Assembly: GCA_030753015.1 (NCBI GenBank)
Contig: JASMDC010000027.1
Span: 1-46,106, forward strand
Direction of reading: 5' to 3'
From: Candidatus Undinarchaeales archaeon
Lineage (GTDB): Archaea > SpSt-1190 > JASMDC01
DNA length: 46,106 nucleotides
Made by a program: the position numbers and the translations under genes. This document shows positions 1 to 46,106 of this stretch, one piece after another. The notes beneath the pieces are model-generated. The model was given only the letters and a program-made list of their open reading frames with translations. It ran no database searches and was not told where the DNA came from. How positions within the stretch are numbered: the first letter of the stretch is position 1; each line of letters begins with the position of its first letter.

Positions 1-1
1 C

Positions 2-595
2 CTCTTGCACGGTGGAGGCCTCGGTCAAGTAGGATAATGCGATGAAGTCCACGTCATGTTCGAACCCGAACGCAAGGTCCTCGCGGTCCTTCCCGGTAAG
101 GTTGGGGAGGCTCATCTCCCTGCCCGGGACGATCACGCTCTTGTTGGATCCCAGGATGCAGTCGGACAAGACCCTGCACTTGACGTCGTCTCCTGAGATC
201 GAGGTCACCTTCAGCTGGACCGCGCCATCACTGATCAGGACGCGGTCACCGACCTTGATGTCCTTCGCCAATCCCGGGTGCGACTGCCGTATCATCCTCT
301 TGCCCGGATCGGTCCCCTTGTTGGTCAGGGTCAGTATCTCGCCCTTCGCAAGGTCCAGGGGATCGTCCAGCACATCGGTCCTGATTTCCGGACCTTTCGT
401 ATCCAGCATGACAGCGATCTCGGGGGATATCTTCCTGATCTTCCTGATGACATCCCCGTGATACTGATGGTCGCCGTGGGAAAGGTTCAACCTCGCTATG
501 TTGAGACCACCCTCGATCATCTTCTTCAGGGTCGTGGTGTCATCGCACGAGGGCCCTATGGTGCACACCAGCTTGGTGAACTCTAATGGTCTCAT
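2..595 (-). CDS. pyk: Pyruvate kinase (N-terminal part; runs off window start)
   Basis: Manual translation from ATG at 595: MRPLEFTKLVCTIGPSCDDTTTLKKMIEGGLNIARLNLSHG...MLDTKGPEIRT, carrying the canonical TKxVCTIGP, ARLNxSHG and DTKGPEIRT motifs. BRE-TATA (gaaaagctcttaata, minus strand) at about 617-632. Not in the supplied ORF track because it is truncated. Confidence 0.95.
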   Translation of the reverse strand, partial: MRPLEFTKLVCTIGPSCDDTTTLKKMIEGGLNIARLNLSHGDHQYHGDVIRKIRKISPEIAVMLDTKGPEIRTDVLDDPLDLAKGEILTLTNKGTDPGKRMIRQSHPGLAKDIKVGDRVLISDGAVQLKVTSISGDDVKCRVLSDCILGSNKSVIVPGREMSLPNLTGKDREDLAFGFEHDVDFIALSYLTEASTVQE

Positions 596-693
596 AGAAC
601 TGGCCTTGTCGTCTCCATATTAAGAGCTTTTCTTCAAGTGATGACGATCTGAGTTCGAGATATCATCCCTGGTATCTTGAGGTGGACCAACTG

Positions 694-866
694 CTGGGGG
701 ATACTCCCCCGCCAGGGAGTAACAGAACAATATCACCGCCGGGGACCATCCATCTGCGAAGGCCCCCGGGCGATGATGAACTCGTTACGAAGGTACGGGG
801 GTGCTGGCCCCCGATGACCGGACCCGGGTGCTGGGTCCGTGGGTCACCAGCGCTATAAATCTTTCG
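694..866 (-). ncRNA. Putative structured ncRNA, diverged copy A (homologous to 4583-4796 and 4886-5097), including its BRE-TATA
   Basis: Shares GTAACA, TCACC-CCGGGGACCAT, GGCCC-CCGGG-GATGATGAA, AGGTA-GGGG and CCCCGATGACCG blocks with the other copies. Minus-strand cgaaagatttatagc at 852-866. Strand is inferred. Confidence 0.6.
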
Positions 867-886
867 CAGAGTGTCAGGTCGTCGCC

Positions 887-1363
887 TTACGCCCCTTCCT
901 GGTCCTTCTTCTGCACGATGTAGAGGTAGCTGTCGATGATCTCGGTGCTGTCCTCGTTCCGGAACAGGTACACGAAGCTCTGGCTCTCGCCCATGTCCTT
1001 TGAAGACCAGATGGCGGGCGCTGTACCGGGCAGGGCGAACCGCTTCCCGAACACCGAGTACGTCTTATCTACACGGAACTCCTTTTCCGTCTCTCTGAAC
1101 CTGTAACCGTGCATCTGGGCGGCCTCGGCGAGGGCCTCGGTATCAAGGTCGTTGACAATGAGCATGTCCAGCGCTGTGTCGCCGATCCGGTCGTTCCCGA
1201 GCGAGTCGAACGTGACCATCGCGATACCGCCCGGGTCCTCCTTGCCCAGGTTCGTGGGGAACACCATCTTCGAGCTCCGGTCGGCCGGGTCGCGGCCACC
1301 CTCGTACATACCGATCATACCGGCATAGTCCGTCGCGTCCTCGATGTCGTACATGATCTGCAT
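887..1363 (-). CDS. Hypothetical protein (158 aa), in frame with the upstream ORF across a single TAG
   Basis: Strong C/G third-position bias and an acidic, protein-like composition; no recognisable motif. Confidence 0.7.
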   Translation of the reverse strand: MQIMYDIEDATDYAGMIGMYEGGRDPADRSSKMVFPTNLGKEDPGGIAMVTFDSLGNDRIGDTALDMLIVNDLDTEALAEAAQMHGYRFRETEKEFRVDKTYSVFGKRFALPGTAPAIWSSKDMGESQSFVYLFRNEDSTEIIDSYLYIVQKKDQEGA

Positions 1364-1366
1364 CTC

Positions 1367-1768
1367 CTAGATATCGTACTCGGCCTCTAGCACACCGTCC
1401 CACAGCTCGTGGGTGGCGGACGAGGTGAAGTGCATGTTCAGGGCCAGCCCGGTGTCGTACTTGGCGTAGCCGGCGGGATCGTCCCTGGCCTGCTCGGGGT
1501 ACTTCTCTGTATGGGCTGCGATATCCTCGGCGTAGCCCTGCAGGAAGCTGGCGGCCTCGTCCTTGTCGTCGATGGTCCTGATGGCATAGATGACTATGTC
1601 CTCGAGCAGCTTGCCGGTCTCCTGGTCGGTGATTCGCGCCTTCAGCTGCTGGTACTTGTTCCCGCCCGCGGCAGCGACCTCCTCCTCGAGCTCCTTGCGA
1701 GCCCTGATCTTTTCGAAGATGCCATACCACGCGTCCGGTATCCTGCTTTCGCCATCGTCGGCGTCCAT
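1367..1768 (-). CDS. Hypothetical helical acidic protein
   Basis: Coding-like codon bias. ATG at 1768 (MDADDG) lies about 25 nt downstream of minus-strand TATA atataag (about 1795-1801). Confidence 0.7.
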   Translation of the reverse strand: MDADDGESRIPDAWYGIFEKIRARKELEEEVAAAGGNKYQQLKARITDQETGKLLEDIVIYAIRTIDDKDEAASFLQGYAEDIAAHTEKYPEQARDDPAGYAKYDTGLALNMHFTSSATHELWDGVLEAEYDI

Positions 1769-1866
1769 GACGCCCACGGCGCTAGGAAGGGTTCTTATAT
1801 CTGGACTTGGGGGCGGGCGGTCCGCGAATCCCAATCCATTAAAAGGAAAGGGTCCACAAGGTGTCC

Positions 1867-2577
1867 ATGGCGGGCAAGGGGCCGGGTCTGTTCAGGGCAC
1901 TAAAGCGAGCTGCGGGTATGGGGTCGGGGAGCACAAGTCGGGGCGCAGGCGGCCAGGACATGAGCGCCATCGGGCTCTACCACACGAGCACGAAGATCGG
2001 CTCCATGTCGTTCCGGAACGTGAAGGACGTCGCGTCGTTCAAGGGGAAGGTGCTTCTCATCGTGAAGCCCAAGAAGCCGCTCGGCCAGGCCGAGGTGCAG
2101 GCCATCGTCCAGCGGGTCCAGAACGGCCTGGGCGTCCTTCTGGTCGGCGACGGCGGCGAGGACAACTCGAACCTCAATCCTCTCGCCATCTGGTTCGGCG
2201 TCCAGTTCAACAACGACATCGTCTCGACGTTCGACAAGATGGGCGCCACCACCAACGCGGGGTACACCTACGTCCGTGAGCACGCCATCACCGAGCCGCT
2301 CCACATCTACACGATCGACAAGAGCTGCTCGCTCCGGCTGCGGGATTGGAACCGGCAGGTCCTGCTCTTCTCCAGCCAGGAGAGCTTCTCTGACGCGGAC
2401 GGGAACGAGACCTGGGATACAGGCGAGTACCTGGGCTCGTGTGCAGTCATGGCACAGGCGGAGTACGGCCGGGGACGCGCCATCTTCATCGGCGACGCCA
2501 TCATGTTCGAGCGGCGCAAGGCCCAGGACATGCAGCTTTTGAACCTCGTTGCCAAGTGGCTCGGCCACGAGATGTGA
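1867..2577 (+). CDS. GIFT (GldG/IFT52-like, DUF4350-type) domain protein
   Basis: VLLIVKPKKPLGQAEVQAI...GLGVLLVGD...NLNPLAIWFGVQFNND...GRGRAIFIGDAIMF pattern. Paralog of 30909-31643. Confidence 0.7.
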   Translation: MAGKGPGLFRALKRAAGMGSGSTSRGAGGQDMSAIGLYHTSTKIGSMSFRNVKDVASFKGKVLLIVKPKKPLGQAEVQAIVQRVQNGLGVLLVGDGGEDNSNLNPLAIWFGVQFNNDIVSTFDKMGATTNAGYTYVREHAITEPLHIYTIDKSCSLRLRDWNRQVLLFSSQESFSDADGNETWDTGEYLGSCAVMAQAEYGRGRAIFIGDAIMFERRKAQDMQLLNLVAKWLGHEM

Positions 2578-2608
2578 TCACCTTTCGTCGTCGCATTAAG
2601 AAACAATT

Positions 2609-2632
2609 GGTACTAAAGCATGCTTTAGTACC
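2609..2632. promoter_or_regulatory. Perfect 24-bp palindrome GGTACTAAAGCATGCTTTAGTACC (operator or recombination site)
   Basis: Read directly from the sequence; near-identical second copy at 4517-4540. Confidence 0.6.
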
Positions 2633-2749
2633 CTCTGCCTATTCACCTTTGTTCCCTGTCAAATGAAGAGATGACCATCACGCGTCGTAGGACGCACAGG
2701 GGCCACCTGATCCGATTTCAGTCCCCTCATTTCGGCAGTGTCTTTTCCG

Positions 2750-4174
2750 TTGACACTCCCCCGAATGAATTCGGGGGATTCTTAGAAGCGCGAGCATGAA
2801 GGGTCATGCTGTTACCTCCAGGGGGTGTGCCAGCACCCTGTTAACGCGCCCTCCGAAGACGACGCCTATATTGATCGCACCCGCTGTGTCTCGGTGCGCT
2901 TCTATGCCGCATGATCTGCACTTCAGGAGACGACCCATCTTCGTCACAGATGTGCTGCCGCACCAAGGACACACGCTCGATGTGCCTCTCTCGTCGATTG
3001 TGGTCACCTTGATTCCATGCTCCTGGGCGACGCACTGAAGCCGTTCCAGGAGAAAGCGATGGCTCCAGAAATTGTGGACCATCGAATCCAACTTCCTGCT
3101 GAACCTGGCATCGTCCCTGATCCCCGTGAGATCGCCAGCGACGATCTCGCAGACACCTTTCTCCCAGAGCCGTTGGATCGCTCTCCTGACGATCGTGTTC
3201 ACATACTGCCGGAAGCGTAGCTTCCGCTTGCGGAACAGGGATCTGATCAGCCTTGTTGTCTTCCTACCGTTCGTCCTCTTCGCGATCGACTTCAGTCGGT
3301 TGATACGACGTGACAGGTACCACCAGTTGGAGAGTGCGGGCCGCCCGCTGTATGCGACCGATCGCCTCTCCCCTTCGATCACCACATCGAGCAGTACGAG
3401 CACGCCGAGGTCCACGAAGGCCCTCTTGTTCGAGAGCGGTTGATGCGGAGGATCGACCTCCACCGTCTGCCTGGCATACCACCTCCGCCTGATAGGATCA
3501 TAGAGAAGGGTCAGCAACCCTTGCCTTGTCCAGTTGTTCCATTTCGGCTTTCCTCTCCAATTCACCTCCAACTTTTTCGGCAGCTTCAATGTACTGCCTT
3601 CTATCGTATAGCAATCGCATCGGATGAGTATGAGCTGCTTTCTTTTCCCCGTTGACCTGTCCTTCCAGTATCCAGGAGGGCGCACTCTCTGGATGCGGGG
3701 CGGGAGCTTGCCCTTCTTCTCGAGTTCGAGCAACGCGAAGAACGAACGCCACGCCTCGCTGTTCTTCCTCTCGACCTGCTGAGCGGTCGCAGAGCCGATG
3801 ATGCACTTGTACCTATCGTACAGGTCCTTTGTGTTCCAGTCCACCTTGCCTGTGTTGAAGAAGCTCTGCCGTCGCCGATAGCATATCTCGTTCCAGAGAC
3901 GAGCACAACCATCCGCGATTTCATACAGTCGTTCGTCTTGTTCCAACGAAGGCGACAATGCAAAGGTGTTCGTTCTCCTCATGGTTAGACCTTCGGCTGC
4001 ATCTCAATGTTAGTCCACGATGCTCAAATAGTGTCCTTGGAGCTATAAAGTGGTATAGGGGGCGGCATACCGGTATTCAGATGGATCTTTTACCTTTCGG
4101 GTTTGGTTCCCTTCAGGGAAACACGTCATTCATCCCACCTATGAATCAGGTGGGCTTTCTGCCTCAAACCCGTT
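2750..4174 (-). mobile_element. IS200/IS605-family, tnpB-only (IS1341-type) non-autonomous element
   Basis: Left end on the minus strand: TTAC|aacggg...AAAG-cccacct-gattcat-aggtggg hairpin. Right end: GAAT-cccccgaattcattcgggg hairpin-agtg-TCAA|. The AAAG/TTAC and GAAT/TCAA guide/cleavage pairs match IS608. No tnpA between the ends. Confidence 0.88.
2804..3982 (-). CDS. tnpB: RNA-guided endonuclease TnpB
   Basis: RuvC-I VDLG, IVAGDL, IDERGTS, Zn finger CPWC...CRSC and RuvC-III HRDTAGAINI; N-terminal HTH-like region. Confidence 0.95.
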   Translation of the reverse strand: MRRTNTFALSPSLEQDERLYEIADGCARLWNEICYRRRQSFFNTGKVDWNTKDLYDRYKCIIGSATAQQVERKNSEAWRSFFALLELEKKGKLPPRIQRVRPPGYWKDRSTGKRKQLILIRCDCYTIEGSTLKLPKKLEVNWRGKPKWNNWTRQGLLTLLYDPIRRRWYARQTVEVDPPHQPLSNKRAFVDLGVLVLLDVVIEGERRSVAYSGRPALSNWWYLSRRINRLKSIAKRTNGRKTTRLIRSLFRKRKLRFRQYVNTIVRRAIQRLWEKGVCEIVAGDLTGIRDDARFSRKLDSMVHNFWSHRFLLERLQCVAQEHGIKVTTIDERGTSSVCPWCGSTSVTKMGRLLKCRSCGIEAHRDTAGAINIGVVFGGRVNRVLAHPLEVTA

Positions 4175-4220
4175 GTAAGCGCATGTCCTCCCGCTCCACT
4201 AAAAGTCACGAACGTACGGC

Positions 4221-4514
4221 CTACATCCCCAACCGCACCCTGTCATCTTTGGAGAGTTTCACGTCCCGGACGCTTATCTCTCCACCATATTGCTCGATGA
4301 AGGCAATGACCCTCTGAGAGTCCCCTTTCCTGACTATCAGCATCGACCGGCCGAGCCTGATATATGGGAAGCCGTCGATGAACCCCTCTCGGATATACGT
4401 ATACCGGCCGTACTTCGACTTGTCGGTCCATCCCCAGAAGCGCCGAGAGAACTTGCTCCCCTGGCTCCGGGGGACATTGGTGAACGTGTAGATGATCTGG
4501 ACGCCTTCATCCAT
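4221..4514 (-). CDS. Small basic archaeal protein (97 aa), possible ferredoxin-like (Cas2/VapD-like) fold
   Basis: IIYTF...KFSRRFWG..DKSKYGRYTY.REG....RLGRSMLIV pattern resembles an uncharacterised small archaeal family. TATA at about 4539-4545 on the minus strand. The fold call is inference. Confidence 0.7.
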   Translation of the reverse strand: MDEGVQIIYTFTNVPRSQGSKFSRRFWGWTDKSKYGRYTYIREGFIDGFPYIRLGRSMLIVRKGDSQRVIAFIEQYGGEISVRDVKLSKDDRVRLGM

Positions 4515-4516
4515 AT

Positions 4517-4540
4517 GGTACTAAAGCATGTTTCAGTACT
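4517..4540. promoter_or_regulatory. Imperfect copy of the 24-bp palindrome, between the TATA box and ATG of the 97-aa gene
   Basis: GGTACTAAAGCATGTTTCAGTACT, 21/24 identical to 2609-2632. Confidence 0.6.
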
Positions 4541-4582
4541 TATATCTTCCGATTTCAACGTTCCACAAGATCATTTCACGCC

Positions 4583-4796
4583 CCACCGAACACCGGATAC
4601 TAGCAGCCGGGTACAGAGATGACGGGGACTCCTCCCGGTCGTAACAAATCGATTTCACCCCCGGGGACCATTACACTGATGGCCCACCCCGGGGATGATG
4701 AATGGATTCTGGAGGTAGGGGATACCTGACGGGTGCCCCCGATGACCGAAGCCAACCAGCTGACCCGGTGGGGCCACCCAACCTTATCAACCTTTT
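4583..4796 (-). ncRNA. Putative structured ncRNA copy B
   Basis: Multi-hairpin scaffold; minus-strand aaaaggTTGATAAG promoter-like motif at 4783-4796. Confidence 0.6.
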
Positions 4797-4885
4797 GTGC
4801 CCGGTGGCGCTTTCAGGTGCTCAGCAGTCGTAGGACCGGCCGCCAATGGAGGTCGGACCACACAATGACATGCAGGCATCACACT

Positions 4886-5097
4886 CCACCGAACACCGGA
4901 TCCCAAGAGCCGGGCACAGAGATGACGGGGACTCCTCCCGGTCGTAACAAAATAGTTTCACCCCCGGGGACCATTACACTGATGGCCCCCCGGGGATGAT
5001 GAATGGATTCTGGAGGTAGGGGATTCCTGACGGGTGTCCCCGATGACCGTACCCACCTAACCGACCCGGTGGGGCCACCCAACCTTATCAACCTTTT
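4886..5097 (-). ncRNA. Putative structured ncRNA copy C
   Basis: As copy B; promoter-like motif at 5084-5097. Confidence 0.6.
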
Positions 5098-5121
5098 GCG
5101 CCCGGTGGCGCTTTCAGGTGC

Positions 5122-5391
5122 TCAGCAGTCGTAGAACCAGCCGCCGATGGCGCCCACACCGGCGAATCCGACCTCGATGGAGTAGTCCACCGTCTGCAGC
5201 TCGGCATCGGTGAGGTAGGCGATCTTCTCGTCAATCCCGGTGTAGTGTGTGATGAGCATGCCCAGCCCGTAGCCGACGAGACCGCCCGCAGCGACCTCCA
5301 GCACGCGCATGTCCTCGGCAGCAGCGTATCCGTCGACAGATGCAGCCTCTGAGGTCCCGATGGTGTCAAGCTCGATGTCCATGATGATCAT
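5122..5391 (-). CDS. Small Gly-rich hydrophobic protein (about 89 aa) with leader-like acidic segments
   Basis: ATG at 5391 (or 5382) downstream of minus-strand TATA at about 5422-5431; two GxxxG-rich hydrophobic segments. Confidence 0.65.
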   Translation of the reverse strand: MIIMDIELDTIGTSEAASVDGYAAAEDMRVLEVAAGGLVGYGLGMLITHYTGIDEKIAYLTDAELQTVDYSIEVGFAGVGAIGGWFYDC

Positions 5392-5816
5392 CCTCGATGT
5401 GGGCAACCGGCAGGGGGACGCGTTTAATAATCTTTGTCCGGCTCGGAGCGGGCGACCTGCGTCGCCGATATGCATCCTTTAATTTCTGATGGTCCCGATA
5501 TCGAACAATACCAGCACGTTCGGATGCCGTACCGGTCTCGCATCACCTGCTCACCGCCCTCGGATGCGTCCTGATGGCGATAGGTCTGCAGATTGCGTTG
5601 TTCATCCTGCAGATGGTCTTTTCCACAAAGGATTCAGACCTTAGGCCCATCTCCATGTTCAGTGTCCTGTTGGTACTCTTCTTCTCTGGACCGGGGCTCG
5701 GCCTCATCCTCTTTCAGTCCAAGCGTCAAGGCCTGAACGGCGTGGCCTCCGGGAGGTACTCCGACCGAGGGCCGTTAATGCAATGATTTATCAAGCAAGA
5801 GCGACTCCACGCATCC

Positions 5817-6536
5817 GTGGCCGAGGACAAGAAGGGTCCGGTGGCGCTGCTCTTCTCGGGCGGCCTCGACTCGACGACCGCTGCCCTGCGCCTGTCGGAG
5901 ACGCACGAGCGGGTACATCTTCTCACGTTCTCCCGCGGGTACGGCCACTATTTCCTGGACACGCCCGGGCGAAGGGCCGATGAGCTGCGGAAGGCTGTCG
6001 GCGACCGGTTCGAGTACGAGCTCGTCGACATCAGACCGCTGTTCGAGAAGGTGGTGCTCCCGACGATAGTGGAGGACTACAAGAAGTACCGCTCCGGATT
6101 CGTGTTCTGCCTGGGCTGCAAGGTGTGCATGCACGCACAAGCGGCCGCCTGGTGCCGCGAGCACGACGTGCGCTTGGTGGCCGACGGTTCCTCGGGAGAC
6201 ACCTCCGTGTTCGTGGAGCAGCGACCGTCGACGCTCAAGCTCATCATCGACTTCTACCGTGAGCACGGGATCGAGTTCTTCACCCCTGTGTTCGAGCAGA
6301 CCCGGGAGGAGAAGCGCCGGTTCCTCAAGACCAAGGGTGTCGGCATGGGCACGCGCATCGGCGACAGGCACGTAGGCGTCCAGCCCAAGTGTGTGCCCGG
6401 TGAGCTCTACTACCTGCCCACCGTGCTGTTCGGCATCGCGCCCAAACACGAGAACGAGGCGATCGCCGAGTTCTTCGCCGAGAAGGCCGCTCTGGCACGG
6501 GAGGTCCTCGGGCTCGATGTGGACGAGGGACCTTAG
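5817..6536 (+). CDS. PP-loop adenine nucleotide alpha-hydrolase (QueC-like)
   Basis: LLFSGGLDST PP-loop and CLGCKVCMH cysteine motif. Lacks the QueC C-terminal CGxCxxC, so it is not called queC. Confidence 0.75.
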   Translation: MAEDKKGPVALLFSGGLDSTTAALRLSETHERVHLLTFSRGYGHYFLDTPGRRADELRKAVGDRFEYELVDIRPLFEKVVLPTIVEDYKKYRSGFVFCLGCKVCMHAQAAAWCREHDVRLVADGSSGDTSVFVEQRPSTLKLIIDFYREHGIEFFTPVFEQTREEKRRFLKTKGVGMGTRIGDRHVGVQPKCVPGELYYLPTVLFGIAPKHENEAIAEFFAEKAALAREVLGLDVDEGP

Positions 6537-8311
6537 CCCCGCGGCGGAGATACCTGGTAGAGGGCGTGCTCGCGCACGTTGCCCGCAGGCTCAACGAGCT
6601 CTGGTGGCACGATGACCCTGTCCAGGAGCATGAGCTCGAACTCATCGCGCATCGCCACCGCGCCCGGATCGCTCCCGCCGCTGTTGTCGTAGAGGTACAC
6701 GCAATTTTCTCGGGCGAGCAGCGAGGTCACGTCACTGCGGAGGCCCGCCTCGGTCCCCTCGAGGAAAGAGTGAGTGCCGGGGACCACGGGATACCTCCCC
6801 CACAGGGTGCGCGTGCGCATGGCCTGGGGGCCCACCAGGTAGCACCCTCTGCCCACCATGCGATCCCATCCATCGAACGTGCTCTCCTCCAGGGCAACGG
6901 CCTTCCGAATGGATCGTGGGATATCGTCAAAGGGGGCCACGTGAGGGTAGAGCACGGTGATGACCACGGCACAAGTGATGGCCAGGGCGACCAACCTGCG
7001 GCGACAGGCACTCTCTGTGCGCCATGCGGCCCAGAGGAGGGTGAGCAGGGGCAGGATCAAGTGGAGGGTCGAGAGCACCGACCTGGTGCTGTCGGGCAGC
7101 TCGTGCCCGAACATCGGCCCGTATGCGAATGGCAGGTGCGCCAGGCCCGACAGGACCACGACGGCCTCCAGATGGAAGAGGCGTCCGGGGAGCGCGAGCG
7201 CACCCGCACCGCAGGCCAGGGCGAAGGGTACCGAGAGCCCGAGCATGTACCGGGGGGTGAACGCGGGCATGTTTGTTAGGAGGTAGAGGATGAGCCGTGT
7301 CCCCATCCAGCAGGCCACGAGCAGGCCTCCGGGCGCGTGCATCCGCAGCAAGAGCATCCCGCCCATCAGGGCCAGAGCGGTGAACAGCCAGGGCTGGAAG
7401 TAGCCGTCGAACCAGTAGGTGATGTACCAGACGTTGCGGGGGACCGAGCTGGGATCGAGCAGGCTGGAGGCGTTCTCGCCACCAAACCGCGTCTCGCCCC
7501 AGTCGGTGAAATGCGGGGCGATGAGCACGAGAATCAGGAGCCAGGGCACAAGCGGCGGTCGAGCGCGCTTGCGTCCCCACCAGTACACCACAGACAGGGG
7601 GGCAAGCGCCAGCAGGTTCTCGTTCTTGATGGTGACGTGAAGAGCGATGGACGCTGCCGCCAGCCATGCCGGCCCTCTCCTTCCCGTCCTTACGTGGAGC
7701 ACGGCCGCCAGCACTGCGAGCACCTCGGTGAGGATGGAGAGCACCTCGGAGAGCCCCTTCGCACCGAAACGGACGTGCATGGGTAGGAGCGCGATCACCA
7801 GTCCGGCCACGAGGGCCGAGCGCCTGTCCTTCGTGAGCAGGTAGGCGAGCATGTACACACAAGCAACGGTGGCCGTCCCGCCCAACACACCCACCGCCCT
7901 CACCGCCATCCCAGAGAACCCTAGGAGCACAGAGGCAAGGGACAGGACCAGGGGGTAGCCCACTGGAAAGTACGTAGCGAACTGCTGACATTCCCCCCTC
8001 TCCCCGATAGGGTAGTAAAGGTCGAACAGGAGGCGCTGGCCCATGCTACCGGTGGAGCAGATGGCGTTGAGCCGGTGGTGGACCAGGCCGTCCGCCTGGT
8101 CGAGGAAGAACCCCTCCTCCATCCCGGGCACGGCATGGTAGGGATTCCCGGCACGCACCGTGAAGGCGAGTAACAGGAGCAGGAACAGGGCGCGTCGCTC
8201 CCCGTGCCCCCTGGGAAGGATCGAGCGCAGCTCCCGGCGGGAGGCCGCCAGCGCCCCGGCGAGCAGGAGAAGGTTCCCTAGGGCGAACGGGAGCGCTAGG
8301 GGCGACGGCAT
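6533..8311 (-). CDS. GT-C membrane glycosyltransferase (ArnT/PMT-like), group-1 paralog
   Basis: Multi-TM; acidic pair MEE in loop 1; YFPVGYP, LLPMHVRF and SEV motifs; C-terminal extracellular domain. Confidence 0.8.
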   Translation of the reverse strand: MPSPLALPFALGNLLLLAGALAASRRELRSILPRGHGERRALFLLLLLAFTVRAGNPYHAVPGMEEGFFLDQADGLVHHRLNAICSTGSMGQRLLFDLYYPIGERGECQQFATYFPVGYPLVLSLASVLLGFSGMAVRAVGVLGGTATVACVYMLAYLLTKDRRSALVAGLVIALLPMHVRFGAKGLSEVLSILTEVLAVLAAVLHVRTGRRGPAWLAAASIALHVTIKNENLLALAPLSVVYWWGRKRARPPLVPWLLILVLIAPHFTDWGETRFGGENASSLLDPSSVPRNVWYITYWFDGYFQPWLFTALALMGGMLLLRMHAPGGLLVACWMGTRLILYLLTNMPAFTPRYMLGLSVPFALACGAGALALPGRLFHLEAVVVLSGLAHLPFAYGPMFGHELPDSTRSVLSTLHLILPLLTLLWAAWRTESACRRRLVALAITCAVVITVLYPHVAPFDDIPRSIRKAVALEESTFDGWDRMVGRGCYLVGPQAMRTRTLWGRYPVVPGTHSFLEGTEAGLRSDVTSLLARENCVYLYDNSGGSDPGAVAMRDEFELMLLDRVIVPPELVEPAGNVREHALYQVSPPRG

Positions 8312-8329
8312 GGTCAGTGGGACGGGCCT

Positions 8330-8347
8330 GAACCTTCAAAAAGCTTC
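8330..8347 (-). promoter_or_regulatory. Conserved BRE-TATA variant GAAGC-TTTTTGAA-GGTTC (also at 14085-14102 and 16107-16125)
   Basis: Same motif 22-23 nt upstream of the ATG of all three MPSPLAL paralogs. Confidence 0.75.
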
Positions 8348-8369
8348 TGTACACCGGTCCCCGGCCCGC

Positions 8370-11105
8370 TCACCCGCCATTCGACGAGAATGAGAGCCTG
8401 CCGACCAGGGCGTCGCCGGACATGATGGAGAGGGCGTCCGTGCCCAGCTTCATGTCGCGGGGATCCCCGCCATCCACCGTGACCCGGGCCCCGGCGGTCC
8501 CGGGTGGCAGGACGAGGACCAGTCCGTCCTCCCCAGCATCATCCGGGACGAGGTGGAGCGTGCTCACGACGTGGTCGGGCACGGCGGAGTTGGACCGGGT
8601 GGCGATGTCCACGGTCAGCACGTCGCCCTGTCGCCCGAGGGAGAGGTGCACGGGAGGGCCCTTGACCCGGGCGATCACCTCGTTGAGCACCGCGGTCGCT
8701 TTCCGTTCATCTCTCCGGTCCAGGAGCGCGTTGAGGAACCACACCTCCCGTCCCCCCACCTTCCGCCGTAGCAGCAGCGGGATCCCGTCGCCGTAGATCC
8801 AGACCACCTCGGCACCCCGCATGAGCCCGGGTACGGTCCTGCCGGCTATGCCCTCGGGGCGCGATGGCACGTCACCCTCCAGCATGAAGGGGCCAGGCAG
8901 CACCTCGCCCGTGGGGAGCCGGACCGCGGACAGCCCGCCGAGCACGCTGGCCAATTCCGGGCTCTCAGAAACGTCACCGAGGACGAGGAGGATGGGCACG
9001 TGCGGACCCGTGGCCTCCAGCACCGCAGTGAGCCGTTCTTCAATCTCCTCCGGCGCCCTCCCGTGGACACTCTCGAGCAGGATGAGGTTCGGTGGCGGCC
9101 TGTCCCGGTCGTACGGCGGATCGGCCTGGCAGTGCTGGTTGAGGGTGAGCAGGGTGGTCCACTGCCAGATGTAATCTGCGTTCATCACGAGCCCGTCAGG
9201 TCCGTCCACGCCCAGCACCACCTCGGCACGATCGGGCCCGGCGCTTCCCAGGGCCTCCCCCACGAAGATCCGGCAGGAGAAATGCTGGTGCCGGTCGTCA
9301 TTGAAGGTGAGGATGTCGTCCCACCTGAACAGGCGGAGGTCCGGGTCCCAGACCCGGTGCTTTGTGAAGAAGGCCTGAAATGGCCGGGTCCCGCCCGGGA
9401 GGAGCGATACTCCCGTCCACAGGGCACGCTCCCGTGCGCGCTCGGCGTCGTCGAGTTCGAACTGGGGACGCGCGGACCGTCGGTCGTCAGCAGGGAATTC
9501 CGTCCCTGCCAGCGTATTGAGGGACGCCGCGACGAGGATGGACGCCACGCATACCACGGCCAGGTCCCGCCGTCGGTCCCCGTCCGCCGCCAGCCTGGTG
9601 AGGCCGGCGACCACCCACACCGCAGGGATGAACAGGAGCAGGAAGGAATAGGTCGTCCTGTCAGCGTCCCAGTCGGTGATGAGCCCCATGAACGAGAACG
9701 CTGGTACGAACCACAGGAGGAGCAGGAGCGACGCCCGCCGCCTGGCCGTTAGCAGGGAGAGAAGGCCGAGGAGGCCGACGGCGGACAGCACGATGCCGAA
9801 CACGTTCAGGAATACGAGGCCGAGCAGTACGAACGTGGGATAGGGCATCCCGATGGCACTGACGAGCGTGTGGTGGAAGGGCCAGTTGAGGAGGAGATAC
9901 GTGCTGAACGACCTCCCGAGGAGGGGGAGGGTGTGCTCCGTGAGCACAGCAATGTCACCGAAATGCAGCTCGTTGGCCAGGATGTCGCCGAACACGTACT
10001 GGTGCCAGAACAAGTACGGGAAGAGCGCGATAGTGGCGCCGACAACGAGGAGGGCGATTTGTGTTGCCCTGCGGTCTGATGGTCGCGAGATGAGGAGGTA
10101 TGCAACAAGGGCGGGCGCCGACACGACGGTCATGTGCCGCACTCCCAGCAATGCACCGAGCACGAGCCCCGACGCGAAGGCCCTCCTCCCTGCCCAAGGT
10201 CCTTCGTCGAGCACCAGGAGGACCGCTGTCACCGACAGGAACAGACCAGCGAGGTTCTCGTTGTGAGTGATGGCATAGCTGACCACCGGGTTGAGCACGA
10301 TGATGGCCGAGACGAGGAGCGAGGACCAGTGGCTGTCGGAAAAACGGCGCAGGAGGATGTAGGTCCCGAGCATGCAGAGAGCGCGTGTTAGGAGGAAGAA
10401 CACATGGAAGCCGAAGTAGCGTAGCGCCCGGGCATAGGGCGCCATCAGGACGGGATAGCCCAGGTGCGCGTTGAGGAAGTAGGCTATGCGGAAGGGCTCG
10501 TCCCCCCGGTCCATCCTTTCCTGCATGAGCCCGGGGATGACCGAACGGATGAACGGGCACTCATCCTCGCCCGGGCACGTGGTGACGATGTCGCCGGGTA
10601 GCGACCGCGGTGGGGGGAGCTCCGCGATGACATCACCGTTGACACGACAGCGCTGGGGCAGGCCCAAGAGATAGCGCTCCCCTTGGAACGAGCACCGGCT
10701 GTGGAGCATCGAGTACGATGCGTCGTACAGTGACCAGTGGACGCCCACAACGATGAGGAGCGCCACCAGGAGGGTGGCGCCGTGCACAACATCGTCGTAC
10801 CCAAGTGACCCGGATCCCGCAGTCGCTCTGCCGGAGGATGCCGGGATGTACCATGCGGTCACCGCGATGATTGCGGCGGCGGCGAGCATGAGAAGCATAC
10901 CCGAGACGTACGTGTCGGTCAGGAAGGCCAGTGATGCTGCCAGGGTGGCCACAGTGACGGTGCCGAGGACGGGGACGAGGAACACGGCCTCTGCGCGGGT
11001 GCGCGAGCGGGCGAGCGATCGCTCCAGGAGGATCCCTGGGATCAGAACGGTCCAGAGGAGGAACAGCGCACCCCGGACCAGCTCGGTCAGCACGGCCGCG
11101 CTCAT
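8370..11105 (-). CDS. Large GT-C-like membrane glycosyltransferase with C-terminal soluble domains, group-2 paralog
   Basis: Multi-TM; shares LLGVR, PYLFWHQYVFG and LNWPFH..LV...PYP.FV motifs with 24165-26327. ATG overlaps the upstream TGA (ATGA). Confidence 0.7.
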   Translation of the reverse strand: MSAAVLTELVRGALFLLWTVLIPGILLERSLARSRTRAEAVFLVPVLGTVTVATLAASLAFLTDTYVSGMLLMLAAAAIIAVTAWYIPASSGRATAGSGSLGYDDVVHGATLLVALLIVVGVHWSLYDASYSMLHSRCSFQGERYLLGLPQRCRVNGDVIAELPPPRSLPGDIVTTCPGEDECPFIRSVIPGLMQERMDRGDEPFRIAYFLNAHLGYPVLMAPYARALRYFGFHVFFLLTRALCMLGTYILLRRFSDSHWSSLLVSAIIVLNPVVSYAITHNENLAGLFLSVTAVLLVLDEGPWAGRRAFASGLVLGALLGVRHMTVVSAPALVAYLLISRPSDRRATQIALLVVGATIALFPYLFWHQYVFGDILANELHFGDIAVLTEHTLPLLGRSFSTYLLLNWPFHHTLVSAIGMPYPTFVLLGLVFLNVFGIVLSAVGLLGLLSLLTARRRASLLLLLWFVPAFSFMGLITDWDADRTTYSFLLLFIPAVWVVAGLTRLAADGDRRRDLAVVCVASILVAASLNTLAGTEFPADDRRSARPQFELDDAERARERALWTGVSLLPGGTRPFQAFFTKHRVWDPDLRLFRWDDILTFNDDRHQHFSCRIFVGEALGSAGPDRAEVVLGVDGPDGLVMNADYIWQWTTLLTLNQHCQADPPYDRDRPPPNLILLESVHGRAPEEIEERLTAVLEATGPHVPILLVLGDVSESPELASVLGGLSAVRLPTGEVLPGPFMLEGDVPSRPEGIAGRTVPGLMRGAEVVWIYGDGIPLLLRRKVGGREVWFLNALLDRRDERKATAVLNEVIARVKGPPVHLSLGRQGDVLTVDIATRSNSAVPDHVVSTLHLVPDDAGEDGLVLVLPPGTAGARVTVDGGDPRDMKLGTDALSIMSGDALVGRLSFSSNGG

Positions 11106-12211
11106 GGCCCTCTCACGTCCCGCCCGTCGTCGCATTCCCTAGCACCGAAGGCGAGCCATGGGTAGAGAGGGGGCCAGAACCGGCAGGCATTGGACAGGTC
11201 CGTCTCGTGAGTGCACCAACACTCGCCGCGGGCGATCTCCTCGCACACCTCTATCGCCTTTTCGCTCATCCACACCCGACCGAAGTCGTACCCCTCCTCC
11301 CGCAGGTCGCCCAGGGGCCGGTCCAGCATCTCACAGGGGTACACGACGCCCCGCTCGGTGAGCACCGCCTCCAGGAGACCGGCGCGACAGGGGGCCACAC
11401 GCTTGTGTTCGCTGTACGCCCAGGTCACCGCGCGTGAGAGCAGGTCAGGTCGGTGGCCGAAACCGCGGGGGTACCGACCCTGCTCGCGCACCAGGGTGAA
11501 GGCCCGCTCCACCTCCTCGGGCGACAGGCCCAGCACCTCCGGATCTCGAGGGTGGGGCCGGGCGAGGGTCACCGAGAAGGTGGGGCTGTTCCACGGCGGA
11601 CGGGACAGGAGCTGCAGAGTATCCTCCACGACGTGGACGTTGAGGCGAGAGAGAGTTAGGTTGACGGCCACGTCGAGGCGCGGTTCGCGGCGCGCGAGCT
11701 CGTCGAGGCGCCAGCGGGTGTGAAGGAGCTTGGAGTAGGCGCCCGTGCCGCGGATGGCATCGTGCACCTCCTCCGGTCCGTCCAGAGAGAGGTTCACCCG
11801 GAGCCGTGCGGGACGACATGTGTCAAGCACCTCGGACACGGACCGTTCCACGCGATCTGGGAGCAGACCGTTGGTCGGGAGGTTGATTACCTCGGTGCTG
11901 CACGATCGGACGAAAGGCTCCACCAGCCCGGCCAGGTCGTCGCGGAGCGTGGGCTCACCACCGCTGAGCAGGAGGAGCGGGAGCCGGGGAATGGTAGCAG
12001 CGATTCGCTCGACCTCGTCCGGCGTGAGCTCCTTGGACGTGTCGGCCGCATCGGCCTCTCTCCAGTAGAAGCAGTGAGGGCACCGTGCATTGCATCGTGC
12101 GGTAACGAAGAACGTGAGGTACACGGGCCACGACGTGGTCAGAAGCCGAGAGTAGCCGAGCGCGAGGTAGCGCAGGCCAAGGGTGCGTCGGACCAGCTCC
12201 TCACCGAGCAT
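11102..12211 (-). CDS. Radical SAM protein with SPASM/twitch domain
   Basis: CNARCPHC, SGGEP, TNG and SLDG motifs; C-terminal C.AG...GxVYPCE...CxC. Confidence 0.92.
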   Translation of the reverse strand: MLGEELVRRTLGLRYLALGYSRLLTTSWPVYLTFFVTARCNARCPHCFYWREADAADTSKELTPDEVERIAATIPRLPLLLLSGGEPTLRDDLAGLVEPFVRSCSTEVINLPTNGLLPDRVERSVSEVLDTCRPARLRVNLSLDGPEEVHDAIRGTGAYSKLLHTRWRLDELARREPRLDVAVNLTLSRLNVHVVEDTLQLLSRPPWNSPTFSVTLARPHPRDPEVLGLSPEEVERAFTLVREQGRYPRGFGHRPDLLSRAVTWAYSEHKRVAPCRAGLLEAVLTERGVVYPCEMLDRPLGDLREEGYDFGRVWMSEKAIEVCEEIARGECWCTHETDLSNACRFWPPLYPWLAFGARECDDGRDVRGP

Positions 12212-12297
12212 GGTGACGGTTGTGTGCCGCGATCATTTAAACCTGTTGTCGGCGCCCGGGCGAACCATCGCCTGTGAGCGACTGGAGATAGATATGA

Positions 12298-14067
12298 CTA
12301 TTGTTCGCGGGGGGATGATACGCGATAGAGGGCAAGGCCCTTGAACACGGTCATCTCCCCGGCGAACTCCATGGGAGCTGTGAGGTATTCGATCGTCTCC
12401 AGCCGGAAGGATCCGTGCATCATCAACGAGGTGCTCGGCTCATTTCCCTTCTCCCATACCTGCTCGTATAGGTAGACGCAATGGTCCTTGGCCAGAAGGG
12501 AAGCGACGTCCTCGCGCAGCTCGGCATCCACGTTGGGGACGGACCGGGGGGATTCGCCCGACTTGCCCCGGGAGTCGGCCACGATGCGCCGGCCCCACGC
12601 GGATCGGGTGTGGCCGGGGGCGATGACCACCATATAGCACTCCCTGCCCACCAGATGTTCCCACTCCTCGATGGTCCGTCCCTCTAGGGATATGGCCTCC
12701 CTCATGAGGCGGCCAGCACCGTCCGTCACGGTGACGGCCGGGTATAGGGTGGGGACGAGCAGGGCCCCCGCGGCGATGGTCGCGAACAGTACGGCCCGCT
12801 CCCGCCCCCGTGCCATCCACGCGGCGCACATTAGTATCCCCATGGGGATGGCCAGGTGGAGCGCGTAGAGCAGCGACCGTGTCCCGGCCGGGAGCTCCAG
12901 CCCGAACACCGGTGCGTAGGCGAACGGCAGGTGCGCCGCGCCGGACAGGAGCACGGCGGCCACCACGGACCCGGCGGCGAGGGACCGCCCACGCGCCCCC
13001 GCGCCACATGCCATTGCGAAGGGCACGGAGAGCGGCAGCATGTACCGGGGAACGAAGGCGCCGAAAGTGTGGAGTAGGTGGAGCGCCAGACGCACCCCCC
13101 ACCACGCGGCCACCAACCGGGCGAACGGCGGCGGCAGGCACCACATAGCGATGCAGCCGAGCAATGCCAAGGCGGTGAACAGGTAAGGATTGAAGTAGCC
13201 GTTGAACCAGTACTCAACGTAGTGGAAGTTCGCAGTGATCGACATGGGATCCATCCTTGTCGAGATGGGCTGGTCGCCATAGGTGGTCACCCCCAGGTCG
13301 GCGAAATGCGGCACGACGAGCACCAGCGCCACCAGCCAAGGGAGCGGGGACGGACGCGTGCGGACGTGCTCCCTCCCCCACCAGTAGACCACGAGCATGG
13401 GCACGATGGCCAGTGGATTCTCCACCCTGACGGTGACGTGGAGGGCGAGGCTGGATGCGGCCAGCCATCCAAGGGCGGACCTGCCCGTCCGGACGTGGAC
13501 CACCGCTGCCAGCACAGCAAGGCACTCCGTCAGTACGGAGGGGACCTCGGCGAGGGTCACCGACGCGAACCGCACATGCATGGGAAGGAGGGCGAGCACC
13601 AAGGCCGCCACTAACGCTTCGTCGTGGTCCCGGTCGAGCTGACGCATGAGAAGGTAGACGCACGCCACGGTCGCCGTCCCACCCACCACTCCGATCAGCC
13701 GAGCCGCGACATCGGAGAACCCGAGGAGGACGTATGCCAGGGAGAGGATCAGCGGATAGCCGATGGACTTGAAACCACCGAACCGTTGGCAATCGCCCAT
13801 CTCCCCCAGGGCGCATATGACGTTTAGATGGTGATGGACGAGGCCCTCGGCCTGGTCGCGGAAGAAGGTGTCGTCCATCCTGGGGACGGGGCGGTAGGGA
13901 TTGAGAGAGCGCACTCCGAAGGCCAGCAGGAGGATGAGGAGGAGGGCGCGACGCTTCCGGCCAGAGCGCGGGAAACGGTCCGCCAGCTCCCGGCGCGACG
14001 CGGCCAGCGCCACGGCGAGGACGAGGAGGTTCGCCAGGGCGAACGTGAGCGCCAGTGGCGAAGGCAT
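12298..14067 (-). CDS. GT-C membrane glycosyltransferase, group-1 paralog
   Basis: Starts MPSPLAL like its paralogs (start moved from 14220); MDD motif, IGYPLIL, LLPMHVRF. Confidence 0.8.
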   Translation of the reverse strand: MPSPLALTFALANLLVLAVALAASRRELADRFPRSGRKRRALLLILLLAFGVRSLNPYRPVPRMDDTFFRDQAEGLVHHHLNVICALGEMGDCQRFGGFKSIGYPLILSLAYVLLGFSDVAARLIGVVGGTATVACVYLLMRQLDRDHDEALVAALVLALLPMHVRFASVTLAEVPSVLTECLAVLAAVVHVRTGRSALGWLAASSLALHVTVRVENPLAIVPMLVVYWWGREHVRTRPSPLPWLVALVLVVPHFADLGVTTYGDQPISTRMDPMSITANFHYVEYWFNGYFNPYLFTALALLGCIAMWCLPPPFARLVAAWWGVRLALHLLHTFGAFVPRYMLPLSVPFAMACGAGARGRSLAAGSVVAAVLLSGAAHLPFAYAPVFGLELPAGTRSLLYALHLAIPMGILMCAAWMARGRERAVLFATIAAGALLVPTLYPAVTVTDGAGRLMREAISLEGRTIEEWEHLVGRECYMVVIAPGHTRSAWGRRIVADSRGKSGESPRSVPNVDAELREDVASLLAKDHCVYLYEQVWEKGNEPSTSLMMHGSFRLETIEYLTAPMEFAGEMTVFKGLALYRVSSPREQ

Positions 14068-14325
14068 GGCCTCTGGTGACACTCGAACATTCAAAAAGCT
14101 TCTCCATGTCCGCGCTTCCTGGGAACCGGTGCCGGGGAAGGGGGAGAGCGGACGCCTATGTCGGTCATCCTCACTAACCAGCGCAACTTCGAATGTGTCT
14201 GCCGCTCCATCAGGTCCCACTCCGAGCCAGAGAAGGCCACCGATGAGCTGTTCGGCCTCCGGTTGGAGGCGGTCCTCAACACCCTACGCATCGCCCTCAG
14301 GTGATGCAGGGGTGCGGCAGGCCTG

Positions 14326-16089
14326 TTACAACTTGGGGGCTACGACCCGGTACAGGGCAAGCTTCTGGAGCATGCCTGTTGCCTCTGCCTCTTCGGGCGG
14401 CACCGACACGCTGTCCAGGTGCTCGAGTACGAAGGTGTCATGCACCATCCGTCCGTCGATGTCGGGCATCCGTTGTGTCTCATAGAGGAACACACAGGCA
14501 CCGTCGTCCAGGAGGCCGACCACGTCGTCATGCAGTTGCGCAACGGTGGCGGGGAGGGCGAGGTGCGAGGCGCGCATCACCAGCGGGCGCTGCCACAGAG
14601 CGCGGTAGGGCACTGGGCTGGGCACAACGACGAAGCACTCCTCCCCCACGAGTACGCGCCATCCATCGATGGTGGATGACTCCAGGGCGAAAGCCCTGTG
14701 GAAGGCTCCTGGGAGCCCGTCGGTCCTTGTTACACGGGAGTAGAGCGCGGGCACCAGCACAAGGCACGCCACCAGCGCGACGGCCACCACCCTCCGCTCG
14801 CGTCCCGCAGCACGCGTCGCCCCCCACAGGAGCAGTGTGATAGGCACGACCGCGTGGAGGAGCCCCAGGACCCACCGCTGCGTTCCAGGGAGCTCCAGCC
14901 CGAACAGCGGTCCGTATGCGAATGGTAGATGGAGGGCTCCGGACACGAGCAAGGCGGCCGTCAGGGTCTCGGCTGGCCAGGACAGCACCGCTGCCGCCGC
15001 GCCGCAGGCCAGGGCGAAGGGCACAGAGAGGGCGAGCATGTACCGGGGGATGAACACGGTGTAGGAGTGGAGGAGGTACGGGGCGATCCGGCTGACGAAC
15101 CACAGCGCGGTTACCGATGCGAAGGGCCCGGCTAGGCGGGCCATGGCAGCGCAGCCCGCCAGGGCCATGGCGGTGAACAGGAAGGGCTGGAAGTACCCGT
15201 CCACCCAGTAGGAGATGTATTGGAGGTTGCTTGCGATATGGCGCGGGTGGAGCCGGTAGGTGAAGTCCTCGTACTCCTTCACGGACTCAGTGTACATCTG
15301 GTTCCAGAACCGCTCCGGTGTCTCGGCGATGTGAGGGACGAGGAGGGCAAAAGCCACCACCCACGGGAGCAGCGAGGGCCACACCCCGCGCTTGCCACCC
15401 CAGCGGTAGACCACTGCTATCGGTACCAGCACCAGGAGCGCCTCGCGGCGTACCGTGGCTGCGAAGGCGAACGACAGGGCCGCGAGCCACCCCGACGCAT
15501 CGCGCCTGCTGCGCACGTGCATGACCGCAGCCAGCACAGCCAGACACTCTGCGAATGCGCCAAGGACGTCGGAGCGAACCTCGACCGCGTACCGCACGTG
15601 CATGGGCAGGAGCGCGATGACCAGGGCAGCGGTCAGGGCGGCGCGATCGTCCCGGATCAGGAGGCGGGCCAAGAGGTAAGTGACAGCGACCGTGGCGGTC
15701 CCCGCGAGCACCCCTACCAGTCGGGCGGCCGTTCCCGCAGAGCCGGTCAACGACATCCCTAGGGAGAGGACCAGCGGGTAGCCGATAGGATAGAACATGG
15801 CAGGACTCCGACAGGTGCTGGGCTCACCAAACGTGCAGAATGTGTTGAGGCGATCGACCATGAGCGACTCCGCCTGGTCGTGGTAGAACCACTCATCGTT
15901 CCACATGAGAGGCTCGTATGGGCTGAATGCACGTACGCCGAACGCCAGGACGAGCATCAGGAGAAGGGCATGACGTCCGCCGGGGGCGCGGGGAATGGCA
16001 GCGGCAAACTGCCGCCGCGACGCGATGAGAGCAACAGCCGCGAACAGAAGGTTGAGGAGGGCCGCGGACAGCGCCAGGGGCGACGGCAT
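14326..16089 (-). CDS. GT-C membrane glycosyltransferase, group-1 paralog
   Basis: MPSPLAL start; NDEWFY catalytic-type DE motif, YPIGYPLVL, LLPMHVRY. Confidence 0.82.
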   Translation of the reverse strand: MPSPLALSAALLNLLFAAVALIASRRQFAAAIPRAPGGRHALLLMLVLAFGVRAFSPYEPLMWNDEWFYHDQAESLMVDRLNTFCTFGEPSTCRSPAMFYPIGYPLVLSLGMSLTGSAGTAARLVGVLAGTATVAVTYLLARLLIRDDRAALTAALVIALLPMHVRYAVEVRSDVLGAFAECLAVLAAVMHVRSRRDASGWLAALSFAFAATVRREALLVLVPIAVVYRWGGKRGVWPSLLPWVVAFALLVPHIAETPERFWNQMYTESVKEYEDFTYRLHPRHIASNLQYISYWVDGYFQPFLFTAMALAGCAAMARLAGPFASVTALWFVSRIAPYLLHSYTVFIPRYMLALSVPFALACGAAAAVLSWPAETLTAALLVSGALHLPFAYGPLFGLELPGTQRWVLGLLHAVVPITLLLWGATRAAGRERRVVAVALVACLVLVPALYSRVTRTDGLPGAFHRAFALESSTIDGWRVLVGEECFVVVPSPVPYRALWQRPLVMRASHLALPATVAQLHDDVVGLLDDGACVFLYETQRMPDIDGRMVHDTFVLEHLDSVSVPPEEAEATGMLQKLALYRVVAPKL

Positions 16090-16132
16090 GACGGTAAGAT
16101 GAGCCTGAACCTTCAAATAGGCTTCGGCGACA

Positions 16133-16696
16133 TCACGTCCTGTCCTCGTCCCCATGTTGCGAGAACCGCATCATGATGACGTCCGGACCGACCCGGCGCT
16201 CCTCGAGCACGTATCCGTGGTCCTGGAGCACGCCGGTGATGTAACCCGCGAGGAAGTTGGCGAACACGGATTCCTCCACGGCGGTCTGGGCGGTTATCTC
16301 CAGGATTCCCTCCTCGCGTTTCCATGAGAGGAGTGGGAACCATCCGGCGAACTTGTAGGCGTCCCGGAACACCTCCAGGCAGTGCTTGACGTTGTGCACG
16401 TTCGGGAACACTGTCTTGTAGAAGGAGAGGAAGTTCGAGCTCTTGCGCGTACCTAGCTTGAAGGCCCCGTCCTCATCGATCCCCTCGCGGTAGGCCTCTA
16501 AGATGTCACGCACGTCCGAGGCACGGAGCGTGACCCCGTGCTGGAGCTTCATCCACTGCTGGTAACACACTGTGTCCCCGAGCGAGGAGGTCAGGGCCCT
16601 GTGCCGGTTGGAGAGGTTGAACGCCTCGATGAGGACGTCGAGGATATCAACCGCTCGCTTGTCGGCCGAGAAATTTAATTGTATGCGTGCCGCCAC
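16133..16696 (-). CDS. Hypothetical protein, possible RHH N-terminus plus V4R-like ligand-binding domain
   Basis: N-terminal strand-helix-helix pattern; C-terminal FLAGYITGVL...Y pattern typical of V4R-like folds; TATA at about 16721-16728. Confidence 0.55.
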   Translation of the reverse strand: MAARIQLNFSADKRAVDILDVLIEAFNLSNRHRALTSSLGDTVCYQQWMKLQHGVTLRASDVRDILEAYREGIDEDGAFKLGTRKSSNFLSFYKTVFPNVHNVKHCLEVFRDAYKFAGWFPLLSWKREEGILEITAQTAVEESVFANFLAGYITGVLQDHGYVLEERRVGPDVIMMRFSQHGDEDRT

Positions 16697-16892
16697 CAGT
16701 ATACGAACAGTCCGCCCAGGCTTTAATACTTTTCCATCCTATACGGAGGATGTAGCGGCGTTATCAAGGCATATAACCAGCATTCCATTAGTTTAATAGA
16801 AAAATACAATAATTTCTTTATATTCTACACATTTTGTTGTAATTGAGGCTTAATTGGTCGCTCTAATGCGTAATGCTCGTTTTAGAGAACCC

Positions 16893-17723
16893 TTAATCCT
16901 CAATACCCTTCGGGAAGCCCTTCCGTCCCTCGGCTACGGAGGCGCACGGTGGCGGGGCAGGCTGGACGACCATCCGGTCGAAGCCGCGGTCCTCAAGGTC
17001 ACGAGGGAGCTTCTCATTGCGGTAGAAGACCGTGTTCCCTCGGAGCAGGAGCGGGATTGGCATGCTCTTGTGGGTTAGGGTGAAGGCCATGTCCTGACAC
17101 TCACGCTCGCAGGGGAGGATCCCGAGCTCGTCCCGGGCCTCAGGCTTTGTACAGGCACGGGAGAGGCACAGACGGGTCGTGGTGACGTACACCCACGGCG
17201 TGTAAATGCTGCCTTTCAGGGGCGCCTCGTCCTCCGACAGGGAGAAACCGATACCTTGGAGGGGATTGTCGAACTCCGCGCGGGAGATCCCCCGCTCGTT
17301 CAGGAACTGCCGATAGCTCTCCTGGGAGAGCGGCGAATCGCGCAGATATGCCTGCGCCTCCTCGGGAAGGCGCTCGATCACGTTAATGAGGCGGGGGCCG
17401 CGACGCTGGTAGGTGAGAATCCGGCCCATGATGGGGACGTAGTCCTTCAGGGACGCCAGCAATCCCCAGTCATTGAACACTACCTCAGAACCGGAGGGAA
17501 GGACGTCCATGAGCTTTCGCACCTTCGACAGCCCTATGTCCGTGAGGTAGGGAGTGACCAGTGTGAGGGGGACGCTCGCGTCCTTGGCCGCATCCAGTCC
17601 TCGCGTGAGCTCCTCCGGAGTGGGGAGGTTGCGCTCGCAGAACTCGTTTCCGAGGTACACACGTTCATAGCCCTCGGGGACTCCACCGGTAGGGACCGTT
17701 GCGAGGAGCACGGCGCGCTCCAT
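16893..17723 (-). CDS. Peptidase U32 family, UbiV-like small subunit
   Basis: YLGNEFC, LTLVTP, VVFNDWG and TRLC...CEREC motifs; TGATG coupling to the upstream U32 gene. Confidence 0.85.
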   Translation of the reverse strand: MERAVLLATVPTGGVPEGYERVYLGNEFCERNLPTPEELTRGLDAAKDASVPLTLVTPYLTDIGLSKVRKLMDVLPSGSEVVFNDWGLLASLKDYVPIMGRILTYQRRGPRLINVIERLPEEAQAYLRDSPLSQESYRQFLNERGISRAEFDNPLQGIGFSLSEDEAPLKGSIYTPWVYVTTTRLCLSRACTKPEARDELGILPCERECQDMAFTLTHKSMPIPLLLRGNTVFYRNEKLPRDLEDRGFDRMVVQPAPPPCASVAEGRKGFPKGIED

Positions 17724-18859
17724 CAGCGCCCTACCCCCTTGCACCAGTCAACCTCAGGGTAGTAGCAGGAATCAATGTCGCATGACATACCAAAACGCCT
17801 CCTGTAATCTTTCTTGACGCGGGTGAAGAACGTATCCCGGTCAGGTTCATCCTCTATTAAGTATTTAATCAGATCGGCGACGAACCGCGTGTCCGCCACC
17901 TTCCGGGCCGTGGGGAACACACGGCCAACGACCTTGAAGCTGTCCACACCGGCCTGCCATAGGTCGTAGAGGGCACATGCTCCGCAGTTGGCCTGCACCT
18001 TGCGGCCGAGGATCGACCGCACCCTATCGGACGCAGATCCGGCCACGGGGCCTTTGCCAGTCACGGAATAGGTGTACCGACAGGGATTGTAGACATGTGC
18101 GATAGCGCGCTCGACGGGACCTGTCTCGATTGTCTTTCGGGGGAGCCGGGCACCAAGGGCGAGGGCGTGGGGATGGTACAGCACACGGATGAGCATCCGG
18201 CCAAGGATGGGATGGATCGGGTGGAGGACGTCCTCGTGGCCGTGCTGGAAGGTGCAGTAACCCTCGACATTGCGGCAGCGGCCGTTGAGCACGAACGCTT
18301 CCATCTCGATATCAGGTACCTTCTGGCGGATGTTGGTGATCTCATCAGTGGTGAGCTGTCGTTCGAGGATGATGCGCGAGAGACCAAGCTCCTTGAGGAA
18401 GACCACGCTCTCGCTGTTGAATGTTGACAGACCGGTGCTCGCGCAGATCCGAGCGTCCGGATATGCCTCCCGTGCCGCGAGTATGAGCCCGAGATCGGAG
18501 ATGATCACCGAGTCGAGGTCACATGCCAGGGCATCACCGAGCCAGTCGAGGACACGCTCGTGCTCACCGGCCACGTACACATGGGCGTTGAGGGCGAGGT
18601 ACACCTTCACGTCCCGGTCATGGGCATCCCGGATCACCTTGCGGAGCTCGTCGAGCCCGTTGAGGGAGGCGAAATCCATGTACCGGCGGTTGAAAGCTAT
18701 GACGGTGGAGAAGTCACGCTTCCACGTACGAGGGAGCACACCACAGTATAGCTCGGTCGCACCTGCGTCGACCAGAGGCCCCACCTCTGAGGGATCGCTC
18801 AGGGGTGCAGCGAGGGCGGGCCCTTGTAGGCGTGTATCCCTTCCGTGCCCCGGCGGCAT
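17723..18859 (-). CDS. Peptidase U32 family, UbiU-like large subunit
   Basis: GATELYCG, IISDLG, RIILERQL, CRNVEGYC (Cx6C), CGACAL and FKVVGR motifs. The ATG at 18859 fits the TATA at 18881-18890. Confidence 0.88.
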   Translation of the reverse strand: MPPGHGRDTRLQGPALAAPLSDPSEVGPLVDAGATELYCGVLPRTWKRDFSTVIAFNRRYMDFASLNGLDELRKVIRDAHDRDVKVYLALNAHVYVAGEHERVLDWLGDALACDLDSVIISDLGLILAAREAYPDARICASTGLSTFNSESVVFLKELGLSRIILERQLTTDEITNIRQKVPDIEMEAFVLNGRCRNVEGYCTFQHGHEDVLHPIHPILGRMLIRVLYHPHALALGARLPRKTIETGPVERAIAHVYNPCRYTYSVTGKGPVAGSASDRVRSILGRKVQANCGACALYDLWQAGVDSFKVVGRVFPTARKVADTRFVADLIKYLIEDEPDRDTFFTRVKKDYRRRFGMSCDIDSCYYPEVDWCKGVGR

Positions 18860-18912
18860 GCGCTGCCATCGTAGTAGCAATTATTTAAATCAAGCTCATG
18901 GTTGATGAAAGG

Positions 18913-19776
18913 ATGTCCTCGTCCTGGGGGATGCTCTACTGCCCCCGTGACCACTCACACCTCGAGGAGGTGAACGAAGGGTTACGGTGCCCATCCTGCT
19001 CGTGCACCTATCCAGTGGTGGACGGCGTGCCCGACCTCCTTGTGGACGATCCCGGTAATGAACTGGACGACTACTTCCGCCGTTGGCGTACCAAGAGCAT
19101 CGAGGACGCCAACACCGACGACTTCGCCCGAGCGCAGCAAGGCACTTTCCTGGAGCGTACATTCCACAATCGGCGCCTGGCCAGCTACCGTCGACTGCTG
19201 GCAAGGGCAATCCATGGGCGCGAACTGGGGCTCGTGGTTGACCTGGGGTTCGGCACAGGCTACACGATCGACATCCATCCTCCGTGCGAGCGGCTCATTG
19301 GCTTGGAGATCAGCCTGGACAACATCGCCACCTGCCGCAAGAACATGGGAGACAGGTGCCCTTCGTTGGTTCGCAGTGACGTGTACTCCCTGCCCTTCGA
19401 CGACGGTTCCGTTGACATGCTCACCATGTTCTACGTGTTCCATCGCCTCCAGCAGGACATGCTGATGCGCGAGGTGAAGCGGGTTTTACGCCCCGGTGGC
19501 GTCTTCGTGTTCAGCGCACCCTGGCAATACGCCTATCTCTGGCACCAGGGCGTCCGGCGCATGTTCCATCGTCTAGGCATCTTCTCCGACTCACCGGAGA
19601 TGCGTATCTCGTTCGATGTCCCCATCATGCGGTTCAGCACGTCGGACGTGCGCTTCCTGGCCTACGAGGTGCCGGGCATACGGTGCAAGGAGGCCTACGT
19701 GGTCCCCTCGCTCATGGAGATCCATGTAGTGTTCGTCAAGGAGGACAAGCCCGGGACGAGCGCGTGCCCTGGTTGA
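18913..19776 (+). CDS. Trm112-like Zn-ribbon fused to class I SAM methyltransferase
   Basis: CPRD...CPSC..YPVVDGVP N-terminus; VDLGFGTG, LPFDDGSVD and RVLRPGG motifs. Start could be 18898. Confidence 0.85.
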   Translation: MSSSWGMLYCPRDHSHLEEVNEGLRCPSCSCTYPVVDGVPDLLVDDPGNELDDYFRRWRTKSIEDANTDDFARAQQGTFLERTFHNRRLASYRRLLARAIHGRELGLVVDLGFGTGYTIDIHPPCERLIGLEISLDNIATCRKNMGDRCPSLVRSDVYSLPFDDGSVDMLTMFYVFHRLQQDMLMREVKRVLRPGGVFVFSAPWQYAYLWHQGVRRMFHRLGIFSDSPEMRISFDVPIMRFSTSDVRFLAYEVPGIRCKEAYVVPSLMEIHVVFVKEDKPGTSACPG

Positions 19777-19923
19777 AGTCCATCATCCCCTGGTAGGTCC
19801 CACCGAGTAGTGGGCTAGTTCGGCGGAGGCGACACCATGGGGCGATGAGAGTGTTGAACCTTTTCAGAGGTTCTGCGCGACGGCCCGCGAAGCCTTATAA
19901 CGCTTTACGACCGAGTATCCGCC

Positions 19924-21588
19924 GTGTGCGGTATCGCCGGGATCGCCGGGTTCCAGGACGACGGTCTCCTCGACAAGATGGTGGCATCGCTCACGCACCG
20001 CGGTTCCGATGATGTAGGCACGTTCCACGCAAGGGACGTCTCACTGGGGGCACGCCGACTGGCGGTCATCGATCCGGCCGGGGGGCACCAGCCCATGGTG
20101 GGCGAGGACGGCGACACCGCTGTAGTGCTCAACGGCGAGATCTACAACCACATGCAGCTTCGTGCATGGCTGGAGGAACGGGGCCACCAGTTCACCTCGG
20201 TTTGTGACACCGAGGTGGTCCTCCACGGCATCGAGGAGGAGGGAGTGGCCTTCCTCTCGCGCATGGAGGGGATGTTCGCCCTGGCCATGTGGGACGGACC
20301 GCGACTGTTGCTTGCCCGTGATCGCCTGGGGATCAAGCCCTTACTGTACGCCCAGCGCGGCGGCGATCTTCTCTTCGCATCTGAGGCCAAAGCACTGTTC
20401 AGGGATCCCGAGCTCCCCCGGGATGTCGACCGCGATGCGCTGGGACAGCGGTTCGTGCTCGGTTACCCCCTCGAGGGGCGCACGATGTTCGCTGGCGTCC
20501 GCTCGCTCGTTCCGGGCACGGTGCTGGTGTGGGACGCCCGCTCCGGATCCGTCGTGGAGGAGACACCGTTCTGGGAACTGCCCAAAAGGACCATTGAGCT
20601 CACCGATCCTGCCAACGCAGCAAGTGAGCTGACAACGGTTTTGGAGGATGCCGTACGCTCACAGCTCGTGGCGGACGTGCCCTTGGGTGCCTTCCTCTCC
20701 GGTGGTGTTGACTCCGCCCTCATCGCGGTACTGGCGAACGAGCAGATGGACGCGCCGCTGCGCACCTTCACACTGGGTGAGAGCCACAACGATCCAGATG
20801 TCATCGCTGCGCGGGCCGTGGCCGAGACAGTCGGCACCGACCACACCGAGCTGGTCGTCGCTCCCGAGGACGTCGCTGCCCTAGTTCCGCGGTTCGTGCT
20901 CCACATGGAGCAGCCCAACTACGAGTCCGTGTTCTTCCTGGCGCTCGCCGAGGTCGTGCGCCGCCGCATGACCGTTGCACTTTGCGGCCAAGGCGCCGAT
21001 GAGCTCTTCGGCGGCTACCCTCGTTACTCCTCGCCCCGACGCTACGGTGCCGATGTGCGATGCACTCTCCGCCGGATAGTCTCCAAAGCGTCATGGGTGA
21101 ACGCCCTACATACCAAGATGTCGCTCATGCGCACCTCCGGCGACCTGATGGACCACGAACTGGGGCCCCAGCTCACCGCGTTCCAGCTCAGTGTCGTGGA
21201 CCGAGCTTCCATGGCAGCAGGGCTCGAGGTCCGCGTCCCCTACCTCGCGACACCCGTCGTGGAACTCTCGCGACGGATGGACACGCGTCTCCTGTTCGAG
21301 AGTGGCGCGGCGAAAGCGGTGCTGCGGCGTGTGGCTCGGAAAAAGCTCCCTGCAGAGATCGCTGACCGGCCGAAGCGCGGCGCAGGGCCGTTCACCACGC
21401 CCCGAGGTGCCCTCATCTTCGAGCAGGAGGCGTGCGAGCTCATGGACGACAGACGCGTTGCCCGTCACCCCTACAGCGGATTCTTTCGCAGGCGGAGCGA
21501 GCTGGTGTGCATGGACATCCTCGTCCACTCGTTGGTTGAAGGCGACGGCCGGTTGCCCGAAAAGTTCACACCAGGCGACCTGTACTGA
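19924..21588 (+). CDS. asnB: Asparagine synthase (glutamine-hydrolysing) family amidotransferase
   Basis: MCGIAG Ntn start; NGEIYN, RDRLGIKPL, LSGGVDS, GQGADELFGGY and EVRVPYL motifs. Confidence 0.92.
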   Translation: MCGIAGIAGFQDDGLLDKMVASLTHRGSDDVGTFHARDVSLGARRLAVIDPAGGHQPMVGEDGDTAVVLNGEIYNHMQLRAWLEERGHQFTSVCDTEVVLHGIEEEGVAFLSRMEGMFALAMWDGPRLLLARDRLGIKPLLYAQRGGDLLFASEAKALFRDPELPRDVDRDALGQRFVLGYPLEGRTMFAGVRSLVPGTVLVWDARSGSVVEETPFWELPKRTIELTDPANAASELTTVLEDAVRSQLVADVPLGAFLSGGVDSALIAVLANEQMDAPLRTFTLGESHNDPDVIAARAVAETVGTDHTELVVAPEDVAALVPRFVLHMEQPNYESVFFLALAEVVRRRMTVALCGQGADELFGGYPRYSSPRRYGADVRCTLRRIVSKASWVNALHTKMSLMRTSGDLMDHELGPQLTAFQLSVVDRASMAAGLEVRVPYLATPVVELSRRMDTRLLFESGAAKAVLRRVARKKLPAEIADRPKRGAGPFTTPRGALIFEQEACELMDDRRVARHPYSGFFRRRSELVCMDILVHSLVEGDGRLPEKFTPGDLY

Positions 21589-21629
21589 TCAGTCTGGAGG
21601 GTGGGTGTCCCGGGGACGTCGAGGTCCCG

Positions 21630-22106
21630 TTACATCAGATAGCCGCTGTTCGCAGCGAGGAATGGTGCTTCGTACTGGAGGAAGTAGTCATGGACCTCGT
21701 TGCCCATGCCCATGACGTGGTAGCCTTCGTGCATGAGCACCTCTGCGATGGCCGATGCACCATACCCGAGCATGACGGGTGACACAACGACCTCACCGGG
21801 TGTTGCTGTCGTTGTCTGACCTCCAACGTAGGTATGGGCGAGACCACCGGAGGCACCGAGGCTGGGATTGTACGTGGGCAGCCCTTTCTGGCAGGCGATG
21901 TCCCTGTACATCTCGCAGGCCTTCTCCCAGGTCCTGAGCGGCTCGAGCGACCTGTCATGGAAGAATGCCGCCGTGACATCTTCGTACGCGGTCGAGGCGC
22001 TGTAACGATCGTTGAGATCGAAGGATTCGCCGTCGGTGTAGGAAAGGACCTTCTCAAGGTCGTCCCCGTCCCGATAGCTGGATCTCTCGAAATCTTCGTT
22101 ATGCAT
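21630..22106 (-). CDS. Small HExxH zinc-metalloprotease-like protein
   Basis: VLMHEGYH...NE motif. ATG at 22106 lies downstream of BRE-TATA gaaaggttttatag (about 22135-22150). Confidence 0.6.
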   Translation of the reverse strand: MHNEDFERSSYRDGDDLEKVLSYTDGESFDLNDRYSASTAYEDVTAAFFHDRSLEPLRTWEKACEMYRDIACQKGLPTYNPSLGASGGLAHTYVGGQTTTATPGEVVVSPVMLGYGASAIAEVLMHEGYHVMGMGNEVHDYFLQYEAPFLAANSGYLM

Positions 22107-22260
22107 GCTCGTGCCGGATTTTGTGCCCTTCCCCCTATAAAAACCTTTCCCCGGGAACCGCCGTGCGAACAATATACTGATGTATAACAAGTTGCAGGCA
22201 GGAACGCTCGCGCCGAGGGCTTCAGAAGTTCTAAAAAGCTATCCCTCGTAGTACTGCCCG

Positions 22261-23358
22261 ATGGAGATCCTTGCCCCCATCAACAGGGTAGATGAGGTCG
22301 ACCAGCTTATCCATGCTGGGACCGCGGAGGTCTACTGCTCGGTGCTCTCACACCAATGGCGGGATCGCTATACTAATGTTGGGAGCATCAGTCGGGAGGA
22401 GTTCACCCTCTCGTCCCTTCGCTCCTATAAGGAGCTGGAGCAGGTCACGTCCATCGCCCACGACCTCGGAGCCCGTGTTTCCGTGGCGTTCAACCAGGAC
22501 TTCTACTCTTCCAAGCAGTTGCCCTTCGTTCTCAAGGAGGTCGACCAGGCCGTCGAGGCCGGGATCGATAGCCTCATCATAGCCGACGTAGCGCTCATGG
22601 CAACGCTTCGTGACCGGGGCGTTGACTGCGATGTGCATGCCAGTTCCATCGGGGCCGTGTTCAACGCTCGCGCGGCCAGGTTCTTCCAGCGCCTAGGCGT
22701 TTCCCGGCTCATCCTCCCGCACCATCTCACCCTGGACGAGGTGCGAACGCTCGCCGAACGGGTGCCCGACATCCCCCTCGAGGCCTTTGTGCTCAACGCC
22801 AGATGCCCCAACGTGGAGGGTTTCTGCGGCTACCTCCATGGACTACTTGAGATCGCATACCCGCGACGTGCAGGAGCCCTCTTCGGCCTCCTCGGGAGCA
22901 GGCGTGGGGCTACCCGGAGCACGATCGTCGGTACGCTCCTTCGGCTTCCCCGCTGGGCACAGCGTTTTGGTCCACTGGCCCATCACGCATCACTCCACCT
23001 CTGTCCCAACGGCGCCGCTGTGAGCGTGTCCTGCCGTGAAGGAGATTCTGCCCTCACTCCCGCTGTCGAGGAGCGTTTTGGGATGAACTGGTGCCCCAAT
23101 GTGGGTGGCATCGGGTGCGGCGTATGCTCCCTGGGGATGCTGCGCGAGGCGGGGATCAGCGTGGTGAAGGTGCAGGGCCGCAACTACCCGACCGCCAAGA
23201 AGCTGGCGGACGTCCGGTTCCTGCGCTCGGCGCTCGATGCTCTAGAGGATATGGGGGACGGGGACGCTTTCCACGAGCGTTGTCGCGCCCTGTACTCCGA
23301 AATCTACGACCGATCGTGCACACCCGCCGAGTGCTACTGGCCCGAGGAGGTGCGGTGA
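22261..23358 (+). CDS. Peptidase U32 family, UbiU-like large subunit (second copy)
   Basis: MEILAP, IIADVA, CPNVEGFC, CGVCSL and VKVQGR motifs; C-terminal C....CYWPE. Confidence 0.88.
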   Translation: MEILAPINRVDEVDQLIHAGTAEVYCSVLSHQWRDRYTNVGSISREEFTLSSLRSYKELEQVTSIAHDLGARVSVAFNQDFYSSKQLPFVLKEVDQAVEAGIDSLIIADVALMATLRDRGVDCDVHASSIGAVFNARAARFFQRLGVSRLILPHHLTLDEVRTLAERVPDIPLEAFVLNARCPNVEGFCGYLHGLLEIAYPRRAGALFGLLGSRRGATRSTIVGTLLRLPRWAQRFGPLAHHASLHLCPNGAAVSVSCREGDSALTPAVEERFGMNWCPNVGGIGCGVCSLGMLREAGISVVKVQGRNYPTAKKLADVRFLRSALDALEDMGDGDAFHERCRALYSEIYDRSCTPAECYWPEEVR

Positions 23359-24158
23359 TGGAACGGGGAGTACTCATCCCCCGCGTGCCGCTCCTCGACA
23401 CGCTCGACTGGACCGGGTACGACCGGCTCTACCTGGGTAACGGTTACTGCCAGCGGCTCATTCCCACACCTGACCAGTTGCGGTCCGCGCTGGACCGTGC
23501 GGACGACGCCCACCTCCCGCTCACCCTCGTCACACCGCCCGTGACCGATGAGGGGCTCGATGATCTGGCGCCTGTCCTCGATCTCCTCCCCAAGGGCGTC
23601 GAGGTCGTGGCCAACGACTGGGGCGTCATCGACCTGATCGCCGAGGAGGGACGGCTCGAGCCTGTTGTCGGCGGTCTGCTACATAAGCAGAAGCGCGGGC
23701 CGCGTCTCATGATGGCGAAGGATCTCCTCACTCACGAGGCGTGGGAGCGCTTTCGCACATCGAACATGGACGTTGCCGCAATGCGCGGCCTCCTGGCCTC
23801 GTACGGTGTCCGGCGGATCGAGGTCGAGAATCCCTTCCAGGGCGTCTCGCTCGACCTCTCCGGAGGCGATACGCCTCTCCTCGGCTCGCTCCATCATCCC
23901 TATGTCTGTGTCACAATGTCCCGGTACTGCATCATAGCACTGGCCTCGACCAGGCAGGGCCGCCCGGAATGGGGCGTTTATCCCTGCTCCCGCGCATGCA
24001 TCAACTCCAGCTTCCAGCTCGACCATCCTACAATGGGTGTGCCCCTCTACCTCCAGGGATGTGCGGTGTTCGCAAAGAACGACGTCCTCCCCAGTGAGAA
24101 GGAGCTCAAGGGCATGGGCATCGACCGGACCGTGGAATCGCCGGTACCACCCGCGTGA
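23358..24158 (+). CDS. Peptidase U32 family, UbiV-like small subunit (second copy)
   Basis: MERGVL start in a TGATG overlap; YLGNGYC, VVANDWG and SRYC...CSRAC motifs. Confidence 0.85.
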   Translation: MERGVLIPRVPLLDTLDWTGYDRLYLGNGYCQRLIPTPDQLRSALDRADDAHLPLTLVTPPVTDEGLDDLAPVLDLLPKGVEVVANDWGVIDLIAEEGRLEPVVGGLLHKQKRGPRLMMAKDLLTHEAWERFRTSNMDVAAMRGLLASYGVRRIEVENPFQGVSLDLSGGDTPLLGSLHHPYVCVTMSRYCIIALASTRQGRPEWGVYPCSRACINSSFQLDHPTMGVPLYLQGCAVFAKNDVLPSEKELKGMGIDRTVESPVPPA

Positions 24159-24164
24159 GCCCGC

Positions 24165-26327
24165 TCAAGTAGCCCGGGAGAGCGCCAGTCGTCGGTCACC
24201 ATCGTTCGTGCGTAGGACGAGCGTTCGTGCGTCCTCTCCCGGGAGGACACGGAGAGCGCCCGTCGAAGTCGCCAGGAGCGAGGCGCCGCAGTGAACACGG
24301 CAGCTGGCCCCCGGTGCAGCGCGCACCTCGATCACGAGCTCGCCGTCGGACTCCGATACGCTCAGATGGAGCAGCGTGCACGCTCCCGGCGCACTCGTTC
24401 CGAACCTGATGATGGGCGAGCCCGCGACAGGACCGGGGAGGATAAGGGGCGTCCCCGTCCATCTCGTTGTGAGGAGCGAGAACCGCCAGGGACCTTCGTC
24501 ACCACTGCGCAGGTCGAGGATTATATCGCTGGCGTCCACGTTGAACCGCGGCCGGTAGCAGTCGAGGTCCTCGATCCTGCGGGAAGGACCGGCCGCTCCC
24601 AGTTCTGCCAGGACGGCTGCAGGATCGTACTCCAGGTCGGCCGGCTGGAGGGGGAGTAGATGAGGGGATGTCAGAGCTAGCTTGTGATGCGTGAGCGTAT
24701 GGGGGTCCGGCGGAGTGATGATGCGGTTGAGCTTGCTCCACCGGGGATCGGGCGGGACGTCATAGTTCTGGACCACGGCAGCGAAGGTAGCGATGGCAAC
24801 TAGTCCAACGACGACCAGCTCGGGCCACCGGCCGGCCCGACGCAGACCACCCAGCATGAGCGCGGTCAGTGCCGGCATGACCATCAGCAACAACCCCATC
24901 CGCGGCTCGTTCCAGTTCTCCTGGACGCTGAGAAATATCCAGAGCGGGAGCACCCAGAGGATGAGCACTTTCAATGCCCTGCGGTCCGAGCCGACCAGCT
25001 CCTTTATGCCCGGGAGGACCATGGCAATCAGTGGCCAGCCCAGGGTCGCGGCCACCACCAGCGGGAGGAGGACGAACACCGGGAATGGGTAGAGCGGGGT
25101 TCTGACAACGCTGTCGTGGAGGGGCCAGTTCATAAGCACTGGGAGCTTGAAGCCCACCCCGAGTATGCTGTAGTCGAAAGGCTCGATATAGGTATGCTTC
25201 GTAACGGCCTCGGTCGTGAAAAGTGCGCCGTAGGCGTATTGGTGCCAGTACAGCCAAGGGAGGGCCGAGAGCAGCGTCCCGATGGCGAGGGCGATGACCG
25301 CAGCACGCCACCGCCGTTGGCCCGTGATGGCGTAGAGGACAGCAGGGACGAGGAGCACGGACACGTCCCGCACGCCCAGCAGCATCCCGAGGAGGAGACC
25401 GGCTACGAGGGTGGGTCGCACTCCCCTCTCGAATAGCACGAGGTGGAGCGCCGCAGCCGACAGCACGAAGGCGAAGAGCGGATCGGTGAGCAGGTACACG
25501 AAGGAGATGTTCAGGAGTCCGAGACCGAGCACGGGGAACGCGAGAAGGGGTGTGAGGGTGCCGCCGAAGAGACGACGGGTGATTATGTACCCCCAGGAGC
25601 AGATGAGGGCGCCGAAAAGGGAGAAGGCGTACCGAACTCCGAAGATGCCCAAGAAGGACACGAACAGGCTGAAGATGGCAGTGTTACCGAGCCGCTGGTC
25701 CTTGGTGGCCACACGACCATAGGCAATGAAGTTGTCAGGGAGCGTCCGTGGTGGGACCGTCAGGTAATATGTGTTCTCCACTCCAGGAGAGCGGTCCGCC
25801 GTCGGCAACGGCTCCGGAGTGCGGGGGTAGTAGTACACGGAACCAGGGTGCTCGATAACGGATGACGCGAGCCAAGTAATGCGTCCGAGCCCCATGGCAT
25901 GGTACATCGCCTCTTGGGTACAGGTCTGCCAGTAGCTCTCTGCCAGTGGGGTGGGGATGTCACGGACGACGGTCAGGTAGAGGAGGAATATACCGGCGGC
26001 GAGGGCAAGGGCCACCAGCCCCAGGTGGCCGGGAGGTGGTACGTGACCCAGGCCATGGTGTGCCGGGCCGTGCCGGTCGACGTGGAGCGCGTGCGGGAGG
26101 ATGAAGAGTACGAGTGCTGCTGCGAGGAACGGGACCGGGCCTACGAGGACACCCCACATAAGAGCGATGGCCATGGCGAGAGCGGGGACCACTGTGGCCG
26201 ATATCGTGAAGGCGAGGACGACCTCCTCGGCGTCCCGGCCGGGACCGAGGACCCAGCGTGCCAGCGGACGGCCTGTGAACCACAAGGCCAGGGTGAACGC
26301 CACCACGGCCGCCATATCGAGCAGCAT
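24165..26327 (-). CDS. GT-C-like membrane glycosyltransferase, group-2 paralog
   Basis: Multi-TM; motifs shared with 8370-11105. Confidence 0.7.
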   Translation of the reverse strand: MLLDMAAVVAFTLALWFTGRPLARWVLGPGRDAEEVVLAFTISATVVPALAMAIALMWGVLVGPVPFLAAALVLFILPHALHVDRHGPAHHGLGHVPPPGHLGLVALALAAGIFLLYLTVVRDIPTPLAESYWQTCTQEAMYHAMGLGRITWLASSVIEHPGSVYYYPRTPEPLPTADRSPGVENTYYLTVPPRTLPDNFIAYGRVATKDQRLGNTAIFSLFVSFLGIFGVRYAFSLFGALICSWGYIITRRLFGGTLTPLLAFPVLGLGLLNISFVYLLTDPLFAFVLSAAALHLVLFERGVRPTLVAGLLLGMLLGVRDVSVLLVPAVLYAITGQRRWRAAVIALAIGTLLSALPWLYWHQYAYGALFTTEAVTKHTYIEPFDYSILGVGFKLPVLMNWPLHDSVVRTPLYPFPVFVLLPLVVAATLGWPLIAMVLPGIKELVGSDRRALKVLILWVLPLWIFLSVQENWNEPRMGLLLMVMPALTALMLGGLRRAGRWPELVVVGLVAIATFAAVVQNYDVPPDPRWSKLNRIITPPDPHTLTHHKLALTSPHLLPLQPADLEYDPAAVLAELGAAGPSRRIEDLDCYRPRFNVDASDIILDLRSGDEGPWRFSLLTTRWTGTPLILPGPVAGSPIIRFGTSAPGACTLLHLSVSESDGELVIEVRAAPGASCRVHCGASLLATSTGALRVLPGEDARTLVLRTNDGDRRLALSRAT

Positions 26328-26429
26328 ACGGCCCCGGTCTCGCGGTGCAACAATAAAACCTTATGCCACTGGGCCCTATGGCGGGGACCGAGGCAAACGT
26401 TTTTCAAGTGATGTGACAGACCAGCTCCC

Positions 26430-27587
26430 ATGGGTGAGACTGGGAGCGGGAAGAGCACCGTTGCCCTTCTCAAGTGCGAGGAGTATGATGAAGAGAACGT
26501 GCTCTCGACGGTCCGCCGTTCCGTGGACCTCTTGGGAGGGATGAAGACCTTCGTCGGGAACGGCCAGCGGGTGCTCCTCAAGGTCAATCTCCTCCGCGGG
26601 GACCTACCTGAGCGGGCGATCACCACACATCCTGCAGTGGTCCGTGCCGTGACACTCCTTGTCCAGGAGGCTGGTGGGGAGGTCGTCATCGGCGACAGCC
26701 CCGCGGGGCCCAACAGCGTCATGCTCCTGCGACGTGCCTACAAGCAGAGCGGATACGAGAGGGTCGCAAAGGAGACGGGCGCCTCCCTGAACGAGGACCT
26801 CTCCTACGGGCTGGTACCCTGTCGGGGCGGGCACCTGATCAAGGAGCTGGACATCCTCAATGCTGTGGAGAGCGCTGATGTGGTCATCCCCCTCCCCAAG
26901 CTCAAGACCCACGTGCTCACGGGATTCACCGGCGCCACCAAGATCCTGTTCGGAGTGGTCCCCGGTGTCACAAAGGGAGCCTACCACCTTAAGCTCAAGG
27001 ACGTGGACCAGTTCTCCCATATGCTACTGGACATCGTGGCCCATGTACAGGCGCCCCTGTACATCATGGATGGCGTCGTGGCCATGCATGGGGACGGCCC
27101 CGGCGCAGGTGATCCGTTCCCCGTAGGTGCGATTCTCGCCGCTGCCGATCCCGTGGCCATGGACCGAACGGCCGTCGCGCTGGTGGGTCTGGTCCCGGAC
27201 CGGGTCTCGACCCTGACCGTTGCCGCTGACCGCGGGATGGGTCCCGCGTCACTGGACGACATCGATGTGTTGGGCGACGGGCTGGACGCGTTCTCGATCA
27301 CGGGGTTCCGCCCCGCTTCCGCGACCTCGAAACTAGGTAGCAGGCTCCCAGGCATCGTGCGTCGGTTTGTCCTTAGACAGACCGTTGCCTCGCCCTACGC
27401 CGGCCCCAAATGCATCGGATGCGGCGTGTGCGCAGCTGCTTGCCCCGTCAAGGCCATCACCATCACCGACAAGCGTGCGCACATGGACCTGTCGACGTGC
27501 ATCAGGTGCTACTGTTGCCATGAGACCTGTCCCGAGCAGGCGGTGGAGCTGGACCGACCACTGCTGTCACGCGTTCTAGGTTGGTAG
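26430..27587 (+). CDS. DUF362 domain protein with C-terminal 2x[4Fe-4S] ferredoxin
   Basis: VLLKVNL, TTHP, PKLKTH, TGATK and DGVVAMHGDGP motifs; CIGCGVCAAACP and CIRCYCCHETCP. Confidence 0.9.
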   Translation: MGETGSGKSTVALLKCEEYDEENVLSTVRRSVDLLGGMKTFVGNGQRVLLKVNLLRGDLPERAITTHPAVVRAVTLLVQEAGGEVVIGDSPAGPNSVMLLRRAYKQSGYERVAKETGASLNEDLSYGLVPCRGGHLIKELDILNAVESADVVIPLPKLKTHVLTGFTGATKILFGVVPGVTKGAYHLKLKDVDQFSHMLLDIVAHVQAPLYIMDGVVAMHGDGPGAGDPFPVGAILAAADPVAMDRTAVALVGLVPDRVSTLTVAADRGMGPASLDDIDVLGDGLDAFSITGFRPASATSKLGSRLPGIVRRFVLRQTVASPYAGPKCIGCGVCAAACPVKAITITDKRAHMDLSTCIRCYCCHETCPEQAVELDRPLLSRVLGW

Positions 27588-27590
27588 GGC

Positions 27591-28049
27591 TCACGGGGCA
27601 CGGTCCCGGGCAACAGCGACCGCCGCGGCGATGATGAGAACCCACCCGATCGTAGCCATCGAGTCGGCCAGTGGGATACCCACGGTCCGCCACGAGAAGG
27701 GCCAGAGGAGGAAGAAGTGGTGAGGCCTGACCCACGGATATTGGAGCGAGTCGATGAGGATGTTGGATAGGGCGCCTATGTACAGGAGCCCGAAGGCCCT
27801 CCACAGGTCCCGGTCGATAAAGGACGCGGCCACAAGGCAGAGGAACAGTGCGCCGACGGGTGTGTGGAGGAAGAACGATACGGCCATCGCTACTTCAGCG
27901 CCACGTGCGGCGAGGGCTGCTATTGCGATGAAGAGCTGCAGGTCAGGCAGGAGCGCACCGAACATGACCACCCAGCGGTCCCGACGCTCGATCCCCAAGA
28001 GACGGGTCAGGAGTATGGCCAGTGACATATGGACGAGGAGATCAGGCAT
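27591..28049 (-). CDS. Membrane metal-dependent hydrolase (YdjM/LexA-binding family)
   Basis: MPDLLVH, GALLPDL, LHT and LLWPFS motifs. The usual SHxxxD is SNILID here. Confidence 0.75.
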   Translation of the reverse strand: MPDLLVHMSLAILLTRLLGIERRDRWVVMFGALLPDLQLFIAIAALAARGAEVAMAVSFFLHTPVGALFLCLVAASFIDRDLWRAFGLLYIGALSNILIDSLQYPWVRPHHFFLLWPFSWRTVGIPLADSMATIGWVLIIAAAVAVARDRAP

Positions 28050-28506
28050 TGTCCTCACCCCCCAGTGGCTCAAGGCCAGAGGGCACAGTCGCGCCGATGG
28101 AGTGGCGGGCAGCATCGCGCCAGGCCCAAAGGAGGAGGAGCACGCCCAGTGTGTTCCAGATCATGAAGATGAACCTACGGCCGAGCACGTGGAGCCCGGT
28201 GGCCTCGATACGGCCCTGGGCGTACACACCGTGCACGGTGACGGCGTCATCGGACCTGAGCTGAGTGAAGTTCCCGTACACGTCCACCCGCCTGTCGTCC
28301 ATTATATCAGTGAAAAGCACGAAGTGCCCGGGGACCACCTCTTGTGCGAGCCCGAAGAAGTAGCCTTGACGGCGCTCAGCATCGAAGAAGGGGAACTTCT
28401 GGGGCCAACGTTCCTCGATGACAAGGGCGTTGTGGTACATCGCGGCCAAGATGACGATGAGCCCCAAGATCAGGGGCAGCGGTCTCGGGTCGCGAACACC
28501 GTACAT
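28042..28506 (-). CDS. Hypothetical membrane protein (TM - small beta domain - TM)
   Basis: Two hydrophobic segments; overlaps the downstream start. Confidence 0.6.
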   Translation of the reverse strand: MYGVRDPRPLPLILGLIVILAAMYHNALVIEERWPQKFPFFDAERRQGYFFGLAQEVVPGHFVLFTDIMDDRRVDVYGNFTQLRSDDAVTVHGVYAQGRIEATGLHVLGRRFIFMIWNTLGVLLLLWAWRDAARHSIGATVPSGLEPLGGEDNA

Positions 28507-28551
28507 GCACGTTGGCCTACAGGTGAAAACTAGATAAATGCAAGGGTCGGG

Positions 28552-29706
28552 TCATGGCAGAGCACCCGTGTCGCGCAGGATCGCATCCTCACGCTCGAAC
28601 ACCGCCTCGCGCCCATAAGGTGCTGCAGCCTGGCGGTTCACCGCGCCCATCCTGGCTGCGAGCTCCGGATTATCGGCCACACGGGCCAATGCCGTCCGTA
28701 GCTTTCGCGGCGATCGCGGTTGCACAAGAATACCCCCTTCGCGGGGGAGCACGTTTGCGATGCCCTCGACGTCAGTGGCCACCACCGGCAGCCCTGCGCC
28801 CATGGCCTCGATGAGGGCGAAGGGCATCCCTTCCTCCTCGGAGGCCATGGCGAACACGTCGCCTGCGGCGAGCACGTCGGGCACCTCGCTGGAGGGGACG
28901 GCGCCCAGGAAAGTTACGTCCGCGCCCTTCTTATCGGCCAAGGCCACGAGGGCATCGCGCTCCGGACCGTCGCCGCACGCGACCAGCCGGATGCCTGAGA
29001 GCCCGGCCACGGCGCTGACGAGGTCGTCCACTCGCTTGATCTCGGCCAATCGGCCAACGAACACCACAAGGCGACCGTCCTCTGGAACGCCGTGGCGCTC
29101 GACCAGCCGATTCCGCGCTGCTGCGCGGTCGGGTGCTTTGTCGGGGATGTCGACCCAGTTGGGGAGGACCTCGACCTGGCCCGGGCGGGCGCCCTGGGCC
29201 TCGAGCCGCTGACGCATCAGGTCGGTGCTGGTGACGATGCGGTCAGAATGCCGCACGACCATCCCGTACACCAGTGAGGCGAACGGACCCAGGAGAGGGG
29301 ACCGGTGTCGGCGCATCTGGCCCAACCAATCGTACTCCAGGGAGAGCACCACTGGAGGGTGTGAGCGGACACTGGCGAGCCCCAATGCCACGGGGACGAT
29401 GCCCACGGGACCGTACACACGAACGGCGGTGAGGGTGGACGCCAGCCGACGCACGGCCGCAGCACCGCTGAGCACGAAACCGGGGTGTGAAGGGCCCACG
29501 GGCAGGTGGATCACGCCTTCTCCGAGCTCGTCGCTCATGTCCCGCTCGTCCGCGCTGAGGAGCACCACACGGTCGTACAGTTTCCGGTAATGGTCGACCC
29601 GCGCGCGTACAAGCTTGTCGAACACGCCACGCTCGCATCCCTCCTCGAGGCGGCAGTCGGTGGAGTACACCAGGAGCAGTGTCGAGGTCGACGACGTACC
29701 GGCCAT
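28552..29706 (-). CDS. Glycosyltransferase family 4
   Basis: VFVGRLAEIKR, GDGPER and EEGMPFALIEAMGAGLPVVAT motifs. Confidence 0.92.
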   Translation of the reverse strand: MAGTSSTSTLLLVYSTDCRLEEGCERGVFDKLVRARVDHYRKLYDRVVLLSADERDMSDELGEGVIHLPVGPSHPGFVLSGAAAVRRLASTLTAVRVYGPVGIVPVALGLASVRSHPPVVLSLEYDWLGQMRRHRSPLLGPFASLVYGMVVRHSDRIVTSTDLMRQRLEAQGARPGQVEVLPNWVDIPDKAPDRAAARNRLVERHGVPEDGRLVVFVGRLAEIKRVDDLVSAVAGLSGIRLVACGDGPERDALVALADKKGADVTFLGAVPSSEVPDVLAAGDVFAMASEEEGMPFALIEAMGAGLPVVATDVEGIANVLPREGGILVQPRSPRKLRTALARVADNPELAARMGAVNRQAAAPYGREAVFEREDAILRDTGALP

Positions 29707-29759
29707 CACGGGCACATGTCCCACGAAGATTTATATTGCCTTCGCGGCCAGTTGGTTGC

Positions 29760-30860
29760 ATGGCCAGGCCCGCCAGCGGTGTCGACCGGCTCGGTACCCT
29801 CGAGAAAGCCCGCTTCCTCGCTAGCGGCCTTGTCGAGTCCTCGCGTGTGGGCCTTGACCGTCTGAAAGGATGGGAGCGCCCACGATTCCTTATGAACGTG
29901 GTCACCTGGCGGTGCAACGCCCGATGCGTGATGTGCAACATCCCCCGCCGTCACGACCCGAATGAGGAGCTCGGGCTGGACGACTACCGCCATATCCTCG
30001 AGGACCGGCGGTTCTGGCGGGGTCTGCGGGCCATGAACGTCACCGGTGGCGAACCGTTCCTGCGCGAGGACCTGCCCGACCTGGTGGCGCTGTTCGCCGA
30101 GGGCTGTCCCGGTCTGGAACGTATCGCCTTTTCCACCAATGGTATGCTAACCGACCGTGTCTCGTCCACCGTGAAGGAGGTGCTTGAGCGGGTGCGTGTA
30201 CCCATTGACGTCACAGTGAGCCTCGATGGCGTGGGCGAGGTCCACGACCGCATCCGTGGAGTGGAAGGTGCCTTCGATCGGGTGATGGCCACCGTGGACG
30301 CGCTCCTACCCCTTGAAGAGCCCGGACGGTTCCACCTCTACGGCCAGTGCACTCTCTCCCAGGCTAACATCTCAGGCTGGCGCGAGCTGGAGACTTTCGC
30401 TGGTGAGCGGGGATTCCACGTATCGCCGGGTATCTCGGCGTTCCAGGACTCCTACTTCGATAACGCCGACAAGGAGGCCGAGCTGGCGCTCACCTCCGAG
30501 CAGGTGCTCGACGTGTTTGACCGACCGACCGCACGCAACCACTTCATCCGCCGTCAGGTGCGCGAGCGTGAGCGGTCACTCCCATGTGGGTGCGGCGCCG
30601 GGTCTTTCGAGCTCTACCCCAACGGCGACGTCTACCTCTGCTACCAGACGAAGCCGGTGGGGAACGCCCTCGAGCAGGGCATCACGGAGGCGTGGACGTC
30701 CCCCGAGGCGGCGAAGGTGCGCAAAGCCATCGGTACCAGGAAGATGTGCGGTGCATGCTTCTGGTCGTGCGACCTGGCCACCGCGGTGAAGGGGGACCTC
30801 GGTTCGCTGGTACACATGGGCACCGCCCACATCCGAGCGAAGCTCGGTCCCAAGGCGTGA
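29760..30860 (+). CDS. Radical SAM protein with SPASM/twitch domain
   Basis: CNARCVMC, TGGEP, STNG and SLDG motifs; C...GDVYLC...CGACFWSC. Shares a bidirectional TATA (29729-29737) with the GT4 gene. Confidence 0.92.
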   Translation: MARPASGVDRLGTLEKARFLASGLVESSRVGLDRLKGWERPRFLMNVVTWRCNARCVMCNIPRRHDPNEELGLDDYRHILEDRRFWRGLRAMNVTGGEPFLREDLPDLVALFAEGCPGLERIAFSTNGMLTDRVSSTVKEVLERVRVPIDVTVSLDGVGEVHDRIRGVEGAFDRVMATVDALLPLEEPGRFHLYGQCTLSQANISGWRELETFAGERGFHVSPGISAFQDSYFDNADKEAELALTSEQVLDVFDRPTARNHFIRRQVRERERSLPCGCGAGSFELYPNGDVYLCYQTKPVGNALEQGITEAWTSPEAAKVRKAIGTRKMCGACFWSCDLATAVKGDLGSLVHMGTAHIRAKLGPKA

Positions 30861-30908
30861 GGTTTTTATTTTCATTGGGCTAATAGCTCACTCGGAAGGT
30901 GTATCCAC

Positions 30909-31643
30909 ATGAAGATAGCATTCGACGAGTTCCATAAGGACAAGAAGTATTTTTCTATCGACGATGATGACCAGAACGGGTACGAGCAGCTGGGAGATTT
31001 CCTCAAGGGAAAGGGTATCGAATGTATCCAGTCCACGAATCCCTTAACGTCCATTCCCGCTGATGTGGACGTGCTCGTTATCCCCTTCCCCAAGCGGAGG
31101 TTCGACGGGTCCGAGGTCAAAGAGATCACCGCCTTCATCAAGGAGCGGGGCAAGGGACTGTTGATGCTCTCCGAGTGGGGGGGTATCTTCGACAACGTCG
31201 AGAACCTCAACCAGATGGCTATCAACTTCGAGATCAAGTTCAATCCCGACCGGGTATGCGATTGGGAGAACCGGATCCAGATCCCCTTCAAGTCCAAGGC
31301 ACACGCGTTCTACATCAAGGGTTTCTCGCAGCACTACCCGTTCACCAAGGACCTCAAGGAGCTCGTGTGCATCTCCGGCAGCTCCCTCAAGCCCGCCAAC
31401 CAGGGCATGATCGCCGCTTGGGCGGGCGAGCGCTCTTGGAGCGACGAGGACGGTGACTCATCCTATGACGAGGGCGAAGCGTTCGGGTACGTGCCCATCG
31501 TCGTCGCCAATGTGTGTGGTGACGCACAGGGACGTGTTGTCTGCTGTGGCGATGCGTCGCTCCTGGCCAATGCCCAGTTCAAGGAGTCCGAGCACCAGAA
31601 GTTCGCCCATTCCCTCTTCCAGTGGCTTGGCAAGGAGCTTTGA
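30909..31643 (+). CDS. GIFT (GldG/IFT52-like, DUF4350-type) domain protein
   Basis: IAFDEFH, DVLVIPFP..F...E..I..F...G.GLL and GRVVCCGD motifs. Confidence 0.75.
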   Translation: MKIAFDEFHKDKKYFSIDDDDQNGYEQLGDFLKGKGIECIQSTNPLTSIPADVDVLVIPFPKRRFDGSEVKEITAFIKERGKGLLMLSEWGGIFDNVENLNQMAINFEIKFNPDRVCDWENRIQIPFKSKAHAFYIKGFSQHYPFTKDLKELVCISGSSLKPANQGMIAAWAGERSWSDEDGDSSYDEGEAFGYVPIVVANVCGDAQGRVVCCGDASLLANAQFKESEHQKFAHSLFQWLGKEL

Positions 31644-31654
31644 ACGCTCCACCC

Positions 31655-32185
31655 ATGGACGTTGGCCGCGATGCCGAGCGGCGGATGCTGCTCGAACTGT
31701 CGCCCGAGAGGCTCATCGACCTGCTTCTAGCTCAGACGCGGGACCTCTGGGCAGTGGACGGACTGTATTTTCTGGGCATCGAGGAGCGGTACGGTACTGA
31801 GGCCGCGACCGATGTGGACCGCCAGGTGTGGGGAGCAATGGGACGCATCGAGGCATCACGGCTCCGGCGGGCGCTCGGTATCGAGGGCAACGACCTGGCG
31901 ACCATGCTGACCGCGCTCCGGTACACCAGCTGGATGCTGGACCTCGAGCACAAGGAGCTCGAGGTCGAGGAGGACCGTGCTGTGCTCCGGATCACTTCTT
32001 GTCGCACTCAGCTCACGCGACGGAACAAGGGCCTTGGGGAGTTCCCGTGCAAGCCTGTCCGCTACGGGTACCTTGCGGCCTTCGCGGGCGCGTTCTCGTC
32101 GGACATCGAGGTACGGTGCCTCCAATGCCCACCCGGTGAGCACGACGACGACCTATGGTGCGCATGGGAGTTCGTGCAGAGATAG
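31655..32185 (+). CDS. DUF6125-like / V4R-like Cys-containing protein
   Basis: WAVDGLYFLGIEERYG...D..VW, C..Q..R..KGL..FPC and C..CPP......WC.WEF motifs. Confidence 0.75.
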   Translation: MDVGRDAERRMLLELSPERLIDLLLAQTRDLWAVDGLYFLGIEERYGTEAATDVDRQVWGAMGRIEASRLRRALGIEGNDLATMLTALRYTSWMLDLEHKELEVEEDRAVLRITSCRTQLTRRNKGLGEFPCKPVRYGYLAAFAGAFSSDIEVRCLQCPPGEHDDDLWCAWEFVQR

Positions 32186-32232
32186 TAGGTCCCACAGGAG
32201 CCCTTTAGAGCAGCAACGAGAAGAAGAGAGAG

Positions 32233-32255
32233 CGGGTCCCCGTTGGGGGGACCCG
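32233..32255 (-). terminator. GC hairpin followed by a pyrimidine run (minus strand) after the DUF350 gene
   Basis: cgggtcccc-gttgg-ggggacccg, then ctctctcttcttctc on the minus strand. Confidence 0.45.
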
Positions 32256-32276
32256 ACGCGAAGCCATCGACCTAGT

Positions 32277-32522
32277 TCAACCAGTGAGGACGGCGTGGGA
32301 CACGATCCCCAGGGTGATGACCACGGAAGCGAGCACGATGGCGACAGCCATGTTGCCCTTCTCCAGCTCCTTCATCTCCTCGAGACCGGGTGTGGCGGCG
32401 TCAAAGATCTTGAACGTTGCCGGGATGCAGAGACCGAGAGCGATACCACCCACGAGCACCCACGCGACCGCGAGGACCATCTGGGTGACGGTCTGTACTA
32501 TGTCAATATTTCCAACGACCAT
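32277..32522 (-). CDS. DUF350 family small membrane protein
   Basis: FD..TPG.....EL.KGNMAVAIVLA pattern. Confidence 0.8.
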   Translation of the reverse strand: MVVGNIDIVQTVTQMVLAVAWVLVGGIALGLCIPATFKIFDAATPGLEEMKELEKGNMAVAIVLASVVITLGIVSHAVLTG

Positions 32523-32657
32523 TTTAATGACCTTAGAAGCAGGTGGGATAGGTATCCTTTAAAGCCTTTTGCCCTCCGGTCGACGAATCGGGTCTATTCA
32601 ACATATAACGTTTGGGTGACATCTCTACCACGCGGCCCCGATATAGATGGTGACCTC

Positions 32658-34196
32658 ATGGGACTCCCCTTCCTCGTACCCCGTGTCCTCTCCCTCGCGC
32701 TCGTTCTTCTAATCTCCCTCCTCGTCCACCTCCGCCGTGAGATCGAGGCCGCCCTGCCCCGCACGGCCAAGGGCCATCGCTCCCTCCTGGCTGTGGTGCT
32801 CGTGCTCGGCCTAGTGCTCCGGCTCAACGGTCCCTTCGCCCACGCGGTGTACATGGACGAGTGGAGCTATCTCGAGGGTGCTCGCACCCTCCTCCTCACG
32901 GGACGCCATGAGCTCTGTCGGGACGGTATCGTGCTCCAGTGCGCTGTGACCGGGGGAACATCAGATCCAACTGGCTACCCACTGGCAGCTGCTATGACGT
33001 TCTCCCTGGCGGGAGTGGGTGCAGGCCAAGCGATGGTGCTCAATCTGGCTGCAGGGATCGCTACCATTGGTGCGGTCTATCTCCTCGCTCTTGTCCTCCT
33101 TCGTCGCCCTTGGGCCGCATTGGCCGCCGCCATCCTCATGGCGACGCTCCCTCTCCACGTGCGCCACTCGTCCACCGCCGGCACCGAGGTAGTGTCCCTT
33201 TTCATGGTCACGGTGGCGCTCCTATGCGCCGCTCTCGTCCCCCTGATACCGCGTAGGACCACCCTTGGTGCGGCCATACTCACCGCCATACTCGCAGTGT
33301 CCGTCCGGCCCGAGAATCTCCTCGTCCTCCCCCTGGCCGCCCTCTTCGCTGCGAGGGGGTCAGGCCGTCGTCTGGTCCGCAGTCCGGTCGCCGTGCTGGC
33401 GACAATAGTTCTCGTGCTGCCCTTGGTCAGCAGTCGAGCGGGGGCCGCTGAAGCCTGGTCGTTCTCCCTGGCGTACGTAGCGGGGAAGATCAATTACCTT
33501 TACTTCTGGGCAGGGCTCACCACCCACCTCACCCCACTATTCCATACACCCGTGCTCGCCATCCTGGCCCTGGGTGGCGTCTGGGAACTTCGACGTCGGG
33601 ACCGGGCAACCCTGGGTCTTCTCACGACGTGGTTCGGCTCGTTCTTCGTGGTGTACCTTGCATACGTGCTCTCCGCGTCGTACCGCTTCATGCTGACCTG
33701 CTATCCCCCCATCCTCCTCCTGGCCGGCCTGGGAGCGGAGGGTGTTGCCAATCGAGCAGGTGGTTCAAAGGGTGGCGCCCTTGCACTGGCCGCCCTCCTC
33801 GTGGCGGTCGTGCCCGCCCTACCAACGGGGCTCGATCCCGGGGACCAGCACCACGTGTTCCAGCCCGAGGTGGACTTCCTCGTGGCCGCAACACGGCACC
33901 TCCCGCCGGGGTGCACAATCGTCACGTTCAATCCCTTCCTGGTGACCTTTGTTACGGATCGTCCGGCCTTGGACATCGGCTTGGGAGAGGTCGCCTTTGA
34001 TCGGTCCAGCCGGGGTGGATGCCTGGCGCTCTTCGAGGACTCCTTCTGCTCCTGGCGCCCCAACGAGAATTCCGATCCTGAACGTTGCGATTTCTACCAT
34101 CGTAACTTCGAGCTGGAGGAAGTGCGTAGTGCCGTTAACTCACGAACGAAAACGTCGGTCAGCCTTTCTATCCTTAGCCCTAGGACGGGAAGCTAA
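32658..34196 (+). CDS. GT-C membrane glycosyltransferase (more distant group-1 member)
   Basis: MDEWSY, C.DG....C, PTGYP, LPLHVRHS and VRPEN motifs; ATG at 32658 preceded by a ggtga SD-like sequence. Confidence 0.82.
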   Translation: MGLPFLVPRVLSLALVLLISLLVHLRREIEAALPRTAKGHRSLLAVVLVLGLVLRLNGPFAHAVYMDEWSYLEGARTLLLTGRHELCRDGIVLQCAVTGGTSDPTGYPLAAAMTFSLAGVGAGQAMVLNLAAGIATIGAVYLLALVLLRRPWAALAAAILMATLPLHVRHSSTAGTEVVSLFMVTVALLCAALVPLIPRRTTLGAAILTAILAVSVRPENLLVLPLAALFAARGSGRRLVRSPVAVLATIVLVLPLVSSRAGAAEAWSFSLAYVAGKINYLYFWAGLTTHLTPLFHTPVLAILALGGVWELRRRDRATLGLLTTWFGSFFVVYLAYVLSASYRFMLTCYPPILLLAGLGAEGVANRAGGSKGGALALAALLVAVVPALPTGLDPGDQHHVFQPEVDFLVAATRHLPPGCTIVTFNPFLVTFVTDRPALDIGLGEVAFDRSSRGGCLALFEDSFCSWRPNENSDPERCDFYHRNFELEEVRSAVNSRTKTSVSLSILSPRTGS

Positions 34197-34858
34197 TACT
34201 GTTGCTGCTGGTAGTAGTTGTAATAGGACTGGCCGCCGTACCCGCGCCCGTAGTAGTACGGCATTGACTGGGGTTGGGCCATGGCCGCGGCCTTCTCCTC
34301 CTTCTGCTGCTTGATAAGGAGAACGACTGAGCCGATGAACACAACGGCGGCAATGCCTCCGACGACCATGAGCAGGCTCTCGTTCGGCCCCGTTCCCTCG
34401 GGGATCGGGAGCTCGATCGGTTCGGGCGTGGGTGTCGGAGTGAGGGTGATGCCGGCGGTGGCGGGAGTGTCGGCCATGCAGTCCTTGACCGTGATGTCGG
34501 CGGTCTTGGTGGCCTTGTAACCGGGCGCGGTCGACGTAGTGGCCGTGATCGTGAGCTCGTGCGAACCCGCGGAGACCATTGGCGGGATTACGAACTGTAT
34601 GCGGTTGACGGCGGCCACTCCCATACCGAGGTTGAACTCCCACGCCTTGCGAAGACAGAAGTCGGACGCAGGCCCATCGAGTTTGATTGTGAAGAGGGCG
34701 TTACCATCGAGTTTGTTGGTAAGTGTCACGTCCATGGACTTGTCCTCGCCACGACAGGCGTCCCAGCCCTCGTTCGCGACATCGATCTCCATTATCTTGA
34801 GAGCGGTCGAACTGGTGACGAGTAAAAGCACCAGAAACGCCGCGAACCTCACTCTCAT
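34193..34858 (-). CDS. Cell-surface protein: signal peptide, Ig-like domain, PT linker, TM anchor, Tyr/Gln-rich tail
   Basis: MRVRFAAFLVLLL signal, TPTPTPEP linker, C-terminal TM and ...YYNYYQQQQY tail. Confidence 0.8.
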   Translation of the reverse strand: MRVRFAAFLVLLLVTSSTALKIMEIDVANEGWDACRGEDKSMDVTLTNKLDGNALFTIKLDGPASDFCLRKAWEFNLGMGVAAVNRIQFVIPPMVSAGSHELTITATTSTAPGYKATKTADITVKDCMADTPATAGITLTPTPTPEPIELPIPEGTGPNESLLMVVGGIAAVVFIGSVVLLIKQQKEEKAAAMAQPQSMPYYYGRGYGGQSYYNYYQQQQY

Positions 34859-34937
34859 GGCTGTATGACCAAAGGTGCTAATTGTTTTTATATATTGGCA
34901 GGTGTTATATATTACGCAGTACTTAGAGGTGAATATC

Positions 34938-37900
34938 ATGCGCGCGGCCACTGCCTTGCTAATCATTATCATTCTGCTCGCACCCTCTGCCCTGGCTGAG
35001 AACAACCATGTCTGGTTCGATACCAAGGACGGTCCCGAAACAAAGAGCGTGACTGTGTACTGGGGTGAGACAGAGCGCGTCCCGATCTACCTCCGCCATA
35101 ATTACACTTTCATCAAGAAGCTTGACGTGGTGTTCGCCATCGACATCTCCGGCTCCATGGTGGACGATCTTCAGCAGCTACGCACCCAATGGAACAGCAT
35201 CCTCTCCATGTTCTCCCGGTTCTCCCAGAACGACTACCGCATCGCTTTCGTCCCTTACTCGGGGAAGCAGACGTTGCGTGTGGACGAGAGCCTCGTCACC
35301 GCCTTCCTCTCAAGCCAGACCCAGGTCAACGATATCACCCAGTACATGGAGCAGCTACCCACCTCCTCGAGCGTGGGTGGGGGCGGTGGGTGCCGCGAGT
35401 ACACCTATGACGCTCTCTACTTCATCGCCAACAGCGGCTGGACCACCATCCCCCGGCTGAACTGCTACCCGGTCGGAGAGGCGTGCGAGTGGCGTGAGGA
35501 CGCCCTCAAGGTCGTGTACGTCATCACCGACGCTGGTGTGGAGGCGGACCAGTACGATATGCTCAAGCGTCTTGTCACCAACGCCTACATGAACGCGGGC
35601 GTCTACCTGTTCGGCATCACGCCCGGCGATAAGTCGGCATGCCCACCCACATGCGAGTGCAAGAGCGGTGGCTCCCTGTGCTCGGTCAACGAGGACTGTT
35701 GCTCGGATGAGTGCAACGGTGGTTCGTGCTCTTCGCCCATGGACCCGTGCTATGACCTCGTCCACGCGGCCCCCGCCACGGGCGGCCAGTATTACAGCGG
35801 CTTCCATCTCTCCTTCCTTGAGCAGCAGCTGGCAAAGGCGTTCGAGGACATCGATTACAACACCTTCAAGGTTACCCTGAGCCACGCGGGCGCGCTCATG
35901 ACCATCGTCGACGGTCTGGAGAACTGCCCCAGCGGCGAGGGGAAGTGCATCGACCTCGAGGTGGGCGAGTGCAAGACCCCGGAGGCACACCCGTGCGGTA
36001 AGCTCTTCTATCTCGATGTCACGGCTCCCGATAACACCGATCCCCAGAGCTACAGCCAGTCCATTACCACCGAGATCCAGGGCACAGCGATCAAGGAATC
36101 CATCGAGCTCACCGTCGATGTCAAGGTCCCGGCCGACCTGACAACGGACATACGTGCCGTGTACGACGAGGGCAAGACCTACGTGTTCTTCAACGTGAAG
36201 AACACCGGGAAAAGCCGTGTGACGCCCCGGTTCGACCAGTTCGGGCTCACCTGCCAGACCGTGGAGGCGCGCCTGTCCTTCCCCATGCAGCTCACGGACC
36301 TTGATCCGGGAGAGTCGTTCCTGGGCATCGGAGTGTGCACCGACGTGTTCGGTGTGGACGAGGACGTGAACGTCGAGCTCACAATGAGCTTCGGCGATGC
36401 CGAGCAGGACAAAGCGGTCGAGGAGAAGTTGCTGAAGGTCACCGCTAATCCTGACATATTCTCGGGTCAGGCCACCTACTACCCCGTGGGGCAACGGATC
36501 GATATCCAGGTCTCGGGCAGCGGGCTTGAGTACGCCCTGGTCCGCGTGGCCAACAAGAACACCGATAACGACGAGGTGACGCCCAAGAAGCGCACGACCA
36601 TGCTACAGAACATCTCCCTCCCGGGCATCTCACCGGAGGTCATGGACCGCAGCGACATCATCGTGTACGCCAAGGCTGGCGGAGCCATCTCCCGGCGGCG
36701 CATCTCGCCCGGCCATGCTTACTTCGACGTTGAGGCCCCCGGGACGGCTTTGGGCGACCTGACCGGTTGGGACAAGGGCACCTTCTGGATCACCAGTCCC
36801 TATGAGCATACCATGTACTCCAACGCCAGTCTCCCGATCGTCATCAACACGGTCATGGGCGACACCTTCACCCTCACCGTGAACAACGTGACGGCCTCGG
36901 CCCCCATCAAGTCCACGGACGAGACCAAGAAGTTCACAATGAAGGGCGCCAAAGTCCACGCCAGCCGGCAGAATGGTACCTACGACCGGCGCATCGCGAT
37001 CGACCTGCTCCTGGAGGACGTCAAGGGGACAGCCGAGATCAGCCTACTGGGCACGAAGAGCTCGGGGCTCAAGGTCACCATCAAGTACGAGATCAAGTAC
37101 CCCTATATCGTCGATGTGCTCCCCACGCTCGCCATCATCCCCCGACGCTCAGCGTCCTTCTCCGCTGCGATCACCAACAACCAGGATATCGACGCGCCCA
37201 TGGAACTGTGCACCTGGGGTGAGAAACTGACCGTGACCGTCGACGGCCAGGCGGTGTCCGACAAGACCTGCATCACGGTGCCTTCCATGGTGCCCGGTAC
37301 GCCCAAGAACGTCAACGTCACGGTGACGCTGGACGGCGAGGAGGCCACCTCCCTCACGATGGTGGCGCGCCATCCCTCGGATATCTCGAACAAGCGTACC
37401 ATGACGGTGGCGATCCGCCCCGCCTCCTTCACCGAGTCCACTATGTCGGCCTCGTGCAAGCGGAGCGAGTCACAGATCAAGTGCACCATGCAGTTCACCA
37501 ACTCGGGCAACCTCCCGACCTCGTACTATTACGGATTCGTCGCCGACGGATTCACCACGGATATACCCTTCGCGGAGGTCACCGGCGTCAAGCCACGTGA
37601 CACCCAGGTCAAGACCGTGTCCACCGAGTTCCTCCCTTACGAGATCACTACGCCCCAGCGGGACATCATCAAGGGTCTTGGCAAGATGGTGTTCCTGGCC
37701 AACCTCGTGCTCAAGGACGAGAACTTCACAAAGACGGACGTGTTCGGGGACTCATTGGACGTGTCCTCACTGGTGGGGGCGCTGGAGGGCATGGGTGAGA
37801 TGGGGCTGGCCACCAAGGTCAAGGCTCTCAAGGACACGCCCGGCCAAGCGGTCGCCACCTCGGTTATCCAAGAGACAAAGACCTTCATCGACGCCATCAA

Positions 37901-39296
37901 GGAGAGCGCTGCCACCTCCATGAAGCTCACGACGCGCTCGTCCATCACCGTCCTCCCCTTCATCGCGGACAAGCCCGTGATGGTGGAGGGGAAGACCAAC
38001 GTGACCTTCCGGGAGGACCGGACGAACGTACCCTTCTCGCTCCAGCTTGATACCGAACTTGAAGTGCCCGAACGTATTCCTGCCATGGAGGGCGAGGAGG
38101 TGACATTCACCGCATCGGTCACGAGCCTGGCCCCCTTTGCGGCCTCGTTCGACATCCTTCTCACCAGCTCTGATCCCGACCACCCCACGGTCAAGCTGCT
38201 GGAGAACCAGCGTCTCGAGCCGCGGGGGACGCTCCCCTTGAGCATTCCCATCCCCGCCGGCCTGTCCTCTGGCGAGTACAAGCTCTACCTCAAGACCAGG
38301 CCCCACGGCACCCAGAGCTATACCAAGAGCGCCAGCTCCGTGCTCGAGATATCCCAGGTGCGGCTCATCGACATGGACGTCACGGCCGTCAACACCAGCG
38401 TCAAGGGCCTAGCAGACGCATTACCGCCATTCGTGTTCACCATCACCAATACAGGGAACAGCGAGGAGACCTTCACCGTGACGGCCACATCCGCCACGGA
38501 CAAGGTGATCATTGATCCAGACAAACCCCTGATAAAGCCCGGTGAGGCCAAGGACATCACAGTGACCCTCGTAGTACCGCCCGAGCAGACCGAGGACTTC
38601 CAGGTGGCGCTCGATGTGGCGCCCCGGTCCGACGCTTCGAAGACCAAGCCTCTCATGTTCGACGTGTACGTGGTCTCGCCCGACATCCGTGTTCTGGACT
38701 TCCCTACCAACATCACCGAAGAGGGGACCATCACCTTCGTCAACGAGGGCGACGGTGAGGGCACAGTGTCCGTCCAGCTGGAGGGCCTCAACGCCGAATG
38801 CGTGACCTTGGAGAACGCCACGATCAAACTAGGTCCCGGTGAGCGTGGTACGGTGAAGCTGACGAACGCGTGCCCCGATGCAGGGGACATCAAGGTGCGG
38901 GCCGAGGCTCCGGGATTGTCCGACAGCCGCGACCTCACTCTCAAGCCCAAGCCCACACCCACGCCCGAGCCCACCCCCGTGCCCACACCGACACCCATCC
39001 CAGAGCCGAGTTCCATGTCCAAGGCACCGATCATCGTCCTCGTACTCCTTGCTCTTGGTTCGGTGGGCCTGGTACTGTCCAAGAAGAAGAAGAAGATGAA
39101 GCCCGGGGCCAAGGGTGGCGCCGCGGCGGGCGCCGCCGCCAAGGGCGCGAAAGCAGCCTATGCGCAGCAGTACCCCTACAAGTCCGCGTACATGAACAGC
39201 AAGTATGCCGCCTACTACCGCCAGCAGCAGGCCGGGGGTCAGGCGCAGCAACAACAGCAGGCCATGGCGCGACAGCAACAGATGCAGCGACGGTGA
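34938..39296 (+). CDS. Large cell-surface protein (1452 aa): VWA domain, Cys-rich insert, multiple Ig/CARDB-like domains, PT linker, TM anchor, Lys/Ala/Tyr/Gln tail
   Basis: Signal peptide after SD gaggtga; MIDAS DISGSM and VITDA; repeated ITNxG..E motifs; PTPTPEPTP linker; TM followed by KKKKK. Confidence 0.85.
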   Translation: MRAATALLIIIILLAPSALAENNHVWFDTKDGPETKSVTVYWGETERVPIYLRHNYTFIKKLDVVFAIDISGSMVDDLQQLRTQWNSILSMFSRFSQNDYRIAFVPYSGKQTLRVDESLVTAFLSSQTQVNDITQYMEQLPTSSSVGGGGGCREYTYDALYFIANSGWTTIPRLNCYPVGEACEWREDALKVVYVITDAGVEADQYDMLKRLVTNAYMNAGVYLFGITPGDKSACPPTCECKSGGSLCSVNEDCCSDECNGGSCSSPMDPCYDLVHAAPATGGQYYSGFHLSFLEQQLAKAFEDIDYNTFKVTLSHAGALMTIVDGLENCPSGEGKCIDLEVGECKTPEAHPCGKLFYLDVTAPDNTDPQSYSQSITTEIQGTAIKESIELTVDVKVPADLTTDIRAVYDEGKTYVFFNVKNTGKSRVTPRFDQFGLTCQTVEARLSFPMQLTDLDPGESFLGIGVCTDVFGVDEDVNVELTMSFGDAEQDKAVEEKLLKVTANPDIFSGQATYYPVGQRIDIQVSGSGLEYALVRVANKNTDNDEVTPKKRTTMLQNISLPGISPEVMDRSDIIVYAKAGGAISRRRISPGHAYFDVEAPGTALGDLTGWDKGTFWITSPYEHTMYSNASLPIVINTVMGDTFTLTVNNVTASAPIKSTDETKKFTMKGAKVHASRQNGTYDRRIAIDLLLEDVKGTAEISLLGTKSSGLKVTIKYEIKYPYIVDVLPTLAIIPRRSASFSAAITNNQDIDAPMELCTWGEKLTVTVDGQAVSDKTCITVPSMVPGTPKNVNVTVTLDGEEATSLTMVARHPSDISNKRTMTVAIRPASFTESTMSASCKRSESQIKCTMQFTNSGNLPTSYYYGFVADGFTTDIPFAEVTGVKPRDTQVKTVSTEFLPYEITTPQRDIIKGLGKMVFLANLVLKDENFTKTDVFGDSLDVSSLVGALEGMGEMGLATKVKALKDTPGQAVATSVIQETKTFIDAIKESAATSMKLTTRSSITVLPFIADKPVMVEGKTNVTFREDRTNVPFSLQLDTELEVPERIPAMEGEEVTFTASVTSLAPFAASFDILLTSSDPDHPTVKLLENQRLEPRGTLPLSIPIPAGLSSGEYKLYLKTRPHGTQSYTKSASSVLEISQVRLIDMDVTAVNTSVKGLADALPPFVFTITNTGNSEETFTVTATSATDKVIIDPDKPLIKPGEAKDITVTLVVPPEQTEDFQVALDVAPRSDASKTKPLMFDVYVVSPDIRVLDFPTNITEEGTITFVNEGDGEGTVSVQLEGLNAECVTLENATIKLGPGERGTVKLTNACPDAGDIKVRAEAPGLSDSRDLTLKPKPTPTPEPTPVPTPTPIPEPSSMSKAPIIVLVLLALGSVGLVLSKKKKKMKPGAKGGAAAGAAAKGAKAAYAQQYPYKSAYMNSKYAAYYRQQQAGGQAQQQQQAMARQQQMQRR

Positions 39297-39315
39297 ACGA
39301 TGCAGGGCGCTATCT

Positions 39316-40863
39316 CTACTCGACCGGCTGCCACACAACGTCCAGCACCGTACCGTCGCGGTTCTCCACCACGGCGATGATGCGGTCCGTGGTCGCAAGG
39401 GGCGGCAGCGTGTTCGCCTCCTCCAGCGCAATGTGGTGGAGCTCGTCGATTTTAACGATGGGCAGCTTGGAATGTCGGTAGTGCTCGATGAGATCATGTC
39501 GCCGGGGATTGATGGCAATGCCTCGGTCGGTGACCACTACGTCCACGGTCTCGCCCGGGGTGCTCACTGTCGTCACGCGGTTCACGATCGGCGTGATACG
39601 CCGGCGGCCGCGGACCAGAGGAACGGTGATTATGGTCGTGTCCGCTCCTGACGCCACGTCCTGGTGCCCGCCGATGCCGTGGAGGAGCATGCCGTCGGAA
39701 TGGGTCACGACGTTGACATTGAAGTCCAGGTCCACCTCGGTGGCACCAAGGATACCGAAGTCCAGGAGGTCGACAACGTTGCCCCGGTTGTGGACGTTTG
39801 CGTAAAAGTCCACGGGGATCTCCACGTGGCAGGGATTGTCACGGAGCGAGTCGATGGCCGCCGTGTCGAAGGCCTGGCCATCCAGCACCTTCTTGGTGGT
39901 GCCGTCGCGCAGCATTTCTACGATGACCCGCGTGGTGCCGCCCACGATGTAGTCCGCGGTGATCTTGCGCTTCTTCATGGCGGCGTTGATGTAGTCCATG
40001 GCGGCGAGCGACATCCCACCGGAGCCCGCTTGGAACGAGACCCCGTCCCGGAACAAGGGGTGCTCCTGGATGAAGTCGGCCGCCAGCTTGGCGATGGAGA
40101 GCTTGAGCGGGTCCGTAGTGATGCTGGTAGTGCCCGAGACGATCTTCTTCGGATCGCCGATGACGTCCACCTGGACCACGTAGTCGACGAAGGTCTGCGA
40201 AATGACGATGGGCGTCGCTGGGTATGGAACGAGGTTGTCGGTGACGGCGACCACCCAGTCGGCGTACCGCGCGTCGATGTCCGCGCATCCCAGCGGGCCG
40301 CAGGCAGAGGGGCCGTTCACTCCGTTCACGTTCCCGTATGGATCGCATTCGGGTGCAGCGATGAAGGCCACGTCGATGTGCAGTTCGCCATCGTGGACGG
40401 CGCGAACACGACCGCCGTGCGAGCGAAGGACCACGGGATTAGGGACTATCCCCTTTGACACGCCTGCGCCGACGGGACCGTTACAGCTGCCGACGAGTCG
40501 AGTGACAACGCCGCTGCGGACGTGGTCGAGGATGGGCTCGTGCACGGGGAAAAAAGCGCTGGGTGCCACCGTGAGCCCCTTGATACCCTTCCTCGCGATG
40601 CGGTCGAGCACCATATTGAGGAGGATGTCGCCGTCGCGGAAGTGGTGGTGGAAGGTTACGGTCATCCCGTCGGCCAGCCCTGTTCGCTCGATGGCCTCGT
40701 CGATGGAGGCGAGCAGCTTGTCCCGTCGAGGGTGACAGACCTTGAGCGGGGGAGCATGACGGGTGCCCGTCGGGGTCTCTACATCCTGGCCGTTGTAGGG
40801 CCGCACCGGGCCGTAGCCTGGTATCTCGTCGGGGAGCTCTCTGCCCAGCGTGTTGACCGGCAT
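39316..40863 (-). CDS. citF: Citrate lyase alpha chain / citrate CoA-transferase
   Basis: GL.DGMT.TFHHHFRDGD, RSHGGRVRA, QAGSGG, LGATEVD, GIGGHQD and TPGETVDVVVT motifs. Confidence 0.92.
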   Translation of the reverse strand: MPVNTLGRELPDEIPGYGPVRPYNGQDVETPTGTRHAPPLKVCHPRRDKLLASIDEAIERTGLADGMTVTFHHHFRDGDILLNMVLDRIARKGIKGLTVAPSAFFPVHEPILDHVRSGVVTRLVGSCNGPVGAGVSKGIVPNPVVLRSHGGRVRAVHDGELHIDVAFIAAPECDPYGNVNGVNGPSACGPLGCADIDARYADWVVAVTDNLVPYPATPIVISQTFVDYVVQVDVIGDPKKIVSGTTSITTDPLKLSIAKLAADFIQEHPLFRDGVSFQAGSGGMSLAAMDYINAAMKKRKITADYIVGGTTRVIVEMLRDGTTKKVLDGQAFDTAAIDSLRDNPCHVEIPVDFYANVHNRGNVVDLLDFGILGATEVDLDFNVNVVTHSDGMLLHGIGGHQDVASGADTTIITVPLVRGRRRITPIVNRVTTVSTPGETVDVVVTDRGIAINPRRHDLIEHYRHSKLPIVKIDELHHIALEEANTLPPLATTDRIIAVVENRDGTVLDVVWQPVE

Positions 40864-40866
40864 GTC

Positions 40867-43023
40867 TCACTCCTCTAGGTGCCTTTCTGCTGGTCCCTTG
40901 TACACCGCGTCGGAGAAGTTGATCCGGCGCATCTTGTTCTGGGAGAGGACCTCCTCGAAGTAATGGGCCGACAGGCCCGCTACCCGGCCATATATGAACA
41001 CGGCCTTTGCAAGAGCGGGATCCAGTCCCATGTCCGCGATGACGGCGCCTATGACACCATCGACGTTGATGGGTAGGTTCAACCCACGAACTTGGGACAA
41101 CACCTCGGTGATGAGCTTCGAGGCCGCGACATGGTCGCCGGCCACACCAGCGTCCCCTGACATGGTCCACAAGGCGTCCCTGCGGGGATCCTTGGTGTGG
41201 ACACGGTGGCCCATGCCCTCGATACGACGTCCCGCGTTGATGGCTTCCTTGGTCCTACGCCGGAGCGCCTCGGGGAGGTCGATGCCCTCCTCAGCAGCGA
41301 GCTCCACCGACGAGCGGAAGAACGCGGCCGCCTTGGCACCGGCTCCACCGTGCACGTCCGTGATAGCACCAACGCCGTGGGCTACTGAGACCTCGTAGGC
41401 GGCCCGTGTCGAGGCAGCGATGAGAGTGGCCTGCGCCGAGGGCGGGGTCACGCCGTGGTCCACGCAGGCCACGACCATGGCCTCGACCAGTTCGGCAAGA
41501 GCGGGCTCAACGTCCTTGCGTCCGCTCACCGCACGCCAGATGAGTTCCCTGGGCGATGCTTTGGGGGTCGCGCCGTCCAGTGCGTCCCCGGTCTCAAGGA
41601 TGACTGCAAGGTACCGGGACATGCGGCCCAACGCGAACACGGTCTTCTCGACCTGGGCGGCGGCTCCTTTCTCGGGAAGAGCGGCCAGGCCATCGTCTAG
41701 CAATAGGCACTTGGCCAGCGTCTTGGAGATGTCCTCATCCTTGGAACGTTTGACTTCAGGGCCGGGGCTGGCCGCGGCCTCGCGGAACACCTGCTCCAGG
41801 AAGGTGCGCTCCTCGTCGGTGGGGAAGCGCTGCCGGACCAGCAGCGAGGCCATCTCCACGATGCCAATCCTGCCGATGAGCTCCTGGAGCGGATACCCGG
41901 CTATCACCAGGTTGTTGGGCTCGACCTTGGTGATAAGCGTGCCCCATGCGGCCTTGCTGGGAGGATTCTCCCACGTATTGCGCATGCGCTCGTAATAATG
42001 GTCGACGTCAAAGTACGACTTCCCGCCCAGCTGCTCCTTCACCGCCTCGATGAGGTCATGCTGGCTGTTCACAACGGTGACACCCGCCGCCTCAAGCGCT
42101 CCCTTCTTGGACGCAAAGGTGCCGTAGGCCGTACCCGGCGAGACGATGGCACCGGCATGGCCCATGGTCTTGCCCTCCGGCGCGTTGGCACCAGAGATGA
42201 GGGCCACGATGGGCTTGGGATAGCGCTCGGGGTGCTTCGTGATGTCCTCGGCCAGGAGCTCCTCCTGGCATCCGCCTATCTCGCCAGCTACGACCACGAG
42301 GTCAGTGTTGGGATACGACTGGGCCAGTGGTACCATGGTGGGGAAGGGCGCGCCGATAGCACCGTCCCCGCCCACACCGAGCACGGCGTTCTGGGCGATA
42401 CCCGCCGACGCAAGTGCGTCGGACATGTGGTAGAGGATCGCACCGCTGCGTGAGATGATCGTGACCCCGTGGGCTCCGGCCTTACCGGGCGAGGGCTCCG
42501 CGGGATGGAACACGTCTGGGAGCATCCCCGCCTTGATCCCCTCGGGGGGAAAGATGATGCCCGGGGTGTTCCCTCCGAGGAGCAGGGTGTTGTGCTCGCG
42601 GGCCGTAACGAGTATATCGCGGACGTCACGCAGGGGGATGCCCTCGCTTATGAGCACGACGACGGGGACGCCCGCCTTGATGACCTCAAGGGTCGCGTCC
42701 TTGGCGGTGGAGTAGTGCCTCCAGATGCTGGCCACGGCCACGTCCGGGTTGTCGGCCAAGCACTCGGTGACTGTGTCGTACACGGGGACTATCTCGTGGA
42801 CCCGCGTCCCACCACGGCCGGGGGCAATGCCTGCGACGATGTCCGTACCATAATCCATCATGAGCCCCGCGTGTCGGGTTCCCTGACGGCCGAGGCCGAT
42901 TATGATCGACTCGATGCGCTTCGACTCCTTGATGCGCTCGGCCAGCTCAGGCCGCCGCTCCTTGATGATGTGGAACAGGAAGCCCTGGTCGGCGGGAAGC
43001 CGTTCGAGGGGAGTGACGCTCAC
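40867..43023 (-). CDS. ATP-citrate lyase alpha-like: succinyl-CoA synthetase alpha fold fused to citryl-CoA lyase domain
   Basis: CoA-binding domain, phospho-His MGHAGA, then citrate-synthase-family motifs DHGVTPPS, HGGAG, GHRVH and NVDG. Confidence 0.85.
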   Translation of the reverse strand: MSVTPLERLPADQGFLFHIIKERRPELAERIKESKRIESIIIGLGRQGTRHAGLMMDYGTDIVAGIAPGRGGTRVHEIVPVYDTVTECLADNPDVAVASIWRHYSTAKDATLEVIKAGVPVVVLISEGIPLRDVRDILVTAREHNTLLLGGNTPGIIFPPEGIKAGMLPDVFHPAEPSPGKAGAHGVTIISRSGAILYHMSDALASAGIAQNAVLGVGGDGAIGAPFPTMVPLAQSYPNTDLVVVAGEIGGCQEELLAEDITKHPERYPKPIVALISGANAPEGKTMGHAGAIVSPGTAYGTFASKKGALEAAGVTVVNSQHDLIEAVKEQLGGKSYFDVDHYYERMRNTWENPPSKAAWGTLITKVEPNNLVIAGYPLQELIGRIGIVEMASLLVRQRFPTDEERTFLEQVFREAAASPGPEVKRSKDEDISKTLAKCLLLDDGLAALPEKGAAAQVEKTVFALGRMSRYLAVILETGDALDGATPKASPRELIWRAVSGRKDVEPALAELVEAMVVACVDHGVTPPSAQATLIAASTRAAYEVSVAHGVGAITDVHGGAGAKAAAFFRSSVELAAEEGIDLPEALRRRTKEAINAGRRIEGMGHRVHTKDPRRDALWTMSGDAGVAGDHVAASKLITEVLSQVRGLNLPINVDGVIGAVIADMGLDPALAKAVFIYGRVAGLSAHYFEEVLSQNKMRRINFSDAVYKGPAERHLEE

Positions 43024-44297
43024 GCCCTCACCCCCTTGGCCTCGAGCGCCTCCTTTAGACCGAACCGGATGACGTCGGCCATGATGCGCTCGTTGCCCAC
43101 CACGAGGTGAAGCTCGCGCAGCTCGTCCGGCGTCTCGATGATCGCCTTCTCGAGGAAGGTGCGGGCGGCGGGCAGGTCGGTCCCCACCATCCTCCCGTAC
43201 ACCGGAAGGAGGCGCTTGTTGTCGCGGTGCCGGTCGCGCAGGGCCAGGACTAGCCCGCGGATGAACACGTCACATGAGGAGATGCCGCCGAACCGCGAGG
43301 TGATGACCACATCGACACGAGGATCATCCATGAGCAGGTGGAACATCTCCGCCACCTTCTTCTGACTGGGGCCCCCTCCGCTATCCATGAAGTTCACTGG
43401 GACGGCCCGGTCGTCCAGGTACCGTTTGCTGACGTTCACGACCTCGTCGATCGAGAATATGCCGTATCCGGCGCCGCCGGGCACAATGCCAACATAGATC
43501 TTCTCAGGGTCCTTCTCCAGGTCCACGGTCAACAGGTCGACGTAGGGGAAGCCAGCGTCACGGGCCCGGCGCTCGTTGGCGGTGGGCTCGGCGACGTCGT
43601 GACGCACGGTCCCGATGCCGAGCTGGTCGAGGAGCGCCTTCTGGCGATAGAGAGCGTTATCGTCAATCACGAGCTTCGCGTCCACGGCCAACGGACCGTC
43701 CGGTGTGATGAGGAGGGGATTGATCTCGCACACCTTGGCATCGACGTCCTGGTAGAGTGCGTACACCTTGGCCACGACATCGGCCAGCTGGTCGACGTCG
43801 GCGTCGGGGAGGTCCTTGGCGAGGAACTCGGCCAGTTTCCGGACCGTCTCTACGGGAAGTTCGGAGCTGTTGGACGTGATGGGCACCTTCATGATCGCCT
43901 CGGGCCGTGTGCGCGACACCTCTTCGATGTCGACACCCCCGGAGGCGCTCACCATCATCACGTTGGTGTAGGTCGCAGGTTCCATGGTAGCGCCCACGTA
44001 GCAGGCGCCCTTCTCCTCGGCCATGGCCTCTACGGCAACGGTCTCTACCGGGTAGCCCTTGATACTCAGCGAGAATAGCTCGGTGACCGCGGCCTTGGCC
44101 TCCTCAGGGGCCTTTGCCCGCTTGATACCGCCGGCCTTCCCCCTACCGCCCACGAGCACCATCGACTTTAGCATGACCGGGTACTTGACATCCAGCGATC
44201 CGAACTCCTCGGGTTTGTGAATGACACCGTAGAGAGCGGGCACCTTGATGCCCTTGCTCACGAAAACCTTCTTTGCCTCGTGCTCATAAAGACGCAT
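43020..44297 (-). CDS. ATP-grasp subunit, succinyl-CoA synthetase beta / ATP-citrate lyase beta-like
   Basis: MRLYEHEAK, GGRGKAGG, GGVDIEE, EINPL, DAK, GGAG and NFMDSGGGP motifs; SD ggaggt upstream of 44297. Confidence 0.88.
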   Translation of the reverse strand: MRLYEHEAKKVFVSKGIKVPALYGVIHKPEEFGSLDVKYPVMLKSMVLVGGRGKAGGIKRAKAPEEAKAAVTELFSLSIKGYPVETVAVEAMAEEKGACYVGATMEPATYTNVMMVSASGGVDIEEVSRTRPEAIMKVPITSNSSELPVETVRKLAEFLAKDLPDADVDQLADVVAKVYALYQDVDAKVCEINPLLITPDGPLAVDAKLVIDDNALYRQKALLDQLGIGTVRHDVAEPTANERRARDAGFPYVDLLTVDLEKDPEKIYVGIVPGGAGYGIFSIDEVVNVSKRYLDDRAVPVNFMDSGGGPSQKKVAEMFHLLMDDPRVDVVITSRFGGISSCDVFIRGLVLALRDRHRDNKRLLPVYGRMVGTDLPAARTFLEKAIIETPDELRELHLVVGNERIMADVIRFGLKEALEAKGVRA

Positions 44298-44409
44298 GAT
44301 CTGTAACCTCCGTTCTCGGGCGTGCGCGCCCACTGGCCACATAGAAGGAGGAAATAAAAAGGTTGGCAAGGAACGCAGACCCACACCACCACGGGACCGG
44401 GATGGCACC

Positions 44410-44670
44410 ATGATACGTCTGCGCACCGCTTTCAAGGTCGAGGAGCTGATCCCCTACGAGGTGGACTGCGCCGACCACTATTTCCTCCCCGGCCCGGACC
44501 GACGCATGCAGCGCCCCGCACCATTCTGGGTGTACGAGGTGCCGGCAGAGGTGCTCCTGGGCAACACCCTGGACGACGACGTGGACCTCGGGAGCATCCC
44601 GGACAAGAAGGCCTTCTTCGAGGCGGTCAATCAGCTCAAGGAGCGTATTACCGGAGGCGAACGAGCATGA
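44410..44670 (+). CDS. Hypothetical protein (86 aa)
   Basis: Coding-like bias; ATGA overlap with the next gene. Confidence 0.6.
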   Translation: MIRLRTAFKVEELIPYEVDCADHYFLPGPDRRMQRPAPFWVYEVPAEVLLGNTLDDDVDLGSIPDKKAFFEAVNQLKERITGGERA

Positions 44671-45578
44671 AGGACATGATCCTGACCTATCTCCAGCAGC
44701 ACGGCCCGAGCCTGCCCGTGGAGGTGAGCTCGGACATGGAGGAGGACTCTCTCATCGTTTCCGCAATGCTCTCGGAGCTTACGCATCAGAAGCTGCTCAT
44801 CCACTCCAGGATGCATATCGGCTCGGTCTCCCTGTACGCGCTCCCATCGCAGGCGGACGCCCTCCGCGAAAGGTTGCGAAGTGAGTTCATCCAGGAGCCG
44901 GCCCAAGGCGCGATAGCCCGGTTGGAGCGCGAGCATCTCATCATGGAGGATGAGGCCCGGGGACCCGAGCGGAAGGCGTTCGACACGGCACCGGACTTCG
45001 CCGAACCGTTGCGCATCCGCGTCGAGGGACGCGAGGTTCTATGCTGGGCGTGGCACGGGCTCACCGACGACGAGGTCCGCACGCTGGTGGAGCGCAAGCT
45101 CATGCCCGCGGTGGATGAGCCCAAGGCACCCGAACCGCAGCTGACGGCGCCAGTCCCGGCACCTGCCCAGACCACCCTCCCAGTACAGCGGCCCCCGCCC
45201 AGGCCGGGACTGGCGCCCGCACCACCCCCGCCGAAGGAAGGCGCTCCGGGCGAGGTCACGCCGTCGGCAGCACCCCTGTTCTCCCTGCTCAAGGGCTGGG
45301 GGCTGGACGTGCTCTCCCTGGAGGAGGAGCGAAAGGGGACCGCGTACGGCGGACTGGTCGGTGCCGCGACTCCCGCCGGGGTCCAGACGTATATCCTGCG
45401 CTACCGGAACCTCAAGAAGCAAGTGGGCCCCACCGACCTCATGGAGGCCTATGTCCAGGGTGTCGAGTCCAAGACCCCAGTGCTCTTCATCTCGGCCTCC
45501 GGCTTCTCCGACAAAGCGCGCAAGTATCACCAGGAGAACTTCCCCAACTTCATCCTCCTGGTCGAGGGGGGGGTCTGA
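44667..45578 (+). CDS. Conserved archaeal (DPANN-like) wHTH protein with Pro-rich linker and Mrr-like restriction-endonuclease-fold C-terminus
   Basis: GPSLPVEV...SAMLSEL...IGSVSLY...DFA.PL N-terminus; C-terminal LFISASGFSDKA pattern. Confidence 0.65.
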   Translation: MKDMILTYLQQHGPSLPVEVSSDMEEDSLIVSAMLSELTHQKLLIHSRMHIGSVSLYALPSQADALRERLRSEFIQEPAQGAIARLEREHLIMEDEARGPERKAFDTAPDFAEPLRIRVEGREVLCWAWHGLTDDEVRTLVERKLMPAVDEPKAPEPQLTAPVPAPAQTTLPVQRPPPRPGLAPAPPPPKEGAPGEVTPSAAPLFSLLKGWGLDVLSLEEERKGTAYGGLVGAATPAGVQTYILRYRNLKKQVGPTDLMEAYVQGVESKTPVLFISASGFSDKARKYHQENFPNFILLVEGGV

Positions 45579-45580
45579 CC

Positions 45581-45865
45581 ATGGCGCGGTTCCGCTGGGC
45601 CGAAGGCGTGGTGTCGGGCAAGGACGACCACGGCATGTACCTCCTCAACGAGAAGAGCGGGGAGACCAGCCGGTTGGACGAGGCGATGTTCTTCGTGTGG
45701 GCCCTCTGCGACGGTACCAGGAGCATCGAGGAGATGGCGCATCAACTGGCCGACGAGACAGGGGACCCGTACGAGGAGATGCTGTCGCTGGTGGCCAACA
45801 TGCTCCGGTCGCTGGTGAACCTCCGTCTCGTGGCGCAGGTGGAAGAGGCTCCTCCTGCCGCCTGA
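45581..45865 (+). CDS. PqqD family protein (RiPP recognition element fold)
   Basis: LLNEKSGETSRLDE...VWALCDGTRSIEEM..QLA...V..ML..L...RLV pattern. Confidence 0.82.
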   Translation: MARFRWAEGVVSGKDDHGMYLLNEKSGETSRLDEAMFFVWALCDGTRSIEEMAHQLADETGDPYEEMLSLVANMLRSLVNLRLVAQVEEAPPAA

Positions 45866-46106
45866 GGGATGGTTCTGTGAACTACCCCTCTCCAAGTAGA
45901 GGGGCTTCCCGCTTCGACGCTGTTTCCAGCTCCACGGGCGCATCGGGTGGTCCCCACCCTGAGCTATCCTGAATGTTGATCGTAGCGTTCTTATAAGCAT
46001 CCATCACCCTGCCCCTGAAAAATCCCTATTTCAACCGATCAGCCAGCATTCTCAGCTTTGCTCATCGTTGGCAGGATTCAGGTCTCCAGGACGCGACCGT
46101 TGTCGC

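What the first reader, a model, noticed from the sequence alone, without database searches (positions are those of the whole stretch)
694..5097. Three copies of an unannotated structured RNA with constant scaffold, variable segments and their own promoters
Seen: copies at about 694-866, 4583-4796 and 4886-5097 share ordered blocks forming hairpins. The central hairpin covaries (tcaccGcc/ggCgatga in A; tcaccCcc/ggGgatga in B and C). It keeps two A.C oppositions that become G.U pairs on the minus strand. Each copy has a minus-strand BRE-TATA 31-34 nt from the conserved CGGTCATC block, even though the downstream genes have their own TATA boxes. A transcript would therefore start in a variable segment of about 13 nt (C GGUUAGGUGGGUA, B AGCUGGUUGGCUU, A CAGCACCCGGGUC) followed by the scaffold. 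B and C differ at 6 of 13 positions there, but at only 3 of 29 in the duplicated gene remnant. A second 12-nt segment between ATGATGA and GGTA keeps its length but differs in A. Inference: a family of stand-alone guide-like RNAs (variable 5' guide plus scaffold, reminiscent of trans-encoded OMEGA-type RNAs) with an unidentified protein partner.
Basis: partly seen in the sequence, partly recalled or inferred. Interest (0 to 1): 0.85.

Follow-up and report, generated by a model that had tools for sequence, protein, structure and literature searches.

The report
Two-stranded box C/D-like guide RNA genes
A small repeated RNA gene in a marine archaeon looks on one strand like a methylation-guide (box C/D) RNA aimed at unspliced tRNA-Trp, tRNA-Met and 16S rRNA, yet carries a strong promoter and a hairpin on the opposite strand, so both strands may make RNA.

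Summary
The element has 9 copies in this 3.85-Mb archaeal genome and 4 in its sister species. It was found in 0 of 39 other archaeal genomes searched and matches no Rfam family at gathering score. The minus-strand promoter is convincing: 13 of 14 copies score above the 99.9th genomic percentile of a matrix built from this genome's own tRNA promoters. The central hairpin is a minus-sense helix (31 G.U cells against 1).

The "variable 5' guide" (V1) has no significant target. The conserved 12-nt second segment (V2) is the one with targets, and only when read on the plus strand:
- pre-tRNA-Trp, 16 nt, anticodon loop plus intron;
- pre-tRNA-Met, 11 of 12;
- the 16S 3' region, 12 nt.

On the plus strand every copy has a box C/D layout: stem, AUGAUGA, 12 nt, GGUA, hairpin, CGAUGACC, 10-12 nt, CUGA, stem. 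The terminal stem covaries. Fibrillarin, Nop5 and L7Ae genes are present.

Best reading: a box C/D-type guide RNA family on the plus strand, overlapped by a convergent minus-strand transcription unit. Caveats: D' is not canonical, the N+5 rule misses C34, and no RNA data exist.

The parts
684..866 (.). Copy A, whole cassette. It looks partly decayed on the plus strand: D box is CUGG and V2 has 2 mismatches to 16S.
   Evidence: Covariance-model hit 684-849 minus strand, 133 bits. Layout. Identical copy on metagenome contig L028.
851..866 (-). Copy A: BRE/TATA (CGAAAGATTTATAGCG) firing into the element on the minus strand
   Evidence: Matrix score 11.9 bits against a genomic 99.9th percentile of 5.6. 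Resembles the tRNA promoters listed.
835..848 (+). Copy A: Z, the 3' strand of the plus-sense terminal stem. On the minus strand it lies between TATA and the predicted start.
   Evidence: Pairs with Y, with compensated changes.
831..834 (+). Copy A: D-box position, CUGG here (CUGA in 11 of 14 copies)
820..830 (+). On the plus strand it is the spacer between the C'-like box and the D box.
812..819 (+). Copy A: C'-like box CGAUGACC
   Evidence: 12 of 14 copies are identical.
796..811 (.). Copy A: P2 hairpin
780..795 (+). Copy A: V2 (12 nt, 780-791) plus the D'-like GGUA (792-795)
   Evidence: Best complementary run only 8 nt.
773..779 (+). Copy A: C box AUGAUGA
733..771 (-). Copy A: P3 hairpin (X 733-749, loop, Y 760-771). 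A minus-sense helix; Y is also the 5' strand of the plus-sense terminal stem.
   Evidence: 97.4% of cells paired on the minus sense. 31 G.U cells against 1.
712..723 (.). Copy A: P1b, the conserved partner of the CGGUCAUC / GAUGACCG block
4605..4797 (.). Copy B, whole cassette, tandem with C and abutting an IS200/IS605 end
   Evidence: Covariance-model hit 4605-4778 minus strand, 151 bits. Promoter complement 4782-4797, score 13.8.
4695..4701 (+). Copy B: C box AUGAUGA
4702..4713 (+). Copy B: V2 AUGGAUUCUGGA, antisense to pre-tRNA-Trp U33-G37 plus 7 intron nt. Pairing runs on to 16 nt.
4748..4763 (+). Copy B: V1 (4748-4759) and D box CUGA (4760-4763)
4764..4778 (+). Copy B: Z, 3' strand of the terminal stem
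4908..5098 (.). Copy C, whole cassette
   Evidence: Covariance-model hit 4908-5079 minus strand, 157 bits. Promoter complement 5083-5098, score 13.8.
4983..4994 (+). Copy C: Y, 5' strand of the terminal stem and also the 3' arm of the hairpin as read on the plus strand
4996..5002 (+). Copy C: C box AUGAUGA
5003..5018 (+). Copy C: V2 (5003-5014, same as in B) plus GGUA (5015-5018)
5041..5048 (+). Copy C: C'-like box CGAUGACC
5049..5064 (+). Copy C: V1 (5049-5060) and D box variant CCGA (5061-5064)
5065..5079 (+). Copy C: Z, 3' strand of the terminal stem

Best explanation
Each copy is a small-RNA gene cassette that carries information on both strands.

On the window's plus strand it encodes a box C/D-type antisense guide RNA of about 90-100 nt. 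The order is: a long terminal stem (Y with Z), C box AUGAUGA, a 12-nt guide (V2), a D'-like GGUA, a hairpin (P2) in place of the usual short D'-C' linker, a C'-like CGAUGACC, a 10-12-nt second spacer (V1), and D box CUGA.

V2 base-pairs with unspliced pre-tRNA-Trp (anticodon loop plus intron), with unspliced pre-tRNA-Met (same region) or with the 16S 3' region. The RNA would be bound by L7Ae, Nop5 and fibrillarin and would direct 2'-O-methylation or act as an antisense chaperone. That step is inferred.

V1 is an orphan or rapidly changing second guide.

On the minus strand a strong tRNA-type promoter fires into the same DNA. The predicted transcript starts at V1, is antisense to the guide RNA, and contains the G.U-rich hairpin P3 followed by a short U-rich tract. 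Its role is unknown; the options considered are an anti-guide, regulation by convergent transcription, or a function of its own.

Shown here: the sequence layout, the covariation, the target complementarity, the promoter match and the presence of the protein genes. Inferred: transcription of either strand, protein binding, methylation, and any interplay between the two RNAs.
For: Plus-strand layout (14 of 14 copies parsed):
- GAUGAUGA in 12 of 14.
- CUGA in 11 of 14 (CCGA in 2, CUGG in 1).
- CGAUGACC in 12 of 14.
- GGUA in 12 of 14.
- V2 is 12 nt in 13 of 14.

Terminal stem Y-Z: 83% of cells paired, against 38-64% for the whole tested structure when partners are slid. Two of its pairs changed on both sides: columns 100-176 (GC 7, CG 6, GU 1) and 97-179 (CG 7, GC 3, GU 1). 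Copy I gives a third compatible combination. Z lies outside the predicted minus transcript.

Targets:
- Plus-sense V2 has a Watson-Crick run of 10 or more to rRNA or pre-tRNA in 8 of 14 copies, and 9 or more in 12 of 14.
- Only 6 of 400 random genomic 12-mers reach 10.
- Minus-sense V2 never exceeds 8 (0 of 14).
- Three independent targets: pre-tRNA-Trp (16 nt perfect), intron-containing pre-tRNA-Met (10 contiguous, 11 of 12) and 16S UCGUAACAAGGU (12 nt).

PMC2584109 (passages read) says archaeal C/D guides for Cm34 of tRNA-Trp and tRNA-Met pair partly with the intron. PMC6009581 (passages read) reports a stand-alone Pyrobaculum sRNA for C34 of tRNA-Trp and expanded sRNA families.

Conservation of the targets: pre-tRNA-Trp is 95 of 95 identical in G001, intron included. 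The pre-tRNA-Met target stretch is unchanged.

Protein genes in this genome: fibrillarin (284 bits) next to Nop5 (205 bits), and L7Ae (100 bits).

Rfam's only weak hits in the element are archaeal C/D families sR28 and sR1 on the plus strand, 4691-4765, E 1.3 and 6.9.

Minus strand:
- BRE/TATA scores 10.5-14.5 bits in 11 copies and 6.4 in 2, against a genomic 99.9th percentile of 5.6, all at the same offset.
- P3 is 97.4% paired on the minus sense, against 84.5% and 73.5% for its two parts on the plus sense.
- 31 G.U cells against 1.
- Regions outside the C/D core (X, P1b, GGAGGAGUAC) are conserved between orthologs.
Against: - No expression data exist for either strand.
- D' is GGUA, not CUGA. 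A kink-turn there would need an A.U in place of the second sheared pair (my reading of kink-turn rules, recalled).
- Counted from GGUA, the N+5 rule puts the methyl group on G37 of tRNA-Trp and U36 of tRNA-Met, not on the known C34. The two targets are also offset by one.
- The tRNA-Trp duplex runs 3 nt into the C box.
- No convincing plus-strand promoter. The internal CGAAAGCATTTCACC-like box scores 7.7 at best and usually under 5. The review PMC7994747 (passages read) says only about 20% of archaeal C/D genes have their own promoter.
- The terminal stem shows no strand bias: 4 G.U cells on the plus sense against 5 on the minus.
- Copy g1_H has a ruined C box, yet its changes are all G.U-compatible on the minus sense and its V2 is intact.
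- The 16S match is perfect only in copy D. A and the G001 relative have 8-nt runs.
- Five near-redundant tRNA-Trp guides in one genome is odd for a catalytic guide.
- All sequences come from one genus, so covariation rests on few events.
Confidence: 0.45

Rival explanations
1. Only the minus strand is functional. A roughly 110-150-nt structured sRNA is made from a tRNA-type promoter and folds as a three-way junction: P1, P2 and the long P3 hairpin. The single-stranded joint between P2 and P3 (V2') carries an exact copy of the pre-tRNA-Trp or pre-tRNA-Met anticodon-loop/intron junction, or of the 16S 1495-1505 stretch. It would act as a target mimic or decoy, or have some other unknown role. 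The box C/D look of the other strand would be a by-product.
For: - Strong, position-fixed promoter in 13 of 14 copies.
- P3 has 31 G.U cells against 1 and is 97.4% paired on the minus sense.
- The full element folds more stably on the minus sense in 12 of 14 copies.
- X, P1b and the GGAGGAGUAC tail are conserved.
- g1_H keeps the minus-sense pairings and V2 while losing the C box.
Against: - Z and UCAG lie upstream of the predicted start, 22-23 nt after TATA as at this genome's tRNA genes. Yet they are conserved and covary with Y.
- A chance antisense would have to show AUGAUGA and CUGA correctly set against an 11-bp stem, 12-nt spacing, and complementarity to the two classic C/D tRNA substrates.
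- P1 has an invariant A.C on the minus sense (14 of 14) that is a G.U on the plus sense.
- No known mechanism needs a single-stranded copy of these segments.
- Copy I lacks the promoter but keeps the stem and boxes.
Confidence: 0.25
2. Only the plus strand is functional. It is an ordinary but elaborate box C/D sRNA family, made from longer transcripts and trimmed to the kink-turn. The 5' leader (GUACUCC, P1b', X) is a folding or processing pro-sequence. The minus-strand 'promoter' is the T-rich terminator region read backwards, or is silent.
For: - All the plus-strand evidence listed under the best explanation.
- In E, F and H a same-direction ORF ends 12-116 nt upstream of the plus-sense 5' end, which would fit co-transcription.
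- P1 is a continuous 9-bp helix with an invariant G.U on the plus sense.
- Most archaeal C/D genes lack their own promoter (PMC7994747, passages read).
Against: - The promoter match includes the directional BRE and equals the genome's best tRNA promoters.
- It is part of the unit that was duplicated and conserved.
- The two conserved C.A mismatches in P3 on the plus sense are G.U on the minus sense.
Confidence: 0.2
3. It is not an RNA gene. It would be a mobile or recombinogenic DNA repeat (MITE-like), or a set of protein-binding palindromes in which X, Y and Z are three copies of one GC-rich motif.
For: - D and its closest G001 relative lie in unrelated flanks, and G and its metagenome relative diverge exactly at the cassette edge.
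- B and C are a tandem duplication.
- X and Z are both complementary to Y.
Against: - Copies are only 69-82% identical, apart from B and C.
- I saw no terminal inverted repeats or target duplications, though I ran no dedicated test.
- Variation is concentrated in loops and spacers, with compensated stem changes.
- V2 has specific complementarity to three stable RNAs.
Confidence: 0.05

Closest known systems
Archaeal box C/D sRNAs that guide tRNA wobble methylation: Pyrococcus sR49 and the Haloferax tRNA-Met guide, the C/D guide inside the pre-tRNA-Trp intron, and Pyrobaculum sR26
   Same: - C and D boxes next to a terminal stem.
- A 12-nt antisense element.
- Targets are pre-tRNA-Trp and intron-containing pre-tRNA-Met, with pairing that includes intron bases (PMC2584109, passages).
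- A stand-alone guide for tRNA-Trp exists in Pyrobaculum (PMC6009581, passages).
- One guide with a target and one orphan guide is typical of tRNA-directed sRNAs (PMC7994747, passages).
- L7Ae, Nop5 and fibrillarin genes are present.
   Different: - D' is GGUA.
- A 14-26-nt hairpin replaces the short D'-C' loop.
- The terminal stem is about 11 bp.
- C34 sits at N+2 or N+3, not N+5.
- 9 paralogs per genome.
- A conserved antisense promoter, a minus-sense hairpin and about 60 nt of extra conserved sequence lie outside the C/D core.
- No Rfam C/D family reaches its gathering score.
Expanded and rearranged C/D sRNA families in Pyrobaculum (Lui et al. 2018, PMC6009581)
   Same: Gene duplication with divergence of one guide. 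Families that spread through a genome. One reported pair of convergently transcribed sRNA genes (passages read).
   Different: In that case two different sRNA genes face each other. Here the convergent promoter reads through the same sRNA gene, and it is conserved in 13 of 14 copies.
   Same: A constant scaffold plus a variable guide-sized segment. A TnpB gene lies in the window.
   Different: - Omega RNAs are encoded within or next to the transposon end and take their guide from the flank.
- Here 8 of 9 copies have no IS nearby.
- V1 has no targets.
- No match to HEARO or other Rfam omega families.
cis-antisense sRNA pairs and promoter-terminator overlaps in archaea
   Same: Convergent transcription over a small RNA gene. 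The BRE/TATA read backwards is T-rich.
   Different: My three literature searches turned up no case in which a C/D sRNA family carries a conserved tRNA-type antisense promoter as part of the repeated unit. They were keyword searches of an open-access library, not exhaustive.

Membership tests
Archaeal box C/D sRNA | C box RUGAUGA near the 5' end | tested here: met
   AUGAUGA in 12 of 14 copies on the plus strand. I has AUGAUAA and g1_H has AUAAGGA.
Archaeal box C/D sRNA | D box CUGA near the 3' end | tested here: met
   CUGA in 11 of 14 copies, CCGA in 2, CUGG in 1 (copy A).
Archaeal box C/D sRNA | Terminal stem that sets C against D (kink-turn geometry) | tested here: met
   The Y-Z stem starts one base before AUGAUGA and directly after CUGA. 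83% of cells are paired and 2 pairs have compensated changes. It is predicted in the minimum-energy fold of the core in 12 of 14 copies. The kink-turn rule itself is recalled, not tested.
Archaeal box C/D sRNA | Internal C' (UGAUGA) and D' (CUGA) boxes | tested here: not met
   C'-like CGAUGA is present in 12 of 14 copies (E has CAUGA, I has GAUGG). D' is GGUA in 12 of 14, never CUGA. A hairpin separates D' from C'.
Archaeal box C/D sRNA | Guide spacers of about 10-12 nt | tested here: met
   V2 is 12 nt in 13 of 14 copies. V1 is 10-12 nt after the conserved CC.
Archaeal box C/D sRNA | Guide complementary to rRNA or tRNA | tested here: met
   V2 has Watson-Crick runs of 10-12 in 8 of 14 copies, against 6 of 400 random 12-mers. 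The opposite sense gives 0 of 14 at 9 or more.
Archaeal box C/D sRNA | Target nucleotide at N+5 is a plausible or known 2'-O-methyl site | tested here: not met
   N+5 from GGUA is G37 in tRNA-Trp, U36 in tRNA-Met, and the base equivalent to E. coli U1498 in 16S (that numbering is recalled). The known C34 sits at N+2 or N+3.
Archaeal box C/D sRNA | L7Ae, Nop5 and fibrillarin encoded by the organism | tested here: met
   PF01269 284 bits, PF01798 205 bits (adjacent genes on contig C47), PF01248 100 bits.
Archaeal box C/D sRNA | Stable transcript of that strand, bound by the proteins | not testable with these tools
   No RNA run holds the locus. The one RNA run laid gave no cover of the element.
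Rfam families (any) | Score at or above the gathering threshold | tested here: not met
   0 matches in the whole window. Best sub-threshold hits are C/D families at 13-20 bits, against cut-offs of 38-45.
TnpB/IscB omega RNA | Encoded at the end of, or next to, a TnpB/IscB transposon | tested here: not met
   Only copy B abuts an IS200/IS605 element. The ORF lists around the other 8 copies show no such neighbour by inspection. Pfam was run only on window ORFs.
MITE / DNA repeat | Near-identical copies with terminal inverted repeats | tested here: inconclusive
   Copies are 69-82% identical. Variation follows RNA helices. No dedicated test for terminal repeats or target duplications was run.

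The most novel reading that the evidence does not exclude
Each cassette is a two-stranded RNA device. One strand gives a C/D-like guide that seizes the exon-intron junction of pre-tRNA-Trp or pre-tRNA-Met, or the 16S decoding-site strand. The other strand, driven by a tRNA-strength promoter, gives a structured anti-guide that carries an exact copy of that target. The cell could then titrate the guide, and so control tRNA splicing or modification. An alternative is that the minus RNA is itself a decoy of anticodon loops and of the 16S A-site strand. The fast-changing V1 would give each copy a second specificity under diversifying selection.
Probability: 0.25. Interest if true: 0.85.

Novelty: new variant of a known kind. 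Interest (0 to 1): 0.6.

Why it matters
If the plus-strand reading is right, this little-known marine archaeal lineage uses stand-alone C/D-like RNAs against intron-containing pre-tRNA-Trp and pre-tRNA-Met. That would explain why these short introns are kept: the tRNA-Trp intron is identical in two species.

The family also shows an unusual C/D architecture, with a hairpin in place of the K-loop, GGUA as D', and a guide register that breaks the N+5 rule. This would test how strictly the C/D machine measures its target.

The conserved tRNA-type promoter on the opposite strand, with a hairpin that works only on that strand, suggests a built-in antisense partner for a guide RNA. My literature searches found no description of this for C/D sRNAs.

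For annotation, it adds 9 RNA genes per genome that no Rfam model finds.

Tried and rejected
- **Rfam.** Nothing at gathering score in the whole window. At E <= 10 in 550-5200 there were only weak C/D snoRNA-type hits and one lncRNA artefact. No tRNA or tmRNA in the window.
- **Wider homologs.**
  - Model R1 found nothing in 39 other archaeal genomes (stricter filters).
  - A degenerate pattern found 1 stretch in genome contigs, the sister species.
  - It found 2 stretches in metagenome contigs, one identical to A and one close to G.
  - All evidence is therefore genus-level.
- **RNA evidence.**
  - No RNA holder is listed for window 1-5400.
  - One poly-A metatranscriptome and three DNA runs were laid on 600-5200.
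  - The RNA run gave two short low-likeness pieces at 2082-2158 only. The DNA contigs added no useful variation in the element.
- **rRNA.** None in G000. I used the 16S and 23S of G001, so the rRNA targets are from the sister species.
- **Canonical C/D genes elsewhere in the genome.** A strict C-D'-C'-D pattern gave 0 hits. C+D plus a 6-bp stem gave 3 hits that look like coding sequence by eye. Both are crude screens.
- **V1 as a guide.** Only F reaches 11 nt, against the tRNA-Pro D-loop, and its ortholog has lost this. The other 13 are at background. The 10-bp match of E to tRNA-Gln C34 is at chance level by my estimate.
- **tRNA ancestry of the minus strand.** Local alignments to 30 pre-tRNAs exceed shuffled controls only through V2.
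- **Internal plus-strand promoter.** Weak by the tRNA-promoter matrix.
- **Strand choice by stability.**
  - Single-sequence z-scores range from -0.3 to -2.8 on both strands.
  - P2 shows no bias: -152.7 against -153.1 kcal/mol summed.
  - The core folds better on the plus sense in 10 of 14 copies. The full element folds better on the minus sense in 12 of 14.
- **Conserved neighbour gene or 5'-UTR role.** Rejected: neighbours and their orientations differ among the 9 loci.
- **Supplementary files.** Those of the papers (guide-target drawings for the Haloferax tRNA-Met and tRNA-Trp guides) were closed. They might show how C34 is placed in known guides.

Full report
**What is there**

The three copies are real. 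They lie at window 684-866 (A), 4605-4797 (B) and 4908-5098 (C). BLAST against the laid genome found six more copies on other contigs.

I built a covariance model from the nine copies.
- It finds exactly nine full-length matches in this 3.85-Mb, 60% G+C genome: 116-165 bits, E <= 6e-22.
- It finds four in the only other genome of the genus, G001.
- It finds none in 39 further archaeal genomes.

A degenerate pattern scan returned one stretch from the species-representative genomes. That is the sister MAG, titled Candidatus Undinarchaeota archaeon. It also returned two metagenome contigs, one identical to copy A and one close to copy G. Fourteen distinct sequences were therefore available, all from one genus.

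Rfam gives no match at gathering score in the window. ARAGORN finds no tRNA there.

Upstream of 23 of the 36 tRNA genes ARAGORN called in this genome there is a BRE/TATA of the form CGAAAGGTTTAAAA. It ends 21-36 nt before the mature 5' end. I made a matrix from those 23 sites and scored the copies.
- 11 copies score 10.5-14.5 bits and 2 score 6.4 bits. The genomic 99.9th percentile is 5.6 and the 99.99th is 12.9.
- The hit is always 16-18 nt before the start of the model.
- Copy I has none.

The long central hairpin (P3, arms X and Y) is 97.4% paired on the minus sense. On the plus sense its two parts are 84.5% and 73.5% paired. Over 17 pairs and 14 sequences there are 31 G.U cells on the minus sense and 1 on the plus sense.

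**V1 is not a conserved guide**

Between orthologs V1 changes as fast as unconstrained spacer. In the recent tandem pair B/C it differs at 5 of 12 positions, while the promoter plus the dead gene remnant differ at 5 of 72 (Fisher p = 0.004).

I compared V1 with the 16S and 23S rRNA of G001 (G000 has none) and with 30 pre-tRNAs of G000. Only copy F reaches a run of 10 or more: 11 nt against the tRNA-Pro D-loop, which its ortholog has lost. The other 13 copies sit at the level of random genomic 12-mers.

**V2 is the conserved segment, and it points to the other strand**

V2 is identical at 11 of 12 positions in six copies that differ elsewhere. Read on the plus strand it is antisense to stable RNAs.
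- The commonest type (B, C, F, G, g1_F, g1_H, and more loosely H and mg_G) matches pre-tRNA-Trp(CCA) from the anticodon loop into the 21-nt intron. The match is 12 of 12 within V2 and 16 contiguous bases in all.
- The E type matches the intron-containing tRNA-Met(CAU) over the same region: 10 contiguous, 11 of 12.
- Copy D matches 16S UCGUAACAAGGU, 12 bases.

Eight of 14 copies have a Watson-Crick run of 10 or more, against 6 of 400 random 12-mers. The minus-sense V2 never exceeds 8.

The tRNA-Trp gene, intron included, is 95 of 95 identical in G001. The tRNA-Met target stretch is unchanged there.

**The plus strand reads as a box C/D RNA**

Every copy parses in this order:
- a stem strand Y;
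- G plus AUGAUGA;
- V2;
- GGUA;
- hairpin P2;
- CGAUGACC;
- V1;
- CUGA;
- a stem strand Z.

Y and Z form a stem of about 11 bp that begins one base before the C box and directly after the D box. That is the geometry of a C/D kink-turn (rule recalled).

The inner nine pairs are 83% paired. Two pairs changed on both sides, and a third combination appears in copy I. Z lies between the minus-strand TATA and its start site, so the minus transcript cannot explain this pairing.

The genome encodes fibrillarin next to Nop5, and L7Ae.

The literature fits (passages read only).
- Archaeal C/D guides for Cm34 of tRNA-Trp and tRNA-Met pair partly with the intron, so they act before splicing (PMC2584109).
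- tRNA-directed sRNAs usually have one real guide and one orphan guide, and only about a fifth of archaeal C/D genes have their own promoter (PMC7994747).
- Pyrobaculum has a stand-alone guide for C34 of tRNA-Trp, and sRNA families that multiplied (PMC6009581).

**What does not fit a plain C/D guide**

- D' is GGUA in 12 of 14 copies, never CUGA.
- A 14-26-nt hairpin replaces the K-loop.
- Counted from GGUA, N+5 is G37 in tRNA-Trp and U36 in tRNA-Met. C34 is at N+2 or N+3, and the two registers differ by one.
- The tRNA-Trp duplex runs into the C box.
- The 16S match is perfect only in D.
- The plus strand has no convincing promoter.
- About 60 nt outside the C/D core (X, the AU-rich joint, P1b and GGAGGAGUAC) are conserved.

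Strand signals are split:
- P3 favours the minus sense.
- P1 has an invariant G.U on the plus sense that is an A.C on the minus sense, in 14 of 14 copies.
- P2 and the terminal stem show no bias.

Two copies look specialised.
- g1_H has a broken C box and terminal stem on the plus sense. All its changes are wobble-compatible on the minus sense, and its V2 is intact.
- Copy I has no minus promoter but keeps the stem and the D box.

**Verdict**

The simplest account of all the conserved parts is a cassette used on both strands. The plus strand gives a box C/D-type antisense RNA aimed at pre-tRNA-Trp, pre-tRNA-Met or 16S. The minus strand gives a promoter-driven, structured antisense RNA.

I give this 0.45, minus strand only 0.25, plus strand only 0.20, and a DNA-level repeat 0.05.

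No expression data could be obtained, so transcription of either strand is inferred.

The omega-RNA analogy is not supported. Only copy B is near the window's IS200/IS605 element.

Noticed in passing
window 2609-4540: An IS200/IS605-type element. Near-identical palindromic hairpins lie at 2609-2632 and 4517-4540. The TnpB ORF is at 2804-3982 on the minus strand (Pfam OrfB_IS605 and Cas12f1-like TNB). A 97-aa ORF at 4221-4514 on the minus strand has no Pfam hit. The element abuts copy B.
   Followed up: partly
window 631-681 (+): A second, short box C/D-like stretch (GUGAUGA ... CUGA, flanked by CUUCAAG/CUUGAGG) between copy A and the pyruvate kinase promoter. The only Rfam hit is snoZ247, 20 bits against a 38-bit cut-off, E 1.8.
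   Followed up: no
window 4540-5163: Copies B and C are a tandem duplication of about 303 bp that also copied the last roughly 30 codons' worth of the upstream gene (5122-5475, minus strand). Differences cluster in V1 (5 of 12) and the AU-rich joint (4 of 12). The rest is nearly identical.
   Followed up: yes
G000 contigs C21:39278-39372 and C25:54412-54527, outside the window: tRNA-Trp has a 21-nt intron without C/D boxes, and tRNA-Met(CAU) has a 42-nt intron. ARAGORN with introns allowed also calls introns in Phe, Tyr, Asp and an Ile/CAU-like gene. The tRNA-Trp gene is 100% identical in the sister species, intron included.
   Followed up: partly
whole genome G000 and G001: These two genomes are 3.6-3.85 Mb at 60% G+C. 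The genomes placed in the same class in the genome set are 0.6-1.2 Mb, and the sister MAG is titled Candidatus Undinarchaeota. G000 also lacks rRNA genes and has 5% estimated contamination. The placement or the binning may deserve a look.
   Followed up: no
L003:3981-4145 (copy F, contig C52): V1 of copy F is a perfect 11-nt antisense of the tRNA-Pro(UGG) D-loop. Several other V1s share an ACCAA core that is antisense to tRNA D-loops. The G001 ortholog has lost the match.
   Followed up: partly

Follow-up and report, generated by a model that had tools for sequence, protein, structure and literature searches.

Polyprenyl-phosphate glycosyltransferases (GtrB/ArnC) carry C-terminal transmembrane (TM) helices. 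The characterised substrates of U32 proteins, as far as the accessible part of one report describes them (PMC10990095), are all aromatic or pyrimidine ring carbons, not sugars, and the available portion of a preprint (bioRxiv 10.1101/587956) gives the UbiV motif as CXnCX12CX3C, with the first cysteine lying far upstream. We analyzed the window, that is, the whole 46,106-nt stretch of Candidatus Undinarchaeales DNA considered here. Our reading, to which we assign an even chance, is that neighbouring operons tailor a lipid-linked sugar without oxygen and that GT-C paralogs pass this sugar to surface acceptors. Such a pathway would be akin to Arn/Gtr, with O2-independent tailoring and an array of GT-C paralogs. 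If true, this uncultured anaerobic archaeon decorates its cell surface with unusual sugars made by O2-independent Fe-S enzymes.

Gene content of the window

A first-pass annotation had described an island of Fe-S enzymes and GT-C-like transferases; its gene content stood, ten of the eleven items lying where it had placed them, while a "membrane hydrolase" and the word island did not. Since the whole contig and its flanks are syntenic with the sister species (genome G006, used for this comparison), that word is too strong; compositional oddity is confined to the GT-C array at 5817–16696, where GC content reaches 65.9%, a value beyond the 99th percentile for 10-kb windows (genome mean 60.3%). 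The window is made up of several neighbouring operons, not a single one. As claimed, nucleotide-sugar, flippase and quinone genes are absent among the ORFs scanned in the window, which also has no GT2 for lipid-carrier loading, and a GtrA-type flippase was not found anywhere in the genome (98.9% complete), which speaks against our reading.

All six GT-C-like genes originally proposed were recovered. Four match PMT_2 in Pfam, namely g07 (6533..8311, minus strand; 27.8 bits, cut-off 26.1; ~8 TM segments), which is the terminal gene of a long minus-strand operon, g10 (12298..14220, minus; 43.5 bits; ~10 TM segments), g11 (14326..16155, minus; 48.5 bits; ~9 TM segments) and g27 (32136..34196, plus; 28.8 bits). 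The start of g27 is uncertain, the GTG codons at 32136 and 32295 both being candidates (a longer ORF, beginning at 31977, overlaps g26), and its alignment to the sister genome breaks into two frames. The 13-TM proteins g08 (921 aa; 8370..11135, minus) and g20 (720 aa; 24165..26327, minus) gave no match in Pfam; hhalign relates their family to that of PMT_2 (98.4%, E 9e-15, 253 columns), and this homology brings the count to six. Against the NCBIfam model for LA_3751/LA_3752 putative glycosyltransferases g08 scored 34.3 bits, far under the cut-off of 200, and the Atlas feature and structure matches of g20, to RgtA/B/C/D-like and PMT_2 clusters, serve as leads only. Identity of g07 to g10, g11 and one copy on contig C29 is 44–51%, and the syntenic stretch of the sister genome contains no match to g08, the position being empty of it.

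The Cys-rich PP-loop ATPase was confirmed, though weakly, as g06 (5817..6536, plus), a QueC/TtuA-like protein (QueC 22.3 bits, cut-off 22) with SGGLDS and CxxCxxC motifs, five cysteines, further weak matches to DUF7411 and Asn_synthase, NCBIfam matches all far below cut-off, and three paralogs on C106 and C29. Pfam also upheld the methyltransferase g15 (18898..19776, plus; class I SAM type, Methyltransf_11 60.3 bits), with an N-terminal Trm112-like zinc ribbon (Trm112p 21.4 bits, slightly under cut-off); the glutamine-dependent AsnB-type amidotransferase g16 (19924..21588, plus; Asn_synthase 220.6 bits, GATase_7 140 bits); g21 (26430..27587, plus; DUF362 180.5 bits and Fer4 family matches), whose C-terminus forms a 2x[4Fe-4S] ferredoxin domain and which has six paralogs in the genome; and the GT4 glycosyltransferase g23, which uses nucleotide-sugar donors (28552..29724, minus; Glycos_transf_1 108.9 bits, Glyco_trans_4_4 44.8 bits). 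The plus-strand ORF taken for a membrane hydrolase (27754–28533) looks spurious, and we replaced it by two minus-strand ORFs whose translations are small membrane proteins downstream of the GT4 gene (27591–28049 and 28042–28506). The first of these (152 aa) has been called as a protein in public data, with only four homologs, all in close relatives and devoid of Pfam domains; PF04307 (YdjM), which hits the genome at three sites elsewhere, has no match at 27591–28506.

Other neighbours include g12 (16133..16696, minus; 187 aa), a cytosolic, Pfam- and NCBIfam-negative member of an uncharacterised archaea-only family that overlaps g11 by 23 nt, is 96% identical in the sister species and has archaeal hypothetical proteins as nearest ESM Atlas clusters (a lead only), and g17 (21630..22190, minus; 186 aa), which is Pfam-negative, carries an HEGYH (HExxH-like) motif and is 92% identical in the sister species. 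On the plus strand, g25 (30909..31643) is DUF4350/GldG-like (GIFT, OST48_N-like; ABC_transp_aux 51.3 bits, DUF4350 43 bits, OST48_N 21.5 bits, below cut-off), with 10 further matching places in the genome by tblastn, and g26 (31622..32185) is a DUF6125 protein (129.9 bits). Two surface proteins encoded beyond g27 are possible acceptors: g28 (34193–35026, minus), whose sequence contains a Thr/Pro-rich linker and is anchored by a C-terminal TM segment, and g29 (34875–39296, plus; 1473 aa), which has VWA and Ig-like domains in Pfam.

Predicted UbiU/UbiV-like pairs

The presence of two U32 pairs was verified by Pfam for the U32 genes and by fold, cysteine motif and predicted complex for their partners. 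Pair a comprises the large Fe-S subunit U32a (g14, 17723..18880, minus; Peptidase_U32 102.9 bits, cut-off 22.4) and the UbiV-like small subunit g13 (16893..17744, minus; likely start the ATG at 17723), and pair b comprises U32b (g18, 22261..23358, plus; 99.8 bits, cut-off 22.4), 55% identical to a paralog on C26, and g19 (23358..24158, plus), 42% identical to g13. TGATG is found at both U32/partner junctions (g14/g13 and g18/g19). Neither partner, g13 or g19, had a match in Pfam or NCBIfam. Four cysteines are conserved in g13 (C36, C193, C212, C216), and the partner motif CX156CX18CX3C is like that of UbiV, as described in the accessible part of the preprint, in its isolated upstream cysteine and its CX3C, whereas the spacing is CX18C instead of CX12C.

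The predicted model of g13 (pLDDT 93, pTM 0.90) has the U32 entry 5d88 as its top fold match. The predicted g13–g14 complex scored 0.89 vs 0.00 for the best of three controls. Among solved complexes 58/80 attain this mark, and among mismatched pairs 2/110; these counts hold only roughly here because self-made alignments were used for the prediction. Contact agreement among runs was at least 85%, partner pLDDT was at least 84, and the predicted interface contains cysteine regions from both chains. By hhalign g14 matches UbiU at 99.6%, and three of the four UbiU ligands (C169, C176, C232) match cysteines in 70/70 clade members. On the other hand, the partner profile matches E. coli UbiV alone weakly (6.6% probability, E 0.0056), and its match to U32 (78%) is confined to the N-terminal half. 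Collectively, we regard the U32 pairs as translationally coupled genes for predicted UbiU/UbiV-like heterodimers in which both subunits carry Fe-S cysteines.

Grouping of the U32 proteins with characterised hydroxylases had been named beforehand as an outcome at odds with a new pathway. Instead, the U32 proteins that have a partner, 70 in all, fall into a single separate clade (SH-aLRT 100, stem 1.26) that leaves E. coli UbiU, TrhP and RlhA outside, and those of the window score 70–89 bits against NCBIfam models with cut-offs of 440 and 534. By this phylogeny, partner-bearing U32 proteins define a new clade, widespread in anaerobes and expanded in this genome to 11 U32 genes and seven partners.

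A recurrent GT2/radical SAM/GT-C cassette

Both radical SAM/SPASM enzymes were found by Pfam: g09 (11102..12211, minus; Radical_SAM 57.1 bits), of SPASM/twitch type with a sub-threshold SPASM domain (17.1 bits, cut-off 21.5), and g24 (29679..30860, plus; Radical_SAM 55.0 bits, SPASM 35.5 bits), which heads a plus-strand operon and has NCBIfam matches all far under cut-off. The reported translational coupling of g09 to g08 holds: with one choice of g08 start the junction reads ATGA, and with the other the two genes overlap by 34 nt. A RiPP route, formerly offered as the alternative function of the region, found no support.

The lipid-linked sugar pathway draws on what surrounds the g09 family elsewhere. 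By HMM, a membrane-anchored GT2 lies directly upstream of and co-directional with the g09-family SPASM gene in 59 of 80 metagenomic loci, and PMT_2 occurs nearby in 19/80 loci, 18/45 loci of at least 6 kb and 13/29 of at least 12 kb; other neighbours among the 80 loci are B12-rSAM (30) and FAD oxidoreductase (12). C-terminal TM helices, as in GtrB/ArnC, are present in 52/54 of these GT2 proteins. In the sister species a single strand carries PMT_2, GT2 (333 aa), B12-rSAM, an unassigned stretch, the g09 ortholog and PMT_2, within an operon whose first genes are U32a, its partner and g12. Canonical GT2–SPASM pairs recur in the present genome (C23, C29, C38), that on C23 accompanied by one g08-like and two PMT_2 genes. 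The GT2/radical SAM/GT-C cassette recurs across other lineages, including unrelated anaerobic bacteria.

In the scheme that follows, we infer the lipid carrier, the chemistry of each tailoring step, the acceptors and the action of U32 on the substrate. A membrane-anchored GT2, which the window lacks but which occurs in the sister-species operon and at paralogous loci, would put a sugar on polyprenyl phosphate. Radical SAM enzymes, of SPASM type here and also of B12 type in the sister species, would then alter the sugar on the cytoplasmic face, with AsnB amidotransferase, methyltransferase and GT4 contributing extra decoration. After flipping, the fast-evolving PMT_2-type GT-C array would move the sugar onto different acceptors. 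By analogy with UbiU/UbiV, the U32 pairs might perform an O2-independent, prephenate-using oxidation or hydroxylation, and electrons of this step might go to a ferredoxin such as g21, a possible electron carrier. Chorismate mutase has two matches in the genome, so prephenate is available, and the U32 pair on C42 directly precedes FMN reductase and chorismate synthase.

Association of U32 pairs with the sugar cassette

The earlier interpretation, an uncharacterised pathway in which GT-C enzymes transfer a lipid-linked moiety after its tailoring, is supported for its radical SAM/GT-C part; for U32, the weakest link, action on a sugar substrate is plausible, the ring-carbon substrates of the characterised members counting against it. 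Co-occurrence of the families elsewhere does exist, but unevenly, U32 pairs being rarely found with PMT_2. Outside the genus, PMT_2 is present in just 3 of 76 U32-pair loci, which argues against the link, and a g08-type gene in none of the 76. Most pairs adjoin FAD_binding_4/CCG/ETF or housekeeping genes, the commonest contexts being FAD_binding_4+CCG+ETF, LipA/LipB-like+DnaJ, and Ham1. Three of five genomes with the FAD/ETF context (type A), whose completeness is not known, gave no PMT_2 match, indicating that the U32 pair can work without GT-C. Even here, the U32a pair and the g12/GT-C array may be separate transcripts, given the 196-nt gap between them.

U32 pairs join GT-C/radical SAM arrays only in Omnitrophota-type (type B) operons and in this genus. 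At one such locus (L091) the pair is co-directional among SPASM, B12-rSAM, DegT, GNAT, FAD oxidoreductase, GT2 and PMT_2 genes, and two Omnitrophota loci (L079 and L101) likewise hold the pair in a co-directional operon with PMT_2, GT2, DegT, SPASM and B12-rSAM genes. At L109 the pair has PMT_2-like genes upstream on its own contig and strand, one at 14 kb and another, scoring weakly and under cut-off, at 3 kb, and at L089 one lies 17 kb away; against this, no PMT_2 was found on the U32-pair contig in three of five further type B genomes.

The genome totals 32 GT-C-like, 30 B12-rSAM, 23 SPASM-like and 24 GT2 genes, so some chance adjacency is expected. A GT-C-like gene lies within 3 kb of 4/7 U32 pairs in the genome vs 0.36 expected from 20000 random placements (P ~2e-4), the two pairs of the window, and kin loci in general, not being independent in such counts. 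Measured by path length, both U32 proteins of the window have their closest relatives outside the genus in type B operons.

Gene content and the GT-C array

The window spans an entire 46-kb contig (C37) of a 3.85-Mb genome assembled in 117 contigs (98.9% complete, 5% contamination, mean GC 60.3%). The presence of a gene for ribosomal protein L31e marks the genome as archaeal. Scans with Pfam and NCBIfam models, together with a count of hydrophobic segments, upheld nearly all of the gene list of the first-pass annotation. On the minus strand, a run from 18880 down to 6533 opens with a U32 gene (U32a, g14) and its small partner (g13) and continues, after a 196-nt gap, with g12, the PMT_2 genes g11 and g10, the radical SAM gene g09, the GT-C-like gene g08 (921 aa, 13-TM) and a further PMT_2 gene, g07. 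A methyltransferase gene (g15) and AsnB (g16) are divergent from this run and are followed in order by g17, the second U32 gene (U32b, g18) with its partner (g19), g20 (720 aa, 13-TM), a DUF362-ferredoxin gene (g21), the GT4 gene g23 and two small membrane ORFs. The radical SAM/SPASM gene g24 forms a plus-strand operon with g25 (DUF4350), g26 (DUF6125) and the PMT_2 gene g27. Both U32/partner junctions read TGATG, and g09 and g08 meet in an ATGA or a 34-nt overlap, in line with the translational coupling of a radical SAM gene to a GT-C-like gene noted earlier.

Four of the six genes previously called GT-C-like match PF13231 (PMT_2) above its cut-off of 26.1 bits, namely g07 (27.8), g10 (43.5), g11 (48.5) and g27 (28.8). 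Pfam returned no match for g08 and g20; hhalign aligned their family (10 copies in this genome) with the PMT_2 family (22 copies) at 98.4% (E 9e-15), and the ESM Atlas gave the same GT-C lead. The count of six is correct because the two families are homologous. Each gene encodes 8-13 hydrophobic segments and, by score or homology and by polytopic topology, all six are predicted to be GT-C proteins of the PMT_2 type. As for the radical SAM genes, g24 exceeds the Pfam cut-offs for both Radical_SAM (55.0 bits) and SPASM (35.5 bits), whereas g09 combines a Radical_SAM core (57.1 bits) with a SPASM score of 17.1 against a cut-off of 21.5, and is for that reason referred to as SPASM/twitch-like rather than as a proven SPASM protein. 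Pfam and HMM scans of the window's genes found neither a GT2 gene nor a Tes-like or B12-binding radical SAM gene.

One earlier call, a membrane hydrolase, could not be verified. The plus-strand ORF at 27754-28533 reads like a wrong frame; on the minus strand, a 152-aa ORF (27591-28049) encodes a small membrane protein whose homologs are confined to close relatives and devoid of any Pfam domain. PF04307 (YdjM/DUF457) had no match in the window at E ≤0.1, and its matches in this genome lie on contigs C24, C58 and C31. g17 (21630-22190, minus strand), which has no family match, shows 92% conservation with its counterpart in the sister species; close to the C-terminus it carries an HEGYH (HExxH-like) motif and may be a small metalloprotease. 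Two DUF4350/GldG-like proteins with a GIFT domain, weakly OST48_N-like, are encoded on the plus strand at 1861-2577 and 30909-31643, and tblastn located about 10 further matching places in the genome. With GT-C genes so close, this faint resemblance to a subunit of oligosaccharyltransferase is intriguing.

Comparison with a sister species of the same genus (G006) showed the contig to be syntenic from end to end, with protein identities of 80-97% except in the GT-C array. There (C1:271301-292851 of G006), the sister species carries seven g07/g10/g11-type genes, with identities of 48-56% in six of them and 75% in the seventh, in contrast with the three PMT_2 genes plus g08 of the window. It lacks g08, in place of which, upstream of the g09 ortholog, it has genes for a GT2 (333 aa) and a B12 radical SAM protein (499 aa). 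The array of the window (5817-16696) has the highest GC content of the contig, 65.9%, over the 99th percentile of the 10-kb windows of this genome. Such sharp divergence between sister species is what diversifying pressure on a surface structure would be expected to produce.

A separate U32 clade with a coupled small subunit

Both U32 proteins of the window belong to the Peptidase U32 family, with PF01136 scores of 102.9 (g14) and 99.8 bits (g18) against a cut-off of 22.4. Their NCBIfam scores are 77.4 and 85.2 bits for UbiU, where the cut-off is 440, and 88.8 and 70.3 bits for TrhP, where it is 534; homology of the large subunit to UbiU was evident in hhalign (99.6%, E 1e-24). The genome carries 12 U32 genes. 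One, on C56, encodes a 746-aa RlhA-like protein, and the others are paralogs of ~360 aa with 28-55% mutual identity, seven of which have an adjoining partner gene of ~270 aa, before or after. Compared with UbiU-UbiV, the set is expanded here to 11 large and 7 small subunits.

We built a tree of 74 U32 proteins by a quick method under LG+G4, comprising 59 partner-adjacent proteins from other genomes, the 11 paralogs, E. coli UbiU, TrhP and RlhA, and the C56 protein. All 70 partner-associated U32 proteins formed one clade (SH-aLRT 100) on a long stem (1.26) that left out the three E. coli proteins, and the C56 protein grouped with RlhA. Neither the tree nor the equivalog cut-offs, therefore, place the window's proteins among the characterised hydroxylases, a grouping that the first-pass annotation had named as fatal to its reading. 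The clade is new relative to UbiU, TrhP and RlhA, and may coincide with one of the unnamed PepU32 groups among the 12 subfamilies of Kimura et al. The paralogs of this genome are old: they are interspersed with bacterial lineages, and in all seven cases where a sister-species counterpart was retrieved, a short branch joins it to its paralog. A second paralogous cluster, at C29:13636-24352 (locus L009), comprises four U32 genes, a single partner, a PMT_2 gene with ~50% identity to g10, and radical SAM genes. Of its U32 genes, three join a fifth C29 copy, near 48 kb, in a clade that is specific to the genus and whose members lack their own partners.

The large subunits retain three of the four cluster ligands of UbiU, with cysteines aligned to C169, C176 and C232 in 70/70 clade members. 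C193 of UbiU has no counterpart in the g14 alignment, nor a conserved one in the clade. Four extra cysteines (C299, C302, C367 and C372) are conserved in 68-70 of the 70 members, and could supply the fourth ligand.

The partner escapes the family models: g13 and g19 had no PF01136 match at E ≤5 and no NCBIfam match at E ≤0.1, and hhalign gave a probability of 6.6% against E. coli UbiV alone and of 78%, over 104 columns, against the large-subunit profile. Four of its cysteines (C36, C193, C212 and C216) are invariant in 18 diverse sequences; in a set of 84, conservation is complete at C36, C193 and C216 and reaches at least 90% at C212. The resulting motif, CX156CX18CX3C, recalls the unusual CXnCX12CX3C arrangement of UbiV, with its first cysteine far upstream, as given in bioRxiv 10.1101/587956. 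Judged by this layout, the partner appears to be UbiV-like, apart from a spacing of 18 where UbiV has 12. Its AlphaFold model (pLDDT 93, pTM 0.90) had the U32 entry 5d88 as the top Foldseek match by probability and TM-score (1.00; TMt 0.50), and VIA re-ranking likewise put 5d88 first (Z 11.9, next 10.6), with a small margin over generic TIM barrels. The model thus predicts a TIM-barrel fold of the U32 type. Chitinase-like TIM barrels ranked first by Foldseek E-value and were discarded on TM-scores of 0.25-0.31. Searching PDB sequences with the partner profile yielded nothing meaningful (best, a short-chain dehydrogenase at E 0.049), and the PDB sequence search retrieved no solved complex of the UbiU/UbiV type.

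The predicted g14-g13 complex scored 0.89, as against 0.00 for the best of three controls. That mark is reached by 58/80 solved complexes and 2/110 mismatched pairs, counts that hold only roughly here because custom alignments were used. Runs agreed in at least 85% of contacts, the partner had a pLDDT of at least 84, and the cysteine regions of both chains lay at the interface. This model supports binding between the U32 protein and its partner. As in UbiU-UbiV, then, two adjacent and translationally coupled genes encode a predicted heterodimer. UbiU-UbiV is nevertheless a proteobacterial system of ubiquinone synthesis, while the present clade is found in archaea and many anaerobic phyla, and neither UbiT nor quinone genes lie near the window pairs.

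Recurring contexts and a candidate tailoring route

The partner profile retrieved 2014 representative clusters at E ≤1e-3 and 607 at ≤1e-30. Named matches, all labelled hypothetical, come from Chloroflexota/Dehalococcoidia, Bathyarchaeia, Xenobiia, Actinomycetota and Desulfotomaculia-type Firmicutes. Species-representative genomes gave 380 confirmed stretches, and we studied the best 80 of these 380, including flanks that extend as far as 10 kb in either direction. Three arrangements stood out. In type A (Chloroflexota, Bathyarchaeia, Hadarchaeota and some others), 2-4 FAD_binding_4 genes and CCG/Fer4_8 lie upstream on the same strand, and ETF alpha/beta follow the pair. In type B (Omnitrophota, Planctomycetota, Verrucomicrobiota and unclassified bacteria), the pair is preceded by genes for an FAD amine-oxidase-like protein, a DegT aminotransferase, a SPASM radical SAM protein and a zinc-ribbon (HMPTM-type) radical SAM protein, and followed by 2-5 B12 radical SAM genes and a GNAT gene, sometimes with GT2 and PMT_2 in the same co-directional run. 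The locus L091, for instance, reads B12, PMT2, GT2, AO, DegT, SPASM, U32, partner, B12 x4, GNAT, SPASM, AO. Type C (Thermodesulfobacteriota), with LipB/LipA-like genes and DnaJ, probably reflects plain synteny.

HMM counts over the 76 non-congeneric pair loci gave PMT_2 in 3, a GT2 type in 9, SPASM in 12, B12 radical SAM in 15, and DegT and the FAD oxidoreductase in 7 each; they replaced an insensitive tblastn screen of the 80 loci, which had found GT-C neighbours in 2. Five further type B genomes carry 3-24 matches each to the Pfam PMT_2 model. One has PMT_2-like genes on the pair's strand, the nearer at 3 kb with a weak score under the cut-off and the farther at 14 kb, another has PMT_2 17 kb away, and three have none on the pair's contig. 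Three of five type A genomes, whose completeness is not known, had no PMT_2 match at all, and the pair is accordingly a portable module that does not need GT-C. Within the present genome, the pair on C32 adjoins a zinc-ribbon radical SAM gene, a B12 radical SAM gene, a g08-like gene and PMT_2, and the one on C62 adjoins DegT and two B12 radical SAM genes. A single strand of C42 (31461-36430; 7462-12431 of locus L012) carries an Asp/Asn-tRNA synthetase-like gene, a U32 pair, FMN reductase, chorismate synthase and GT2, chorismate being the precursor of prephenate, from which characterised U32 hydroxylases take their oxygen. In some genomes labelled Desulfonema/Pseudomonadota (loci L054, L058 and L062), the pair is flanked by methylmalonyl-CoA mutase-like genes on one side and by two ATPases of the BcrAD/BadFG type on the other, a context that points to anaerobic acyl-CoA or aromatic metabolism and not to glycans.

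The pairs of type A, those beside mutase, BcrAD/BadFG or housekeeping genes, and the scarcity of PMT_2 both in the type A genomes and near non-congeneric pairs could all be understood if two systems were involved. The U32 pairs would then be general anaerobic redox or hydroxylation modules for unrelated substrates (soluble aromatics, cofactors or RNA), and the radical SAM and GT-C genes a separate envelope glycosylation system, brought alongside by family expansion in plastic regions. The great abundance of the U32, GT-C and radical SAM families in this genome, the rapid turnover and atypical GC of the array, and the gap that separates the U32a pair from the GT-C operon fit the same explanation. 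However, a GT-C-like gene lies within 3 kb of 4/7 pairs in this genome, far over the 0.36 expected at random (P ~2e-4, the two window pairs not being independent). Moreover, in Omnitrophota, an independent lineage, the pair shares single co-directional operons with radical SAM genes and with PMT_2, GT2 and DegT, and it is the U32 proteins of type B operons that are nearest to those of the window in the tree. In the sister species, finally, the pair heads an operon that contains the full GT2/B12/SPASM/GT-C cassette, in the order U32a, partner, g12, GT-C x4, GT2, B12 radical SAM, an unidentified stretch, SPASM, GT-C x2; the bacterial cassette is therefore joined there to a U32 pair. Weighing both sides, we consider two independent systems somewhat unlikely.

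This cassette emerged from 80 metagenomic loci with g09 relatives at 30-41% identity. HMM searches placed a GT2 gene directly upstream and on the same strand in 59/80, and PMT_2 in 19/80 (18/45 among loci of at least 6 kb and 13/29 among those of at least 12 kb); B12 radical SAM genes are present in 30 and FAD oxidoreductases in 12 of the 80. Nearly all GT2 proteins of these loci (52/54) end in 1-4 C-terminal hydrophobic segments, an arrangement also found in GtrB, ArnC, DPM1 and similar polyprenyl-phosphate glycosyltransferases. A tblastn screen of the same loci for GT-C (0/80) was a false negative, as Pfam identified a recurrent 573-aa neighbour as PMT_2. The co-occurrence of families elsewhere, on which the earlier proposal had been made to depend, thus holds for the g09 family with GT2 and PMT_2 but scarcely for the U32 pair with PMT_2. 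Canonical GT2-SPASM pairs occur in the present genome on C29, on C38 and on C23, where one g08-like gene and two PMT_2 genes accompany the pair. Only one of the 80 loci, L148, has a partner gene; at 2068-8300, a homolog of the U32 partner (42% identical) adjoins two radical SAM genes of the g09 family.

Peptide maturation is typical of SPASM radical SAM enzymes, and the window might accordingly encode a RiPP route in which such an enzyme cross-links a small precursor peptide that is then hydroxylated, methylated and glycosylated. The proteins share the radical SAM core and C-terminal SPASM/twitch domain of MftC, PqqE and the sactipeptide/ranthipeptide synthases, and they weakly match the ScmE, mycofactocin maturase, WgkB, PapB and StsB models, although at 35-63 bits against equivalog cut-offs of 265-650. 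Unlike in those systems, the conserved neighbour of the g09 family is a membrane GT2 and not a small ORF. The intergenic sequence that precedes g09 measures 86 nt. A short-ORF screen within the retrieved flanks of 13 type B loci, beyond which the heads of some clusters may fall, detected no precursor peptide, and the eight largest conserved-ORF clusters (18-90 aa) were antisense shadows of conserved genes. GT-C enzymes, besides, act outside the membrane on lipid-linked donors. A RiPP product thus seems highly improbable.

Tailoring of the lipid core is a further alternative, by which archaeal ether lipids would be methylated, cross-linked, desaturated or oxidised, with head groups added by the GT-C and GT4 proteins. 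Formation of hydroxy-GDGT by the U32 pairs was set aside, as a preprint (bioRxiv 10.1101/2025.10.20.683597) reportedly assigns that step to the AttH hydratase, an assignment that also weighs against the wider scheme. Zinc-ribbon radical SAM proteins beside the pairs (C32 and type B) do match TrsS (206 bits) and Tes (174 bits) best, and the B12 radical SAM neighbours match HpnJ, HpnR and the model 'lipid biosynthesis B12-binding/radical SAM protein'. These scores are far under the cut-offs, however (Tes, 174 against 450; HpnJ, 210 against 578; HpnH, 54 against 225; HpnE, 47-61 against 283). The window itself has no Tes-like or B12 radical SAM gene, the g09 family is tied to GT2, and the cassettes include a sugar aminotransferase-like DegT and a GNAT protein. 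In favour of a lipid target, radical SAM enzymes that modify lipids are well known in archaea, and PMC10990095 and bioRxiv 10.1101/587956 describe a polyprenylated lipid as the substrate of UbiU/UbiV. On balance, we judge lipid-core tailoring very unlikely. The hopanoid module HpnI/HpnJ/HpnH/HpnE invites the same comparison, for g09-family cassettes likewise combine GT2, radical SAM, B12 radical SAM and an amine-oxidase-like FAD protein, and HpnJ is the best NCBIfam match of the B12 radical SAM neighbour. Since no Hpn model comes near its cut-off, the cassettes are not hopanoid clusters; in addition, the present host is an archaeon, and no squalene-hopene cyclase context was seen.

The best-supported reading of the window is a route of the Arn/Gtr type, in which a lipid-linked sugar would be tailored without oxygen and then transferred by GT-C. 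A membrane GT2 would load the sugar onto polyprenyl phosphate, the radical SAM enzymes, together with AsnB, the methyltransferase and GT4, would modify it, and the U32 heterodimers would contribute an O2-independent oxidation or hydroxylation. The GT-C paralogs would then transfer the tailored sugar outside the membrane to candidate acceptors, either lipids or proteins encoded nearby, namely g28 with its Thr/Pro linker and g29, a VWA protein of 1473 aa. Gene identities, translational coupling, the predicted heterodimer, the separation of the clade and the recurring cassette come from the data; we infer the substrate, the chemistry and the acceptor.

Sugars modified before GT-C transfer have precedents in ArnD and DprE1/E2. 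The Arn system consists of ArnB/C/D/T, Gtr systems of a GT2, a flippase and a GT-C, and the mycobacterial DPA route of DprE1/E2 followed by Emb/Aft. Like these, the related cassettes combine a membrane-anchored GT2 with a PMT_2-type GT-C, and the DegT aminotransferases of related operons resemble the LegC, PseC and ArnB models most closely, all below cut-off. Unlike them, the present loci would rely for tailoring on SPASM/B12 radical SAM and U32 Fe-S proteins, which none of the three systems is known to use. Other differences are the archaeal host, the up to 6-7 GT-C paralogs per locus and the location of GT2, which is missing from the window and present in the sister-species operon and on C23, C29 and C38. 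A search for a flippase of the GtrA type (PF04138) gave no match in this 98.9% complete genome at E ≤0.1.

The weakest link of the Arn/Gtr-like reading is the role of the U32 proteins, because the known substrates of the family are aromatic or pyrimidine rings and most pairs of the clade occur in unrelated contexts. Chorismate mutase has two matches in the genome, so that prephenate can be made. According to PMC10990095, prephenate is the oxygen donor of UbiU/V, and the question of wider U32 functions beyond quinones and RNA is raised there as well. A bolder version, which we think unlikely yet worth stating, would make the new clade an O2-independent, prephenate-using hydroxylase of a polyprenyl-phosphate sugar or another lipid-anchored envelope precursor, and, with the SPASM and B12 radical SAM enzymes, part of a toolkit shared by Archaea and Bacteria that diversifies the surface glycans installed by GT-C paralogs. 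If true, it would add a class of U32 substrates outside the known quinone and RNA rings.

Oxidative tailoring of the envelope in strict anaerobes is largely unknown, and the locus bears on this question. It exposes a large unnamed U32 clade whose small subunit escapes all family libraries used, and offers a concrete heterodimer with which to ask if prephenate-dependent hydroxylation has substrates other than quinones and RNA. The association of GT2, a SPASM radical SAM protein and GT-C, often with a B12 radical SAM protein, is widespread in this genus and in many metagenomic contigs, and its recurrence suggests an as yet uncharacterised radical chemistry on lipid-linked sugars. Literature searches, with sparse coverage of subscription journals, returned no description of this U32 clade or of the cassette, and no paper combining SPASM/radical SAM with GT-C/polyprenyl, or U32 with radical SAM, glycosyltransferase and archaea. 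We know of no earlier archaeal instance of the cassette.

Further features of the contig and genome

Genomes of this genus measure 3.6-3.85 Mb, and the other 15 species representatives of the phylum/class (17 in the collection) 0.6-1.2 Mb. The placement of so large and metabolically rich a genome among tiny ones looks odd, and its estimated contamination is 5%. ARAGORN called a tRNA with a four-base anticodon (ccag) at C21:39278-39372 and a tRNA-SeC at C32:28602-28676. Just beyond the region, at 2804-3982 on the minus strand, the contig encodes a TnpB/Cas12f-like IS605 OrfB protein (OrfB_IS605 plus Cas12f1-like TNB), with a copy on C106 at 89% protein identity. Farther along, on the minus strand at 39316-44435, CitF (citrate lyase alpha, 545 bits) adjoins a two-subunit ATP-citrate lyase-like pair made up of citrate synthase/CoA-ligase domains and an ATP-grasp subunit, a gene set suggesting that this archaeon cleaves citrate or runs a reductive TCA cycle.
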